Assembly: GCA_905178155.1 (NCBI GenBank)
Contig: CAJINV010000005.1
Coordinates: 1,862,054-1,926,053, forward strand
Reading direction: 5' to 3'
Source: Amoebophrya sp. A120
Taxonomy: Eukaryota; Protista; Dinoflagellata
DNA length: 64,000 nucleotides
The notes under the pieces: generated by a model
Told to the model about the DNA's origin: nothing
The model's input: only the letters and a program-made list of their open reading frames with translations
Databases searched by the model: none
Shown here: in pieces, positions 1 to 64,000 of the stretch
How positions within the stretch are numbered: the first letter of the stretch is position 1
Layout of the letters: each line of letters opens with the position of its first letter
Made by a program: the position numbers and the translations under genes

Positions 1-684
1 ACCTTCTTTATTCCCCTCCGTCTATGATGCGTGTTTTCGTGTTTCCAAGTAATCCGACCTGATCATGATCCCACTCGGACTCTGCTGTCCTCGGATCCGA
101 TAGTTTCTTTCGAACCAGGACGATCAGGATGATCGAGTACATATCTAGGTCGTGGCTCTGGCTAGCTGACTAAATTATATGGATCCCATTCCAGATACAG
201 ATTTTCTTCGTCCTCTTGTTCGGGAGGACATGATCCTTGATTCCATGGTTACTCGCAAGGTGCGAGGAGCAGATTCCAGGAAAAGGACCTTGAAACACAG
301 ATGATGCAGCCACGACAAAGGAGGGCGACGGACGAGCCAGTTGTGTTGCACTTGATAATATCCAGCTTCATTTACTTGCAGGACGGCATTCAGTATGTAA
401 TTCAATCATTCAAGCCACGGCCGTCACTGTGATCATGCGGCTTCCGTCTCGACTGGACTGGTCTTACGACCACCATGAGAATCTCGCTACAAACTCGATT
501 TCTGTACCCAAAAAACCAATTTGTAGCGGCCAGGTCGTGTCCTCACTTGACCTTGCTAAGAAAAGCAGACTGCCTTCCTTGATTACCCGCATTATACACG
601 CGCACGGATCTTGTTCACGGATCATTGCAGCACTATGAATACGAAAACACCAGCATACAGATGAAATCCGGGAAAACCACAAAT

Positions 685-3600
685 CTACGGCAGTCTCTCC
701 GCACTGTAGTCGCACCTGACGTGCTGATCGTTCATTCGTCTCCGCCCGAACGAAATGTGTCCCGTATCGGCAGTCACGTTGAAGTCCTGCTTCGCGTAGT
801 GCCCGTTTCCCGGCATTTTGAAGCGACGCGCGTACAAATCGATGATGTATCTCCAGGTGAGCTCGTGGTTGAAGAACTCCTTATCAATGTAAAAGTGTCT
901 GGGTCTGGAAGAATGCAACCTGTCATGCTCATCTGAAGCATGCAAAAATCTGTGTTGCATGATTACCAAAAGTCGTCCAGTTTTGCTATTGACCAAGTCG
1001 GGAGGGAGTTTCTCATGCAGGATAGGCATGAGAGAGATCGCGCAGACTCTGGCATGCTAGGTCCTGCATTCCAGACCTCATGGGTCATGGAAAAGATGCA
1101 GGACAAGTCGCGCACTCTTCCAGACCCAGACATTTTTGCAATTGATACTCCTCGTCGGTCAACAAATTCCACCGGGACGCCAAGTACTCCGCCCCGGTTT
1201 CGCTTTCCTCCCGGGCAAACGTATCCACATCTTCACCCGGGTCTCGCTTACTCGGTCCCACGGCGCAGAGCCGTTGGTCCACGTAGCCGAGGCGGCCGGC
1301 TTTGAGGCGGTCCGAGGGGTAGCTATCTTCGTTGGAGAACGTCGCGGGCCGCATGTACTGGTAAATTTCGTCGTTGCGTGATGTCGGAGGTGGCGGGGTT
1401 CCTCCAGATTTTTGACTTGAAATAGATGTTGCACTTGAAGTGGATGAAGATGTGGCGCTGCTCCCTCTGGTTCTGCTGACGTCCTCCCGCTTTGATATTA
1501 TCTTCTGTTCTTGACCAAGTTTCCCACAGGTCGTGTAGGGCACCCGGAAAGAGTGTCGCTTCGCGGTTGCAATCACCCGATTGAAAATGGTGTCTTCGTC
1601 GAAGAGAGGGAGCGGCTTGTCGACCGTCTTCCTCTCTGTCCCTACCGGTCCCACGAGCTCCCTCCGAACATTCTCCCACACCGCCTCGTAGTACGGCGAC
1701 AAACTGAGCGCAAACACCGTGGCCAGCTCGTTGAACTTGTGCGCCCGGCGAAGCACGTTCAGGAGGAGAATGTTGGTCCGGAAGCAACACCGGTGCGCGA
1801 ACCGCGTGTGGATATGCATTGCAAATATCGATCTGGGTCTGAAAGCATGATGTAAACTTCTGCAGCTGCGTGTTTCACACCACACAAAAATCTGTCATTC
1901 ATGCACCGCAATAAAAGTTGCTCATTTATTCTTGTCACCAAAAAAATCCGGCATTTGTCATGCACACTAGGCATTGCGAAACCTGCTCAAGACCTGTGAT
2001 GCTAGGAGTTGCATGCCAGACCTTCTGTGTCATGCACAAGCAGCATCACACTCTACTTCCAGACCCAGACATATTTCCATGTGATAGTGGAGGATCTTCA
2101 GCGATTCCCGATGCCCCTGTCGGCTGATCCAGTCGTCCTTAATCATGGCCTCGTGCCGTCGGCGAAACAGCGCACTCGGGTCCTTGCCGTTCGCACCAAA
2201 GAACGGCTTGACCCTTGGTAGACTTGCTGCTGTTTCGCTCAGCTGCTTTTTCTTCCTTTTCTCCCGCCTCCCCTTCTCGTTGTCCACGTCAATCGCCACC
2301 CAGGGCTGCGGAGTATGCACCTTCGCAAAAGTATGATCACACTAGTCCTTCTAGAGTACTAATTGCATTTACAAATTGTCATTCTCATTGTCTCAGCAGA
2401 AAAAGTTAAAGTTGAACTTTTAGCGCTGATATTTTTAGCTTTTAGGGCAGATAGCTGTCCTCACGCATATGCCTGCAATTTTAGAATTACTAGCACGGCG
2501 GGTATGATACTAAGTACTTTTGCACCGCATACGGATTTGCATTCGGGGATTTTCCGACCCCCGTCGCCCACGGCTCGAAAATGTCCGCCATCCGTATGGG
2601 AGTGTCAGGACCGAAATTGACAAAATCGAAAAATTTGTAATGCATAAAAGGTAGGGCACATATGGCCTGTATTGGGGAGCAGCCAAATGAGACCGATTGC
2701 AAGCCTGTTTAGGGAAGGCGATGCGCTGCCGGAGTAGCACGACAGGAGCAGTCTTCTTTGCCGAAACAGCATGACGGGCGATTTTGTTGCTCCCGAAATT
2801 TGTCGTGCACCACTTGGAAACTAAGGCTCCAACTGGTATCCATTTTTATGCATCACAAATTATTTCGATTTTGTTGATTTCGATCCTGACGCTTCCATAA
2901 TCCGCTTTGGTATCTTATCATCGGACATGATGGGGAGAAACCCCGTTCCCCAGAGCAGTTCCGGCTTCTTGCTGTAGTCCCCGCTGGACGACTTCGAGTC
3001 CTCCTGCGAAGTAGAAGACGAGGTGCCGGGCGGCAAGTTGTAGAGATAATTCGTCTTGCTCCCATCCTCAAAGCTGTACAAGATCCGCATGTCCTGCACG
3101 ATGTGGTCGATGCCGAACTGCGCGGCCTGCAGGTTCAAATCGAACAACGCCGGGCGCTCGAACAGAAAGGCGTTGCCGAGCTCGAAATACGCCCGGGTGA
3201 GGCGGTTTAGGGGCAAATATTCCCACAAGTTACCGTTGTAATCCTTGTTCCACACGCCCATCTGGTACCGGATCATGTTCCTTTTGTCCTTCGCTAGCGC
3301 GGACAGTTGGTAGTCCCGCGCGAACGCCTGCCCGAATATCAAATGTAAAAGTGTCTGGGTCTGGAAGAGTGCACGTTTGTCATGCTTGTCTGGCATGACG
3401 CTCAAATCTGTCATGCACGTTACCCAAGAGCGCCACTTTTCTGTCATGCAGAACACAGTTTGTCGTGCAGAATATGCAACACCTAGAAGCTCAGAAACTT
3501 GTCATGCTGAGCGAGCACTTGTGGCCTCCTCATGATACGCCACCCAGCATCACAAGTTTCCAGACCCAGACATTTTTGCAATTCATACCGAAGTGTTTGT

Positions 3601-6494
3601 CGCTAGTCCAAACGAGTGCGGCGTGGATGGAATTCGCCTGTTGCTTGATCATATCAAAGAAAAAAAGTTCGTCACGATCACTCATGCGCATTTTTGCAAT
3701 ACAAAACTGTCTGTCATGCGTAAAAATGCATCACAGCCAGTGTTCTTTACAGATTTCCCTAGTGTTTCTGTTAGTGGACTTGAGAACACTCGCACACACT
3801 TACACACGTTTGCTCCACTGAGCTCGCTATCAACAGCAATTCAGTGAATTCTCTCAATTGCAAGTAAGCAAGCAAGTGACGCAAGTCTCTTGCTGCGTTA
3901 CATCCTGTAGGTTCAGTTCATCAAGTTTCAGGATGTGACGAAATTGCGTATGACCACAACTCACCAGAATATGACTGAATTGCGTACGGCGCAAACAGTC
4001 ACTCTGATCATTCTGCTTGTGTGTGGTGTGTGACTGTTTTGCGTATGGCGTAAACAGTCACCTTGATCGCTCTGCTTGTGCCTGTTTTGCGTATGACGCA
4101 AATAGGCACCTTGATCACTTTCCTCTTGAATTTCATGGGATTCCTTCTAGATCATTTACATCCTTCCGACACTTTGTGACCGTTTTGCGTATGGTCCAAG
4201 GAGTGCCGTGATTGACTCTACTTCTACTCTAGTGGTTGTAGTGTGACTGTTTTGCGTATGGCGCAAGCAATCACTATGCCCACTGTAGTCAATTTGGGGG
4301 ATGTGACTGAATTGCGTACGGCCGTAGTGCCGTCGCGATACCAGTCAGATCTAGTCAATTTCTCATCATCTTCTGTGTCATTTCATCACGGAACAGGCTT
4401 CATTTGGGGCGATCGTGTTACGTGTGTGCGGGATCGATTTCCATGACCAACAGTTTCTGGAATACAAGGAAAGTTTGTGATGCTGAGAAAATTTGTAATG
4501 CAAAACCTGCAAGTTAGTGACTGTGACAAACTTTTTTCTCTCCATACATCACACCCAGCTGGTACTGCCTGCTGGCGAAGGGATATGCAAAGGAGCAAAA
4601 AAGTCGTGCTACAGTTGACGTCACATTTTTGTTGTGAAAATGCTACAGTTGATGTCAAACATTTTTGTGTAGTTGCACCCGGCAAGACAAACAGTAAACT
4701 TTTGTCACGTGCTGTGCATGTGGACAATGCTAGCAGCACACCTCGTTCCACGCATTTTTGCCCCACTTACGATTTATGCGTTTTTGCATAGTCATTTTCT
4801 CTTTCCTGTTTGTGTTGCACTTGCTGAAGTTACTGTTTGTTACAACAATAAAATGTGTGTACTCTAACACAATTTTCCCTACTCGGGATAACGGAAGTTC
4901 TTGCTTCGCGAGGAATATCACGTCCGCGTCCGGGTGGAGCAGGTCCGTGCAGAGGAAAGTAGTAGTTTTTCCTCCTCTACTACCGTTGTCATCCTGCTCT
5001 CCGGAAGGAAAAATAGCTTCTCTCACCTTCCCAAACCGCTTCGCATTCCCCCACGTGTCCTTCCTTTCCACTTGTCTTGCATCCTTAGGCACAATTCCGC
5101 CCGCGCCGCCGTGCATGATATCCCAAAGCGGGGACTCCGCGAACGGCATCCCTTGCCCCGCCTCGTGGTTTTGGTACAACTTCTTCTGAATCCTCGGAGC
5201 TGCACCAGCGTCGGAAGCTGATTTTGTAGTTGTTGGTACTAAAAACTCGAATTCTAAAAACGTCCCCTGCGGCTGCTGCTCCGCGATTTCTACGCGCTTC
5301 CGGTCTCGGAGCTTCATTGTGTTTTGCGCGTTGACGGCGTAATATCCCGCGGCGTCCTGCAGATTTGCGCGCACGTCTTTCTCCACCATCCTGTACTGCA
5401 GTTTTGCGGCGAGATATGCGAAGAAAAAAGTGTTACACTTACACATTGTGTTGCGAAACAAGGTAGACAGGCAACCTTTGTCATGCAGGACATGCTTGCC
5501 AGCCTCATTTCACTCGTGTTTTCCCTTTATAGTCTGCGCATCACAGGCTTTCTAAGCCATGTCTAGAAAGTTTGTGATGCAGAAACTCCAACATCAAATG
5601 TGTAACTGTAACACTTTTTTCGTGGGATACGGGAAAAAGACTATCTGGGTCGTGTATTGTTGGGAGGTTGTCGCTGGTCCAAAGCGTCATGGCCCGCTCT
5701 GACCCGTCTTGCTTCAAAGCCGGCCAGGCGGTTAGTACTGGCGCAGGTTCAGGTCGTTCTTGTGAAGAAGTAGAAGAAGTAGAAGACGCAGCGCCGCTAC
5801 TTCTTGTTGTACTGGAAGTTGTACTGCTACTTTTACTAGTACTAGCTACGATTGTGGTCATCGCTCGGTCGTTCAGATCGCCGCGCAGTTCCGTGACATC
5901 TCGGTGCATCATCCAGCGACGGAAGGACTTCCGCAATTTCCAGTTCGGAATTTCAGACTTATGGATCCCATAGTTATCGACGTTCGTCGTGAAGTTTCTC
6001 CGCATTGGCGGGTACAGTTGCGTCATGTTGTTGAACCGGTTCAATTCTACGAATAGGTGCAGGTCGAGCGCTGGCCTGGGCGAAACGTTCTTCAACTCGT
6101 TGTAGGTTACGCGATCGGTTAGCACCACCGCTTTCGCACCGGGGTGGTGCACGGCGAGGGTGTACAGGGAAATGAACAGGTCGCGGATGTTTCGGTGGAG
6201 CTCGAAGTCCTTCATGTGCTCCTCCTTCCGGTCTTGCCTGAACTGTGTATCCACATTCACAGAGAGGAAGCCAAAACAATCCGGGACCGGTGGGGCAGGG
6301 GGTTGTGAAGCTGAGGTGGCTGCGGCAAGAACAAAAAATTCGTGTTGAAATAGAAACGATAGACTTGTTGCCAGCATTAAAAATACTGATACTCCGTTGA
6401 GAAAATGCGAAACGACCGCCTTTGCGTTCGCAAAGCGGAGAGGTTGCACCATCATTTTGTAATAGAGACGGGACGAGCTTTCAGGTCGTTGCAC
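685..6494 (-). CDS. Multi-exon hypothetical protein, possibly a type II membrane glycosyltransferase-like protein (may be two genes)
   Basis: ORF pieces 5541-6494, 4730-5461, 2860-3456, 2030-2320, 1085-1885 and 685-1029 join in frame after introner removal (e.g. LTDEE|FFNHE, LKILH|TRFAH, ANP|QPW, KHFG|QAF). It has an N-terminal hydrophobic segment and a DxD-like LLHPDADVIFL. The join across 3642-4890 is unresolved. Confidence 0.55.
882..1147. mobile_element. Introner family A (non-canonical intron)
   Basis: TIR TATCAATGTAAAAGTGTCTGGGTCTGGAAG / CTTCCAGACCCAGACATTTTTGCAATTGATA; flanking DR CTCCT; excision restores frame. Confidence 0.92.
1813..2086. mobile_element. Introner family A
   Basis: TIR containing TCTGGGTCTG/CAGACCCAGA; DR GTGGA; frame restored. 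Confidence 0.9.
2314..2531. mobile_element. Introner family B (diverged)
   Basis: TATGC..GCAAAAGTA / TACTTTTGCA..GCATA; DR CGGAG/CGGAT; frame restored. Confidence 0.8.
2595..2899. mobile_element. Introner family C
   Basis: TIR TATGGGAGTGTCAGGACCGAAATTGACAAAATCGAAA and its inverse; DR ATCCG. Confidence 0.9.
3337..3587. mobile_element. Introner family A
   Basis: Family A TIRs; DR CCGAA. Confidence 0.92.
3935..4335. repeat. Array of about 7 degenerate 32-bp palindromic units (GTGACTGTTTTGCGTATGGCGCAAACAGTCAC)
   Basis: Copies start near 3935, 3971, 4030, 4078, 4176, 4243 and 4303, with irregular spacers. Confidence 0.8.
5415..5629. mobile_element. Introner family D
   Basis: TIR TATGCGAAGAAAAAAGTGTTACACTTACAC / GTGTAACTGTAACACTTTTTTCGTGGGATA; DR CGAGA/CGGGA. 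Confidence 0.85.
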
Positions 6495-7248
6495 ATAAAA
6501 AACCGCAACAATGTTTAATGGTAATGGTATCGTAGAGTTTAGCAGACTACATCTAACTCAGAGGGAAATGAACGAGCCAGGATGACTCGCCGTCGAGATG
6601 AAAAAAAACAAAATAGTCTTGCCTCAACGAACCCTTCAGTACCGACAAGCATAGGAAACGGTAACGAAAAAGCAAAAATGTCCGACTCCGACCCGGAATA
6701 AAAAGTACCATCTGAATCAACCCAAAATCCGCTCTCAAAATAAAAATATCACTCGCCCCAAGAGAAAAAATGAAAGCATGAACCTCAAGAAAAAGAACCA
6801 GTACAAAAAAGAAACAAGATCACAATCCTGAGAGTCATCTCTCGAGTAAGTAGCGATCTTCTTCGGGATGTCCACATCGTTGACGTTGTGTTGATCAACA
6901 AAAAGCACTCACTACGTACCGAGATCCGAAAGAGACTGAAATAAAACATTCGAGATGAACACCGCTCGTGACATTTTCCGGACTCCCGCATGTCACCACG
7001 TTTGTTCGGGTTTTTTTTCCAATCAAGATCGTTGTGTGCAGTACATCAAACGAGGTCATCGGTGATTTTTATCTGCGCGCAAACTTACAGTCTTTTCAAC
7101 ACACCGAGCGGTACTAGAAGTGCCACTACTAGTATCAAAAACCTTCTGAGTAATATGCAGTGACCAACACGAACACCATCACCTGCAAAAAAATATAAAA
7201 ACCAATCGCAAGACCAATCCAACAATTGGAATACCAATACTAACCCAC

Positions 7249-10200
7249 TCAGTCCCCAAAATACGCGGCCGACGGGCTCTGCGGTGGCAAGTGGTTGTGT
7301 GCCGGCGTATTCAACCCGCTTTGAACGAGATTTATCTGCTGGTGACTCCACGACCCGTACTTCTGACCATTACCTCCAGCCGTCTCTTTACTGTTCGAGC
7401 CCCTACTGTTGTTGTTCCCCCCTCGTCCGTTGTTTCGGCTGTTGCCCCCGCCACCACTCCTCGGGTGGTTATTGCTGTTGTGCTGACCGGCTTGGTGACC
7501 ACCGCCGCTGTGATTCAGCTGATTAGTTGTCGACCAGGACACCAGATCAGCGAAGGCAGAGCTGGAATTCGAATTATGTTGACCAGAACCTCCGGCTCCA
7601 CCCATAGTGTTCACCGGCGTCAGCCCGGCGGCAGAACTTGTAGTTCCTCCAGCGGCCGCAGGACGAGGACCAACGTAGTTGTAGTTGTGCTGATTGCTGT
7701 TGTTCACCCGAATGCCGACGCCTCCACCGGGGGAGCCGTGTGGGTTACTATTATTTCTCACAAACTGGTGCTGTTGTAATGCCATCGGACGGAGGTTGGT
7801 TGTACTATTATCAAAGGAGCAAGTGAATCACTTTCAAAAGAATCATAGGGCCGAAAAAAAAAAGAATTCGGAGCGCCCCCAACTGCCGTAGCGCCTGCAG
7901 CTTTTTCCCCCGCGCCAGACACAGCTGGTCGGTAGATTGCAGTGGGCGAATGCTTGAGAAGGCTGCGACCGAAAGCCCCAGGCGTCGCATTTTGGTAAGG
8001 AGAAGACTGCGAGACGTAGTGCGCAGAAGATGCCATAGAAGATACCCCAAGACCAGCCCCAAAGCATCATACCGTGGTGCATAATGCTACCCCGCATGGT
8101 GCTACTGGCGCACTATACTTACTCTTGCCCTACTCTACTGTTACCAAGTGGCGGAAGTGGAACAGTGGAGGTGTAATCACTTGAGATGCTCAGCCTGTTT
8201 CAGACAAAAAAAAAGCCAAACCCACTTGATATCTGCTTGGGTGATTTGACGCGAAAAAGACGTGTTTCGGGCATCAATTTGATGCCAAAAGTCGCGACTT
8301 TTTGCAGGGGTGATTCAAGCAGATACTAAGCGGGAGGAGTCAAATGAATCATAGGGCTAATTGATAGCTACAAAACGCAAGGTGATTACACCTCTTTTTT
8401 TGCTTCGAAAAAGATGGATTTTTGGCAAAAATTGAACTTTTTTCAGAAAATGCGACACCCTCGGGACGCTACGCCCGACGGTATGGAGGTGTAATCACTT
8501 CAGTTTTGTGGCGTCGCTTTTCCTATCTTTAGCAATGGGCTTTTGCTTGGTATTTTGGGTTGCGAATGCTTCCCCCGAGTTGTTTGCAAGCTATTCAGGC
8601 ACGATGGCCCCCGCGTCCACTCATGGCCATTGCGTTCGGCCCCCGTAGCCACCAACCAAATAGTGCAAACCTTATCGAGAAAGGCGCGACTTTCCTGAGA
8701 AGCGTCGCTGTGTCTCAGGTTACTTGGTTGTATATGTTGGGCGCTACCTTATGCGTGCGAGCCTGGCCATGCACTGCGGTACTTGGAAGCATTTTTTTTC
8801 CCGTATGGTGATTCATTTGTAATGTGATTCATTTGCCCCTGTGATAACTATTTGCCATCGGACGAAGGTTGGTTGTACTATTTTGCGGAGGTACTATCTG
8901 CGAGGCTACGAGGCTGTCGAAGTAGTTGTACTGACCACCTCCACCATTGTTGACCATGCCCTGCTGGTGCGGACCTGCTGCTCCGGGTCCGGGTCCGGCG
9001 GGCCCCGTATACATAAACGGATTCAGATTGTTCGCGTTCAGCAAAATCTGCTGCTGTTGCTGGTGCTGGAAACTCTGATCGAAGGCGGCGTACATGGCGA
9101 CAGTGGGAAGATTTGCGTGGTTCGAATCCACGCTGCTCTTACTCCTGTTGTTGTTTGTACGGGACATCGAAATGTTTATTTGCTGGCTCATGTGCATGTT
9201 GTTGTGCTTGCCTCCTTGTCCTTGTGCTTGACCACCTCCCTTGTTATTCATGTGGTTCATCGGCAAGGACGAGTTGTTGTTCATCATCTTCCCGTTGCTT
9301 TTCTTGTTCCCCTTGTTCGGCCCGTTGTTTGCTCCAGCACCCTTCTGTTGTTGATCTGGACCTCCAGAATGGTGAAGATCATGGTGGTTTTTACTGCCCT
9401 TCCCATGTGAGGAGGACGAACTCGATTTTCCCGTGCCCACCAAAACACCATGTTGGTTTATCTTGTTTCCCTGGGACTGAAAAACTGCGGGATTAATAGT
9501 GCTGTTGTTGGCCGCACCAGCACTTCTGTTGGCAGGTTGGAACTCGTTCCGGTTTACATTGTTCTTGTTGTCATCAACAACTCCAACAGAATTATTGTTC
9601 TGTCCCGCGGCTCCAGAAAGCGGCCCCTCGCCGTCGTCACGGATGAGTTTGCAGAGCTTCGGGAGCACGTTCCGCTCATTCACGGCCGGGTTGGGGATAC
9701 TCAGAAACGGAAACACGTCTTGCTCCTCCAGGGAGCTTCGGAAGTCGAGATACCTGATAGAAGTTGTCACGACTTCAAGATCAAGTTTACGTTAACGTTT
9801 AGTCAATCTTTCTCTATCAAAACAATCAAAATCAGTGTCATAATTGATGCCCTTGTAGTCGCCTCCAAACTTCTGCTTCTGAGGACACATGATGATGCAT
9901 GAATGCAGTATGCACCATAATTACAGGTGCGCTTACACTTATTTACGATTATTTTTTTCATCTGTACCAATACCAAAAGATCTCGCTCGTGGGTCGTCCC
10001 GTCGGGTTCAGATCGGCATCGAGCTCCTCCTCGGCGACGATTTTGCAGAGAAAATTAACCTTCGATTCCACGTACCCCTTCAGGTACTTTTTCCGCACCA
10101 GCATGGAATTCCAGTTTTTCACGTCCCCGGTGGAGGCTTCGATGACCGGAAGGCTATGCAAGAAAAAAACTGTGAAAGTGTAAGTTTCTTGGAGGAATAG

Positions 10201-13200
10201 CAGCACAAGTTTGCTCTGCATGACACAGAAAACCTGTATTTGTGTAGCTAGTACTTGAAAACACGTACGAAAATAGCCACTGATGCATGTCCAGCATGAC
10301 AAGCGTATACAGTTTTGCACTTTCTGCAACACAAAGTTACACTTACACAGTTTTTTTCTTGCATAAAGGTTCTCCTGCATGCAGTGCATGAAGTACTCCT
10401 CTTCGGCAATGGTCTGTTGGTGTAGTTTGAATTTTATCATATCATTTCATGGCAATTAGGCTATTCAGGCATCAAGAAAGCAGGCATCAAGAAAGCAGTA
10501 GCGATTCTTTTAGAACGAGGTGTAATGTGCGACTACACAAGTTTTCTGCAAGAATTGTTGTATTTCTACATGAAACAAATGGCTGCAGAATAAAATCATT
10601 ATCATACCAGATCCCTTGGCACGTCTGGGCCGGTGGAAAAAAATTCCGATGGCTGCAAGGGCTCGCTAGCTGCTGGGTAGGCCAATTCGCGACACAGCTG
10701 CAGATACGTCCGATACCAGGATTCGTAGACCCGCGAGAGTTTGTGCTTCAACAGGCTATTTGACCGTCTGCTGCTGCTATTGGACGGCGCGGGAGACGGG
10801 GCAACAGCACCACCAGCAATGCCTCCGCCGCCCGGAGTAGATAATTGCTGCGGTTGTGCTACCAACATTGGAGGTGCCACTATCGGGTTGTTCGCACCAC
10901 CACCGGTCGCCTTCGCGGCGCCCGCTTGTTCGGGGCTCGACGTGGCTGAGAAGGCAGGAAGAGAGCTCTGCTCAATAATCCTCCTGCAGGTGGGACAGAA
11001 AGTCGGTAGCATGGACCGCGTCAACTGCTTCCACTTTCTGCGGCACAGCGGGTTCCCGCAAACGCGAAACACGTGCTCGAACTCGCCGGACCGCGAGGAG
11101 CGGAAGATCAACGCCTCCTCGGCGCGAAGGGACACCTGCAGGTCCTTGTACCTGGCGAGTTTATTGTGTTGCGGCACTACTAGTTCACCTTTGCTCTCAG
11201 CTGCACTCCTGGTCGAGGATGAATTGGCGGAGACAATCTCCCGAAGCAGCTGCAGCGTCATCTGCACTGGTTCCTCTTTTTCTTTACTTCCGGTGCCGGT
11301 CCTTGATGAAGCTCCTGCGACGGAGACATTTGTGGTTTCAGTGGCACCAGTTTCTTGTCCGTCCACTCTACCACTACCGCCATCGTCGGTGGTCAACAGC
11401 ATGTTCATCGGATTTGCCGCGTGGTCCGCTATCCCCGAGCCGGGCACGGCGGGCAGCACCGGGTCGGAATGCCCGATCGGCAATATCGAACAAAAAAGTG
11501 TTAATGTTACGGTTTTGCATTTTTTGCATTAAAAATTTTTTGTGGGTTCACTGCCCGTATTATGTGAATGCGTAAAGAGACCCGCTCACTCTTTTAACTA
11601 TTGCGGGACTCTGAAGTAGCTAACTTTGTTTGAGTTAGCTAGTGCACAAGGTCTGACGGCGCGGAACTTCGCCTACCGGGGCCGCCCCATGACGCACCTT
11701 CCGCGCCACGTGGGCTCCTGGACCCGGTCGCAGCGCCTCCACACCAGCTCGGTGTCGGCGGAGCCTGCTTTTCAGCTGTTTGGGGGCGCTTCGTGGGCGG
11801 CAGCTACTGCAAGCCACCTGGTTGAGAGATGATCTCGAGTTGCCACCATCCTCGCCGCCGCCATCGACCCTGAGGATGGACCTGCTTTTGGCAGGCAGAG
11901 TCGACCATACCGTGCTGTCTAAAAAGTGTTAACGGTTTTTTCGGGTCATAGGGAATTCCGCCGAAAAAATCCATGATTTGCCATCAATGTGAGGCCAGAT
12001 TTCGCAGTCACCCAGAAAAACCGTTAACACTTTTTAGACAGCATGCTATGATCGACTTACCCTGTCCAAAACCCTGCAGGCCAAGAAGTACGGGCTCTGG
12101 GGAGGATAAATCGACCATAGCGCGCTGTCTAAAAAGTGTTAACGGTCATTTTTTGGCATTTTCATACAAAAAAGCATGCTTTTGGCAGGCTGGGGCGATC
12201 ATACTGCCCATTCTAAAAAGTGTTAACGGTTTTTTTGGGTGACTGCAAAATTTGGGCACTTTGTTGCCCGAATTTTCCCAATTTCCCTCATCCTCGAAGT
12301 CACAGCTTTTCTGCTTCATGGAGAGAACTTGGCGAGATGGCTCAAAAGCTGCAGCGCGATGACTAGAAACGCAGCGAGCCTATACAGTTCTATGGTGGCG
12401 ATATGGTGGAGGGTTGCGCGGACCTTTCGGGGGGTTGTCGCATAGACTGATATGCCGACACATGACGCACGCCTTTTATGACAGACTTCATGGCGAAAGG
12501 TCGCCAACATCACTGCCATATCATGCCAAAACAGTCAGAGCCGCGGCGCCCGTGCTCTTCCTCCGGAGGTTGCGCTAGACTCGGGCGCGGAATGGAATAC
12601 TTTGTGTACTAGCTAGCTCAAACTGATGACGCTACGACAGAGTTCCGCGGTAGCTAGTATCATGAAAAGTGCTGACTTTTACATGAAAAAAAAGCCACTG
12701 AGCGGAAAAAAATTTTTTGTTCCAAAAATCGCCGAAGCCGTAACGTTAACACTTTTTTGCTCGATATTTTTTAGCACGGCAGGCAGCACCGGGTCGGAAT
12801 GCCCGATCGGCAGCCGGAGTATCAAAAGGAAAAATCCCCCCTCCCCATATCGAAACGAAATTTCTGATGCTTGATTTGCGTACACAAATCAGGCCCGTCT
12901 TGCTGGGGAGGACTGCAGGCATATACCAAGCCTGGGTCGAGGGGTTTTGACGTAGGGGACTAGCATGACAGACGTCGGCCCTGTAAGCCCAACAGCATCA
13001 CAAACCGCCGGCATAATGCGGCGGACTCTCTGGCTTTGCCTTCTTGCAAGACAGACAGGATTTGTGACCTCAAATCTGCATCACAAATTTTCAGACGAAT
13101 GAGTTTTCAATATGGGGAGGGGGGATTTTTCCTCTCAATACGGAGTTCTTCATCCTCATTCAGCGTATGCATTAAGTCCAGAGGGTTTTTATTCCCTGCC

Positions 13201-14985
13201 ATCGTGCTCGCGGAGCGGCTGTTCAAATACCCGGCGGGCGCAGACATTACACCCGCAGGACTTGGTAACGACAAGGAGCTCGACGTCATCGTGTTTGGCG
13301 CGTTGGTGCCGTTATTTGTTCCGCCGCCATAGTGGGACGGGGTTGTGCCATTCGGGGAAGACACGTTTGTCCCCGCGCTGTTGTGCCTCTCCGCGTAGAT
13401 CAGCTCGCCGTGCTGGTTCCGCAACAGAGAACTGGTCGGTGTGTTAGACCGCGAATCTCCACCATGGTAAAAATTCGTCGGCGTGCCCTGGACCGACTTC
13501 GCCAGACGGCTCGGGACATCAATCGGGAAGCTGTTGGTCCGCTGCGCCGACGCCATCATGGCCGAGGGGCTGGATTCCGATTTTCCCTGGTGTATGGATT
13601 GCAAAAATGTCTGGGTCTGGAAACTTGTGATGCTAAAAGTGAATGGTAGACGGACTGCAATACGCAGCTATGCATGACAAATTTTTTGGCTCCCATGTCT
13701 TACGTATTCCGCATGGCAAACTGCGTTCTTGCATGACAGGTAAGAGGGCGTTTTCGTGCCTATGCAACACAGATTCTCAAGTCATGCCAGACAAGCATGA
13801 CAAACTTGCATACTTCCAGACCCAGACATTTTTACATTTGATATGGTGGATCAGCTGACCACTCGTCGTTCTCGATCTACCGGCGGACGTAGCGGATTGG
13901 TATGGAGTTCTCAAATGTTACATTCTCAACTGTTACATGAATTTGTAATGCAAGAACGGCAAAAGTGAAAGGGGGAAGATTGCTCCTTTTGCATTACAAA
14001 TTCCGCACAGATTTACATGCTTTTTAGCCCTCCGGGGATTTGTCATGCGTAGCCGCTTGATTATCTGCATCTGGCGGCTTCTGCTTCAGGTAGTTTTGCA
14101 TGACAAATCCATGTAACAGTTGAGAATGTAACGTTTGAGAATGCCATAATTGGTTCGGCGTTCTTCTGCCGGAATTATGGGTCGTCGCGGCCGCGGCGGA
14201 GGTGGTCGTGTGTCTAGCGAGCATAGAAGTACTTGAAGCCGCGGCCGAGGGGGTGCCTTGGATCAGCTGGATGTTGGCGGCGGTCAGGTTTATCGGGGTG
14301 GGTTGGGGGTTATTACTACCAAACTGCTGCTGTTCTTGTAGCCGCCTGCGATTTTCGTCAAGGTTTGACGCGGTCTTCTGCCCGATCACGTGGACCCGAT
14401 CCGCCTCCTCCACGTCGATCGTCAAACGCTGGGCCGCGGCGGCCATGTTCGGCGTTGTTTTCCCCGATCCGCCGCCCGTCAGGGGCGTTTTGTTCGCGCC
14501 GGTGGAAGTCGACTTCGGCGTGGAAACGCGGCTGTTCGTTGACAGCTCGGGAGGATTTTTCGTCGCGTTGGCAGCACCGCTAATGTTCAACGCGTTTACC
14601 AGGTCGGTTTTCACTGTTGGTCCGCCGCCGACCTGATTTTCGTTTTGGATGGTGGATCATGGGAGAAACGAAAGAGAAAAAGAGAGGGACAATCACGAAA
14701 TGAAGCGTATAACTGGTAGTGAATTCGGCACTTTTTTGACCCGAGACACGGTGATGCTTTGTGTCCTCCACCAGACACAACGAGAACGACCACGCAGGTG
14801 CGTACCATGGAAAAGCTACGTAGTGCATCAAGTGTTGTATCATAACCAGGATAGACTAGCTGCACACAACAAGCAAATTTTGTCCTTACGTCAAACTCCT
14901 CCACAAGGCCCTTCAGTGCCTCGAGCAACTCGTCCCGCTCGGCGGAGTTGCTCGAGTTCCGGAGGCGGTCCCGGATGATGTCCAT
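7249..14985 (-). CDS. Large multi-exon hypothetical protein with N/G/Q/S-rich low-complexity regions and a CxxxxC...CxxC Zn-finger-like motif
   Basis: ORF pieces 14611-14985, 14024-14614 (GT-AG intron 14633-14889 gives EEFD|VGGG), 13107-13604, 10602-11483, 9958-10440, 8829-9770 and 7249-7785. Introner junctions checked are in frame; motif VCGNPLC...FCPTC. Two joins (about 9780-9960 and 10440-10600) are unresolved. Confidence 0.65.
7809..8846. mobile_element. Long (1.04 kb) non-autonomous TIR element/intron, family E
   Basis: TIR TATCAAAGGAGCAAGTGAATCAC / GTGATTCATTTGCCCCTGTGATA; DR ACTAT; internal repeats TGGAGGTGTAATCACTT. Confidence 0.82.
10155..10365. mobile_element. Introner family D
   Basis: TATGCAAGAAAAAAACTGTG / CACAGTTTTTTTCTTGCATA; DR AAGGC/AAGGT; QENL|PVIE in frame. 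Confidence 0.9.
11484..12766. mobile_element. Long (1.28 kb) TIR element related to family D
   Basis: TIR TATCGAACAAAAAAGTGTTAATGTTACGG / CCGTAACGTTAACACTTTTTTGCTCGATA; internal AAAAAGTGTTAACGG repeats; no 5-bp DR, but a 39-bp exon duplication. Confidence 0.82.
12820..13140. mobile_element. Introner family G
   Basis: TIR with GGAAAAATCCCCCCTCCCCATA; DR CGGAG. Confidence 0.9.
13593..13843. mobile_element. Introner family A
   Basis: Family A TIRs; DR TGGTG. Confidence 0.92.
13901..14148. mobile_element. Introner family F
   Basis: TIR TATGGAGTTCTCAAATGTTACATTCTCAACTGTTACATG and its inverse; DR ATTGG. Confidence 0.9.
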
Positions 14986-16226
14986 ACTGGAAACTCGGCT
15001 GCGTTGCCCAAGTTGCCCCGGCTCGGTAAAGACTCAAGAATAGCGGTACAACAAGAACTAGTTGCAGGATTGTAGTACTGCTCCTGCACCAGGACAGAGC
15101 GCTCTGTCAGCCGCCGTGCTTCGAAGCCTTTCTGCAGTGGTCGTCCCCTGTCGCGGCGCCGGGGATTGATCACATGATCATGCGGGTAGCCCTTACTGCG
15201 GTGAGGTAGCAACTGCAGCTTTCTCTGCCATTTTTCGAACGTGAATTGAATTAATAGCAGGAGGGGGGTATAGAGAAAGAGAATTATCCGAAGTAGTAAA
15301 TGTTTGTTTAAGAACGTCGTGTAGTACTGTGAGGAAAAACGAATAAACGTCAACTCATCATGTTTCAAACTCAAAGAGAAGGTAGAAGAACAAACGAACG
15401 AAAGCGTGAGGGCGGTTTATTTTCAGATTACGTGCGAAGCTGCGCAGCCTGACAGATAGAATTCGAAGAACAAAACTGAAGATGGCCTTGTTGTATGTAG
15501 TTGTACCCGCAAAAGTAGCGACGCCTTCTACTAGCAGGATTTTTGCAATTTGATGAAAAGAATTTTGACATGACAGAGGTAGCAAAAAAAGACCGTGCTT
15601 GGCAACAGATTCGCTTTGGCGCGGCAGTGTGCAACAGAAGCGGCAAAAAGCAACTCCAACCGTATCTCTTCATCTCTCTCGCTCTCGAAAAAGGCAGGCG
15701 CATGCTGCGTTTTTCTAAACCGATCATGTGCATCTGCTGCACAACTCTCAGGTTCAGTCCGACACCTGCAGTTTAATCTATCATGTTGAGAAAAAAGACT
15801 TCTCGGACATAATGAAAAAACCGACTTACGTGTCACCAAGCTACTCGAAAGAAATTTTCTGATCGGTACAGCCAGTAAAAACCAGCACTTCTTCAGCACA
15901 CCACTTTTCATAAGGTGAAAACCAGCTCTCCTTTCTGAGCTCTGTGTCAGTGCTTCATCCTGCTTTTCTACACAATCATAGTCTATTGCCGATCAGTGGT
16001 TCCATACTTTCTGTATTGCTGATCCAACAACTAAGCTTGTCGCGGTCCACCAGCAGACTGCCGCACTTTTTCTATATCTGTTTGGACCTGGTACACCAGT
16101 TACAAAGGAATTTATTCGAATAAATTGATACGCTTTTATTCGAGTTCTTCTCAACGCAACAGACCAGGAATAGCTTTCGACAGCTGCAAATGGCGCCGGT
16201 CGTCCTACAATCGTCTCGTCTTGCGC

Positions 16227-19197
16227 TTACAGCACTTCAAGCCGCCACTTCTTGTGATCCGCATCGGCTTCATCGATTTCCCCGGGAAGTGAAGTGTAGG
16301 CGGGCCGGCGTCGTTTTGTATCGGTCACGTGTGCAAAAGAAAGAAACTTCTGGAATAAAGCAAATGCATCGACAAAAGGACTAAAAAGTACGACCTGTGA
16401 CAGCTGCATGTGCGTTTTTCTTCTGTCATACTGCAACTGAAGCAAAGCAGCTCCTCGCAAAAACGAAATCATGCCAAAGATCATGTTGTATTGTACTGAA
16501 GTAGAGATCTTCTGGAAGTTATACTTATACAGAATCATCTGCATTTTTCCAGGTTATGGCCGCGAGAGGATCGCGTGTAGTTTACCGTAGATACATCAAC
16601 CAAAGCCTCCAAGCCAAAGGCTTCCTCGCGCGTGGGGCTTTCCCCGCTCGTCTGGGCCGGTATGACCAATCGCATTGCACCCCCTGCATCCATCCCCACC
16701 GGCAACTGCCAGTTGCAAAAAATCCCTGCATCCTTGTGCTTTTCTACGTCTGGCGTCGCAACGGCAGCAATAACGCGCCGCTTTTCATTCGGTGTTTTTT
16801 CGCGCAGGCCGCACATGACCAACCGATTCAGTTTGTTTTCCGGGTCGTAGGTGACGAGTTGATACAGGTCCTGCCATATGCATTGCAAAACCATTATAGT
16901 TGTACTAGTTGCTATTTTTCCATCAGAAATTTTCTCGGAAAGACAACTGGAATTTGTCAATCTAATTCTGATTAAGGTTAAGCTTGCTTGATGCCATTCA
17001 ATAGAAGGTACTGCAACTGACAGTACGAGTACGATGAATTTTGCAATGGATAGGCCATTCCTCCTCTCCCACCGGCACCACCGTCCACTTTGCCAAGGCA
17101 CAAGGCGTCGCGTCAGTATCGTGCGCATACGTCATCACTTCGCGCCCGCGATTGTCTCCGTCCATGCTTTATCAGGAGAAAATCGCTAGAGAGAATTTTT
17201 ATCAAGTCATACGCACTTGTTTCTATCTTGAGATGCAAAGAGCACGGCGCGAAAAATACGGAGAAAGCTGTCACGGGTAGCCGCCCGCAAAAGCATGTAG
17301 CGTGTTTAGTTCACGATATTTCCGATCATGCAATTCATTGCATTTTCCACATGAAAACAACAAGTGGGACGATGATATCATGCTGCTTTTTGCGTGTAGT
17401 TCTTTACACAATCATACGCTGAAATTGTTCCAGTCTGGCTTGCCACGCGCGTACAGGAACTCATCAGCGCTGTTCCGTATCAAGACTGTGCTCCATTTAT
17501 TCCAGGAAGTGGTCCCGGCACTCGGCGACTCGCCCTCGCTCACGACGGCGGACACTATCAGTGAGAAACTTTTTACCGTCGACTTCGAATCTTTATGCGC
17601 ACTGAAATACAAATGCTTCTGAGCTGAATATTAGGAGACTCTTCATTATTCATTGACTTACCATGCCTGATTGAGTGGTTGTATTCTGAAAGGAAATCAC
17701 AGCCATAGATAGGGGCAGTTCGCGTCTGGTGATGGAGGTAAACAGGTTCGCACAGAGTAGCATTCGAAACCACGTTAAATTGCATCTCCAGCTCGAAGTG
17801 GTCTGACGGGAAATGGCCCGGAGCAGTATCCTTTGCAAAAGTTTGGGATCTCAGCATCTGTAAGCACACAACGAGGACACGCACGACAGACGTATTGCAG
17901 TTTGACACTCCTGGCAGTGACATTCTCATTTCTTCGTATGTCAACAAGCATGTCAAAACTTATGTCGTGTCGTGGTTGCCGCGTGCTTTTGCTTTATCAT
18001 TTGCCTCTACTTTTACATTCCCTAGCCGCGCTTGTTCCGCAACTCTTCTGTGCCCACTCGGTGCCGTGTGTCAGGTAGCGGCCGCAGGTTTGGACCTGAG
18101 GTGAAAGTTACAAAGGTAGCAAAGTTGAGAACAAAAATGCTCTGTACAGTGACACTTTGCGCAGGTAGTTTTGGTGCAAATCCAAGTGTATTTAATGAAA
18201 CCACAATTGTTCGAAAAAAAACTATAGATACGACAGATCTGCTCTTGAGTCTTCAAGCTGTACCTTTGTGCAAGATGAAATCAATTCGGCGAAACGCCGC
18301 TTCGTTGTGTTGCGTCGTTCCGTTCGGAAGAGCGGCCGGATAGGTGTCTCGTCCCGCAGGACCGTCGAAGTTCGCGAACGCGTCGCGAAAGCCCCAGTGC
18401 TGTGCGCGCCGGTACCATTCTTCCGTTGGCGGCCCGTTCATATCTCCGGTCAGAACGAGGTTGAAGTGCTCCGGATTAATGCTTGTTCCCGACGTGGTGG
18501 CTTTTTTATTCGCGGCGTCCAGAAGTCCTGCCATCGCCAGCTCCAATTCTGCACCCCGGTTCGTTTCTCCACCATCGGCCACACTCTTAGAGTCCATATG
18601 AACATTCCCACACACAAACAAAACCCCGTCTTCCGTGCGGAACATTTGCACGAGCATGGGCCGATAATTGCAATCCTTGTAATTCGGTGTCGGTTTTTCA
18701 CAAGCCTCGCCGCGTGTGCGTTGCCGGTACACTCCCTCCCCAGCCCACGCGATTTGCCCCCACGGCCGTGGGGAGCTGGAGGCTTCACCACTCTCGTCCC
18801 ACTCGGGCAAAATCGCCAGGGACTGCACATCGTTGTCCCATCGTATCGCCGCGCCGGTCGTACTCTGCACGCGCATCAGGGAATTCTGCGGCCGGCGCGC
18901 CTGCCCCAGAATCTCCGCCAGGTGCCAGAAATACATCTGCTGGGTGTCCGGGCCGCTGCCCGTCGTGTCGCCGCTGTCCTCTCGGGCTTCGACCACCTTG
19001 GCCTTGCTCTCCTGCAAGTGCAACACCTGCAGGTCTAGCCCGTTCTGCTCTGCTTCCGGGTCCGCGAGCGAGCTGCGAAACAGCGCAGACGGCATGCCGG
19101 CCCGGCGGAGGCCCCAATCGTCATTGCTTCCACCGACGTTGTATGATACTACGCGAAAACGAGTGGGGTTGGAATCTTCATCCTCGTCCGGGGGCAG
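16227..19197 (-). CDS. Endonuclease/exonuclease/phosphatase (EEP) family protein with C-terminal extension; 5' end uncertain
   Basis: EEP motifs in order: FRVVSYNV (about 19140-19160), DLQVLHLQE, NVHMDS, LTGDMN, GFRDAF, RIDFIL, and PSDH (about 17800). Downstream exons at 17412-17612, 16535-16876 and 16227-16360 are tentative. Confidence 0.8.
16877..17052. mobile_element. Introner family B (diverged)
   Basis: TATGCATTGCAAAA / TTTTGCAATGGATA; DR TGCCA/GGCCA; EEEW|QDL in frame. Confidence 0.78.
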
Positions 19198-20024
19198 TTA
19201 TCCTACCAGAAAAGGCACCAGACGCACACCCATCACGCAAGTACTAGTACCGTGGTCATGATGCGTCATTTTTCCCCAAGGAGACAGATTCGTTGGAGCG
19301 AGAAAGGTAGGAGCTGTACTTTCGAATTCGACGGATACGGAACAACCGCGGTACACGAGTGTACTACAGGGAACAAATTTACTTCTCCAGAAAGAATTGA
19401 ACCTGCTCTACCGTCATGACGGTAAAACTTACTACGGGTCCTCGTGCGCTTTTCTTCTGCTTCGTACCGGGTGAGGTCCCGGCCGACTCTCGCGGAAATC
19501 CACACCGAAAACCATTGTCGCGGGGAACGAGAGTTGTTCTGCTCGTGACCAGAGATCGTCAAACTCTGTTTTATTTCCGGCACCGTCGTGGTTCACCGGA
19601 ACTAACCCTACTGGAACTTCCACCGCCTCCACCAAAAACTGTTGCCAATCAAATTTCAAACCAGTTGTTAGTCCGGAAGTAGACCTGCTGTACGCGTTGT
19701 TCCGGCCAATCTCGATCTCGGCTTCGCCGAGACCCGGGAGCAACCAACCGGAACCTTGCGGGGAAAAACACGGCTTCGCAGTCGTGGTGGAGTCGTGCTG
19801 CTTCTATGCAATACAAATTTATTACCGTACTCTACAACAACACAGCTTCACGTCTCTACTACTACAAAATCAAAATGCACCAAAAATTTTCCCACCACGG
19901 AGTTGACCCGACCTTTACCGCATGTGCTAACTTGTCCTGTTGAAGAAGGTTCTTGGGCGGGAATGCTGCAGAATTTGTCATGCATGGAGAGCCTGTGTAC
20001 GTCTGCGTCCGAGTCCGTCGTCGC

Positions 20025-23000
20025 CTACGGAAACAAATTTACTACAGAAGATAGCTGCGTCCCTCGTGGGTAATGTCGACAGCTCTTGATCGGAAAGGCG
20101 TCCTCGTCGCCGTCCACAGGTTCATCCAAGGTAAATATGTCTGTGTCTGGAAGATAGCGAGATTAGCAATGATAGTCTGGCATATCGACTCTTAACTCTC
20201 ACTCTGTAGTATTGCGTGCCCACGAACAAGAGCAAAAAGAAAAAAGCAGCTTCTCATGGGGAATACACAACAAAGAGCCACGATAAAATCGGCATGCATG
20301 AAGTTGTAGCATTACATTGTGATTACCTACTCACTTACATGCATCATTCACAATTTATTTCGCAATTTATTTCGCGACCCAGACATATTTGAATCGCATA
20401 AGGCTTCACGCGAAACAAAACCGCGTTGCCGTCGCTAATGTCTTGCCTCTGCAGCCGTAAAAATTTGTCACCCGCGCCATGATCACCACGCATAGGTAAC
20501 GACTTCTCGTCTTCCGCGGTTCCGTCTTCCAACTTGATCAGGGACCCAAACTTGCTGTACTCCATGCGGTTCATGCTTTTCTCCGTGTTGCGATCGAGGC
20601 GGTCCGGCTTGGAGTAGCGGATGTTGTTGCCCGCATCCTGCTCGATCTGCAACAGCGCCGGCAGGAGCCTACTGGCGTACCACAGGTGATCGCTGTTCTG
20701 AGTTTGCTGCAAGAGGTTCTCTGCCACGTACTTGGCGCTTTGCCCCACCGCAAATGCCCGATCCGCGTCGCAGGTGTCGCAGGGAAGCATGTGACTCAGG
20801 TACTTGAACATCGTACTCGCGAACTCGGCGGTGCGGTTGTTTTTTGTGAACAGCCCGTAGGACTCGTCGGCGTCGAAATTCAGATTAAAATCTTGCCAGG
20901 GTTTGAACTCGCCTTCTCTCGCTGGTGAAGCTTGCCAGTAGCAGTAGTGAAGCCTCTTTTCCGCGATAAAGCTGCTCACGTACAAAAACCAGGGGTGAAA
21001 CTGGTCGGAATTGTCGACGCCCCCGTAGTCCTTGTCGAGTCCGAAACCAAACTCCCCGATCCAGACCGGGCTCGTCTCTGCCACGAACCCCCTGTAGTAC
21101 TCCATTTCCCGACGGTAGTCGTTGTAGGTAACGAGTGGCTTTCCATCGGCGTTGTTCCGGTCCCAGGTCAACCCGTGGTGGCCGACGTACCAGCTCGAAT
21201 GGAAGGCATACACGTGCACGGAGTAGACGGTCTGCTTCGGAAATCTGCGATGCAGCCCGTAATCAAACACATTCCGCGGAAGCACGCCGGCGTAGTCCAC
21301 ACCTTCCACAAGCAGCAGCAGGTTTGCAGCGACAACTTTTGGGTTCCCAACGGTACTTAATGCCGAGACGCTGAACTTGTTCTCCATCTGCTCCGTGATG
21401 GTCTACATTCGGACCGCACACGCCTCCGCGACGGGGGCGAAATCCGGGTCTTCACTATTCCATACCGGCTCCTCAAAGTTACCGACGTGGTCATCGCCAC
21501 CGCCCTCAGCATCGTCCGGAGGCGGCTTCTGACTCCAGTAGAGTGCGTCGATGTTCTCGTAGCCAAGGCGGTATTCGTTCCGCAGGTCGTAGCCGATCAC
21601 GAAGGCGTTGTTTTTGTACCGGTCCGCGAGAAAGGAAATTTGCATGAGGAAAGAGGACGTCGGGTAGCGGTCCGAAAACCACATTTGATTTCCGTCCTTG
21701 GAATTGCAAGTGCAACACCACCCCGCGTCAGACATGTGCTCGTTCAGAACCACCATCATTCGTTTTTCCGTGATCTTCCTCACCATCTCATCCAGCAGGC
21801 ACAGGGGCAGCGGCGCTTTTCATACATGAATTTGTCATGCAAAAACACTATCATCATTCACACGATCAAGCTGCTTCGCATGACAAATTTGCGAAGGGCT
21901 AGACACCACCTAAATCGGTCCGGAACTTGTAATGCTACAGGTGCAACCTCCCCCCTTTCACTTTTCCCATTCTTGCATGACAAGTTGAGAATGTAACATT
22001 TGAGAACGCCATATCGGCGTCTTCTCCAAAGAGGACATATTCGAGGAGATTCTCGGCCAGGAGTTCGACGACGAGTCCGCGGCTTTACCGCTAGAAGTGC
22101 TCGAAGCGAAGGAGGACGTTGCGAAAACGCTGCTGCACGGCGCGCTCAGCATGGAAACCTCGAGCAGCGACGAGGAAGGAGGAACAACTGTTGGTGCTGC
22201 TGCGACTACTGGAGCTGCTGCTGGAACAAGCGTCGAAAACAAGGAGAACAACACATCAGCAGACGATATAATTAACTCGGGATCCTCCAAGAGGAATACC
22301 AAATCTGCCAACAAACGAAAGAACGCCTCACAGATCGAGCTGCAGACAATGTCGGAAATGACCGGGCGACACCGTGATTCCACGGTCAGCAGTGCTAGCG
22401 GCAGCGGCATTGCGATGAAGAGTCAAGCGTCGCAAGGGGAACTACTGGAAGAGCGTGAGCAACTGCTGGAACTCACGAAGATGGTCCACGAGCCGGCCTC
22501 GAAGCTCCGCGGGGGCCAACACTTCTACAACGTGGACCCCATGAGCATGCGCGTCTTCAATAAGGCGCTGGCCGAGAGTCCGTTGACGCCCTTCGAGATT
22601 GCGGTCTTGTGTGCGCACCTGCGGGAGAATTACCCCGGGCCGGAATTGTTCCACGAACTGGCCGTGAGTAAGACTCGGATGGAAGGTTCAGTCGGCCGGG
22701 AAGAACTGCTTTCGGACTACGACGCAGCGGGTTCCTCTCGCGCGTCCTGGACCAGCATGCTAAAAAACCGCCTACTATCCCAAGCAAAAACGTCTCCACC
22801 CCATAGTCAAGATGGGAATCTAGCAACACAAACCTCCAAGTTTTGGGAGCTGTGCATGACAAGTTTCCCTCTGCAGTGCAGTGCTGATTGGCAAGATAGG
22901 CTGCATGAGAAAGCCATTCTCACATCCTGTTTACAGCATTACAAATTCCAAAACACGACTGGAAATTCCCCTCATGGAGCTGCGCATTACAAATGTTCCT

Positions 23001-25749
23001 GTCATTGCGCATTTGCATGACAACTCTGGTGTGGGGACGTTTTTACTCAGGATACCTGCCCTGGCGGTTTCAGACCGGGCACATGCGTATCAAAAGTAAA
23101 AATGTCTGGGTCTGGAAGAATCTAAACTCGTGATGCTGTCTCGGGATTCGAAAAAGATTTGTATTGCGTGACCAGTAAGAGGAGTTCGCGGAGATGGCAT
23201 TTGTCATGCGGAATAGGCATGAGGAAGCGCTCTAAAAATCTGTTGTGCTACGGCATGCATCACAGACATCATGCGTCATGGAAAATATGCATGACAAATC
23301 TAGAAATCTTCCAGACCCAGACATTTTTACACTTGATAATGCGGCAGGTCGGGGAGGGCTGGATCGGCGGCAAGGCGCTGCGCTGGCTGCTGGCGACGGG
23401 CGCGCAGGTCGAGGTGCGCGTGAAGAAGAACAGCCACTCTGCCTTGCCGGAACAGGAGGACTTTTTGCTGCAGGCCGGCAAACCCTGCGACGACATGATC
23501 ATCGTGCTCACCGGGGTCGTGCGCATCGCGCACCACCACGTGTTTTCGCACGGCTCGGCGTTGCCTTTGTCGCAGTTCCAGCAGGACCTGGGCTCGAACG
23601 CGGTGCTGAACATCGAGGCGCTGGTCCCGCAGGGGGACAACGGCGCGGAGAAGAAACAGAGGATCACTCCGGCGTATTCCGCGTGGATTTCTTCGCACGA
23701 AGTCTGCCTCGTGAAGATCTCCCGGGCGAACTACGAGGAGGCGAAGGCGCTTGAGAAGGCCAAGTGCCTGCCCGACCTGGACACCGCGCACTCCCATAGC
23801 CTCGCGGTCACGGAAAAGGCCCGGAAGTTGCGGACCATGATGATGCTCGCACGGAAGCAGGTCGAGATGGAGCACGCGCGGGTGAAAGCGGTAGAACAAC
23901 ATCACCAGGGGGATCCGCATCAAGGTGGTGCAGCTGTGCTAGTTGGAAGCAGTGCAATCAACGTGAATAGAAGCCCTAGCACTTCTGGACGGGGCTCCAC
24001 CTTTGTGCATCTGTCCCCAGTCGTGCAGTTTGGAGGTGCACCAGCTGTTCCACCTGGCGCAGGTCCGTCGGTCACCTCCATCCAATCGGGTTCGGGGGGT
24101 AATGTGATTTTTGGAACGAATAAACCGCGAAAAAGCATGTTTCACAACGAGGACCAGCCAGCGTTTATTCAGTACCCCAAAAAGATATCAAATGTAAAAA
24201 TGTCTGGGTCTGGAAACTTGTGATGCTGGGTGGCGTCTCATTATGAGGCTACAAATGCTGGCTCAGCATGACAAATTTCTGAGCTTGTAGGTGTTGCCTC
24301 ACCATCTCATCCAGCAGGCACAGGGGCAGCGGCGCTTTTCCGAAAATTTCCTCGTATTTGGCGATGGACTTCAATCGATTTTCGCTCGCGGGCAACTCGT
24401 TCCAGCCGATCAGCTTTTGTTTGTTCTCCGTCGACATGCTATTCACGTAGTCAAACATCCAAAGCTCGTATTTGTTGTTCGTTTCCGCGTCCGCCTGTGC
24501 GAGTTCTGCGGTACCCGGCGGCTTGCACTTCTCGAACAGCGCGTCATTTCCGCCGATGGTTGTCGGTAAAGCATCCCGCAAATCTTGTTCCGACCGGCAG
24601 ATTTTCAGGTTTTCTGCGGAGTGGAAGATCTGGTCCCGCGAGTACCCCAGCCGCACGTGGTTCAAGCCCCAGGCGCGAAACTGGTCGAGGACATGGTCCA
24701 TGGAGTAGTACCGGAGAAACGCTTCCGTCCCCAATTTCCCGTGCGTATTCCAATTACTCCCCTTGAGGTAAATGATCTTGTCGTTGGCGTCTTTAATCAG
24801 CGGCCCGTCGACGTGAAGTGGGGGGCAGTGCTTCGCGGGATCGCAGTCTACTGGCGTCGTCAAACCACCGGGCGAGGTGGAACTTGAGGTCGTCGATGTG
24901 GTTGCCGGACTACTCGTTGTCACCGGCTTCGCAGTTGTGTTTGGCTGCGGCGGAAGTGGATGTGGCTGCTCCGTACTACTATACGGCTGCGGCGGCGGCG
25001 TCGTACTCGTACCTGGTTCGGGAGGAGGAGGCACAGCACCAGAATCATCATCTTGATCCCCATCATCTCCGCCTACTAACATACAAAAAATGAAAAGGAA
25101 AAGCACACAACCTACACCACCATTTCGCCATACCCTTAGCGACACACACGAGTCATACACACAGCAGCACCTGTTTATTCTAATTTACCACCTGGTCCTT
25201 GTATGTGTAAGTACTAGTGCCTTTCTGTGGGATATCTGCCGGTACGGGAACCTCCTTCTCCTCCTCGTCATAGCAGCATGGTTCTTCCCCTTGCCGTTCT
25301 TTCTGTCTCGATTCATTTTCCTTTTCCGCGACGGCAAGAAAGGCCTGGGAGGGTGATGAGGGATGAACCTCTCCCCCTCCGGATGGTCGAGGATCGAGCA
25401 TGATATCATGTGTACTAGCAGCACTAGGCGGGCTGGTCTCTTTAATGCCCTCTTCGTCGCCTGCTTCAGCAGCACCGGCTGGTCCTCGTGCGTCGTGATC
25501 ATCATTTTCAGTATCGATACTTCCGCTGTTTTCTTCACTTTTTTTTCTTCTCTTCGTGCGCTTATTCTCACCACGTAGTCGCCGATCGCCGTCGCCAGCG
25601 GCGGGTAAATCGCCGTTGACCACAGCAGTTACAGCCTTTGAAAGTTGAAGTAGTTCTTGCAGGCAAAGTGCCAAGTAGCAGCACGGAAGAGAAATCTTCA
25701 AGCAAGAACTAGATCTTGCAGCGGGCAATTTTCTTCTGCAGAAAATCAT
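20025..25749 (-). CDS. Secreted glycoside hydrolase family 5 (cellulase-like); has an in-frame TAG and a 2.5-kb insertion, so possibly a pseudogene
   Basis: GH5 motifs LKGSNW, GLNHVRLGY, VVLNEH...WCC, VIGYDLRNE, VYSVHVY, PVWIGEFG, YCYW. Signal-like N-terminus at 25180-25749, then a Pro/Thr linker. TAG at 21403-21405. Confidence 0.85.
20123..20400. mobile_element. Introner family A (degenerate)
   Basis: AAATATGTCTGTGTCTGGAAG / GACCCAGACATATTTGAATCGCATA; DR AGGTT/AGGCT. Confidence 0.72.
21822..22013. mobile_element. Family F introner lacking its left TIR (left edge of the 2.5-kb insertion)
   Basis: Right end GTTGAGAATGTAACATTTGAGAACGCCATA matches 14119-14148; the outer ~30 nt of the left end is missing. 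Confidence 0.8.
22014..24185 (+). CDS. Fragment of a CNNM/DUF21-type metal transporter gene (end of CBS pair plus cyclic-nucleotide-binding homology domain), nested antisense in the GH5 gene
   Basis: Begins GVFSKEDIFEEILGQEFDDES (cf. CNNM GIVTLEDVIEEIIxxEIxDE). Later LLQAGKPCDDMIIVLTGVVRI...PAYSAW...LVKISRANY. Three exons join in frame (NRL|PWRFQTGHM|RQVG). The DUF21 N-terminus is absent. Confidence 0.78.
22776..23054. mobile_element. Introner family H
   Basis: TATCCCAAGCAAAAACGTCTCCACC / GTGGGGACGTTTTTACTCAGGATA; DR CCTAC/CCTGC. Confidence 0.88.
23088..23338. mobile_element. Introner family A
   Basis: Family A TIRs; DR ATGCG. Confidence 0.92.
24186..24299. mobile_element. Left half of a family A introner (right edge of the 2.5-kb insertion)
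   Basis: Collinear with 57433-57544, then switches to GH5 exon sequence at a CCT microhomology. Confidence 0.82.
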
Positions 25750-26763
25750 ATTTTCTGCAGTCCCAAGTCGAGCAGCAGGCGCAGGACGAATGCGAGTCGG
25801 TGTCGTGGGCTTCGTTTTTACATCGTAGCGGACAACGAGCTGCTACACATTTTTAGTAAAGCATGACACATTTTGCACTTGCAATTTAGAGTTATTCTTA
25901 TCTCCTCGTTTTATGTGTGCTCAACGCATACACGTCTTACTTTGTTCACTCAAGATGATCCTAGTCTTGCCTCGCGAGTTTGAATCTCGATGAAAATTCC
26001 ACGAAGTAGACAGGAATCATAAGACCAAACACTCGATATTCGATGCTTTATTTTTCCATTTGCCTTTTACCCATACCCCGCTCCGAGAAGTACTAAACAT
26101 CAGCGATTAGCGATAGGCCCACGCCCAGCCAGATTGATAAGTACCCCCAAGCCAGACCCCTCGAAGTGAACGTGAACCCTTTCTTCCTTGGGGAGGTGTA
26201 TTAACCGCGCAGCATTTCAAGAGGATCGGGCCAAAGAGGCAGTGACCCTGCAACAATCGATTGCGTCTGCACGACTGTTGCTTTGCTTTTTTTTTTCTGA
26301 TAATTGATCTTCTGAAACGTTTGCGCTGCCGGTTTTTCTCGAGCAAGCTCTTTGATTTTAGTTTCTGGTAGTACAACCGTTCGCCCGATCGCGGCAAGAA
26401 ATCTCCGCAAGAACCGGCATGTTCACAAAATATACTTTTTTTATGAAACTTTTCCGGTATGGAAAGTTCTGGTCTCAAAGTTCGAAAATCAGAAACAGAA
26501 GGTCAACAAAGAGCTGCGCTGCTTGTTGTGGTTGCAGCAACTATTAATCTGCAATGCACAGCACTAGCAGCTCTAAGAACTTTTGAATCTATTGTCAATA
26601 ATTTTTTTCCTCTTACGTCGTTATTTCTTTGCGTCAAGTTCAAGCTTTTGATCATCAAAAAACAAGTTCAACTGACTTTATTCAGTGGAAACAAAAACAA
26701 ACGGAAACGCTTTATCATGTTCATGTATACATGATATAAAGCTCTGTCAACCAAGGCAGTCTT

Positions 26764-29700
26764 CTACTCCTCATCCTCATCGCCCCCGGTGTTATCTTCC
26801 GCGTCCGCCTCGTCCGCTGCTGGGCCGGGGTCCTCTTCTTGCATTTCCACGTCGTTGTCGTCCGCCGCGGGCTCGTCCTTGGTTTCTGGACCTGCTGCTC
26901 CCGCTGCGTTCTCATTTCCGAGGTCCGGCACGTCGTTATCCAAGCTCAGCCCCACCGACTCCAAAACGGCCTTTTTTTGGGGGCCACATATTTGGGCACT
27001 TTTTTTGGATTGCATTTTGGCGCTTCGTTGCGGGCGCCAAAAGAAAGGGCATGGCTCGGCGCTTCAGGCCCCTTTGGGGCGCCACTTTCATCTTTTCAGC
27101 CTGCCAAGTAAGGCGCCGCGGCATCATGCATGAGGGAGAGCGCTCACACGCATAGGCGGCTGCGACGCGGGCGAACCTAAGGAGACAAGACGGCTACTGC
27201 GCTGCCCCTGAATGACAACCCAGCCGCGCGGCCGACCTGCTGATGCGTCGGCCACGAGACTTATGGGGCCCCTTCCATTTTCTTGAAAATGTCGAAAGTG
27301 GAAAAAGATACACAGCCTCGCGGACATCCGCAGGCATGAGGGTGCGCGCCAGAGTAGGCCCACGACGGCCCCGCTTGAAAAAGTAGCCCACTCGGGAGAC
27401 AGAGCAATAGCAGGCGAGTCTTGTTGCACTTTGGGCCGACAGTGCGGCTACTCCTGACAAAAAGGCCGACCGACTGACGGCGCCGTGGTTGGCGCGCTCC
27501 CAAAAGGCGCCGCGGCTAGCTTACAAAAGCGCTCACAACGTCCTTCCCACTCCGGGCTCGAAAACCGGCCTCGGGGTGGGGGGGGTGAATGAAAAAAAGA
27601 CGCGTGGGCAGCCCCTTTTAGTGAATATGCGTGGGGGTGTGGCAAATATGTGGGGCCCTACCACCCCAAATATTCGGAATCAGGGCGGCATACTGAATAT
27701 TTGGGGAGGGGGAGGCCCGCATATTCACTAAAAGGAGAGCACCGGCGGCGCCAGCAGCCGATGAGCGACACGAAGCCAGCCTGTGGACGGACCTCACGAA
27801 GCCCGGCTGCTTTCCAAAGCGCCAGTGCCGCAGGCATGCTACGCACGGCGAGCTGCGTGGCGGATCAAAAACCACTAGCAGGGCGGGGACTGTAGACGCA
27901 CGGGCAACACAGGTGGCCTAGCGGCTGCCCTCCTTTTTGCCCCCGGCCAAGCCGACACACGCACGGAGCCCTTCTGGTTTTCGTGCGGGCGTCCCAAGCC
28001 GTAGCCGCCACGCCGGAATTGCCCCAAGGGCTAGAGCCGCCCGAAGGGCACTCGGCTGCGGTTGAAGGTCACCTCGGGGAAGTTGCCGAAAGTTCCGCAG
28101 CGCCACGTTGGGCGCTCAATGCCTTGCGCGTGCATGGAGAGCAAACACAAATCGAAAAGGTCGACACCGCAGGAGGCCGCTGCCGGCGCCAATATTCGTA
28201 GCGAGTCTGCTTAACAAACTCACTTACTTACTACATTAGTGGCGCCCGGCATCGCCCGAAACATCCAGCGCCAGAAGTGCTGTGGGTGCATTTCCCATTC
28301 AGACACATGCCCTCACCAACGAAAAGCGGCAACATGTTGTGCGCGTTTTTACCTTGCGCAAATTCGCGAAACCTAAAATCCCCCCGAATATGTGGGCACT
28401 AAATAAAAGCCGTTCTCACTGCCACGGTGCTAGTTTGTCCCCCCATAGTCGTTATCCAAGCCCAGCCCCACCGACTCCAGAACCGTGACTCGCTGCCGCA
28501 GCGCCTGCGTATCCGCCAGTACCCCCTGCAAGAACCGATTTGTCATCCCATCGGCCAGCAAGTCCTGCTCCCGTTTCAAGAATTGCACGGCTTCCTGCTT
28601 CGCCACCATTTTCTCGAGGCTTTGCTTCGTGTCGAGGGACAAACTCTCCACAACTGCCGCGACGTTTGCCGGGATCTTGTTGACCTTGGTGAAGAGTTTT
28701 TCGGCTTTGTCGGTGGGGATAATGCTCGCTTTGACTTCCTCGAAGGTCTGCTCGGTGGCTTGGCGATCGTTGTCCTGTGCCTGCTTCAGCTCCTCCTCGT
28801 AATCCTTCATTTTGTCGATCTCCTTTTCCACCTCGAGCAAATCGTCGTCGATCTTCTGCTTTACTTGCTCAAATTCGACCAGCCAGTCCTTGAACGCGCC
28901 TTGGGTTTGGTACACGTCGGACAGGGAGGCGATCTGGGATTTTTATTTTTTCAACTTTATTCGCGTTTTTTCTTTTTTCCCGTACATAGTCGCAAGTAGT
29001 TACCTCCGTCGTGGGACCCGGTTTTATTTTCCATAAAACTCCACCCTAACTCAGAAGCGATGCCGTGCTGATACTAGTGTCATCAAACTACTACTTAACC
29101 TGCATGTTAAAAATCACAAAGGATAATTTTGAAAGAGCAAAACATTTCGTACCGCCGCCTCCAGGCTTGCGGTTCGCTCCACCTGCTCTGCAAGCATCTT
29201 CTCGTCGAAGTTCTTGCTCAGATTGTCATCCGTGGTCTTGATTCTCCGGCTCAAATCCGAATTGACGCGGAGGGTTTCGTATGCACTGCAAAAATGTCTG
29301 GGTCTGGAAGGTTGGAACTTGTAATGCTGGCTCTACATGTACATTCCTGGGAAATCTGTATTGCATAAACAACAGGAGTCGCAGCCTCTTTTGTCATGCA
29401 AAAACGCAGTTTGTCACGCGGATTGCCTATGAGAAAGCGTTTTGGGAAGTTGTCATACTGGGCTGCATTCGCGAGTGTTTTCATCATGGACATTTTAGCA
29501 ACACAAGTTTCCAGAGCCAGACATTTTTGCAGTTGATATTTCGTTCTGTAGTTTCTGGTTCTCCAGACCCTGCTCTTCGCGGAAATCGTCAAGCTCGCGG
29601 GTGAGAGAACCTGTTTTTCTTTTTTCTCATGCGGTGCCCCCTCGCAAAAATACGAGAAATATTTTCTCACGCAGGATGATCATGTGCTCCTTGTTAAGGA

Positions 29701-32700
29701 GTAAAAAAGCTCCAACACTATCTGTTCATCTCCCTAAGCCCTCGCACGACATCTTCACAAGCCGCGGGCGCGGCCGAACTCGAACAACATACTCTGCATA
29801 AAAATACAGATGCAGAAGTCACGTCAAAGATCAAAAAAATACGTCTGTTCTCCTCCAGCGTCCGTCTCGTGTTCCCGTGCTCTCTCACATCGGATTCTTC
29901 CAAAATGGCTCTTGTTTCCCCGACCATCTTTATCCGTTCCATCTTCTCCTGGTCCAGCCCCCGCTGCATCCGCTCCTTCGTGTTCTGGTTGTCCTTCTTC
30001 ATCAGCTCGAAGTCGCGAGACTGCTCCAGAAAGTGCATGTTCAGGAAATTTGTCATCGACTTCTCGTAGGTATACTTCACCGCAAAATTTTTGGCCTCCA
30101 CCTGTTTCTTCCACTGTGTCAAATCAGCTTGGTCTTTTAACCGAATTTCCTCCTGCCGGATCTTTTCCTGATCAAAGTCCCACCGGAAGTCGCGGATCTG
30201 GTCCTGCAGATAGTCACACTTCTTGGTCAACAACTGCTCGTTTTCCTTGATGAAGACCTGGAATCTTTTATCCGTCGTGTCGCAGTACTGCTGCATCCGC
30301 TGGTTCAGCTCTTCGTGCCTCCGTTGGTTCAGCGACTCATGCGCCTCGAACCGTTTCTGCATGGCGTGTATCCGCTCGCCCTCCTGCTGGATCCGCTCGG
30401 CCCGTTCGTTCTCGATAGCGGTTTGGAGCTTTTCGGACAAGGACTCCGTCAGGGTGGTGAGTTCGCGTTTGAACTTCTCCTCCCAATAATTCCGGGCATT
30501 GGTCAGGTTCGCTTGCACGGAGTTCTCGTGGTCTTTTATCTTGTTCTGCATTTCCTCGGACAGCTTCTCCAGGTACTTCACCTCGGTGTCCAGCTTTTTC
30601 CACACGTCAGAAATGTCGCGCGCGATCTGCATGGACTGTTCGTTCAATCTCGACTCGGTTCTGATCTCGAACTTCTTCACCTGGCCGTCGAGGTCCTGCC
30701 GGGTCTTTTGCAGCGTCTCCACCGTTTGCTTTTCAAACCTGATAAAGAATTTTTTTTCCGTGATGTTGTGTGAAAGGATGAAAAACTGTTGATGTCCTTA
30801 TTGGTGACGCAGATGATGTTAATTCTGGCAAAAGTGGTTCTGCTCTTGTCACATATGAACGAAAGTGGATTTCCCTGCCGTGTTTTTTCTTGTAAGAAGT
30901 GCGCAGTATAGCAGATTATTTTTTTCTTTATTTCCATTGTTTTGTACGAACAACCCTGTCGTGGTGCAAGAGTAGTAAGTAAGTACTATACCTCAAAACG
31001 TGTTTCTTTTGTCCCTCGAGCGCGTCGTAGCACTTCCGATCGACGCCCACGATCCGGTCAATCAAATTGGACTCCACCGAGTCCATCTTCGTGTGCGTTT
31101 GCATCCTGAACTCAATGTTGTTCGTTTCCATCGCCTTGATCTCCCCGACCACGTACTCCTTCTCCTCCTCTAACTTCTGCGACAAGACAGACCGGTGCGA
31201 AAACTCTGCCTGTTGCAGCAATCTGGTCACCGTCGCGGTCAGTTCCTGGACGGAGTGCTGCATTTTCGCCTCCATATTTTGCAGATCCGTCGTGTTCGTC
31301 CTGCGGTTTTCCTTGTTCAGCTTGTCCACCGCATCGGTGTGCAGTCTCGTCTGTTCCACCTGGGCCTCAAACTTTTCGAAATTCTCCATGGCTAGATGCC
31401 GAATGGAATCACAGCCCTTCGAAACTTCGTCCTGATAGAATGTTGATTTTTTGCATATTATTCACTTTTTAGAAACAGATTTCAGTGCCGTTCTTCTGCT
31501 TGGAGGTGTTTCTGAATGCCGACCCAAAATTCTATTTATCAGGCACCATACGTCGAGGATCATTCCTTGCGCAACACAAACTGACAAAACTTTTTTTCCT
31601 TTTACACAACAACCAACTTCGTTAAAAAATGTCTCTAGTAGTACCTGTATCTTTTTGGAGCAGAAGGACTCGAGTCCCTCTTGCGTTTTCGCCAACCCGG
31701 CAATTTTTGTTTTCACGTGCCCGACAATGGTGGACAGCCCGGTGAACTCCCGATTCCAGCGCTTCTGCTCCTCCTCATTCTGCACGTCTTTCGTCTCTTG
31801 CTTCTGGTCCTGTTGCAACACCACAAGTTCCGCCTTCGCCAGCCTCTGGTCGAAGGCGTCGTTCACCGACTTTTGGTCCTTGAAATGAGAATTCGTCAGG
31901 TATCAAAATGAAAAATGTCCCCGCCCCAGAATATGAAATATGTGTTGCAAAAGTTCCCAATGGAAGCTTTTGCCACCTTGCTTGTATCAGCACCACAAGT
32001 TTGCGACTGAGAATAGCAAAAGTTTGTCTTGCAAACAGGCCCAGTGCAAGGCTGGCTTTTCATGTAGAAACTACTTCGCGCGCCTACAATCTGCATGACA
32101 GACAGTCTTCATCCAAGCGCGCAAGACAAAAAGTTTTCAATTGGAATTTTTGCAACACAAATATTTGAATCTGCTGGGGCGGCGGCTACTTTTTTCAATT
32201 TGATATCAGGTCCGACTGGTTCACCAGCTTCCGGTCAATCTCCGCGAGCAAGACGCCGGATTTGTTCTCGATGATTTGCTGCAGATTCGACACCGCCTCC
32301 TTCCACTCCTTCCCCATGTCGATGTAGCACTGCCACAAATCCTTCGAGTTCCGCGTTTGGTGTTCGGTATGCATTGCAAAAGTATCGTACCCCTAATATG
32401 TAATTGCAATTATGCATGACAAATCTTGTTCTTAGGGGAAAACAGCATGACAAGTTTCAGCTTCCATGCTGAGCAAATTTGTAATGCAATTCATACTAGA
32501 GTACGATACTTTATTTGCAATGCATATTCGGTTGCCAACGACAAATTCTGCAACAGTTTGTCCTCCAAACTCGCGTTCACCTGCACGATCTCCTTATCCT
32601 TCTGCCGTTGCTGCGTGGTCAAAACGTCCAACTTATGAATTGCAAATATAATGTCTGGGAGGTCTGCAAACCTGTGATGCAGGTCAGGGAATAATGTATG

Positions 32701-34799
32701 AGCACACTGTGACGCGCTGCCAAGCACGACAGCTTTTTGCGTGGTTCTGAGTAGCGTATTCCGCATCAGAAACTGCGTGTTTGCAGGACCACGCAATACA
32801 GAGCGCAGGGTCAACATGCCAGAATAGCATGCCAAATCTCGCAATCTTCCAGACTCAGACCTCACATTTGCATTTGATACAACTCCAGTTTCAGCTGCGC
32901 AAACGCGTGGTTCACCGACCCCTCGGAGAGCTTCAGGATCCGCGCGTCGTGCTCCTCCTGCAGTTTCACCTTCTGGTCCTTCAAGTACTCGTGCTCCTGT
33001 TTCTGCATAAAATGCTGCAGGTCCGCGTGTAGCGCTTTCACGTTCGTGGTCATCTCCTCCTGGAGCAGCTGTCTCGCTTCCTGCTCCAAGGCGAGTTGTT
33101 TTTTCACATGCTCCAGCGCGACGTTGTAGTTCAGCATGTTCCCAGCGGTCGCCGCTCGGACCAGCTTCGCGGACAGTAATTGCCCGTTGTTATTCATCCT
33201 GGTCGTCGTTGTACTGCGGGCGGAGTACGGTGGGGATTGCGACAGACCACGACCACCTTGGTTATTACTTCCAAACGGCTGCTTGGAGGGGGAACTGGGA
33301 GATGTCCCGACAAAAACGCCGTTCTGGAGGGTTGGCTGCTGGTCGAGAACGGCCTGGTGCACGACCCCGCCGGGGAGTAAGTCCGCCGGGAAGAAATCCC
33401 CGCCCGGGTTGGTGACGGACTTTGTGCCAAGATCCCCGTTCATCATCTTCTCCATCATCATGGACAGCTGCCCCAGCTGGGCATCCATCGCGGAAACTTT
33501 CAGCTCCATGTTGTTTACCAGCTTCTTCTCGGATTCGCCCTGAGAAATGGTTTGTCATGCTCAGGAGCTACTTCTAGTAGGTACTACGCATGGTGATGGG
33601 CCACTGAAGTTCATTCTTGTCATGCGCAGCGGCATCACTAAAGAAACATTTTGTTCTTGTAATACATAGTGCATTTATTGTACTATACCTTCTGCAAAAT
33701 GTATTCCAGGCCGCTGTTTTTGAGATTTAGCATCTGACTTTGGTTCACCTCCTGCTCTGACCGCAGGTGTTCCTTGAACCTCCGGTCCCAGATCTCGAAT
33801 TTTTCCCATTTCGATTTCTATCATTTGTAAAAACGTCCCCACCCCATAGCTATCATGCAAATCTGCATGCTGAAAATGTTTCTCATGCGGAGCCCCACGA
33901 GAAGCATTGTCTAGTCGTGTTTTGGAATTTGTCATGCTCTAATCAGCATTACGCACTAGATCTATCATGCTGCTGAACTACCTCAAACAGTACTTCACTA
34001 CGAGTTCAAATTTGTCATGGAAAACAGCCAAAACTTGTGGATTTGTCTAGCCGATTCCCCATCTTGACTCTGGGGTGGGCACGTTTTTACTCAGAATAAT
34101 TCCAGTCTCTTGTTCACCTCCTCCTCCACCGACTGGAACCGTTTCTCCAAGTGGGATTGCAGGTCCAATAACTGCTATCCAGGAAAAAAACTGTGTAAGT
34201 GTAACTTTGTAGGAAGCGCAGCATCACAAATTCGCTTTGCATTACAGGGAAAACCTGTCATGCGCAGCTAGCAAGTGGAAACACGTATGATAGTAGCATA
34301 TCACGCACTTCCAGCATGACAACTCTAACTGTTTTGCATTTTCTGCATCACAGATTTACACTTACACAGTTCTTTTCTTGCATAACTGCTCCTCCAAGTC
34401 CAAAACGCGGGACTGCAGCGACAGCTCCACCACCGGTGCGGCAACGGATATGAAGTGTAAAAATGTCTGGGTCTGGAAGAATGCAACTTGTGATGCTGTA
34501 TTTAGATTCCAAAAAAATCTGTATTGCATGAGTAGCAAATAACGGAATGCAATTTTTGCTACGCTAAGAAGGCATTTGTCATGCGGAATAGGCATCAAGA
34601 AGCCATCAAAAAATCTGTATTGCTAGGGTATGCATCACAGACATCATGGCTCATGCAAAACGTGCATGACAAGTGTCAGAAGCTTCCAGAGCCAGACTAC
34701 ATTTTTACATTTGATAACGGAATTAGGCTGCTGATCGGACCCCCCGGATGCGTCCGGGAGAATCCGCTTCGCGTTCCGCCCACGAAAAAAGTCCACCAT
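26764..34799 (-). CDS. Large multi-exon coiled-coil protein
   Basis: E/K/Q/L-rich heptad ORF pieces (32862-33509, 31462-31866, 30928-31389, 29718-30722, 28430-28915, 26764-26967), linked by introners and GT-AG introns. Acidic C-terminus; putative start MVDFFRG. Confidence 0.75.
26968..28447. mobile_element. Long (1.48 kb) GC-rich TIR element with truncated left terminus
   Basis: Imperfect inverted repeat AACGGCCTTTTTTTGGGGGCCACATATTTGGG / CCCGAATATGTGGGCACTAAATAAAAGCCGTT; right end CCCATA; internal AATAT-core repeats; 36-bp exon duplication. Confidence 0.75.
29280..29538. mobile_element. Introner family A
   Basis: Family A TIRs; DR TTTCG. Confidence 0.9.
31901..32205. mobile_element. Introner family I
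   Basis: TATCAAAATGAAAAATGTCCCCGCCCCAG / CTGGGGCGGCGGCTACTTTTTTCAATTTGATA; DR TCAGG. Confidence 0.85.
32368..32526. mobile_element. Introner family B
   Basis: TATGCATTGCAAAAGTATCGTAC / GTACGATACTTTATTTGCAATGCATA; DR TTCGG. Confidence 0.9.
32634..32879. mobile_element. Introner family A (diverged)
   Basis: Degenerate A-type TIRs; DR CAACT. Confidence 0.82.
33819..34098. mobile_element. Introner family H
   Basis: GTAAAAACGTCCCCACCCCA TIR; DR ATTTC/ATTCC. Confidence 0.87.
34176..34384. mobile_element. Introner family D
   Basis: TATCCAGGAAAAAAACTGTGTAAGTGTAA TIR; DR ACTGC. Confidence 0.9.
34449..34716. mobile_element. Introner family A
   Basis: Family A TIRs; DR ACGGA. Confidence 0.9.
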
Positions 34800-35676
34800 G
34801 AGGAGCGCGACAAGTACAAGTAGCTCGGTGTAGTAGTTCTTCTCGTTGCCCCGTCGCGCCGCCGTTGCAAACTGCAACTCGCAAACGGAGCAGGGGTCCA
34901 AGTTCAGGACGAGAAACAGAAACACGGGATGTCAATATTTGAAGAAAGAGAAACACCACATCGTTATATTTGTTTTTTCTTCAACATCTATTTCATATTA
35001 GTACATGTCTCATCGTGTTGGATTCCTTGCTTGTGTTAGATGTCAAACCGCAGTCGCTCGATCCTAGCACCACTTCAAAGGCGACGCTGCACCTTTAACA
35101 AACTCGAATCGAATAAGAACGACACAATAACGACGCTGGAAACGAAAATATACGAAAGCACGATGAATAATACGGCTCTTGCCATATCTCTCAAAAACCC
35201 ACGCAGACGCAGCCGGAGCCCCTCGTAGCTCCACCTCTCCATCTGCTCTCGACGAACCGAACGGAATCATCTTCGAGAATGGAGATGAAAGGTTAATAGT
35301 TACAGCGTGTACTATCTGTAATGGGAAGTACCCACTGAGGGCAATGGAGCAAACAGCAAGACAGGTCGGTGTATCATGACCTTCCCGCGAGCATCAATCT
35401 TTATCAGTTTCTGAAGATCACGCTGAAAAATTGTGCCATTGGAAGGTCTAGGATTTGCAACACTATAGCAGCGATAAGAAAGCATCCGTCGAGTGACGAT
35501 GATCACACACAGGCATGTTCTACTTGATGCGTTGAATATCAAAGTCAGGCCGATGTGGTCCACGGTCGTGCTATGTCCGAGCTCCTGACATACAGCAAGT
35601 GGCACAGGAAGGTGTTTGTTCCACCTGTAGTTCACACGATGTCCCCGACAACGACCCCAAGAAGTTAGATGAACAC

Positions 35677-38600
35677 CTACAGTGCTGCTTCTCCCGCTTG
35701 CTGTTGTGCGTAGAAGTAGTAGACTACTGCTATTCCACCTGCCGCGCCAAGGATGACCATCTGCGGTGAGACAAAGGAGCCCGGATATCCCATGTAAAAA
35801 CGTCCCCACACCAGAGTCAAGCTGGGGATCTCGCAACACAAATCGAGAAGTTTTGGGGGTCCAGCATGACAAGTTCGTCTCTGTATTGTAGTGCAGTTTA
35901 GCAAGCACAGCCGCAACACAAATCCATCTACTCATCCTGTCGACAGCATTACAAAGCGCAAAACGCGATTGGAAATGCCTCTCATGTGGAGTAGCTGCAA
36001 ATCTGCATGACAACTCTGGGGTGGGTACATTTTTGCTCAGGATACCGGAGTGCTCGTTGTTTTTCCGCTGCTGGAATCTTCTTCCGACTCTTCTCGACTA
36101 CTTGCAGTGTCGTTTCCTGTGGCATTATTTCCAGGTGCGGGAGTCGTGGTCACTGTCTTGCTGGTACTTGTGGTCGAACTGGTAGTCGTTGTAGTCGTGC
36201 TCGTGCTTGCCGTATTGAAGAAAAAAGTGTGCTGTCGTGTAGTGTGGAGAACTTTTACTTTGTAATGCAGAACTACAAAAAGGAGATTTCGTGTTAGACG
36301 TCTGTTTCTATGCCTGTAATCGTTCTGAATACGCGTTGTACGGTCTGTTCAGGAAGCGCGCCTAGTTGTACTTAAGGCACGCAGGTGAAGAAAACTGCGA
36401 TAGTTTTCACAGATACTATCAGCGCAGCGCAAGTTTTTGCTCCCACGCTAGACGAAGACAGGTCATTTTTCTGTCATTTGTGATGCTGATGTTCTCTCTG
36501 TCAACAAAAGCTAGACGAAACACACTTTTTCTGTCGGATATGTCGTTGAGGTGGTCGACGTTGTGGTCGTACTGTAACACCTGTATGTCTTGAACTCGGC
36601 TATGAAGAAAAAACAAATTGTTACAGTAACGCGCTGTGATGTAAAACTAGCAAGACAAGCCACCGCTGTCATGCTGGAAATGCCTGCAAGCCTGCGTGTT
36701 TTCCCTTGCGTGCTTTCCCTTATGTTCTCTGCAATGCAAGTTCTCGCTGGGCTGTGCAAGTTTGTCTTTATCGTGTTGCTGAAGTTATAATAACTGTGTA
36801 ACTGTATTGTAACATCATCACTTTTTTTGTTGGATACTGGCGTGTTTGTACATGGTGCACCTGCTTCCGCCGTTCGCGCAAGGACACCGATTGAATAAAG
36901 AACATGCCACACCACCAAAATGAAATTGGTCATTGGAATCTGTCCAGTCCGGGACTGCATAGGTGGCGTAGAAGTTGCAGCCCCGGATCGTGTCGCAATG
37001 TGTTCTGCACTCCTCTTCGGATATCGACTGGAAACAAATAGGTCTCTCTGGATCTGGGTCAGCAAAAAAAAAGGGCTGTGAATGATCAGCCTACACCTAC
37101 TGCGGTTATACTATATCACACAGCAACCGATCCGCGAAGGTGTTAAGCGGCTCGGTGTTGCAGCTTCCGCGAAAAAGGCACACCGTGTTTTTGTATGACG
37201 GCCAAGAGGTCGACCAGGTCCACGACCTTTTCGCGCACACGCGTTAGTTACAAGGCTGAAACCAATTATGCGACAACGAGACAAGCAACCCAATTCTTGC
37301 ATCCAGACACAGACATACAAATTGGGCAATGCGTATCCGATTGAAAAAGCCCACTCCCGACGTCCGCGCCGGGGGCAGATGCAGCAAAGGTGTAATCTGC
37401 CGCTACGTTTTTCGTGCTGGAGCTCTGAGACGCATCGTACATTGGTGAACTGAGGAGGCATTCCTTCCCCACGGAGTTGCCCTCACTTTCCTTGCGTTGA
37501 AAATCTTCAAGGTCGACATGCCACACAAGTATCATGAGTGAAAACGTACCCGGCGCAGAGATTTATTACCTGCCAACAACATTACTACCGACCAAGCTCG
37601 TCCTCGCCATGGATGGAAGGCACTTACTTATTTCTACTTAGTCGTGTTTGCAAAGTCATCGATGTCATGCCCCAAAATACAGGACGAGAGAGCGGGTTTG
37701 CGATGCAGCTGGTCTAAGCCTCGCCAGGGACGACTTCTACACTGCATTGCTAAATTTGTCATGCGCAACTCCCAAACCTGGTGAATCTGTGTATGCAGAA
37801 ATTCTGTCCGGACTCTCACTATACCTGTTGGGCGGGTACGTTCATAAGTACACAGGATAACAAGATAACAATCTTTATTGCTGCTGTCAGCAAGGGCATC
37901 CCACGGAAAAAAATGTTGTTAACTTTAGGATATTGGATGTCTTGCGTGACGATGACATTGCTGATCTACGGGTAGGACGTCCCTGTGGCGCGACGGCCGT
38001 GGACAATGACAAGTTTGTGTCGCAGATGACCCAAAAAATCTGCTTCGCGCACTCTACGTATTGTCATGGTCATCGGGAAGAGCACGGACACCTCAAAAAA
38101 AAAACATTTTGATTTTGCTGCATTTTGATGCATCAGGAAGGCAGCTGTGTGTAGTTCTTGCAGATGCTGCATACTTACAGTTCCACGGTGAAACGATGAC
38201 AGGTGTACTTATCCATGGTCCAACATTTACTTTTCGTGCGATAACAGGTGTATTGCTCCGCATTGGTGTCCGCCATCCGCTCGCTGGCATCGCAGAACCC
38301 ACTTGCAGACATTGACGTTGACAGTGTCTCTTTACTCTCTGTGTTACGATGTAGATGTTGCTGTTGACGTCCTCGCTGAGCGTAGTTCTCCAGGAACGTC
38401 GTTTCGTTACCGCGGGAAAAGATGTTGTCTTTCTCGTCGAAGAATTTCATCCTGCCAGGAGTACTTGCACTTCTTTCAGTCGTTCGTGGAAGATGTAGAT
38501 GTAGTGGTAGATCATGGGCATCCTGCCCAGCCGCGTCCTCCATTTCTTGTTCCTGTCCAGTATGTTCCTTCTCGCCCGGCCGTTGTTCTCCCACCGCTTC

Positions 38601-39374
38601 GTCATCCACGTCAAAACTCTCGGAGGATTTGGATTTTCTCACGAGATGCACATCATGCAGTGGTTCTTCTACCTCCGCGTTTCGCGTCTCATCTTCTAGA
38701 AAAGCATGACTAGCATCGTCCCCACGAAGATGTGTACGTGGAGGTGTTCTTGGTCGTCTCTGGCCAGATGAAGCAGATGAAGCAAATCCCTGCTTTGTGA
38801 TGTTGCGATCTGCTCCTGCATCAGCGGCGGGCCGTAGGTGGAATAGAGCACTCCCATCACTCCCATCCTCCCCCTCCACCTCTTCGTTGTACTGAATTTC
38901 ACGGCGGACCAGGTTGCTTTTAGTTTTATTCACGGCTTGTGTTGGTGCTGGCAACTTCGAAGTAGATCTCAAAGCTTCTATTAGTGCCGATGAACGACCC
39001 GTCGCCTTCCGTTTAGTCTTGTTCTCCCCGTACTTAAAATCTTCACCACCTGCACTGGTGCCGTGTGTTGTTGTTCTTTGCCGCTGGTGTTCCTGTTCTT
39101 CGTACAATCCACTTTTGCGCAATTTTACATCGGCCCGAGGTGGTGAACCCAGAATCTGGTGCTGTGAAGATACTACAGAGGAAATACCCGACGTCTTCAT
39201 CACGTTTTGCTGCTCGTCTGGTACTCGTTCTACTTGAGGACCGATATTGTCATGGTCCTCCCGCGAAGGTTGTATCAGTTCTGGTTGGGAAGTAGTAGAT
39301 AGCGACTGCGCAAGGAGTGCATTGAACAGTGGCAGGAAAACAATCTTCACGGAGAGGAGACCGCACGACGGCAT
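35677..39374 (-). CDS. Type I membrane/surface protein (signal peptide, Thr-rich stalk, C-terminal TM)
   Basis: Starts MPSCGLLSVKIVFLPLFNALLAQS (38175-39374). Thr/Ser-rich exons at 36045-36212 and 36541-36600. Ends PG|SFVSPQMVILGAAGGIAVVYYFYAQQQAGEAAL*. Middle exons are uncertain. Confidence 0.6.
35786..36044. mobile_element. Introner family H
   Basis: Family H TIRs; DR CCGGA. Confidence 0.88.
36213..36540. mobile_element. Introner, D-like (diverged)
   Basis: TATTGAAGAAAAAAGTGTG / CACACTTTTTCTGTCGGATA; DR TGCCG/TGTCG. Confidence 0.72.
36601..36836. mobile_element. Introner, D-like (diverged)
   Basis: TATGAAGAAAAAAC..TGTTACA / TGTAACA..TTTTTTTGTTGGATA; DR TCGGC/CTGGC. Confidence 0.68.
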
Positions 39375-39758
39375 GATTTTTGCGAAATAGCAAAAGAATA
39401 CTAACGATTCCTCTGGCGAAATTACGTGAGCGCAACGAAGACAAGCCGCTGTTGATTCTGCGTCTGATCTTCGTATACAATGCCCAATGGTAAAAGTCCT
39501 CTTATCAAAACAACGAACGCGGCGAGGACCAGGACCGTCGCGTTCTTGTCATTTTCACTACATGTATCTCTCACCCGCGTCCTCAGCTGAAATAACGGCC
39601 GCCAAGGACATCTATCTTGGTCACTCTGCAAAGTATCTTCCTCTCTCCTCTCACGGCGTCCGAGAAAAAAACAACTGAATCTGTCTCGCGTTAAAACAAA
39701 GAAAAGTGACATTCAAAATGTGTACATCACTTCAAAAAAACCTTGTTGCTTCTCCTCG

Positions 39759-42700
39759 TCAATACGGCTGCCCCCGTAGCCCCGAGCAACCCCGCGACGC
39801 GGACAGATACAGGGATAAATCCCGCACCTCGGGTAGGTGCTTCCCGTCCCCATACAAATTCTTCAACCTCGCCTCCAAAGTGGCCATCACCAGCGGAACC
39901 GCGGCCTCCACGTTTTTCAAGTGAAAAGTGGTCAAAATGTACGCCACCTCTGCGTCGGAGATGACGGAGTTTCGGTGATATAAAGAAGAAGTAGATCTGG
40001 TGCTCGGCTTATCTGCGCCATGTTGTCCTGGCACTCTTCCATTCCTTGCAATTGCAGAAGTTGTACTGTGGTGGTCTTGCTCCCTGTTATTCAGGAAGTG
40101 CTTCCTCAGTTCTGTGAGCTTTTCCCGGTAGAGTACGGAGGAGGTTCTGGCAAGAGGAACGTCAGCTTTATTCGACCTTGTTGTACTACTAGTAGTGCCC
40201 TCTGCTTGTTCCGCTCCATCAGCTGTGTTCTCCCTGCTTGCCGTGGTCGCAGCCGGTGAAGCTGCAGACGTCGCGTCGCTGCTCGCCGTGTATTGCCGGG
40301 CACCAGTTGTCGCCGCTTCCGCTTCGTCATGTTCAATACTAAAGTTGTTGTCGTGGCTAAATTCCATCGGTAAAACTGGCGGTGGCTTGGTCAGCAACAT
40401 CGTACTGGCTGTGCCCTTGTTCTTCTTGCCTGTGTGATGAACAAGATTTATTCGCGACGCTTGTTCATCCGCCGAGAGCTCGCGGTCACTGTGGTAACCG
40501 GTGGAAGAGGCGCTGGAAAGATAATGAAGATGTTGAGCCCCCGGTAGATGTTGATGTGATGTCGACGGGAGTTGTTGTAGTTCTTCCTTGTCAATCACTG
40601 CAGTCGTCGGTGTTTCTACTTCTTGCCGCAATTGCCCGGACACGAAGCGAAGGTGTTTGCTTGGTTTCTTCTTCTGTGGATGTGAGCCAGAAGATTGCTT
40701 CTTCACCCAAGAATCACTACCCCCCTGGTCATCGTGTGGAAAAATCTCCAGCTTTGGCGACTGCGGTTTCGCAGTGAAAACCGGACTGCTCGCGAGACGA
40801 AAGGCAGGCGTGTCGTGGTAAAAGTTGTTTTCAACTTTATTTTTATCATGGTTTATTCCGTTGTTGTTGTTGATGTCCTCTCTGTCAATCTCCATTGTCA
40901 TTTCCGGCAGCGGCGTGTTCAAAATGTCTACTAGCATGGCTGCAAACGTCTCTTCGTCAAACAAGTTCTGCACCGCAAACCGCCGTGACATTGCAAGCAA
41001 AACCTTGATTTCGCTGTGTCTCAGCAGCTGGTTCTCGTCGGAAACCAAGGACAGTCCAACCGTGCAGAGCAGGAGCAGCTCCTCCCGCGGTAGCCTCAAA
41101 TTCTTCAGCATCAGTGGCAAAGCCCCGGCGGCAAGCACGCGCTCGTTTTCGTAGTGCTGCTGATTGTTGTTCAAAGCGGCCTCTAGCTGCTGCCCTGCTG
41201 CACCACCAGCTTCGGTCGTGGTTGCAACCAGGGCGTGATCAACGTTTTGCGCTTTGTGGTTTGAGGTGGCATTATTTTGAAGATGAGAACTACCGCCGTG
41301 CTTCTGAAGATGATTCGAATATTGATCAACATGCGCACCACTGACACTACGTTGATGAACACCACCACCAACACCTCCTGCTGCGCCATGACTGCTGGCT
41401 TTCGCACACCGCAACACTTTTCCGTATCTTTTTTCCACGGCCGCTTTGATTTTCGTGAACTCCTGGTATTGATCTAGTTCCTCCTTCTCGTAGTACTGCT
41501 CCGATTCTCGTCCCATAGTGCCTGTGTTGTTCTGTAAATTTTGCAGCGCTTGCAGTGCATCTTTGTTCGTCAAGTGACAAGACTCTTCGTCCAACGTGAG
41601 CCACTTGCGCGGAATCGAAAAATTCCGCCACGCCCGCTCCAACCGTTTTTGCTCCCCAGCCGGAACTTCGCTCACGTAGCTGTTCGCGAGGTGTTTTCGC
41701 GTTTCGTTCTGGAAGGCCGCGAGGGACAAGCACAACGCGTACACGTGCGCGGCGGTCTGGATGTGGGGAAAGACTTTCCGCTATGCAGTGCAAATATGTC
41801 TGGGTCATCTGGAAGAGTGCAAGAACTTGTAATGCTGCCTTTAGATTCCACAAAAACTCTGTATTGCATGAACAGCAAAAGAGGTCCACTTTTTGCTATG
41901 CGACAGGGGCATTTCTCGTGCAGTAAGGGCATCAGAAAGCCGTCCTAAAATCTGTGATGCTAGGGCATGCATCACACAGGTCAAGGGTCATGCAAAATGT
42001 GCATGACAAACGTTGCACTGTCTCAGACCCAGACATATTTGCAGTGCATATCCGCTCCTCTTCGTCGATCTCGTTCACGTACTGCTGAAAAGCCACCTCG
42101 TCCGGCGTGTCGCCGGAAGCGAAGATCAGCGCGAGACTCACCAAAATCCGGGGCACGACGTAGATCACAGCCAGAGTGACGATGACCAAGCCGGTGAGGT
42201 GAAGCAGCAGCGGGGAATACACGAAGAGGAACTGCAACCAGACCTCGCGGTGATCCTGTTTCAGCTGGAGCAGCAGCCCAGATGGTTCGTCGTATTCGAA
42301 GAAAAAAACTTTCCCGAACTCCTGCAGGTTCTGTACTTGCCTCACGATTTCCTTTACTTGGTTCATGAGCAACAAGGTGATTGCGACCAGTAACCCAACG
42401 TAGGCCCGCCAGATCCACTTTTGCGCCCGCACGGATTGGAAATGCGTCAACCCGTGCGGCGCATCGGCTTGCTGTTCCAAGACCTGCCGCCGCTGCTGCT
42501 GGAGCAAAGCGATCTGCTGCTCTAGCTGCTTCTGCTCCGATCTAGTGGTTGCTTCGTCCTCTAGTACTTGGTCGCCATCAATCGTTCGCCTAGCGCTGGA
42601 ACGGTTTGTGTTCCGGCGCTGCAAGTTATTCGTGGTAGAGGACTCTCGGGTCTGCCGCTGGCTAGTATTCGCTGTTGTACTTGCCAGCAATGGACGTCTT

Positions 42701-45700
42701 TGGTCGTCTTGGTCCTCGTCGACCCCCGCGACCTCACCTTCCGGCTTCCTCCCCGGCTGCGGCAGGGCGAGTCGTGGGCGAACCGACCCGGCTGTCGTCC
42801 CGCTTTCCTGGTTGTTGTTCCTGTCTTTGTTTTTATCCACAACTTTCTTATCCACGACTGCGACGCCTTTGAAAGCAGAGCGGTTTTTCTTCTTCTCCAA
42901 AACGACAGAAAACTGGGTTTCCAACGTCTTGTTTTGTTTCGAACAGAACGAAATGTGTTTATGGTGATGTTGATCCTTAACGTAGTTGCCATCCAGTGGT
43001 CCTCGCGCCCCGCCTTTACTGTGGTCCTTCTTAATACCAGAAGCAGAAGATAGTACCGTTGGCTCCAGAGACCGGGACCGGGCTAGCACCGGTGCGCTCT
43101 TTGGACTGCTTTGCAGCCGCGTATGTCCACCTAGTAGAAGGTCCTCGTTGACAGTGGAAGTCGAGGAGATCTGCACCGGATGAACAGCGGACGTTGGCTG
43201 CTGTGGTCCTACTTGGTGAAAGAGGTTGTAATCCCCCGGACCCTGCTGCTGATAAAAATTGTTTCGCTCCTGCCCTTCATACTCGTCCTGAGGACTATAC
43301 GACGGGTCAACCGGCGGCTCTTTCGCGGCTCGAAAAGACACTTGTTTGTTCACCGCTACCTGTGCTTTCCTCCTCGTATCCGTCCTCGCCACTAATTCTT
43401 CGGTATCCGATTCATCCTGTGGAGACTCGCCGGGCGATTGCTCCCCTGGCGAGGGGGAGGAACTACCGGGGGACCGATCGGAAGAGGGTGATAAAGCCGG
43501 AATAAAGTTCTTGTTTCTTTCAACAGAGAAGTTAAAAGTATCAACGTCTTCGTTTGTTCCTTCCATGCCCGTCAGGATTAACTCGTTCAAAAATACTTTT
43601 CCTTTGTTGCTTTCACCGGAAATGTTGAATTGGTCCAGCCTTCCTTCCTGGTCTACTTCAGGCACCTCCTCGTCCCTCTCCTCGTCTTCCTCAGACGAAG
43701 AAGATACCACGGAGCCGCTGCTGATGCTTTCGTCGCTACTCAGCTCCTCCGCGTCGTCCTCCCCCTCCTTCACGTAGTAGGGAAGCATCGCATCCGGGAC
43801 ACAGGGTAAGAACCCCAGATACTGGTCCAGCAGCGCGAAGTACAACACTTTCTGATCCCTGCACGCGAACATCCTGTGCAAAAGTATCGTATTCGTTTTC
43901 GTACTAATTGCATTTATGCATTACAAATCTTTCTGTTAAAGCAGATCCGCATTACAAATTTGATTTGTAATGCTAATCCAATTTGTAATGCAATTTATAC
44001 TACTACGATACTTTTGCAATTCATAGCGAACATCCTGTACCGAATTCCGTGGATATACTTCAGCAGGACGAAGAACAGCAGCGAGATTACTCCGCAGAGG
44101 AGGACCGATAGAACCGCGACGATCACCGGCCGGCTATCCACGCCCGACCGGACGACAAACGGCTGGGTGAACGGACTGCACCACTGCTGGCACTTCAGCC
44201 GTTCTTGGGAATTTTGCAGGAGTTGGCAGTTAACCAGGTACTCCGTCGAGCAAACACGATTGTCGTTGACCACAGGGGGTGTCGCTGCTGGTCGTGGCTC
44301 GTCCTGCGCGTCGTGATACTGCTCGAGGAAAGAATTCGCGGCTTTGTTTCCCAGTGAAGTGGGAGGGTAGTAGGTGGGGTTGTCAAAATAACTATCGGCT
44401 GCTGTTACAGTAAATGCATTTTGCCTTGTACTATCTTGGTCGTCTGAAGCAGAAACAGGCTCTGCAAAAGCCTTACTCACCGGCACCGTTTGGCTCCTGC
44501 CGTCCGAGATGAAGAGTCCTCGTGGGCTTTTTCTCACATCTCCAAGGTTTGTGGTGGACGCAACTCGTTTCTTGGCATGATCTTCTCGTCGTAGCACAAA
44601 GGCCGTGAACGCGGGGAGCTCGTGATTTTTCCCCGCTTTCTTTCTCCCGCCGATCATCGGGAGGAGCCACGTGGCGGCTTTCACAGCCCGCTCTTTCATC
44701 ATTGTCGCCCACGTTCTGAGGACAGAAGAGGGCGGAATGCTGTGGTTGTAGTCCTTTCTGCTAGCTGTACCTGCTGCGCTTCTCTTTATTTTCCCCGCAT
44801 CTTCGTCGTAGTAGGAGAAAAAACTTTTGCCTGAACTTGATGACCGAGGTGCAGCTGCAGATGGAATCTCCTCTGTCATTCCTGCAAGAACCTGCAAAAA
44901 TCCATTCCCCTGGTCGTCGTCCCCACGTCCACCTGTCTTCGCCGGCACCACCCGGTTGCTCCGAACAAACAGCGACACGTTTTCCCCGAAGCCCGCGTAC
45001 GCTTCGACCCCCTTCCGCGACAGATTCTCCGCGAATTCCGCCTCGTACGCAGCGGACAAGAGGACGAAGAGCACGACGTACAGCCACAACGGGAAGTGGA
45101 GCAGCCGCTCAATCCCGATGGGGAGGCAGTTCCGCAAATACCGCCAGAATTCAAACCGGTGCAGCGCGATCGGGGATGTTACCGGGTGCGCGTTCCCGAT
45201 AATGGGCTGCAGGATCGAAAGTTTGAAAAGAAAGGCTTCGATCACTGTTTCTTCCGAGATAGAAGGTTTCGCTTCATTTTTCTGTGCTGTAGTTCGTCCT
45301 GGTGCCCTTGTTGTACTTTCTTTGGAAGCAACTACACGCTCCACCTCTGCTTGACCTTTACCTTCCTGTTCTGCATGTGCATTCGAGTGGTCCTCCGCAG
45401 AGGCGGTTGTGGTGGTCACCATCGAAGCTAAAATGTGCCGACTGGTGCCAGGTTCATCTTCGCCATGATCCGGAGGCCGCTGCCAATGGGCATCATCGTC
45501 CCCATCCTCCGTCGTTCTCGTTGCTGCAAGGGCATAATTCGTGGTCAAAAACGCGTTCGTGGACATGGGCGGCGCTTCCAGTTCCTGATGCTCCTCTGCG
45601 TCTAACCCATACGCCGCAATGGACTTCCGCATCCGTTTCAAAGTCGCCAGAACCCGTTTCCCGGCCGCACTGCTGCACGCCGTTTGATGCTGCGGCACTT

Positions 45701-48700
45701 GGTTTTTCTGTGCGCTAGTAGGGGAGAACGGAGTCTTCACATGACTCTGGTGCTGATTGCGCAGGTACTTTCTCGCCCTGTGTTCGCTGGCAAATTCCAC
45801 ATGCTCCTGATGGTGGCTCATCTTCGAAGTTGTTGTAGCGACCTTCTTTAGAATGCCGGATTTCAAATTCTCCTTCTGCTCCCTATTTCCTGTCGCCGCC
45901 ACAGAACTAGTGTGCTTGGATGAAATTGAAGTTTCCAGCCCGGTGGCTTCCCCGCTGCTTGTCTTGTTTTCCAGTTGCGTTTGCGAGGTGGAGGAGGCTG
46001 TCTTGGCGGAAATGGTTGGATTCCCGGGTCGTACTATTACCGGGTCGTTCTCGCTCACCCCTTCCAATAACCGACGCGCCTGCTCGTTGTTTTCATCTTT
46101 CCTGCCTTGGTCTTCATCTTCATCCACGCGCATGATCCTATTTTTCTCAGTCGCCAAGATCGTCGGAGGTTGTCCTGCAGAAATAGATGTCTCGTCCCCT
46201 GCAGCACGTCCGTCGGCAGTTCTTGTTGATGTTCCACCATATCTACTACTTTCCACATTCGAAAAATCTACTTCCATTTCCTCTCGCAAAAGAAACTCCT
46301 GCAGTTCCTCCGATTCTTCCAGCAACTGCTCGTAATTGTCCGGCCTCCTGAGGACGCAATGCTCCACCTTTTTCATCGTTTCCAGATCAAAATTTATCCG
46401 GTACCAAATCCACATCAACACCATGAGTAACGTCAACACCGTGTAGAAAATGGCCGAGTCCATGAACTCAAACACGTGGATGAAAGAGTGGCGATCTTCA
46501 CCAGAGTGTTCTCCTTCCTCAGCACTCGTTGTGTAGTCCTCGTACCCACTCGCCCCGTGGTTTTCCGCTCGGATATGAAAGTTTCAAAATCGAAATTGAC
46601 AAAATCGAAATGATTTGCGATGCATAAAATGGGCACCAGATGGCGCCTCAGTTTCCAAGTGGCACATGACAAATTTCGGGAGCACCCAAATCCAGTCTGT
46701 CATGCTGTTTGGGCAAAGAAGACTGCTCCTGTAATGCTACTCTGGCAGCGCATTGTATACCCTTAAACAGGCTTGCAATCGGTCTCATTTGCCTGCTCCC
46801 CAACACAGGCCTTACGTTACCTGCTTTACATTTTATGCATTACAAATTTTTCGATTTTGTCGATTTCGATCCTGACACATCCATATCGAACATGTCTCCC
46901 GTACAGCAAACGGTCGATCTTCGACACCGGGACGATTGTCTATCAAATGCAAATATGTCTGGGTCTGGGAGGATGGAACATGTCATGCTGTCTTCGGATT
47001 CCAAAAAAATCTGTATTGCGTAAGGAGCAAGAGGAGTCCAGTTTCTGCTACGCGGAGGGGGTATTCCTCATGCGGTATAGGCATCAGGAAGCCCTCGCAA
47101 AATCTCTGACGCCAGGTCATGCATTACAGGCATCATCGCTCATGCAAAATGTGCATGACAAGTGTTCCAATCTTTCTTCCAGACCCAGACATATTTGCAT
47201 TTGATATTGTCCCTAACGCCACCATGATTTTCGAAACCAAAGCGACCAGCACCAACTCCAAAATCAACCGGTTCCAAATGATCGTCATGCGCCATTTCGT
47301 CATGATGCGTTCGATGAAGTCGATAAAATGCTCTAGCAGGATCAGCAGCAGGATCACCAGGCTCAAGTCCAACAACAGGATGATCAACGCATTCAACTCG
47401 TGGTGGACCGTGGCGTACCGCTGAAACAAAATCGCCTCGTGGTACACCGGCCCGTGCAGAATCAGCAGCGCGTCCTTCATGTTTTCGCAGAAAAGCGCCT
47501 CGACGTCCAAACCACGCCAGTAGTTCGACGCGGCAGAAGGACCTCTGTTGGGGAAAATGAGTTCGTTGTTCTGCTTGTCAATGCTGTGCATTGTTAAATA
47601 CAATTGCTGCAGGGCCCGCTGCTCCGGCGGAACGACGTTCAGAGCCGTCACGATCGGCAGAGACCCCGCGCGACCCGTGTCGGGGAACCGGTCGCTGTCG
47701 ATTGCTTGCTTTATTCTGGCCGAAACCTATCAACTGTAAAAATGTCTGGGTCTGGAAGATTGCGAGATTTGTCATGCAGATTTTCCATGACCCATGAGGT
47801 CTGGAATGCAGGACCTAGCATGACAGAGTCTGTGAGGTCTCTACCATGCCTATCCCGATGAGAAACTCCCTCCCGACTTGGTCAAAAGTGGACGACTTTT
47901 GGTAATCATGCAACACAGATTTTTACATGCTTCAGATTTAGCATGACAAGTTTGAAATCTTCCAGACCCAGACATTTTTACATTTGATAAAACCCGGGCG
48001 CCGACGATTTGTCTCAGATCCTGCAGACACTCCCGGTTCAACACCGGGCTGGGTTCATCTTGCGGAGTAGACGCGGGAACAACTGTCGTGGCGGGTTCTT
48101 GCGACGGAGGAGCCTTTCGCTTTTCCACTTGAACGAAGGTTGCATCCGAACTGGGCGCCGGCCGGTAGTGCAATCCTTTCCTGCGAATATGAAGCTTGTC
48201 AAGGTCATTCGCCGCGGAGGTGGCGGTTTTCCTTGTGCTAGTGCCAGATGTTGACCCAATTTTAATATTCCGCGACAACATATTTCCTCCCTCGCCCGCA
48301 GCGAAAAAGGTCTGCATTTCTATGCTACTGTTCTCCGCGTCTTCTGCTTCATCTTGGTCGAAGTCAAAAACAGATTTTGTCTGGCCGTCGTCCCGCAGCT
48401 CACCTGCATCACTACCGTCACCAGTGTGCATCGAGTCTGCGCTAGCTTCGATCTCGAAATGCTGGTGTGGTTCATCTTGCGTATCTTGTACAGTAATTTT
48501 TTGGACACCTCGTCCCTCGTCTACTGTCCTTTCCCTGCTAGATGAGGTTGTAGTAGTGCCTGCGCTACCTCTGCCAACATCTTGCAGAAACGACGATGGC
48601 GCAGTAGTACGACCATGGTGCTCGGCCGCGATTTCGTTGTAGTAGTCCTTCGTTTATCCGGTGCAAAAGTATCGCTTTCGTATACATGCAGGTCTTGCAT

Positions 48701-50100
48701 TACAAATATTTTTCTTAAGGTAAATCAGCATGACAAATTTTATTTTTAATGCTGAGAAAATTTGTAATGCATTTATACGAGTACGATACTTTTGCAGTTC
48801 ATATCGTTTCCACTTTCTCCAGGTCAAACCAGTCCCGCTGCGCCACACACTTCCCGTCCGCGCAGCCGCAGGCGGGGAAACTGGAGGAGGTCACGTTTCC
48901 GGTGACTGGGTCGACGAACTTCTCGGGGAATAACACAATGGAAAACAGACTGGCGGAAAAACTGTGGCACGACGTCCGGTCCGGGAGGTACTCTAATGCG
49001 TACATGTCGATCATCAGATTCGCGATGTTGTTCCCCACGATCCTCCTCAACCGGTTCACTTCGTTCCTGGATGCCCACTTGCAGAGTTTCATCGTCGGAT
49101 GATCTTGGTTTTGTTCACACGCTCCTTCCGTTTTCTGTTCCACGCAAAATTCTGCCGACTCACGCTTCAGCGGAAAGCAGGTATGCTGATCAGCTGGAGT
49201 AGGCGGAGGCACTGGCAGAGCTAGAGCAGCTTGTGCTTTACTACTTCCTTGTTCACCCCCTACCGCTTTTGGTGCAGAGCCGGAATTCAGATACGTGAGC
49301 ACTTTCAACGTCAGTAGGTTTTTCGTGTGCTGATCCAAATACTCCGATACGACCGAGAAATCCCGTAGACTCGAGGTGCTGTGCGGTAGATACCCGGCGT
49401 CCCCCTTCTGCGCAAAGATGTTCTTGAGAGTCGTACTATTTTCAAGAAGTTCGTCCCGTTTGCTCTGCCCGAGCAACGAGAACCAGTTCCCGGGAAAAAC
49501 CGTCTGCTCCCGCCAGAGCGACGCGAGAGGGACCTTGTCCTGCGAAAACGGGAGAAGTGGTGCTGATGGAGCAGAAGTAGAACCGATACGACCACTTGTT
49601 GTTCCGTTTGTTTTCCCCCCTTCTAACTGCACATCAGGAGTGACGTCTTTGTCCCACCCAAACTGCAATTTCTCCCCGTGCATGGCTACCGTCACGATTG
49701 CAGATAATTTCGCCGTCAGCGCCAATTCCTCGAAAAGCGAGCCGGTGGAGTCCTCACCCTCGTCGACATTCGGAGTCAAACTGGTTCCGGGGAGCATTGT
49801 TTTGTACCCGTGTTGTTCCCAGAGATTTCTCTGTTCCTCTAAGACTTCCTTCAACACCTCGCTTTCCTGCTGTTCAAAGAAACCCTTCTGGTGCTCGTAG
49901 ATCACGTAGGAAAGCGGCTCCTCCCCCTGCGGAAGGGCGAACACCCAATACGCGACGTAGATCCCGACGCCGAGGATCGTGGCGATCCCGAGCCCGAAAA
50001 TGACCCAGCAGATCACCTGCTGGGCCCTCAGAGGCGTGTGCCGCACCTGACAGCACATGGCTACACTTAAAGTTGTGGTGGTCTTCGATGCACCAGCCCT
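39759..50100 (-). CDS. Very large multi-pass membrane protein with an MLO-like 7TM core and long low-complexity loops
   Basis: ORFs 48799-50115, 47850-48431, 47133-47651, 43995-46475, 41932-43881 and 39759-41744 are separated only by introners. MLO-like segments: LILLEHFIDFIER...RLILELVLVALVS, RFEFWRYLRNCL...LLHFPLWLYVVLF, and YVVPRILVSLALIFASG. The family call is by eye. Confidence 0.6.
41782..42050. mobile_element. Introner family A
   Basis: Family A TIRs; DR TCCGC. Confidence 0.9.
43870..44025. mobile_element. Introner family B with left terminus overwritten by exon-like sequence
   Basis: GCAAAAGTATCGTA / TACGATACTTTTGCAATTCATA; apparent 13-bp DR GCGAACATCCTGT. Confidence 0.85.
46574..46885. 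mobile_element. Introner family C
   Basis: CGAAATTGACAAAATCGAAA TIR; DR TCGGA/TCGAA. Confidence 0.88.
46941..47206. mobile_element. Introner family A
   Basis: Family A TIRs; DR TTGTC. Confidence 0.92.
47728..47989. mobile_element. Introner family A (close inverted relative of 882-1147)
   Basis: Family A TIRs; DR AAACC; its interior is the reverse complement of the 882-1147 copy with few changes. Confidence 0.92.
48655..48803. mobile_element. Introner family B
   Basis: TGCAAAAGTATCG / CGATACTTTTGCA; DR TCGTT. Confidence 0.88.
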
Positions 50101-51028
50101 GTCTAGGGAAAACAAGAATAGTGTGCTATCAGAAGAAATTTAGTAAAGATACTTACGTTTGCGACTGGAAGGCTAAGGTAATAAATTGAGAATAGGCTGC
50201 TACCGCTGGTAGCGCATCAAGCAAGGTGTATTCAAAAAATCACATCTCTTTCTTTTATTTCTTTGGCGGAAAATAGTCTTGCGGAGAGCGAGAGAGAGAG
50301 GGTAAGTTGGTAAAATAATGAGGTCCTAGGAAGGAAGAAGCAATGAAAGTGGGAAGTGAACTTGCAGTCGCGGCGACATCACAACCAAGAAGGACATGCT
50401 GCACGACTACGACCTGTCAAGCCAGGCAGTCGGCAAAACCGAGTAGGCGGCTTTGTTTCTATTTTTGTGACCGAGAAAAAACCAAGATGAGGATCTGAAA
50501 AACCGAAGCGACAAGAAAATGAAAAGTGCGGCACCGAGGATGGAGATGGACCGGAAATAACGGCAAGAGAAATTAATAAGTACTTAATTCTGGCGGTAGC
50601 ACCGAGATGATGCGCACTGGACTACACAGTGGCCTGGCAAGCGCAAGTAGCACCGGAAATCCTTACTAGTATCTGTCAACATGATGATCCTCAAGTACAA
50701 GCTGTACAAGCGGCGCGCACCGATATGAATTCCAGTTCATCACAGCATCGAGTTTTTAACCGATGACAGTAAAAAAAAATGCTTTTCATAAAGAACTACT
50801 GGGCGGTACAGAAGTGGTAAGTATTTTCCATGCGATTCGAAATCGGCAGTTTCGTCTCGATGTTGATCTGCAAACGGTCCAGGCTGAGGCTCCTGAGAGT
50901 CAGTTTCACTGTCCATCCTCATGCACCAGTTCTCGTCGCGTTTGTCAAGATGTATATGTACTAGATTTCATGACGTGTGCAGCTACACGCTGACTTTCAA
51001 CTAGTTTTCCTGATCAACCAGTCCGTCT

Positions 51029-53498
51029 TCACATCTTAAACCCCGTCTCGACCGCCCCGGGCGGGTTCGCTTTAGGCACGCAGAAGTCCCACGAATAGTG
51101 CTTCTGCCAACTCCCCACGGAGCTCGGACTCTGCCGCACCACACACACCGGCCACTGGTAGTCGGAGCTGCCATTCTGACCGGCTTCTTGACTTGCAATT
51201 ACCGGCACCGGCTGGCAAATCGCTGGCGCGTCCGTGCCGAACTGCCGGAGCTGCTCGTCTTTCTGTAGCCGGTCTTTGTCGAATCGGGATAGCAGCAATT
51301 GCACACTGTATTGGTCCCGTTTCGGGACTCGCCTCAAGTCCAGCAGTTTCGATCCGGGTTGTTTTAAGTACTTGTTGGGGTGATTCAGGTACTTGTTTTG
51401 CACGAGATCCCTGTACGCCTGCTTGAGTTCCGATTCATCCAAGCAGGTGCCAGGGCGGTGAACTGAGGGAACGCTGTCCCGGGCGGAAGAGTCGGAGCCG
51501 AGAGATCCCGTGGTAGCGGTCGCGGCCAGCTGCTGCCTCCGTATCGTCGGAACGCAGTAGTCCCAGTATCGATCCGTGCTAACGCTCCCGTTCTCGAAGT
51601 AGAGTTTGTGATCGGAGAAACTGGGATCAACGGAAAACTTCCTCTTCATACTCTCGTCCGCTTCCACCGCACACCAATCGAAGGCCGTGCCCTGGTGCTG
51701 CGGCCCGCAGGGGGTGAGGCACTGCTTCCCGAGCACCGACATTTCGATGGGGTGGTCCGCGCCCGATTTCCCGCCTCCGCCCTCCGACACCGTCATCTGC
51801 GCGGTCAGGTTTGCCGGATCTCGCAGCTTGATCTCCCCCGACTCCCGGATCGCGTCAAACGCAAGGCGGTGGATGAGTTTCGTCAGTTGTCTATCCTGTG
51901 TAAAATAAACGTCTCGTCCACCCCATTCTTGTAATGCGAGAATCTGCATCCCGAAAATATTTCTCATACGGAGCCCGTCCATGAGAAGCATTTACTGGTC
52001 GCGTTTCGGAATTTGGCATGCTCCAATCAGCATGATTATCTAGGAAGGTCTGTGATGCTACTGAACTACCTAAACAGTACGAAATTACGAGGCCGAAATC
52101 GTCATGCGCAATAGCCAAAGCTTGTTGATTTGTCTAGCTGACTTCCCATCTTAACTATGGGGTGGAGACGTTTTTACATAGGATAGTGCCGCGCTTTGGT
52201 GATTTCCTCCCCGAGCAGAACCTGCAGTTTCCCGCTGTTGTAGATGATTTTCTCAAACTGCTGACGTATTGCAAGGAAAAATCCCCCAGTTCCCATACCG
52301 AAAACGAAACCTGTCATGCTGTATTTGAATACACGAGTCGACTTGTATTGCTAGAAGGCCAAGAGCCGCAGTCGTGGCCTCGTTTGCAGGCACTTCGTCA
52401 TGCTGTTTCCCACTTCCAGCTGCCTCCTGTCATGCTGAAGATGCAAGGCTTTCCCACGCCAACCAGCACTACAGTCCGCATCTTTTGCCTTCGAGCATGA
52501 CAAAGCTCATTCGTGGCCACAAATCTGCATCACAGATTTCCGTTTTGATATGGGGAGGGGGGATTTTTCTTCTTGATATGACGCGCTCTTCCCTTCCCGA
52601 TCATGGCATCCTCTTCCGCTTTCGTTTCCTTGTCCAAATCAAAGTCCTCCGGTGTATTGTTTCCCTTTTCCTTTTCGGATTCAGCCTTGTCGGAAAAGTC
52701 GGCCTGTTTTTTCAGAATGTTTTTCCGGACCTTGTTGTATTCGGCGTAAAGGTTTTCGATCGCGGATTTTATCGGTTGGAAATGAGGCTCCAACTTCTTC
52801 TCGAAGATGTCCCGGCCCTGGGAAAAAATTTTGTATGGATTGCAAATATGTCTGGGTCTGGAAGAAGACAAACTTGTGATGCGCATTTCAGAATACAGAA
52901 AAATCTCTCATGCATAGGTAGCAAAAGCTGCTCACTTTCTGTCACCAAAATGGGGGATTTGTCATGCGGATTCGGCATTGCGGAAGCTTCTCGAAACCTG
53001 TGATGCTAGCGCTTCCATGCCAGACCTTCTGCGTCATGCAAAAACAGCATGACTCTTCCAGACCCAGACATTTTTGCATTTGATATTTTGCGGATTTCTT
53101 CCATTTTCGCGTCGAAATCGACGAGATTTGTCTCCTGTTTGCTCGTATCAATTGCACATATGTCTGGGTCTGGAAGAGAGCAAGTCTGTCATGCGTGTCT
53201 GGCATGACTCGAGAATCTGTGTTGCATAGGCACGAAAAGGACCTCTTACCTGTCATGCACAAACGCAGTTTGCCATGCGGAATACGTAACACATGGACAT
53301 GGCAGCCAAAAAATTTGTCATGCATAGCTGCGTATTGCAATGCGTCTATCATTCACTTTTAGCACCATTGCAGGTTTCCAGACCCAGACACATTTGCAAT
53401 GCATAGCTCGCCCGGGCGAACAGCTCCGAGTTCGCGAGGATCTTCTGCCCCGCTTGAAGTTGGGACGCAAGGTCCAGGAGCTTCTCGGATTTGGCCAT
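51029..53498 (-). CDS. Hypothetical protein: helical N-terminus plus two Cys-rich modules ending W-D-Y/F-C (kringle/FN2-like)
   Basis: Start MAKSEKLLDLASQ; five exons separated by four introners; CLTPC...DWCAV...YWDYC and CQPV...VCVV...SWDFC. Confidence 0.65.
51892..52185. mobile_element. Introner family H
   Basis: TATCCTGTGTAAAA..CCACCCCA / TGGGGTGGAGACGTTTTTACATAGGATA; DR TTGTC/GTGCC. Confidence 0.82.
52267..52578. mobile_element. Introner family G
   Basis: GGAAAAATCCCC..CCCATA TIR; DR TGACG. Confidence 0.88.
52834..53085. mobile_element. Introner family A
   Basis: Family A TIRs; DR TTTTG. Confidence 0.92.
53146..53405. mobile_element. Introner family A (inverted relative of 13593-13843)
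   Basis: Family A TIRs; DR GCTCG. Confidence 0.92.
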
Positions 53499-54055
53499 TT
53501 TTTTGTCGTTGAAGAGAGGTAGGCGAAGTAGATTTGCGTTACTCTAAACATTACTCAAAAGGGCTTACTGCCTTTTATTCTCCACTTCATCTTGCTCTTG
53601 GATCCATCGTTGTCACGTTGCAGTTACTGTTACGGTTCTTTTTTCTTTTTGTGCTGCGACATCTTGGATAGGACCGATTCATGATCCCGCTTGCTACCTG
53701 CTCGCCATGATAGGGATATTAGGGCAAAACGATTTTTTTGCACGGTCCAAACGCGATAATAACGATTCCGAAAAAGATGCGATAGAAGTAGTGACGACTT
53801 TGAAGCAAGCGAACGATATCCATCGAATTCGAAGTAGTCGAAAAGCACAAAAGAGGCGAAAATAAATGCCAGGGTTTGCACAGTCCGCGAGAGTTCTTCA
53901 GCTGCCGACTGGCACTTAGATTTTCGTCATTATTATCTTTTTATTTAAGTACAAGAAACATGGTGACATTAACGTGTGCGTAAGAAACTCGGATCTCATC
54001 TTTGTTCAAAACACGCTTAAAAACTTTTTTAGTTTTCTACCCTAGAGGTATGTTG

Positions 54056-55403
54056 TTACACACGTTCATGTATAACCATATCTTCGTCTGGTGGAGCCAC
54101 CACTCCTGCGCGGTAGGCATCATCTCTCGACGAAATATTAGAAAGATCGGTATCAAGACGTGACTGCTTGACCTCCTCTCCGAACTTGTTGTAGAACAGG
54201 CTGTACAGGTAGCCGTGTGTGTTTTTGAGACCTTGGACTCCCTTACGAAACGCCCCCTCATCCACAATGAGGCACCGGCTCTTCCGGGCCATGCAGTGAC
54301 TGTTCAACTCCTCCGGAAAACCGGGACCGACCCAAGTCGAAGTCCCCAAGCTCGTGCTGCCGATCATCCAAATGCACGACCCAGAGACAGTTGAAGTCCC
54401 GTCCGATGGTCCAGTGCTGGTTTTTTGACCGCCCCCGAGACAGTTGAACGTCACCGTTCTCTTTCCATTTCCGTCGCTTTGGGGACCTGGCGGTTCAAGT
54501 GAAACCTTCACCGTTTGTCCGCTAGTCCGCAGCTGCTCCTGCGCCCGCTCCTCGAGCGTCGGAGGCGACCCAAGGAGAGTACCGGCCGAAGAAACGTCAT
54601 CAAGACTTGTCGTGCCGGTCGTCGTCGTGCCCTCTGACGTGGTATCACTACCATGCTGCGTACCCTGTTGTCCGCGAGACAAACGACGTGGCCACCACCG
54701 CCGCCGCCCTGGTTATTTTTTTGTTCCGCAGACAAGATAGATCGCAGCTGTAGCTCTACAACAACAGGACGAATTATCTATTAATGAAAAATTTATTTGA
54801 AGGTAGTTGGGTAGATCAAAATAAAAGATAAATACGATGAAATGGCAGCGCGTACACACATACATTTATGCTTGTCATGCAGCTACAACTAGTACTAACT
54901 AAATCTAAATCGAGTGGGTGAAATAAAAACTATTCCGGGAACCTTGATTCGTCTTTCCCATCCTGCTGCGCATCCTGCTGCGAACTGGAGCTGGACCACG
55001 GCCACCTTGACACGTACGACACGCCGTGAACTGCACCCCCTTCAGGATCCGCCTCTGCATCCGGAGCAACCGATGCCGAGTCCGCACCCGCTTCGTCCGA
55101 TCCACTCCCCTCCGCGTTCAGCACCAGTGTTTGGGAACCAGATTTCCGCCGATTCCCAATCGTGTCTCCGTAAGCGAACGCGCTTTTCGCCAGTCCGAGG
55201 TATTTTACCGCTCCCGCGGCCAGGGCGACGATCACGACCCCCCGAGGAACTACAGAAATGCGTCGATTATATGTCACCAGCAGCTGGCCGCAACTCGTAC
55301 CACGACCTCGCGGCCTCCTCGCGAAGATGAACCTCGTGCGGCTGTTTCCTGCCACCTTCATCGCGGTGGTGGTGGTATCTTTGGCTTTGCTGCGCGTCGT
55401 CAT
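54056..55403 (-). CDS. Hypothetical membrane-anchored/secreted protein (two exons)
   Basis: GC-rich ORFs 54930-55403 (hydrophobic VVIVALAAGAV) and 54056-54735, separated by an AT-rich intron-like gap. Confidence 0.55.
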
Positions 55404-56656
55404 GATTTGAATCGCGAGTCAATGAGTGCGTCGCAGTCGGGGTCTCTTCCTGTTCACCCACGATAATTTTCTGTGAGGTGATTCGAAATGCGACTAGCCC
55501 CAGTGTTGCACCTTCAAAAAAAGAATCCCCTGGCAAGTGTCGAAAATTTTGATTTGCGGGTTTTTTTGTTCGACGCGACTAATGACTTCATATTCCACCG
55601 ACGAAGAGCAATACTTACACAATTCCCTTCGTTCAACTTCTTCTTCAAATCCACGACACCCGAACCGACATTTCCAAGCGAAGGTGATTGGTTCTCCCGC
55701 CCAACCAAATTATCGCTATTGACGACGACGACCCATAGAATCTGGTGAAAGTGAGAATGATAGAGAGCAGGCAGAATATGTGTTCAGCGAAATAACGGGC
55801 ACAGTGAACTTTGACCACAGGGTAGTCTGCTTACGGAAACTGTAGCAAGCAGAGCCCGTGCCCGAATAAAGCATATACGAAGACAATAACGATGCGAAAA
55901 AATCTCGACGATGAATTTTTCCGATTATGCTGCGTGGATCCGAAAGTTGGTCAACGATTGAAGCTGTGGTCGAACAAGAAGAATTCGTGAGGAAGTAAAC
56001 GATTGGTGCCGATGAACAGAGCATCTAGTCTACTTACACGAGAGGCGAAAACATTGAACACCAGACATTGCAACGCCCGGCGGGATTCTCCAAGTCCCGA
56101 CTAAGCTTGCTACCATCGTCCATTGCATATATTTATTCTAATTCTTGTTCCAAGTACAAGGTATATGGTAAAGAGGCGTGTGCGTCGGAAGCTCGGATTT
56201 TGGTCTCAACCTTGAGTGTACAGCTCCATGGTAGAAAAAACGGGTTCAAAAGTGCATAATTTTGTGATTGTTCTTGCGATTCTTGCGTGTCAGAATGTTA
56301 AACTCAAAAGTGTAGTTGAAGGCATCGTCGTGAAATGGTCTTGCGATATGCCATTCAAACCGCCTCAAGTTCCCGTTCATTGTGACTACATTTGAAAAAT
56401 CGAAATCCGGATCGATGTCATCTTGCATCATGATCTTTGCAGCAGTTTTCTTCTAAAATCATACAGGGTAGCTTGGTTGTAGTTTCTGTTGATGAAATAA
56501 GCGATGAAAGTGGATTAGTGTTTGTTATAAACTTCTTCTTCTAGTCAGGAGGGTAGAAGCTGCGACCACGCACGGTCGCTTCCTGTTGTGTTTCTTTGTG
56601 GTCAACACGAAAAAAAACTACAATTATGAACGACCGCACAGGAGTTTTTCTAACTA

Positions 56657-58425
56657 TCACTTCTTCGGGTACCGCACCGTTTCCGCGCTGAGCGCCTCCT
56701 TTTTGATTTGCCTCACGCTGCGTAACAGGTCCACATCGGAGATATCAAATGTAAAAGTGTCTGGGTCTGGAAGAATGCATGTTTGCCATGCTTGTCTGGC
56801 ATGACTCTTTAATCTGTCATGCACGTTAGCGTTGCCCGAAAGCCCTATATTTCTGTGATGCAGAAATGCAGTTTGTCATGCAGAACAGGCATAGGCAACA
56901 CCTAGAAGCTCAGAAACTTGTCATGCTGAGCCAGCATTTGTGGCCTCATCCTGAGACGCCACCCAGCATTACAAGTTTCCAGACCCAGACATTTTTACAC
57001 TTGATAGGAGACGGACCTTGACATTTCGCTCGCCGGCCGGTTTTTCACCCGTTTTCCGATATGCAAGCGTCAGGATTGAAATCGTCAAAGTTGAAAAAGT
57101 TTGTGATGCATGAAATGCAACCCACAAAGTGCCTGTCTTGCAGAGTAGGCAAGGGAGGCAGATAGTAAGCCTGTTGAGGAGTAAAAATAGAGCTGCTAAA
57201 GTAGCATGACAAAAGGCGTCCTCCTTACCCAAACAGCATGACAAACTGGGTTTAGGCACCGCCAAAATTTGTCATGCGCCGCTTGGAAACTGAGTTCCGC
57301 CTGGCATCCATTTTATGCATGACAAATCATTTCAACTTTGTCGATTTCAATCCTGACACTTCCATATCCGAATCGCCAGTCGTAGCCTTCGTAGAGCTGG
57401 GCGGACGGGTTTTTGCAGCACATGGCGAATTCTCAAATGTAAAAATGTCTGGGTCTGGAAACTTGTGATGCTGGGTGGCGTCTCATGATGAGGCCACAAT
57501 TGCTGGCTCAGCATGACAAGTTTCTGAGCTTCTAGGTGGTGCCTATTCTGCATGACAAACTGCGTTTCTGCATCACAGAAAAATGGAGCTCTTGGGTAAC
57601 GTGCATGACAGATTTAAGAGTCATGCCAGACAAGCATGACAAACATGCATTCTTCCAGACCCAGACATTTTTGCATTTGATACGAATTGCGACGAGTTAT
57701 TGTTCATGGGGTTCATCTGCCCGATGCTGTTTTTCATATACAAATTCACCGTTCATTTTTCTTTTCTTATATTATACTTACTTCATCAACACCGAAACCT
57801 GAAAAGTGGTAGAAAACAGAAAATGCTTGATGCAGCCTGTGCACTATGACAAGTTCGAAGACCAAAATCGATGACGTACTATATGGACAAAAATACTATA
57901 CCGGAAATATCCGCAACTCGGGGCGAAGAATAGACTCCCGTCCGTGATCTCAAACAGCTGTCTTGAACTCGTTGACTCGCCTGCCTCCGATGCGGGTGCG
58001 TCCCGGAAGGATCTTGGTGTATCGTACCCGTTCTGTAGCGTGCCAGCACAGTTGTGGACGTTACCTGCGAGAGGTCGTTAGAAAATCTTCTAACGATTTG
58101 AAAGAATGAATTCGAGATAGATGAGTTACACAAAGAGTTGCATTTGATTCATCTTCATCGCTCCTGCACTTTGGGATGCATGTTGAAATTGGCAGTATAT
58201 AAGATTCGGTCCACCTAATACAAGTCAAAGGTTTCAAATACTTTTTGGCTTTGCCGGCACGACGTAGTGCGCGTTATAATCTGCACTTGCTGTCTCCTCG
58301 ATCATCGCTCGCTGCAAGGGTTCCCTGCACTTGGCGCCGCGGCCCTCCCGCGCGAGCTTGGCGTTCCATCTTGCTCGGCATTCGGTGTCGGTCACGTCCT
58401 GCCAGAAGCGGGCGGAATACCACAT
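56657..58425 (-). CDS. Small hypothetical protein hidden by three consecutive introners; upstream exons tentative
   Basis: After excision, 57716->56657 reads MNPMNNNSSQFAMCCKNPSAQLYEGYDWRFGKRVKNRPASEMSRSVSDVDLLRSVRQIKKEALSAETVRYPKK*. ORF 58234-58425 may be the first exon. Confidence 0.6.
56743..57006. mobile_element. Introner family A
   Basis: Family A TIRs; DR GGAGA. Confidence 0.92.
57060..57366. mobile_element. Introner family C
   Basis: GTCAGGATTGAAATCGTCAAAGTTGAAA TIR; DR TCCGA. Confidence 0.9.
57431..57682. mobile_element. Introner family A
   Basis: Family A TIRs (left end TCTCAA variant); DR CGAAT. Confidence 0.9.
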
Positions 58426-60063
58426 AGTGACAAGAAATCTTAATCTGATTTTATACGTGTTCTCAAACCAAAAAAAAAACGATGATGTTCACAAAACTGT
58501 ATAAGTCGTTTATTTTTTCACACCTTATTTTACACTTGGCACACACACGAGGACAGAGAAAGAAATTTAATTACTGTCGTCATGCAATCGCAAGCAGTAG
58601 ATACTTACAACTGTGTATTATTTTCACACGAAGAAAAAAGCAGCTTAATTAGGTGGAATATGAAGGGGTAGCCCGGGACAAATAAGGAACTGCAAGTCAT
58701 GATGGAATTCTATACTTACTCGATTCCTACGTCCTTGAGATGTGGTTCTTGTGCGCAGTACTCCAACGAAAACCAAACTTCGTTTGATATGTACGATTTG
58801 TTCTTTCGGCGATTGATATTGAGCGTACGTACAGCACGATTTTGGGTGTTCTTGGTTGTGCTTTCGCCCCGCCCAGATGAAATAACCGCACTCAAAGAAC
58901 AAGGTCCGATTTGAGGTCTTGCACTGCTGCAGAATTCACGATTTATTTGTATTCTGCCTCGTGGACAACTTGGACGAATGATAAAAAATGAAACCCATAA
59001 ACGAAATAAAAACCGATGAGGTATTAGCTTCAGTCCCGACGTCAGCATTAGAGAGATGTTTGTAGTGCAACGAAGTGCAAAAACGAAAAGTGGCCAATTC
59101 GCTGCAGAAACAGCAGTCGAACATCGATGACAATCATCTCGTCTCCTCTGGCACGACCGGACTACTTCAGCAGGCTTCTGTCTTGTTGCCCTGTGCTGGA
59201 TTCTTAAAGCTAGCAGTGCAAAAACTTCTGGAAAGTAGAGATTTGATGAGACTTCCTGCAATCTAAAATAAAAAGGGAATACAAAGTTTCTCGGGACAGT
59301 GATTTTTTTACATGTCGTGAACTCTGGAGGAGGAGGGGGAAGAAAGATTCTGCTGCAGCTGGCACGTTATCCCTGCTCCTAGTTCTAGAGATTCATTGTA
59401 AAAACAAACCCGAGACTGTAGCTGTACATGTAGTTTTAGTTCCCGTCAAAGCGAGCGTAGCTCCGCCAGTACTACTACTAGTACATGATCTATGAAAGTG
59501 CCCGCATACAGCATTTCTACTCTTCTCGGGGTGGTGGACTGCAATATTAATTGGACTTAATGGCGTCCTTGCTGTACTACTGGGATAATTAATATTTGCA
59601 GGGTAGGCATTTCTGAAAAAAGGAAAGTGCGCTTCTTGAAGAAAAAAAACGGTGTGCAGATCTTCGAATTAGGGTTTTTCTACGTGTTAGAAGAGGCAAG
59701 AGCATGCACATGAGTATGAAAAGTTTCTCGATGCCTATTGCAGCATGAAGTTCGTCTTCCGATTCACTTGGAGCACGAGAATTTTTTCCACATACAACAG
59801 CATACAGGCTAACAAAGTTCAGCATAATTTTTTGTACATGGTACATTTTTACAAACTAAATCGAAATCATACATAGATACAAACATCCGGTTGGAGAAGA
59901 AGCTTACGATTTCAATTTGACTATTTCGAAATGAAAGTACGATGAGGGTTTATCTAAATTTCCTCGAAGATATTTTTGTGTGCTCCTGACAACGATTCTT
60001 CTGAAGACCTGTGTTAAAGACCTCACTCCGTCTTCTTATCCAACACGCACTGAGCGGTAAACT

Positions 60064-62942
60064 TCAGCGTCGCAGCCGTGTCGAAAACGTAGCCCCCTCT
60101 CCGAAGTTCTGCGAAGCTGGCCACCATGCCGTCATCAACGCTCGCATCTGCCATGAGTGTGAGTCGATTTTTGCAGATTATGTTTATTTTTCCCAGACCC
60201 AGTGGAAGATTTTTATTTTTTCAGCTCAAACTACAAGTCGCATATTTTTGATTGATATACATGACTTAGTGCGTCACTTGGACGATAAAGTAGGTATTCA
60301 TTGCTGTTCACGAACATCGTTTACAAATTAAGTACAACTAGATGTATAAAAATACCTTCCTCCGACTTGTTCTTGTTTTTTTGGTCGACCACCCGCACCA
60401 GCTGCGACAGCGGGGCGAACACGATGTCGTACGGCAACACAAACTGCAGCGAGACAATCCCGCTGTTCCGGAGGTTTGCCCACTTCGTGCCCAGGGAGAA
60501 ATCCACGATCGGCACCCGCTGCCGCTTCTTGGCCCAGTGCTCGAAGGTCGTTTCGTTGCGCGAGGCGAGGTGGAGGTGGAAGCCGAAGAAGAAAATGAGG
60601 AGGACCGACAAGAAGGCCAAGACGGTCTGCGTGGTGATCGCGAAAAACGGCGCGTAGCCCTCGGTCAGGTACGGGATCACGACCAGTTCGTTCAGCAGTA
60701 AACACGCAATCGCCAGTATGCAAGCAAAAAACTGTGTGAGTGCACTAAGTTTGTGATGCAGAAAACGCAAAAGAGTTGTTTTACACTTGTCATGCCAGTA
60801 AACAACCACGAAGTCCTCTTTTCATGCGTGTTTCTGTTTTCACGTGCTAGCTGTGCATTGCAGGCCACTTTCTCTCTCATGCAGAAAAAATTTGTCGTGC
60901 TGTCAGCCCAAAAAAGCTAGTACACTCACACAGTTTTTTTCCTGGATACCCAGCGTGTTCATCAGACAGTCCGCGGCCCGGACGTACCAGGGAATCGCGG
61001 GTCGTGCCAGCCGGAAGACGGTGAGGCCAAAAACGAGGGAGCAAAAAATCGGAATCGTGGCCGCGAAAATTACCTTCAGCGCAACCGCAATGTTGCCCCC
61101 GTAGTACCGCAGGAAAAAGTGTTTGATCCAGCGGGAGGACACCGCGTCAAACATGACGCACGACATGCTGGCGAGAAGCAGGGACGAAATAGCGAGCAGT
61201 CGGACAAAAGGCACGTAGTTGTAGTATCCAATGGTCTGGAGCAGAAACGGGCACCAGTGGTCCAGCTTCAAAACGCACCGACCGGTCATCTGTTTTATTC
61301 GGTTTGCACAATTTGATTTTATTAATTCCGTGGGCCGGATTTCCTTCCCAGGGGAACAGCTTTTGTTCATCGCATGGCGGGAACGCAAAACGACATCATG
61401 TGGAGAAACGAAAAAGAATTTGTACATCAAAAACCCAAGGAGGTAAAATTGTAAAAATTTATGGTTATTCACTTAAGTAGTACCCTGCAGTGCTGGGCCC
61501 GGTCTGGCTTGAAGCCCTGGCAGTGGATGCAGCCCCGGAGGCGGTTGTCCGTGGTTCGCTGGAGCATCCAGTCGCTCAACTGGTCAACGTCGTACTGGAA
61601 ACCCCACTTATAAGAGTGCACAACCCCCCCCCCCCTCGTCCCCCTCATTTGACACAGGTGTAATTTTTAAAAGCACTAGAAACACCAGCGCATGACGATG
61701 ACAGGCTCTTACTTCTTCTAGGCCGGGTGTATAAAGTGCTACTGTTCCTCAGGCTACTTGTTCCGAAATTTGGAATGCTGCAGACTGTGCCAAACATAGG
61801 GCAGCAGCTCCAGCTGTTGCTGTTTTTCGTATTTGCCTGACAAATAAGAAGAAAAAGGGCGGCGAGCTGTGCACTGTCATAACACGTGTACGGGATATAG
61901 TTTTTCTTCTCCAGCCCGCCGAAGATTAGGGAAAAGAGCTGCGCGAGAAACAGGGTGAGAAGCCCCTTGTACAGGTACCAAGTGCGCTCGTACCGGGGGT
62001 CATAGGAAATAACTAAATTGCTGAAGAAGTAGTGCAGCAACGCGATGGTGACACTCAGGGACACGATCGGCACGCGATGGCAAACTGAGTTTTTGAAAAG
62101 ATTTTTCTCTATCAATTTCGATCAACTTATGTTCTTCAGGTACAACAGGTTCTTCATTTTTCCGAGTGTAATTGTAAAACGCGAAGAACCTCTTATGTAT
62201 TTCATTCAACAAGAAAATCAAAACTATGCGGACTCGGACTCCTCCCTGTTCTTGAGAGGATATATACAGATCAGTATTTACAATTACAGTCACACCTCCC
62301 TTGCAGTTTCCATCAAATCACGTTGACAAGAAATTCTTTACCTTCATCCCCCCAGGTCTTTGGTCTCGCTCCGGCGGACTGTGTGGAATACTGGCTGCTC
62401 AGCTGGTCCGCTGCGGTCGTGCTGCCGTTCCCCGTTTCTTCGGCCGAGGAGGCCGACGAGGCGGAGGAAGAGGCGGAGGTTGGCACCTCCGTCGTCCGCC
62501 CGGAAATCGTCCCATTCTTTTTTGTCGAAAACAAACCTCCGCGATTCACGTCGCTGTTCTCTTCACTACTCGCATCATCTTCCTCCGAAGAGGAATCCAC
62601 TTCCGAGTCCGTCTCCACGTGCTGCGCGGACCCGAGGTCCTCCTCCTCGGATCGATCTTCTTCGGAACTAAGGTCGTCGTTGTCCCCGTGATATTCATGC
62701 TCCGCGATCGGCGACCGCTTCTCCAGCGGCGTGTCCGGCTTCATCTTCATCAAGGGCTGCTGCTGGTGTGCGGCCTGTGTGGGGACAGGTGCTGAGGAAG
62801 AATGAAGATCTTCCGCCTGTGCAAGCACAGATGTTCCCTCTGTAGTGCCTTCTTCCCATTGCTCACTCGGGGGGGCGGCAGAAGAACCTGCGCCGGTTTT
62901 CTTCTTACCCTTACCTTTACCTCCGCGATTGTTCCGACCCAT
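60064..62942 (-). CDS. DHHC-family palmitoyltransferase (DHWC variant); 3' end tentative
   Basis: Exon 61484-61608 GCIHCQGFKPDRAQHCR is spliced by GT-AG intron 61290-61483 to MTGRCVLKLDHWCPFLLQTIGYYNY. TM helices, then the NETTFE (TTxE) motif; acidic N-terminus at 62313-62942. Confidence 0.88.
60717..60948. mobile_element. Introner family D
   Basis: AAAAAACTGTGTGAGTG TIR; DR GCCAG/CCCAG. Confidence 0.88.
61609..61881. mobile_element. Introner family J (diverged)
   Basis: TATAAGAGTGCACA / TGTGCACTGTCATA; removing the element plus 5 nt joins YIPYT to GFQYD in frame. Confidence 0.7.
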
Positions 62943-63789
62943 GATCTGATGGTCAAGGTACGACGAAGCTTGAAAGAAGTAAAATTGTTGTTTCTTTGTG
63001 ATAGACTTTTAGACGGTGATTGTTCTTGTTGTGTTATAGAGCGGGAAGGTGCAGGAGCCAGGTAGTATTTCTTCACCAACTAAATTTAACTGCTGGATAG
63101 AAGCAAAAATTAAAATCTTTTGAACTTAATTCTTTTATTAAACACGAAGAGTGTCCCGGCTTCGATGAAACCTTTGCTTCTACTGAAGCACCTCCATGGC
63201 GACCCGCCCTCAAGAACCGATATAATTAACGAGTTCAGTTTGATGCACGACGGACGAGCTTTTTTCGAACGATTTTCTTGAAACTTATGTGGACGACTTT
63301 TCGTATTCCGACCTCCCGCGAGACCAAAATAAGAATTCTTGCACGAATACGAAAGCACGAAAAAACCGACAGTATTTTTTCAGTTTTGAAGCTGCTTTAC
63401 GTTGCTTGTTGTCTCTGTATGACTAGGACCGAAACATCAAATAGAAGGAGCGACAATGCGAGGACGGGAAGGAATTTTATTTCTATTTGTATTTTGCAAC
63501 AGCACGTCTATGTTTCTGCTTCCGCAAGTCTTGCTTTCACACATAAGCGAAAAGTTGTACGAACCGATGAAGAGGCGAATGATGAGAAGCAGAAGAACAA
63601 AGACTACTGCTGTAGTTCCTCCGACACTCTGTTTCTACGATGACGGTAAAGCAGTGCAGTCAGCAGCTTGAAGAAGGTCCTCTGTTGTTTTTATTTAAGA
63701 CAGGACTTTTGATGATTCTTTCATTTTACACGAGGTTTTTTCAATTATTTTCTCGGAAGCAGTTCCTGACTTATCGATACTAACTCATT

Positions 63790-63873
63790 TCAATCGGATT
63801 CATCTTCATCACGTTCATCGACCGGCTCGCGATCATCCTTATCGCGGGGAAACAATTGGTGTGGACGAGGACG
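63790..63873 (-). CDS. Probable last exon of a gene extending beyond the window
   Basis: RPRPHQLFPRDKDDREPVDERDEDESD* abuts an introner end. Confidence 0.35.
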   Translation of the reverse strand, partial: RPRPHQLFPRDKDDREPVDERDEDESD

Positions 63874-64000
63874 TATCCACTGCAAACGTGTCTGGGTCTC
63901 CTGGAAGAGTGCCCCTGTTTGTCTGGGTCTGGATGTATGCCCCCGCATCATCACAGATCATTTTCTGAATGGTTCTTGATGCCTAGTATCCCACAACATG
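63874..64000. mobile_element. Introner family A, truncated by window end
   Basis: TATCCACTGCAAACGTGTCTGGGTCT..GGAAG. Confidence 0.7.

Follow-up and report, generated by a model that had tools for sequence, protein, structure and literature searches.

The introner elements in a 64-kb stretch of Amoebophrya sp. A120 DNA (hereafter the window, i.e., the whole stretch that was analysed) are very probably removed at the RNA level in a single register. In the direction of the gene, the intron reads N+TAT...ATA+NNNN, beginning one base before TAT and ending four bases after ATA (the 1+4 register), and two bases within it, U at +2 and A at -7, are spared from change both in the window and in another assembly. 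The 1+4 cut rule and the two spared bases appear to be unreported. No statement of a fixed register was found in the accessible text of the open literature, including PMC12130899, PMC12005148 and PMC11453091, and figures 3, S19 and S23 of Farhat (2021) may show part of it. As far as the available parts of the latter study go, it did not settle how A120 splices the more than 60% of its introns that lack GT-AG (PMC7789003).

The window elements are A120 introner elements, a class that has been published already (Farhat, 2021). The window exons are 100% identical to P0004 and 99% identical to P0005, both named Amoebophrya sp. A120 by their source, and these protein matches together with the TAT inverted repeats and the direct repeats show that the element class is already known. 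The initial annotation, made from the sequence, had likewise taken them for introners of the Amoebophrya type without GT-AG ends, with which the contig junctions also agree. According to the accessible parts of the published study (PMC7789003), A120 introners amount to 29,850 copies in 1,954 families, are about 240 nt long and non-GT-AG, have an inverted repeat made of TAT, seven variable bases and As, and are bordered by direct repeats of 3-5 nt (5 bp in the legend of Fig. S19). Almost the full set of spliceosomal proteins was found in A120, along with U2, U4, U5 and U6; U1 was not detected, and neither minor-spliceosome snRNAs nor a transposase were found. Its text and legends describe splice sites that vary relative to the hairpin, a border position that is unknown and no clear dinucleotide signature. 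The legend of Fig. S23 places the repeats 1-5 nt from the splice sites, a hint of offsets, and T is the second base in 9/9 of the top A120 non-canonical sites in Table S4, which agrees with the 1+4 register; for A25, the TT starts in that table would predict T-T-A at +1..+3.

With these introners the window elements share the organism, the motif of TAT, seven variable bases and As, the 5-bp direct repeats, tens of thousands of copies, and the removal of a repeated non-GT-AG intron from transcript-type contigs, whose RNA nature is presumed. They differ from the description in the accessible text in that one register fits all junctions, removal does not need the repeats, and changes avoid U(+2) and A(-7). 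Gozashti et al. (2025; PMC12130899) class the A120 families as TIR DNA elements without a known superfamily, with lengths of about 250-300 bp and mixed splice sites; in the 19 of 58 A120 rows available, the automatically called duplications are 2-5 bp and several splice-site models occur, with no single rule.

Elements in the window

There are 52 whole copies of 149-1,283 bp in the window, which occupy 24.8% of it; 41 came from a scan plus BLAST, and 11 were added from contigs or the A120 annotation. Some of the 52 are 895-1,283 bp long, and some have eroded repeats. The elements were confirmed by both an unbiased inverted-repeat scan and a targeted scan. When inverted ends with a flanking 5-bp repeat were sought, TAT...ATA gave 36 matches, 25 of them with a perfect repeat, compared with 0-18 matches (0-2 perfect) for the other 63 trinucleotides and 1-5 matches (0-1 perfect) in 30 block shuffles. 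The coordinates and anatomy proposed by the initial annotation therefore hold, but its count of about 39 elements of 149-328 bp was too low in both number and size. Its statement that nearly all copies have TAT...ATA ends is true of most, one end letter being changed in 9/52, and its roughly nine families became 5-6 multi-copy groups plus about 20 singletons on alignment.

The direct repeat is 5 bp long, since a perfect 5-mer is found in 28/52 copies whereas lengths of 3, 4, 6 and 7 are perfect in 0/52. All seven copies named earlier as having mismatched repeats (2314, 5415, 10155, 22776, 33819, 46574 and 60717) do have them. The two sister pairs described as lying in opposite orientations were also confirmed, with 88% identity for 882 and 47728 and 87.7% for 13593 and 53146. 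With TIRs, a target duplication of fixed length, no coding capacity and many copies, the elements are likely MITE-type transposon insertions. Copy abundance is also seen in the genomic-type run X5, where the summed depth of element bins is above 100,000, against about 30. There was no Pfam match in three long copies (0.5 Mb of loci, other assembly), no match of the terminal-repeat pattern in viral contigs, and no match in the window, at the gathering threshold, to any Rfam family, group I/II self-splicing introns included.

The features are listed below with coordinates, strand, description and the evidence for removal (DR, direct repeat, with matches out of five; joints and pieces refer to contigs).

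882..1147 (-) introner, main family, perfect DR CTCCT; joint 875|1147 in X1, X2, X4
1813..2086 (-) introner, main family, perfect DR; joint 1807|2087
2314..2531 (-) introner, DR 4/5; joint 2308|2532
2595..2899 (-) introner, 2595/46574/57060 family; contig pieces and 58-nt exon length
3337..3587 (-) introner, main family; piece end 3331 and length arithmetic
3652..4546 (-) long introner (895 bp), DR 4/5, absent from the initial annotation; probable from length, 90 nt between pieces fitting +5
4584..4890 (-) introner, DR 4/5, cut at most 1 nt before TAT; piece start 4890, no mismatch
5415..5629 (-) introner, DR 4/5; adjacent pieces 5409|5630
7809..8846 (-) long introner of 1,038 bp with ORFs of at most 92 codons, DR perfect; joint 7803|8847
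9754..9973 (-) canonical GT-AG intron (control), donor GTATTG; contig joint
10155..10365 (-) introner, DR 4/5; joint 10149|10366
10414..10607 (-) canonical GT-AG intron (control), donor GTATGA; joint 10413|10608
11484..12766 (-) long introner of 1,283 bp, complex, without direct repeat, TIR 19/20; piece end 11479, far side probable from bin depth
12820..13140 (-) introner, perfect DR; piece start 13141 inside a longer record, a weaker case
13593..13843 (-) introner, main family, opposite to 3337 and 53146; 52-nt exon length in X4
13901..14148 (-) introner, perfect DR; X4 pieces
16330..16593 (-) eroded introner-type intron, DR 1/5, 3' end ACA; joint 16325|16595, which cannot slide and gives 1+4 exactly; P0004
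16877..17052 (-) introner, DR 4/5, cut at least 1 nt before TAT; joint 16872|17054
17170..17416 (-) eroded introner-type intron, DR 3/5; joint 17165|17418
17556..17759 (-) eroded introner-type intron, DR 1/5, 5' end TAC; joint 17550|17760
17827..18024 (-) eroded introner-type intron, DR 1/5, 5' end TAG; joint 17822|18026, which cannot slide and gives 1+4 exactly
18096..18263 (-) canonical GT-AG intron (control), donor GTACAG; joint 18093|18262
19199..19466 (-) eroded introner-type intron; spliced in A120 annotation, but kept, stops included, by contigs of X2 and X4
19805..20053 (-) introner-type intron; joint 19799|20054, C+TAT at 20054; annotation (P0004) has GT at 20045
20123..20400 (-) introner, 3' end ATG, DR 4/5; joint 20117|20401
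22776..23054 (+) introner in copied CNNM-like fragment, DR 4/5; removal with +5 makes it colinear with paralog P0003
23088..23338 (+) introner, main family, same CNNM-like fragment as 22776; comparison with paralog P0003
29280..29538 (-) introner, main family; sequence only
31901..32205 (-) introner; sequence and frame
32368..32526 (-) introner, short family; sequence and frame
32634..32879 (-) introner; sequence and frame
33819..34098 (-) introner, DR 4/5; as 29280
34176..34384 (-) introner; as 29280
34449..34716 (-) introner, main family; as 29280
35786..36044 (-) introner, opposite to 51892; X1 record 2 length arithmetic
36213..36540 (-) introner, DR 4/5; X1 record 2 length arithmetic
36601..36836 (-) introner, DR 3/5, exact 1+4 cut; piece start 36838 and length
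37022..37335 (-) eroded introner, 5' end TAC; adjacent pieces 37016|37336
37530..37859 (-) introner, perfect DR; X1 record 2
37897..38243 (-) introner, 3' end ATG, DR 3/5; piece start 38244 and length
41782..42050 (-) introner, main family; within 2,978-codon frame
43870..44025 (-) introner, short family, 3' end ATG; within 2,978-codon frame
46574..46885 (-) introner, DR 4/5; within 2,978-codon frame
46941..47206 (-) introner, main family; within 2,978-codon frame
47728..47989 (-) introner, main family, opposite to 882, GT-AG possible by sliding; within 2,978-codon frame
48655..48803 (-) introner, short family; within 2,978-codon frame
51892..52185 (-) introner, DR 3/5; piece end 51887 and length
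52267..52578 (-) introner, perfect DR; X1 record 4 length
52834..53085 (-) introner, main family; as 29280
53146..53405 (-) introner, main family, opposite to 13593; as 29280
56743..57006 (-) introner, main family; as 29280
57060..57366 (-) introner, 2595/46574/57060 family; as 29280
57431..57682 (-) introner, main family, one end TCT; as 29280
60717..60948 (-) introner in DHHC gene, DR 4/5; cuts 1-5 nt before TAT agree with P0005, no gap at the site in the alignment to ortholog P0006
61609..61881 (-) introner in DHHC gene, DR 3/5; cuts 1-4 nt before TAT agree with P0005, no gap at the site in the alignment to ortholog P0006
63874..64000 (strand unassigned) main-family element cut by the window end; from sequence

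Removal from transcripts and the cut register

The junctions rest on contigs of runs X1, X2 and X4, which come from one sample and whose presumed RNA nature is backed by the skipped GT-AG introns; the runs on record as RNA (X8, X9 and X10) have no exon coverage. These contigs leave two of 30 bins empty. Among the joints listed (15/26, rarer alternative cuts being possible among the remaining 11), 12 introner-type segments and three GT-AG introns are skipped. Adjacent pieces show two more introner removals, and a further 15 or so follow from one end combined with the length. The expectation that transcripts lose the elements is thus borne out at the 14 directly read junctions and fails at 19199-19466, an eroded copy that is retained in contigs of two runs (X2 and X4) among spliced neighbours in the same contig.

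Every equivalent cut was enumerated for each junction. The 1+4 register fits 14/14 directly read junctions, and 20/20 if six partly inferred ones are included, whereas of the 14 the registers 0+5, 2+3, 3+2, 4+1 and 5+0 fit 10, 11, 9, 7 and 4, respectively. At joints 16325|16595 and 17822|18026 no slide is possible. All the junctions that fix the register lie in minus-strand genes, and for the plus-strand copy 22776 all six cuts yield the same protein. The direct repeat is dispensable, as copies matching at 0-1 of five positions (11484, partly by inference, 16330, 17556 and 17827) are cut in register. In the contigs, the intron at 19801-20054 begins with C+TAT; the public model shares its AG end but begins 9 nt further in, at an in-frame GT. 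The element ends are therefore used there rather than a nearby canonical site, as the initial annotation had supposed.

The frame and ortholog P0006 are consistent with the removed length. Removal of six elements with 5 nt each leaves an open frame of 2,978 codons, as against 899 or 1,031 codons with 3 or 4 nt, although this test fixes the removed length modulo 3 only; that removing the element plus 5 nt restores the frame had been claimed before. The alignment to ortholog P0006 (56% identity) is ungapped across 60717 and 61609, so that the ancestral sequence is regained when each element is taken out together with 5 nt. Oppositely oriented sisters (3337 and 13593; 35786 and 51892) are both removed in contigs, in line with the earlier suggestion that removal is independent of orientation. 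Whichever way an element lies, the cut leaves the original target site intact, which explains how a transposon can fill a quarter of the window without changing proteins.

It had also been noted, for the copies examined, that sliding the boundary within the repeat did not give GT-AG. Among all 52, sliding does give GT-AG at 47728, and GA-AG or GC-AG at 882, 33819 and 51892 (4/52 in all). Under the 1+4 register, GT-AG ends occur in 0/52 window copies and 7/136 copies of the other assembly, and the GT (or GC/GA)...AG ends of U2-type introns are not a property of the window elements.

Could the elements instead be excised from DNA by a transposase or repair in some life stage, with transcripts made from element-free genes? 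The transposon anatomy would suit this possibility, raised by the initial annotation, and the genomic-type evidence is one sample (X5), whose contigs drop rare forms. However, the X5 contig 36018-41887 keeps five elements intact at a depth of 26, with neighbours at 25-30 (at 90% likeness, other copies swamp the depth of contig mapping with X5, and the pieces table was used). Both the register and the spared bases are oriented with the gene and not with the element, one copy is retained among spliced neighbours, and no transposase was found in the three long copies or, in the accessible text, by Farhat (PMC7789003). DNA-level excision is consequently very improbable; the gene-directed register and the elements kept in genomic-type contigs argue that removal is polar and RNA-level.

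Bases spared at the ends

In the window, position +1 is uniform (G15 A14 T13 C10, n=52). The nine end variants fall at +4 (four), -5 (three) and -6 (two), and none at +2, +3 or -7. The other assembly provided 173 loci, found via the terminal-repeat pattern, with 316 copies, none of which overlaps the window; the 5-bp repeat is perfect in 233/288 copies. A codon model, correct in 45/48 confident calls in the window, oriented 166 of the 316 copies, 150 being not orientable. In the oriented copies, 11/13 single variants lie on the side predicted beforehand (p=0.011), with 5:0 for -5 versus +2 and 5:0 for +4 versus -7. The ratio for +3 versus -6 is 2:1, and as two of the 13 variants hit +3, which had been predicted to be spared, +3 is not confirmed. 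One poorly bounded copy (L137) with three variants, one of them at -7, was left out of the variant count. A(-7) is spared in 52/52 window copies and 165/166 oriented copies of the other assembly. Plain strand bias does not seem to explain the variants, because the two classes represent opposite mutational directions.

In the other assembly, G at +1 is not selected (43 versus 41.7 expected), and AG at -2/-1 is slightly in excess (19/136 versus 10.9 expected, phase-matched, p=0.017). The canonical donors seen start with GTA in 6/6 cases.

The terminal stem could be a further signal. Nevertheless, copies 16330, 17170, 17556 and 19805, with 6-8/20 ungapped end matches and a predicted in-register pairing of at most 0.02, are still cut in register, and a strong stem seems to be dispensable for removal, as far as ungapped stems were scored. 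The stem of 19199, which is retained in X2 and X4, is weak as well. On the transcribed strand, stems show no G-U excess over A-C (36 versus 29, p=0.46), and there is no preference for sense over antisense folding (21/49). The symmetry of the ends had been taken to favour a symmetric excision guided by structure or by a transposase, a reading not supported in view of the asymmetric 1+4 cut, the polar end mutations and the eroded copies that are still cut.

It is possible, although rather unlikely, that a spliceosome-independent endonuclease and ligase reads the paired ends and cuts the RNA at 1+4, a route proposed for the nonconventional introns of euglenids; the intron would then leave in circular or linear form. 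In favour of this are the cuts, staggered and at a constant spacing from the terminal stem, the absence of any requirement for G(+1) or AG and the disregard of a nearby GT. In the available texts, U1 was not detected in A120 (PMC7789003), and euglenid introns pair +3..+7 with -9..-6 (PMC11170887) and are reported as circles (PMC11282704). The weak-stem copies cut in register (gapped stems being unscored) speak against it, and the spared U(+2) and A(-7) with the weak AG bias are spliceosome-like.

Proposed mechanism

U(+2) and a branch adenosine are core spliceosomal signals. We propose, with a probability of roughly 0.55, that the introners are removed by spliceosomal chemistry, by a relaxed major spliceosome working without U1. 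The initial annotation had argued against U1/U2 recognition; U2/U6-type recognition is our leading reading. Insertion, presumably by a transposase, duplicates 5 bp, and as both ends read TAT inward, either orientation offers the same signals. The 5' cut falls one base before TAT, placing TAY at +2..+4 as in canonical GTAY donors with +1 free, and the machine may read NUAY as a donor lacking G(+1). The invariant A(-7) would be the branch adenosine, the 3' site being set by distance with a weak preference for AG. As the 3' cut lies four bases after ATA, the upstream repeat contributes four bases and the downstream repeat one, and the exon is rebuilt with no net change. The terminal hairpin may join the ends in place of U1, helping young copies without being essential.

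Several observations do not fit a relaxed spliceosome easily. G(+1) is not selected and AG is present in only 14% of copies, the in-frame GT-AG at 19801 is passed over in contigs, and the 5' site would be masked if the terminal stem were stable. For a spliceosome, 7 nt is also a short distance between branch point and 3' end.

A second specialised spliceosome, or a guide RNA such as a divergent U1- or U6-like RNA, might be dedicated to the introner ends, since canonical introns have strict GT-AG and pyrimidine-rich ends, both ignored by introners, which a single machine must reconcile. Fritillaria, in the accessible text, uses duplicated U2AF subunits for non-canonical ends (PMC13326754). This explanation is improbable, however, as it has no sequence support, with no Rfam match in the window and no minor-spliceosome snRNAs found in A120 in the available parts of Farhat (PMC7789003).

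We tentatively suggest that the nuclear pre-mRNA introns of A120 include a third class, defined by U(+2) and A(-7) alone. Its removal would need no G(+1), terminal AG or U1, the cuts being counted from the transposon ends, one base ahead of the first and four bases beyond the second. Any TAT...ATA insertion that duplicates 5 bp might then become a scarless intron in either orientation, and most "signal-free" non-canonical introns of the genome might be aged copies that follow the same rule.

Comparison with other introns

The comparisons here follow the accessible parts of the cited sources. The nonconventional introns of euglenids likewise have TIR-paired ends at a fixed offset, TSD-like repeats, free terminal dinucleotides and a probable MITE origin (PMC11170887; PMC11282704). 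Their motif is CCAGG at +3..+7 with CCTG at -9..-6 (PMC11170887), whereas A120 elements have TAT at +2..+4 and ATA at -7..-5, and the euglenid pairing of CAG at +4..+6 with CTG at -8..-6 was not found in the window elements. The euglenid lineage is unrelated, and circles have been reported in Euglena (PMC11282704).

Fritillaria borealis, which offers a precedent for a relaxed spliceosome, also has transposon-derived introns that escape GT-AG through a modified major spliceosome (PMC13326754). Its preferred ends are AG-AC and AG-AT and U1 is present, whereas in A120 elements the +1 and last bases are nearly free. The introners of Aureococcus and Micromonas are also non-autonomous DNA transposons that become introns via target-site duplications; they use canonical splice motifs, and A120 elements do not.

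A single register makes precise experiments possible, with the branch expected as +1 joined to -7 and two bases to mutate. It could also guide re-annotation of the genome, since in the window one public model relies on a GT at which the contigs are not spliced.

Insertion phase and a canonical intron

Under the 1+4 rule, by which the cuts fall 1 nt before TAT and 4 nt after ATA in the direction of the gene, the insertion phase of the introners is skewed to phase 0 (64, 33 and 39 of n = 136) among L001-L173, the loci found by terminal-repeat pattern in another assembly. The same pattern also fits a GT-AG intron at 60149-60355 in the gene of P0005 (an A120 DHHC protein, 99%), which starts with G+TAT and ends with ATG+GCAG, and which is possibly an old introner that has become canonical.

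Introns of the P0004 gene

In the gene of P0004, the A120 protein identical to the window exons, an eroded intron (19195-19467) is kept, stop codons included, in the transcript-type contigs of runs X2 and X4, while the X1 contig from the same sample breaks there; partial splicing is the likely explanation. At 19801-20054, the donor chosen in the public model of P0004 is the GT at 20045, which gives the protein 3 residues absent from the contigs; this represents either an annotation error or a minor isoform. Upstream of the annotated start, the GH5-like frame is seen to extend further (21403-21819), and is interrupted by an in-frame stop at 21403-21405.

Long elements and a gene fragment

Among the loci of the other assembly, L024 carries a TAT...ATA element of 1,104 bp (505-1608) with a perfect 5-bp repeat, which contains an array of short AGAGG/CCTCT repeats and a 238-codon frame without a Pfam match. 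The 1,283-bp element within 11444-12812 has no 5-bp repeat; its own terminal repeat is present as nested copies, and it is flanked on each side by one copy of a 39-bp exon sequence (11444-11482 and 12774-12812).

A 2.5-kb insert was also observed at 21778-24341, between copies of a 44-bp direct repeat. Inside it, on the plus strand, part of a CNNM-like gene is present as a copy that covers residues 354-900 and is 96% identical to the paralog protein P0003, with two whole introners within the copy and both its ends within introners (21823-22013 and 24186-24297). Deletion of the insert from the window did not yield a single continuous frame, and the insert is either a real captured fragment or a misassembly. 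Elsewhere, at 27620-27730, there is a palindromic repeat dissimilar to the introner families.

Follow-up and report, generated by a model that had tools for sequence, protein, structure and literature searches.

The question raised by this locus is whether kilobase-long insertions lying within genes, each of them bracketed by two copies of a piece of host exon, represent a distinct kind of intron or the trace left by an unusual insertion. The window, that is, the whole stretch of 64,000 nucleotides analysed here, is Amoebophrya-type DNA dense in TAT...ATA introners with 5-bp target duplications, and an earlier note had pointed out four such insertions (inserts 1-4) with direct repeats of 30-44 bp. 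The four pairs are indeed present in the sequence, with 1, 1, 0, and 2 mismatches and periods of 1073, 1330, 2519, and 1516 for inserts 1-4, respectively; order-4 Markov simulation of the window gave a direct repeat of at least 28 bp within 8 kb in 0 of 30 runs. When the codons are read from the sequence, three of the four mismatches prove synonymous, as had been stated. The statement that short elements carry 5-bp repeats also holds: the longest exact flanking repeat is 5 bp in 385 of 504 short elements from the window and related loci, the others including 110 with no repeat of at least 3 bp (mostly with one-mismatch repeats), five with 3-4 bp, and four with 7-8 bp. The single 13-bp exception that had been mentioned lies at about 43858-44038.

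Two features had escaped that first inspection, namely the introner-type terminal inverted repeats of inserts 1, 2, and 4 and the 5-bp target duplication that insert 1 has of its own. The TAT-starting terminal inverted repeat is found at both ends of inserts 1 and 2 (17 and 19 of 20 bases, respectively) and at one end of insert 4; insert 3 as a whole is without it. The direct repeat of 3-5 nt at the borders is complete in insert 1 (5/5), missing in insert 2 (0/5), and part of the long copy in insert 4. Based on what follows, the four repeat pairs are real but do not form one class of repeat-guided intron. We consider it probable, at roughly 0.7, that they are duplications of host exon, likely repair scars of the insertion, and that the inserts are removed (or not) by ordinary introner splicing and not through the long repeats.

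Transcript evidence came from the contigs of runs X3 and X4, belonging to one sample, which we took as RNA because they skip introns present in the DNA run X1. The bar for a contig junction was 31 letters, and 31 is also what we take to be the word length of the contigs. Raw reads came from two further RNA runs, X9 (90 partial reads) and X10 (3 partial reads); they covered introner ends only and are uninformative on these loci. Removal from mRNA is documented by RNA contigs for inserts 1 and 4 and by the protein P0004 for insert 2; insert 3 was not seen to be removed. Searches returned no Rfam match across 7000-29000; the insert 4 site was not matched by any of the metagenome contigs, nor were three element-end patterns by any of the viral contigs.

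The first two inserts share a host gene, and the parts that concern insert 1 are the following:

7252-14985, minus strand: host gene 1, which harbours inserts 1 and 2 and encodes 1227 aa with no Pfam family (exon-by-exon mapping of P0004, at 100% identity over the query)
7780-7809, minus strand: insert 1, downstream copy of the 30-bp exonic duplication, of which 7780-7803 is kept in mRNA (RNA contig X3 record 9 covers 7011-7803)
7809-8846, no strand: insert 1, 1038-bp TAT...ATA inverted-repeat element with no ORF above 102 aa (sequence and RNA join)
8853-8882, minus strand: insert 1, upstream 30-bp copy, which the mRNA retains (RNA contig, P0004)

The element is flanked by a perfect 5-bp target duplication (7804-7808 and 8847-8851), and the RNA contig joins 8847 to 7803 with 0 differences; that is, insert 1 is spliced out as the element plus 5 nt and both 30-bp copies are kept, so that 10 residues are present twice in P0004. 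Both this join and that of insert 4 (26931 to 28448) fall outside any identical 31-nt stretch, and therefore neither is a graph short-cut. DNA contigs reach 28-29 nt into insert 1, which is below the bar of 31. The full 5-bp duplication of insert 1 is unexplained by a one-ended insertion. A hybrid-element insertion was rejected for this insert, the left copy being without the old target repeat. It is also unlikely that insert 1 landed by chance in a pre-existing duplication, because head-to-tail duplications make up only 0.12% of 688 kb.

In the same gene, insert 2 is built differently:

11444-11482, minus strand: insert 2, downstream copy of the 39-bp duplication (repeat search, P0004)
11484-12766, no strand: insert 2, 1283-bp TAT...ATA element with no 5-bp target duplication (element ends, P0004)
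12767-12773, minus strand: insert 2, 7-nt filler that separates the element from the host copy; in P0004, 6 of these nt are coding
12774-12812, minus strand: insert 2, upstream 39-bp copy, part of the coding sequence in P0004 (repeat search, P0004)

According to P0004, the intron is 11480-12767 and both copies are kept in frame, the 42 extra nt preserving it; one-copy models for inserts 1 and 2 are absent from this protein. All 14 TAT...ATA introns of P0002 and P0004 fit the removal of the element plus 5 nt, and all of them allow a register of 1 nt before TAT and 4 nt after ATA, which is the only one that insert 2 allows. Thus, insofar as the mapping of a database protein can tell, insert 2 appears to be cut in this register with retention of both copies and, lacking the usual 5-base repeat, it likely shows the exact cut site of these introns. 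The terminal stem of this insert is predicted with a probability of about 1.0. ORFs inside inserts 1 and 2 do not exceed 102 aa. Contig depth, which is no copy number, is about 420-680 over insert 1 and 210-510 over insert 2 vs. 40-55 on the flanks, and hints that the two families have several copies.

Insert 4 is located in a third gene:

26767-34799, minus strand: host gene 3, 1230 aa, no Pfam family, with insert 4 before the acidic tail (P0002 mapped)
26932-26967, minus strand: insert 4, downstream host copy, removed with the intron (RNA contigs, sequence)
26964-28447, no strand: insert 4, inverted-repeat element with an intact TAT end at 28447 and the other end truncated (comparison of ends with L011; RNA join)
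28448-28483, minus strand: insert 4, upstream host copy, whole in mRNA (RNA contigs, P0002)

The product of host gene 3 looks coiled-coil-like by eye, and its homologue P0003 is likewise acidic-tailed. ORFs overlapping the insert do not exceed 159 aa. What might be taken for filler in insert 4 is a genuine end of the element, of a type found intact at both ends of an element at positions 1612-2134 of the related locus L011, with which insert 4 shares its ends only. About 35 nt have been lost from the other end of the element, and the downstream host copy stands in for them and supplies the ATA end. Both X3 and X4 join 26931 to 28448 with 0 differences, which gives a 1516-nt intron in the ordinary TAT/ATA register. 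This is the only insert that loses one copy. The position of the cut is free within a 14-nt stretch and, since it can fall anywhere in these 14 nt, insert 4 on its own is compatible with repeat-guided joining; the junction also fits the ordinary rule of TAT/ATA plus 5 nt. The outermost 30 nt have a predicted pairing probability of 0.4 or less.

Taken with insert 2, this leads us to a tentative proposal, to which we would give slightly less than an even chance: the putatively U1-less splicing of Amoebophrya may measure the cut from the TAT and ATA ends of the element (1 nt before and 4 nt after), needing neither the direct repeat nor paired outermost bases, and botched kilobase-long insertions might thus be rescued as introns, adding short in-frame peptide repeats.

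The third insert interrupts a glycoside hydrolase gene, as follows:

20503-25085, minus strand: glycoside hydrolase family 5 (GH5) gene interrupted by insert 3, the ends being those of the tested stretches and not of the full gene (PF00150 on two pieces; homologue P0009)
21403-21405, minus strand: in-frame TAG inside the GH5 domain (DNA and RNA contigs, 0 differences; within the stretch aligned to P0009)
21778-21821, minus strand: insert 3, one copy of the identical 44-bp duplication (repeat search)
21822-24296, plus strand: insert 3, fragment of 2475 bp captured from the genome and lying in antisense orientation to the host gene (match to the CNNM protein P0010)
24297-24340, minus strand: insert 3, other copy of the 44-bp duplication (repeat search)

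The homologue P0009 is continuous across the insertion site. The cargo comes, in unspliced form, from the interior of a CNNM metal transporter gene (residues 354-900) and is 96% identical to P0010 over residues 354-609 and 618-900; it holds two whole introners (22776-23054 and 23088-23338) and a cut-off one at each end (21823-22013 and 24186-24296). At one end, the 24297-24340 copy and the cut introner share a 3-nt microhomology. RNA contigs carry insert 3 at about the depth of the upstream exon, and the GH5 gene is likely dead. Reassignment of the TAG codon was rejected, P0002 and P0004 ending at ordinary stops and being read without it. For the GH5 piece downstream of insert 3, no identical protein of at least 243 aa turned up, which is weak evidence. 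Insert 3 would fit the capture of DNA at a staggered break, being copied from another locus with arbitrary ends and a duplicated target, with mis-assembly less firmly cleared here than at the other inserts.

Indeed, the idea that the structures are assembly artefacts finds its most plausible form in insert 3 as a misplaced contig with repeat ends. Its two copies are identical, it starts and ends inside introners, and in the DNA contig X1 record 1 position 24297 is followed directly by 21777, with 0 differences, which leaves a single copy. However, an identical repeat of 44 bp is longer than the presumed word length of 31, and such a join can be a graph short-cut. Moreover, RNA contig X3 record 9 spans 21792-22012 across the left junction (with 30 host-side letters against the bar of 31), the end points of RNA contigs from both runs, 21807 and 24311, are those that two genuine junctions would produce, and at the 7 places where the DNA contig deviates, the RNA contigs have the cargo alleles of the window. 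DNA contigs also enter insert 4 (by 230 and 80 nt) and, below the bar, insert 1. The artefact alternative raised by the earlier note is hence excluded for insert 4 and unlikely for inserts 1 and 2, and on the whole we regard it as quite improbable.

Even less credible, and refuted as a class, is the proposal that the inserts are an undescribed class of long introns removed by the pairing of direct repeats, in the manner of ciliate pointers. Taking away an insert with one copy does leave an open frame on paper, as the earlier note had claimed, but that the cell does so is not borne out. The proposal predicts one copy in mRNA; the RNA contigs have one copy at insert 4, where exactly one is lost in spite of the low predicted pairing of the outermost 30 nt, but two at insert 1, and P0004 retains both at inserts 1 and 2. 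Besides, insert 2 is spliced without a direct repeat at its borders, insert 3, whose repeat is the longest and the only perfect one, is carried in RNA contigs, and the TAT and ATA of insert 4 stand at their usual offsets.

Whether the length of the insert sets the size of the duplication was assessed in one related assembly, using 145 loci that amount to 662 kb once merged; the fragmentation of this assembly may lead to under-counting of long multi-copy elements. In these loci, length does not determine the size of the duplication. At 11990-12301 of locus L047, a 312-bp introner has a 67-bp copy, a 10-nt filler, and 72 nt left over, whereas elements of 895-1031 bp have 5-bp repeats only. Isolated repeat pairs number 15 in 624 kb, 7 of them with periods of at least 800 bp; the inspected ones hold mixed cargo, which in L039 and L060 is without element ends. 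Of 43 element calls above 800 bp in the loci, most of which are chance pairings of neighbouring ends, none has a long repeat and only two have a perfect 5-bp duplication. Within the window, long repeats accompany 3 of 4 long TAT-type elements vs. 0 of 29 short ones (Fisher p = 7e-4, post hoc, on a window picked for this), and long elements may be more prone to long duplications. The insertion/repair pathway put forward as a second option is favoured by the data, without the tie to long cargo.

Inserts 2 and 4 and the L047 introner have one precise end, the other being truncated or joined through filler, and their short duplication is replaced by a long one of host sequence; insert 1 departs from the first trait and has both duplications. 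In these three cases, the joining of one element end would have been normal, and host end-joining would have attached the other once 30-70 nt of target had been copied, leaving filler or microhomology. Insert 3 might be foreign DNA captured at a staggered break, and insert 1 a normal insertion plus a duplication beside the element, in either order. The allele would stay functional if the number of leftover nt is divisible by three (30, 42, and 72) or if the host copy restores the ATA end (insert 4); otherwise, the gene would die (insert 3). The repair step at inserts 1, 2, and 4 is deduced from end products, because no empty or ancestral allele was seen.

Long element families might instead use an insertion pathway of their own, routinely making target duplications of 30-45 bp. 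This would suit the long duplications of all three long non-nested TAT-type elements of the window vs. 0 of 29 short ones, the frequency of 1 in 475 among short elements of the related loci, and the several copies hinted at by contig depth. We hold it to be unlikely, in that the three elements end differently (5-bp duplication kept, filler, truncation), the L011 element with the end type of insert 4 has an 8-bp duplication only, and the same duplication occurs at a short introner and at cargo without element ends; no further copies of the families of inserts 1, 2, and 4 were found in the related loci. It is similarly unlikely, if not a shade more so, that the duplications arose after a normal insertion, from a break at the element end repaired on an element-free template (an empty sister, a hairpin-skipped strand, or cDNA) with copying of 30-70 nt. 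The coexistence of 5-bp and 30-bp duplications at insert 1 is accounted for in this way, and the strong predicted stems of the element ends could be cut or skipped; yet an extra template is required, insert 3 and the cargo of L039 and L060 are unexplained, and the end products at inserts 2 and 4 are the same as under insertion-time repair, which these data cannot separate.

The removal of non-canonical introns in Amoebophrya is an open question: in the available text of PMC7789003, a U1 snRNA is reported as not found, the border position of A120 introners is marked as unknown, and the 5-bp repeat hides it. Elements without this repeat are natural mutants; insert 2 suggests that the repeat is dispensable and would fix the register, and insert 4 suggests that TAT and ATA motifs brought close by an inner stem suffice. 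If splicing is in fact measured from the ends, a genome-wide set of repeat-less introns would yield the splice code. Where a proteome evolves fast, the duplications are also one way in which short peptide repeats arise and genes die.

As for known systems, ciliate pointers are direct coding repeats on both sides of an interruption (internal eliminated sequences), and they act on DNA, leaving one copy; here, in contrast, DNA contigs keep inserts 1 and 4, and mRNA or protein has two copies at inserts 1 and 2 and one at insert 4. According to the accessible portion of PMC5041404, one-ended retroviral integration gives one normal end, the other being often truncated and joined by the host, with a long host duplication instead of 5 bp; those events are drug- or mutant-induced and depend on integrase, with duplications of up to hundreds or thousands of bp, whereas ours are natural, of 30-70 bp, and concern non-autonomous inverted-repeat elements, for which we infer the mechanism. 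Intron gain at staggered double-strand breaks in Daphnia, as outlined in PMC4202315, flanks the insert with a direct repeat of the adjacent exon, of 4-12 bp vs. 30-44 bp here, where both copies are often exonic. The repair chemistry looks like known end-joining, which at staggered breaks produces tandem duplication of the overhang, microhomology, and occasional templated inserts (PMC5730883, PMC8355091, in the parts available); those breaks were engineered in mammalian cells, and the likeness drawn here is one of sequence features. A literature search, which subscription papers mostly escaped, found no description of Amoebophrya introners with 30-44 bp duplications. The A120 introners described in PMC7789003, as far as its accessible text goes, combine non-canonical borders and short direct repeats with TAT-starting inverted repeats at a distance of 1-5 nt from the splice sites, and they have no transposase; because that survey retained only introns 40-1000 bp long and direct repeats 3-8 nt long, elements of 1.0-1.5 kb with 30-44 bp duplications lie outside it. 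Those introners and the elements reported here are alike in inverted repeats and borders; the latter are longer, carry the duplications, and, through insert 2, would fix the border.

Four kb-scale insertions in genes, each lying between two copies of a 30-44 bp stretch of host exon, had been described in the earlier note, and these duplication pairs were recovered as follows:

Insert 1: copies 7780-7809 and 8853-8882, 1 mismatch; element 7809-8846, its ends inverted and its 5-bp duplication perfect
Insert 2: copies 11444-11482 and 12774-12812, 1 mismatch; element 11484-12766, without a 5-bp duplication and with a 7-nt filler
Insert 3: copies 21778-21821 and 24297-24340, 0 mismatches
Insert 4: copies 26932-26967 and 28448-28483, 2 mismatches

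Repeats of at least 28 bp within 8 kb appeared in 0 of 30 Markov simulations. The database proteins P0004 (host of inserts 1 and 2) and P0002 (host of insert 4) are identical to the window exons and are labelled Amoebophrya sp. A120. Short TAT...ATA elements that have 5-bp target duplications number about 30 in the window and match the introners of this strain as described in the available text of PMC7789003. The four-insert pattern is real but heterogeneous, and the inserts are variants of introners and repair outcomes already known. The idea that they are removed by pointer-like, repeat-guided joining did not hold, since mRNA has both copies at insert 1 and P0004 both at insert 2.

At insert 1, the period minus (element + 5) is 30, so that removal of the element leaves a head-to-tail 30-bp duplication. 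An RNA contig (run X3, record 9) reads 9749-8847 and then 7803-7011 at consecutive record positions with 0 differences, a join that places both copies in the mRNA; the 10 residues of the duplication also occur twice in P0004. DNA contigs enter the element by 28-29 nt from both sides, slightly short of the threshold of 31. At insert 2, both copies are read through in P0004 and are separated by residues that the filler encodes; one-copy versions looked for in this protein were absent. RNA and DNA contigs alike end at 11481, as expected if each holds both copies. When the element plus 2, 5 or 8 nt was removed in every register from the TAT...ATA introns of P0002 and P0004, only +5 fitted in 14/14; on the basis of P0004, the sole fitting cut at insert 2 precedes TAT by 1 nt and follows ATA by 4 nt. 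The gene models published for strain A120 were built from transcript alignments, according to the available text of PMC7789003. Coding by both copies would explain the synonymous mismatches at inserts 1 and 2, unlike the intronic copy of insert 4, which has a non-synonymous one. The inserts are useful as a natural test of the splice register.

The 34 nt adjoining the upstream copy of insert 4 are a true element end, of a type found at both ends of an element in a related assembly (L011 1612-2134); at the far end about 35 nt are lost and the join to the host copy falls at a short microhomology. DNA contigs cross both junctions. In RNA contigs of X3 and X4, two runs of one sample, positions 26931 and 28448 are joined with 0 differences and the upstream copy is kept whole, as it is in P0002. 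ATA stands directly before the 5-nt repeat in the host copy, so the 1516 nt removed correspond to the usual TAT...ATA+5. An inner stem is predicted (probability 0.8-0.99 at most of positions 34-58, 0.2-0.4 at two), and the same prediction gave no pairing of the outer 30 nt. Taken alone, insert 4 might be compatible also with repeat-guided joining.

Further observations concern elements with variant ends or target duplications and one tandem gene pair:

Window ~43858-44038: introner with left end CAT instead of TAT; its first 8 nt are identical to the host sequence of the opposite side, giving a 13-bp repeat
Window 20123-20400 and 57432-57682: introners with left end CAT or TCT instead of TAT, helpful for gauging end-motif strictness
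L011 1612-2134, L047 10329-10608, L072 6365-6573 (related assembly): TAT...ATA elements with 8-bp instead of 5-bp target duplications
L005 7700-18400 (same assembly): a tandem pair of diverged gene copies whose introners sit at different positions, recording intron gain within a single locus

The first may represent, on a smaller scale, what happened at insert 4. Among the three elements with 8-bp duplications, at least two are nested in other elements; they may represent a second transposase family.

As its cargo, insert 3 has an internal part of a CNNM transporter gene in unspliced form, antisense to the host and with 96% identity to residues 354-609 and 618-900 of P0010; each side stops inside an introner. 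This cargo lies in a GH5 gene. The homologue P0009 of that gene runs without a break over the insertion site, and the GH5 gene itself carries an in-frame TAG at 21403-21405 on which DNA and RNA contigs agree. A PF03372 ORF (Exonuclease/endonuclease/phosphatase domain; 18253-19197, minus strand) lies downstream. An RNA contig spans the junction on the left with 30 letters on the host side, contigs of both RNA runs end where two junctions would end them, and RNA contig depths over the cargo are 7-26 vs 16-17 upstream; the insert therefore looks retained in RNA, the contigs being blind to a minor spliced form. An empty allele or a mis-assembly is a conceivable alternative, as record 1 of the DNA run X1 holds the site as a single copy; against this, the 44-bp identical repeat permits a graph short-cut, possibly the source of that path, and the left junction is present in RNA. 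DNA contigs of the cargo deviate from the window sequence, with depths of 61-71 vs 42-45, which hints at a second copy elsewhere.

Length and repeat size were compared across 662 kb of one related assembly, where 1/475 short elements has a long repeat. The following were recorded:

L047 11990-12301: the one short element with a long repeat, 312 bp in length, with a 67-bp copy, a 10-nt filler and 72 nt left over
Window 3652-4546: introner of ~213 bp in which an insert of 683 bp is nested at ~3770-4453 (internal 48-60 bp repeats, ends overlapping by 7 bp); target repeat 5 bp, 4/5 matching
L039 4906-6468: repeat-rich insert of 1503 bp that lacks inverted ends and is flanked by two identical 30-bp copies, frame otherwise open
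L033 437-1912, L047 4391-5505, L060 9-939, L063 735-2624: 850-1800 bp inserts between 40-80 bp duplications, the last with an introner within one copy

Only 5-bp repeats flank three longer elements, of 895 bp (window 3652-4546), 972 bp (L051) and 1031 bp (L047); the first is a short introner plus the nested insert, and the ends of the other two are of the short-introner type. In 624 kb, a gapped scan gave 15 isolated repeat pairs, part of them plain tandem or element-internal repeats; seven have a period of at least 800 bp, and the pattern thus occurs outside the window too. Six inspected loci contain introner-bearing gene fragments, non-coding DNA and a repeat-rich element. Long inserts with repeats number about 1 per 95 kb in the related loci vs 4 in the 64 kb window. 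Within the window, long repeats flank 3/4 long elements vs 0/29 short ones (p = 7e-4, post hoc), an excess absent from the related loci, where long non-nested families are unsampled.

As for the mechanism, we infer a repair step behind the duplications: one element end would be joined precisely, the other filled or truncated and finished by host enzymes, with a long duplication replacing the 5 bp; survival of the allele would then depend on the reading frame and on the normal splice rule. Alternatively, the duplications could derive from later repair using an empty template, with end products identical to those of one-ended integration or end-joining; insert 1 fits poorly both this scenario and one-ended insertion repair. 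The combination of a precise end, an end that is filled or truncated, and a long duplication resembles one-ended integration completed by host enzymes, as described in the available text of PMC5041404, and the same end products are also like those of end-joining at staggered breaks, as far as the available portions of PMC5730883 and PMC4202315 describe it.
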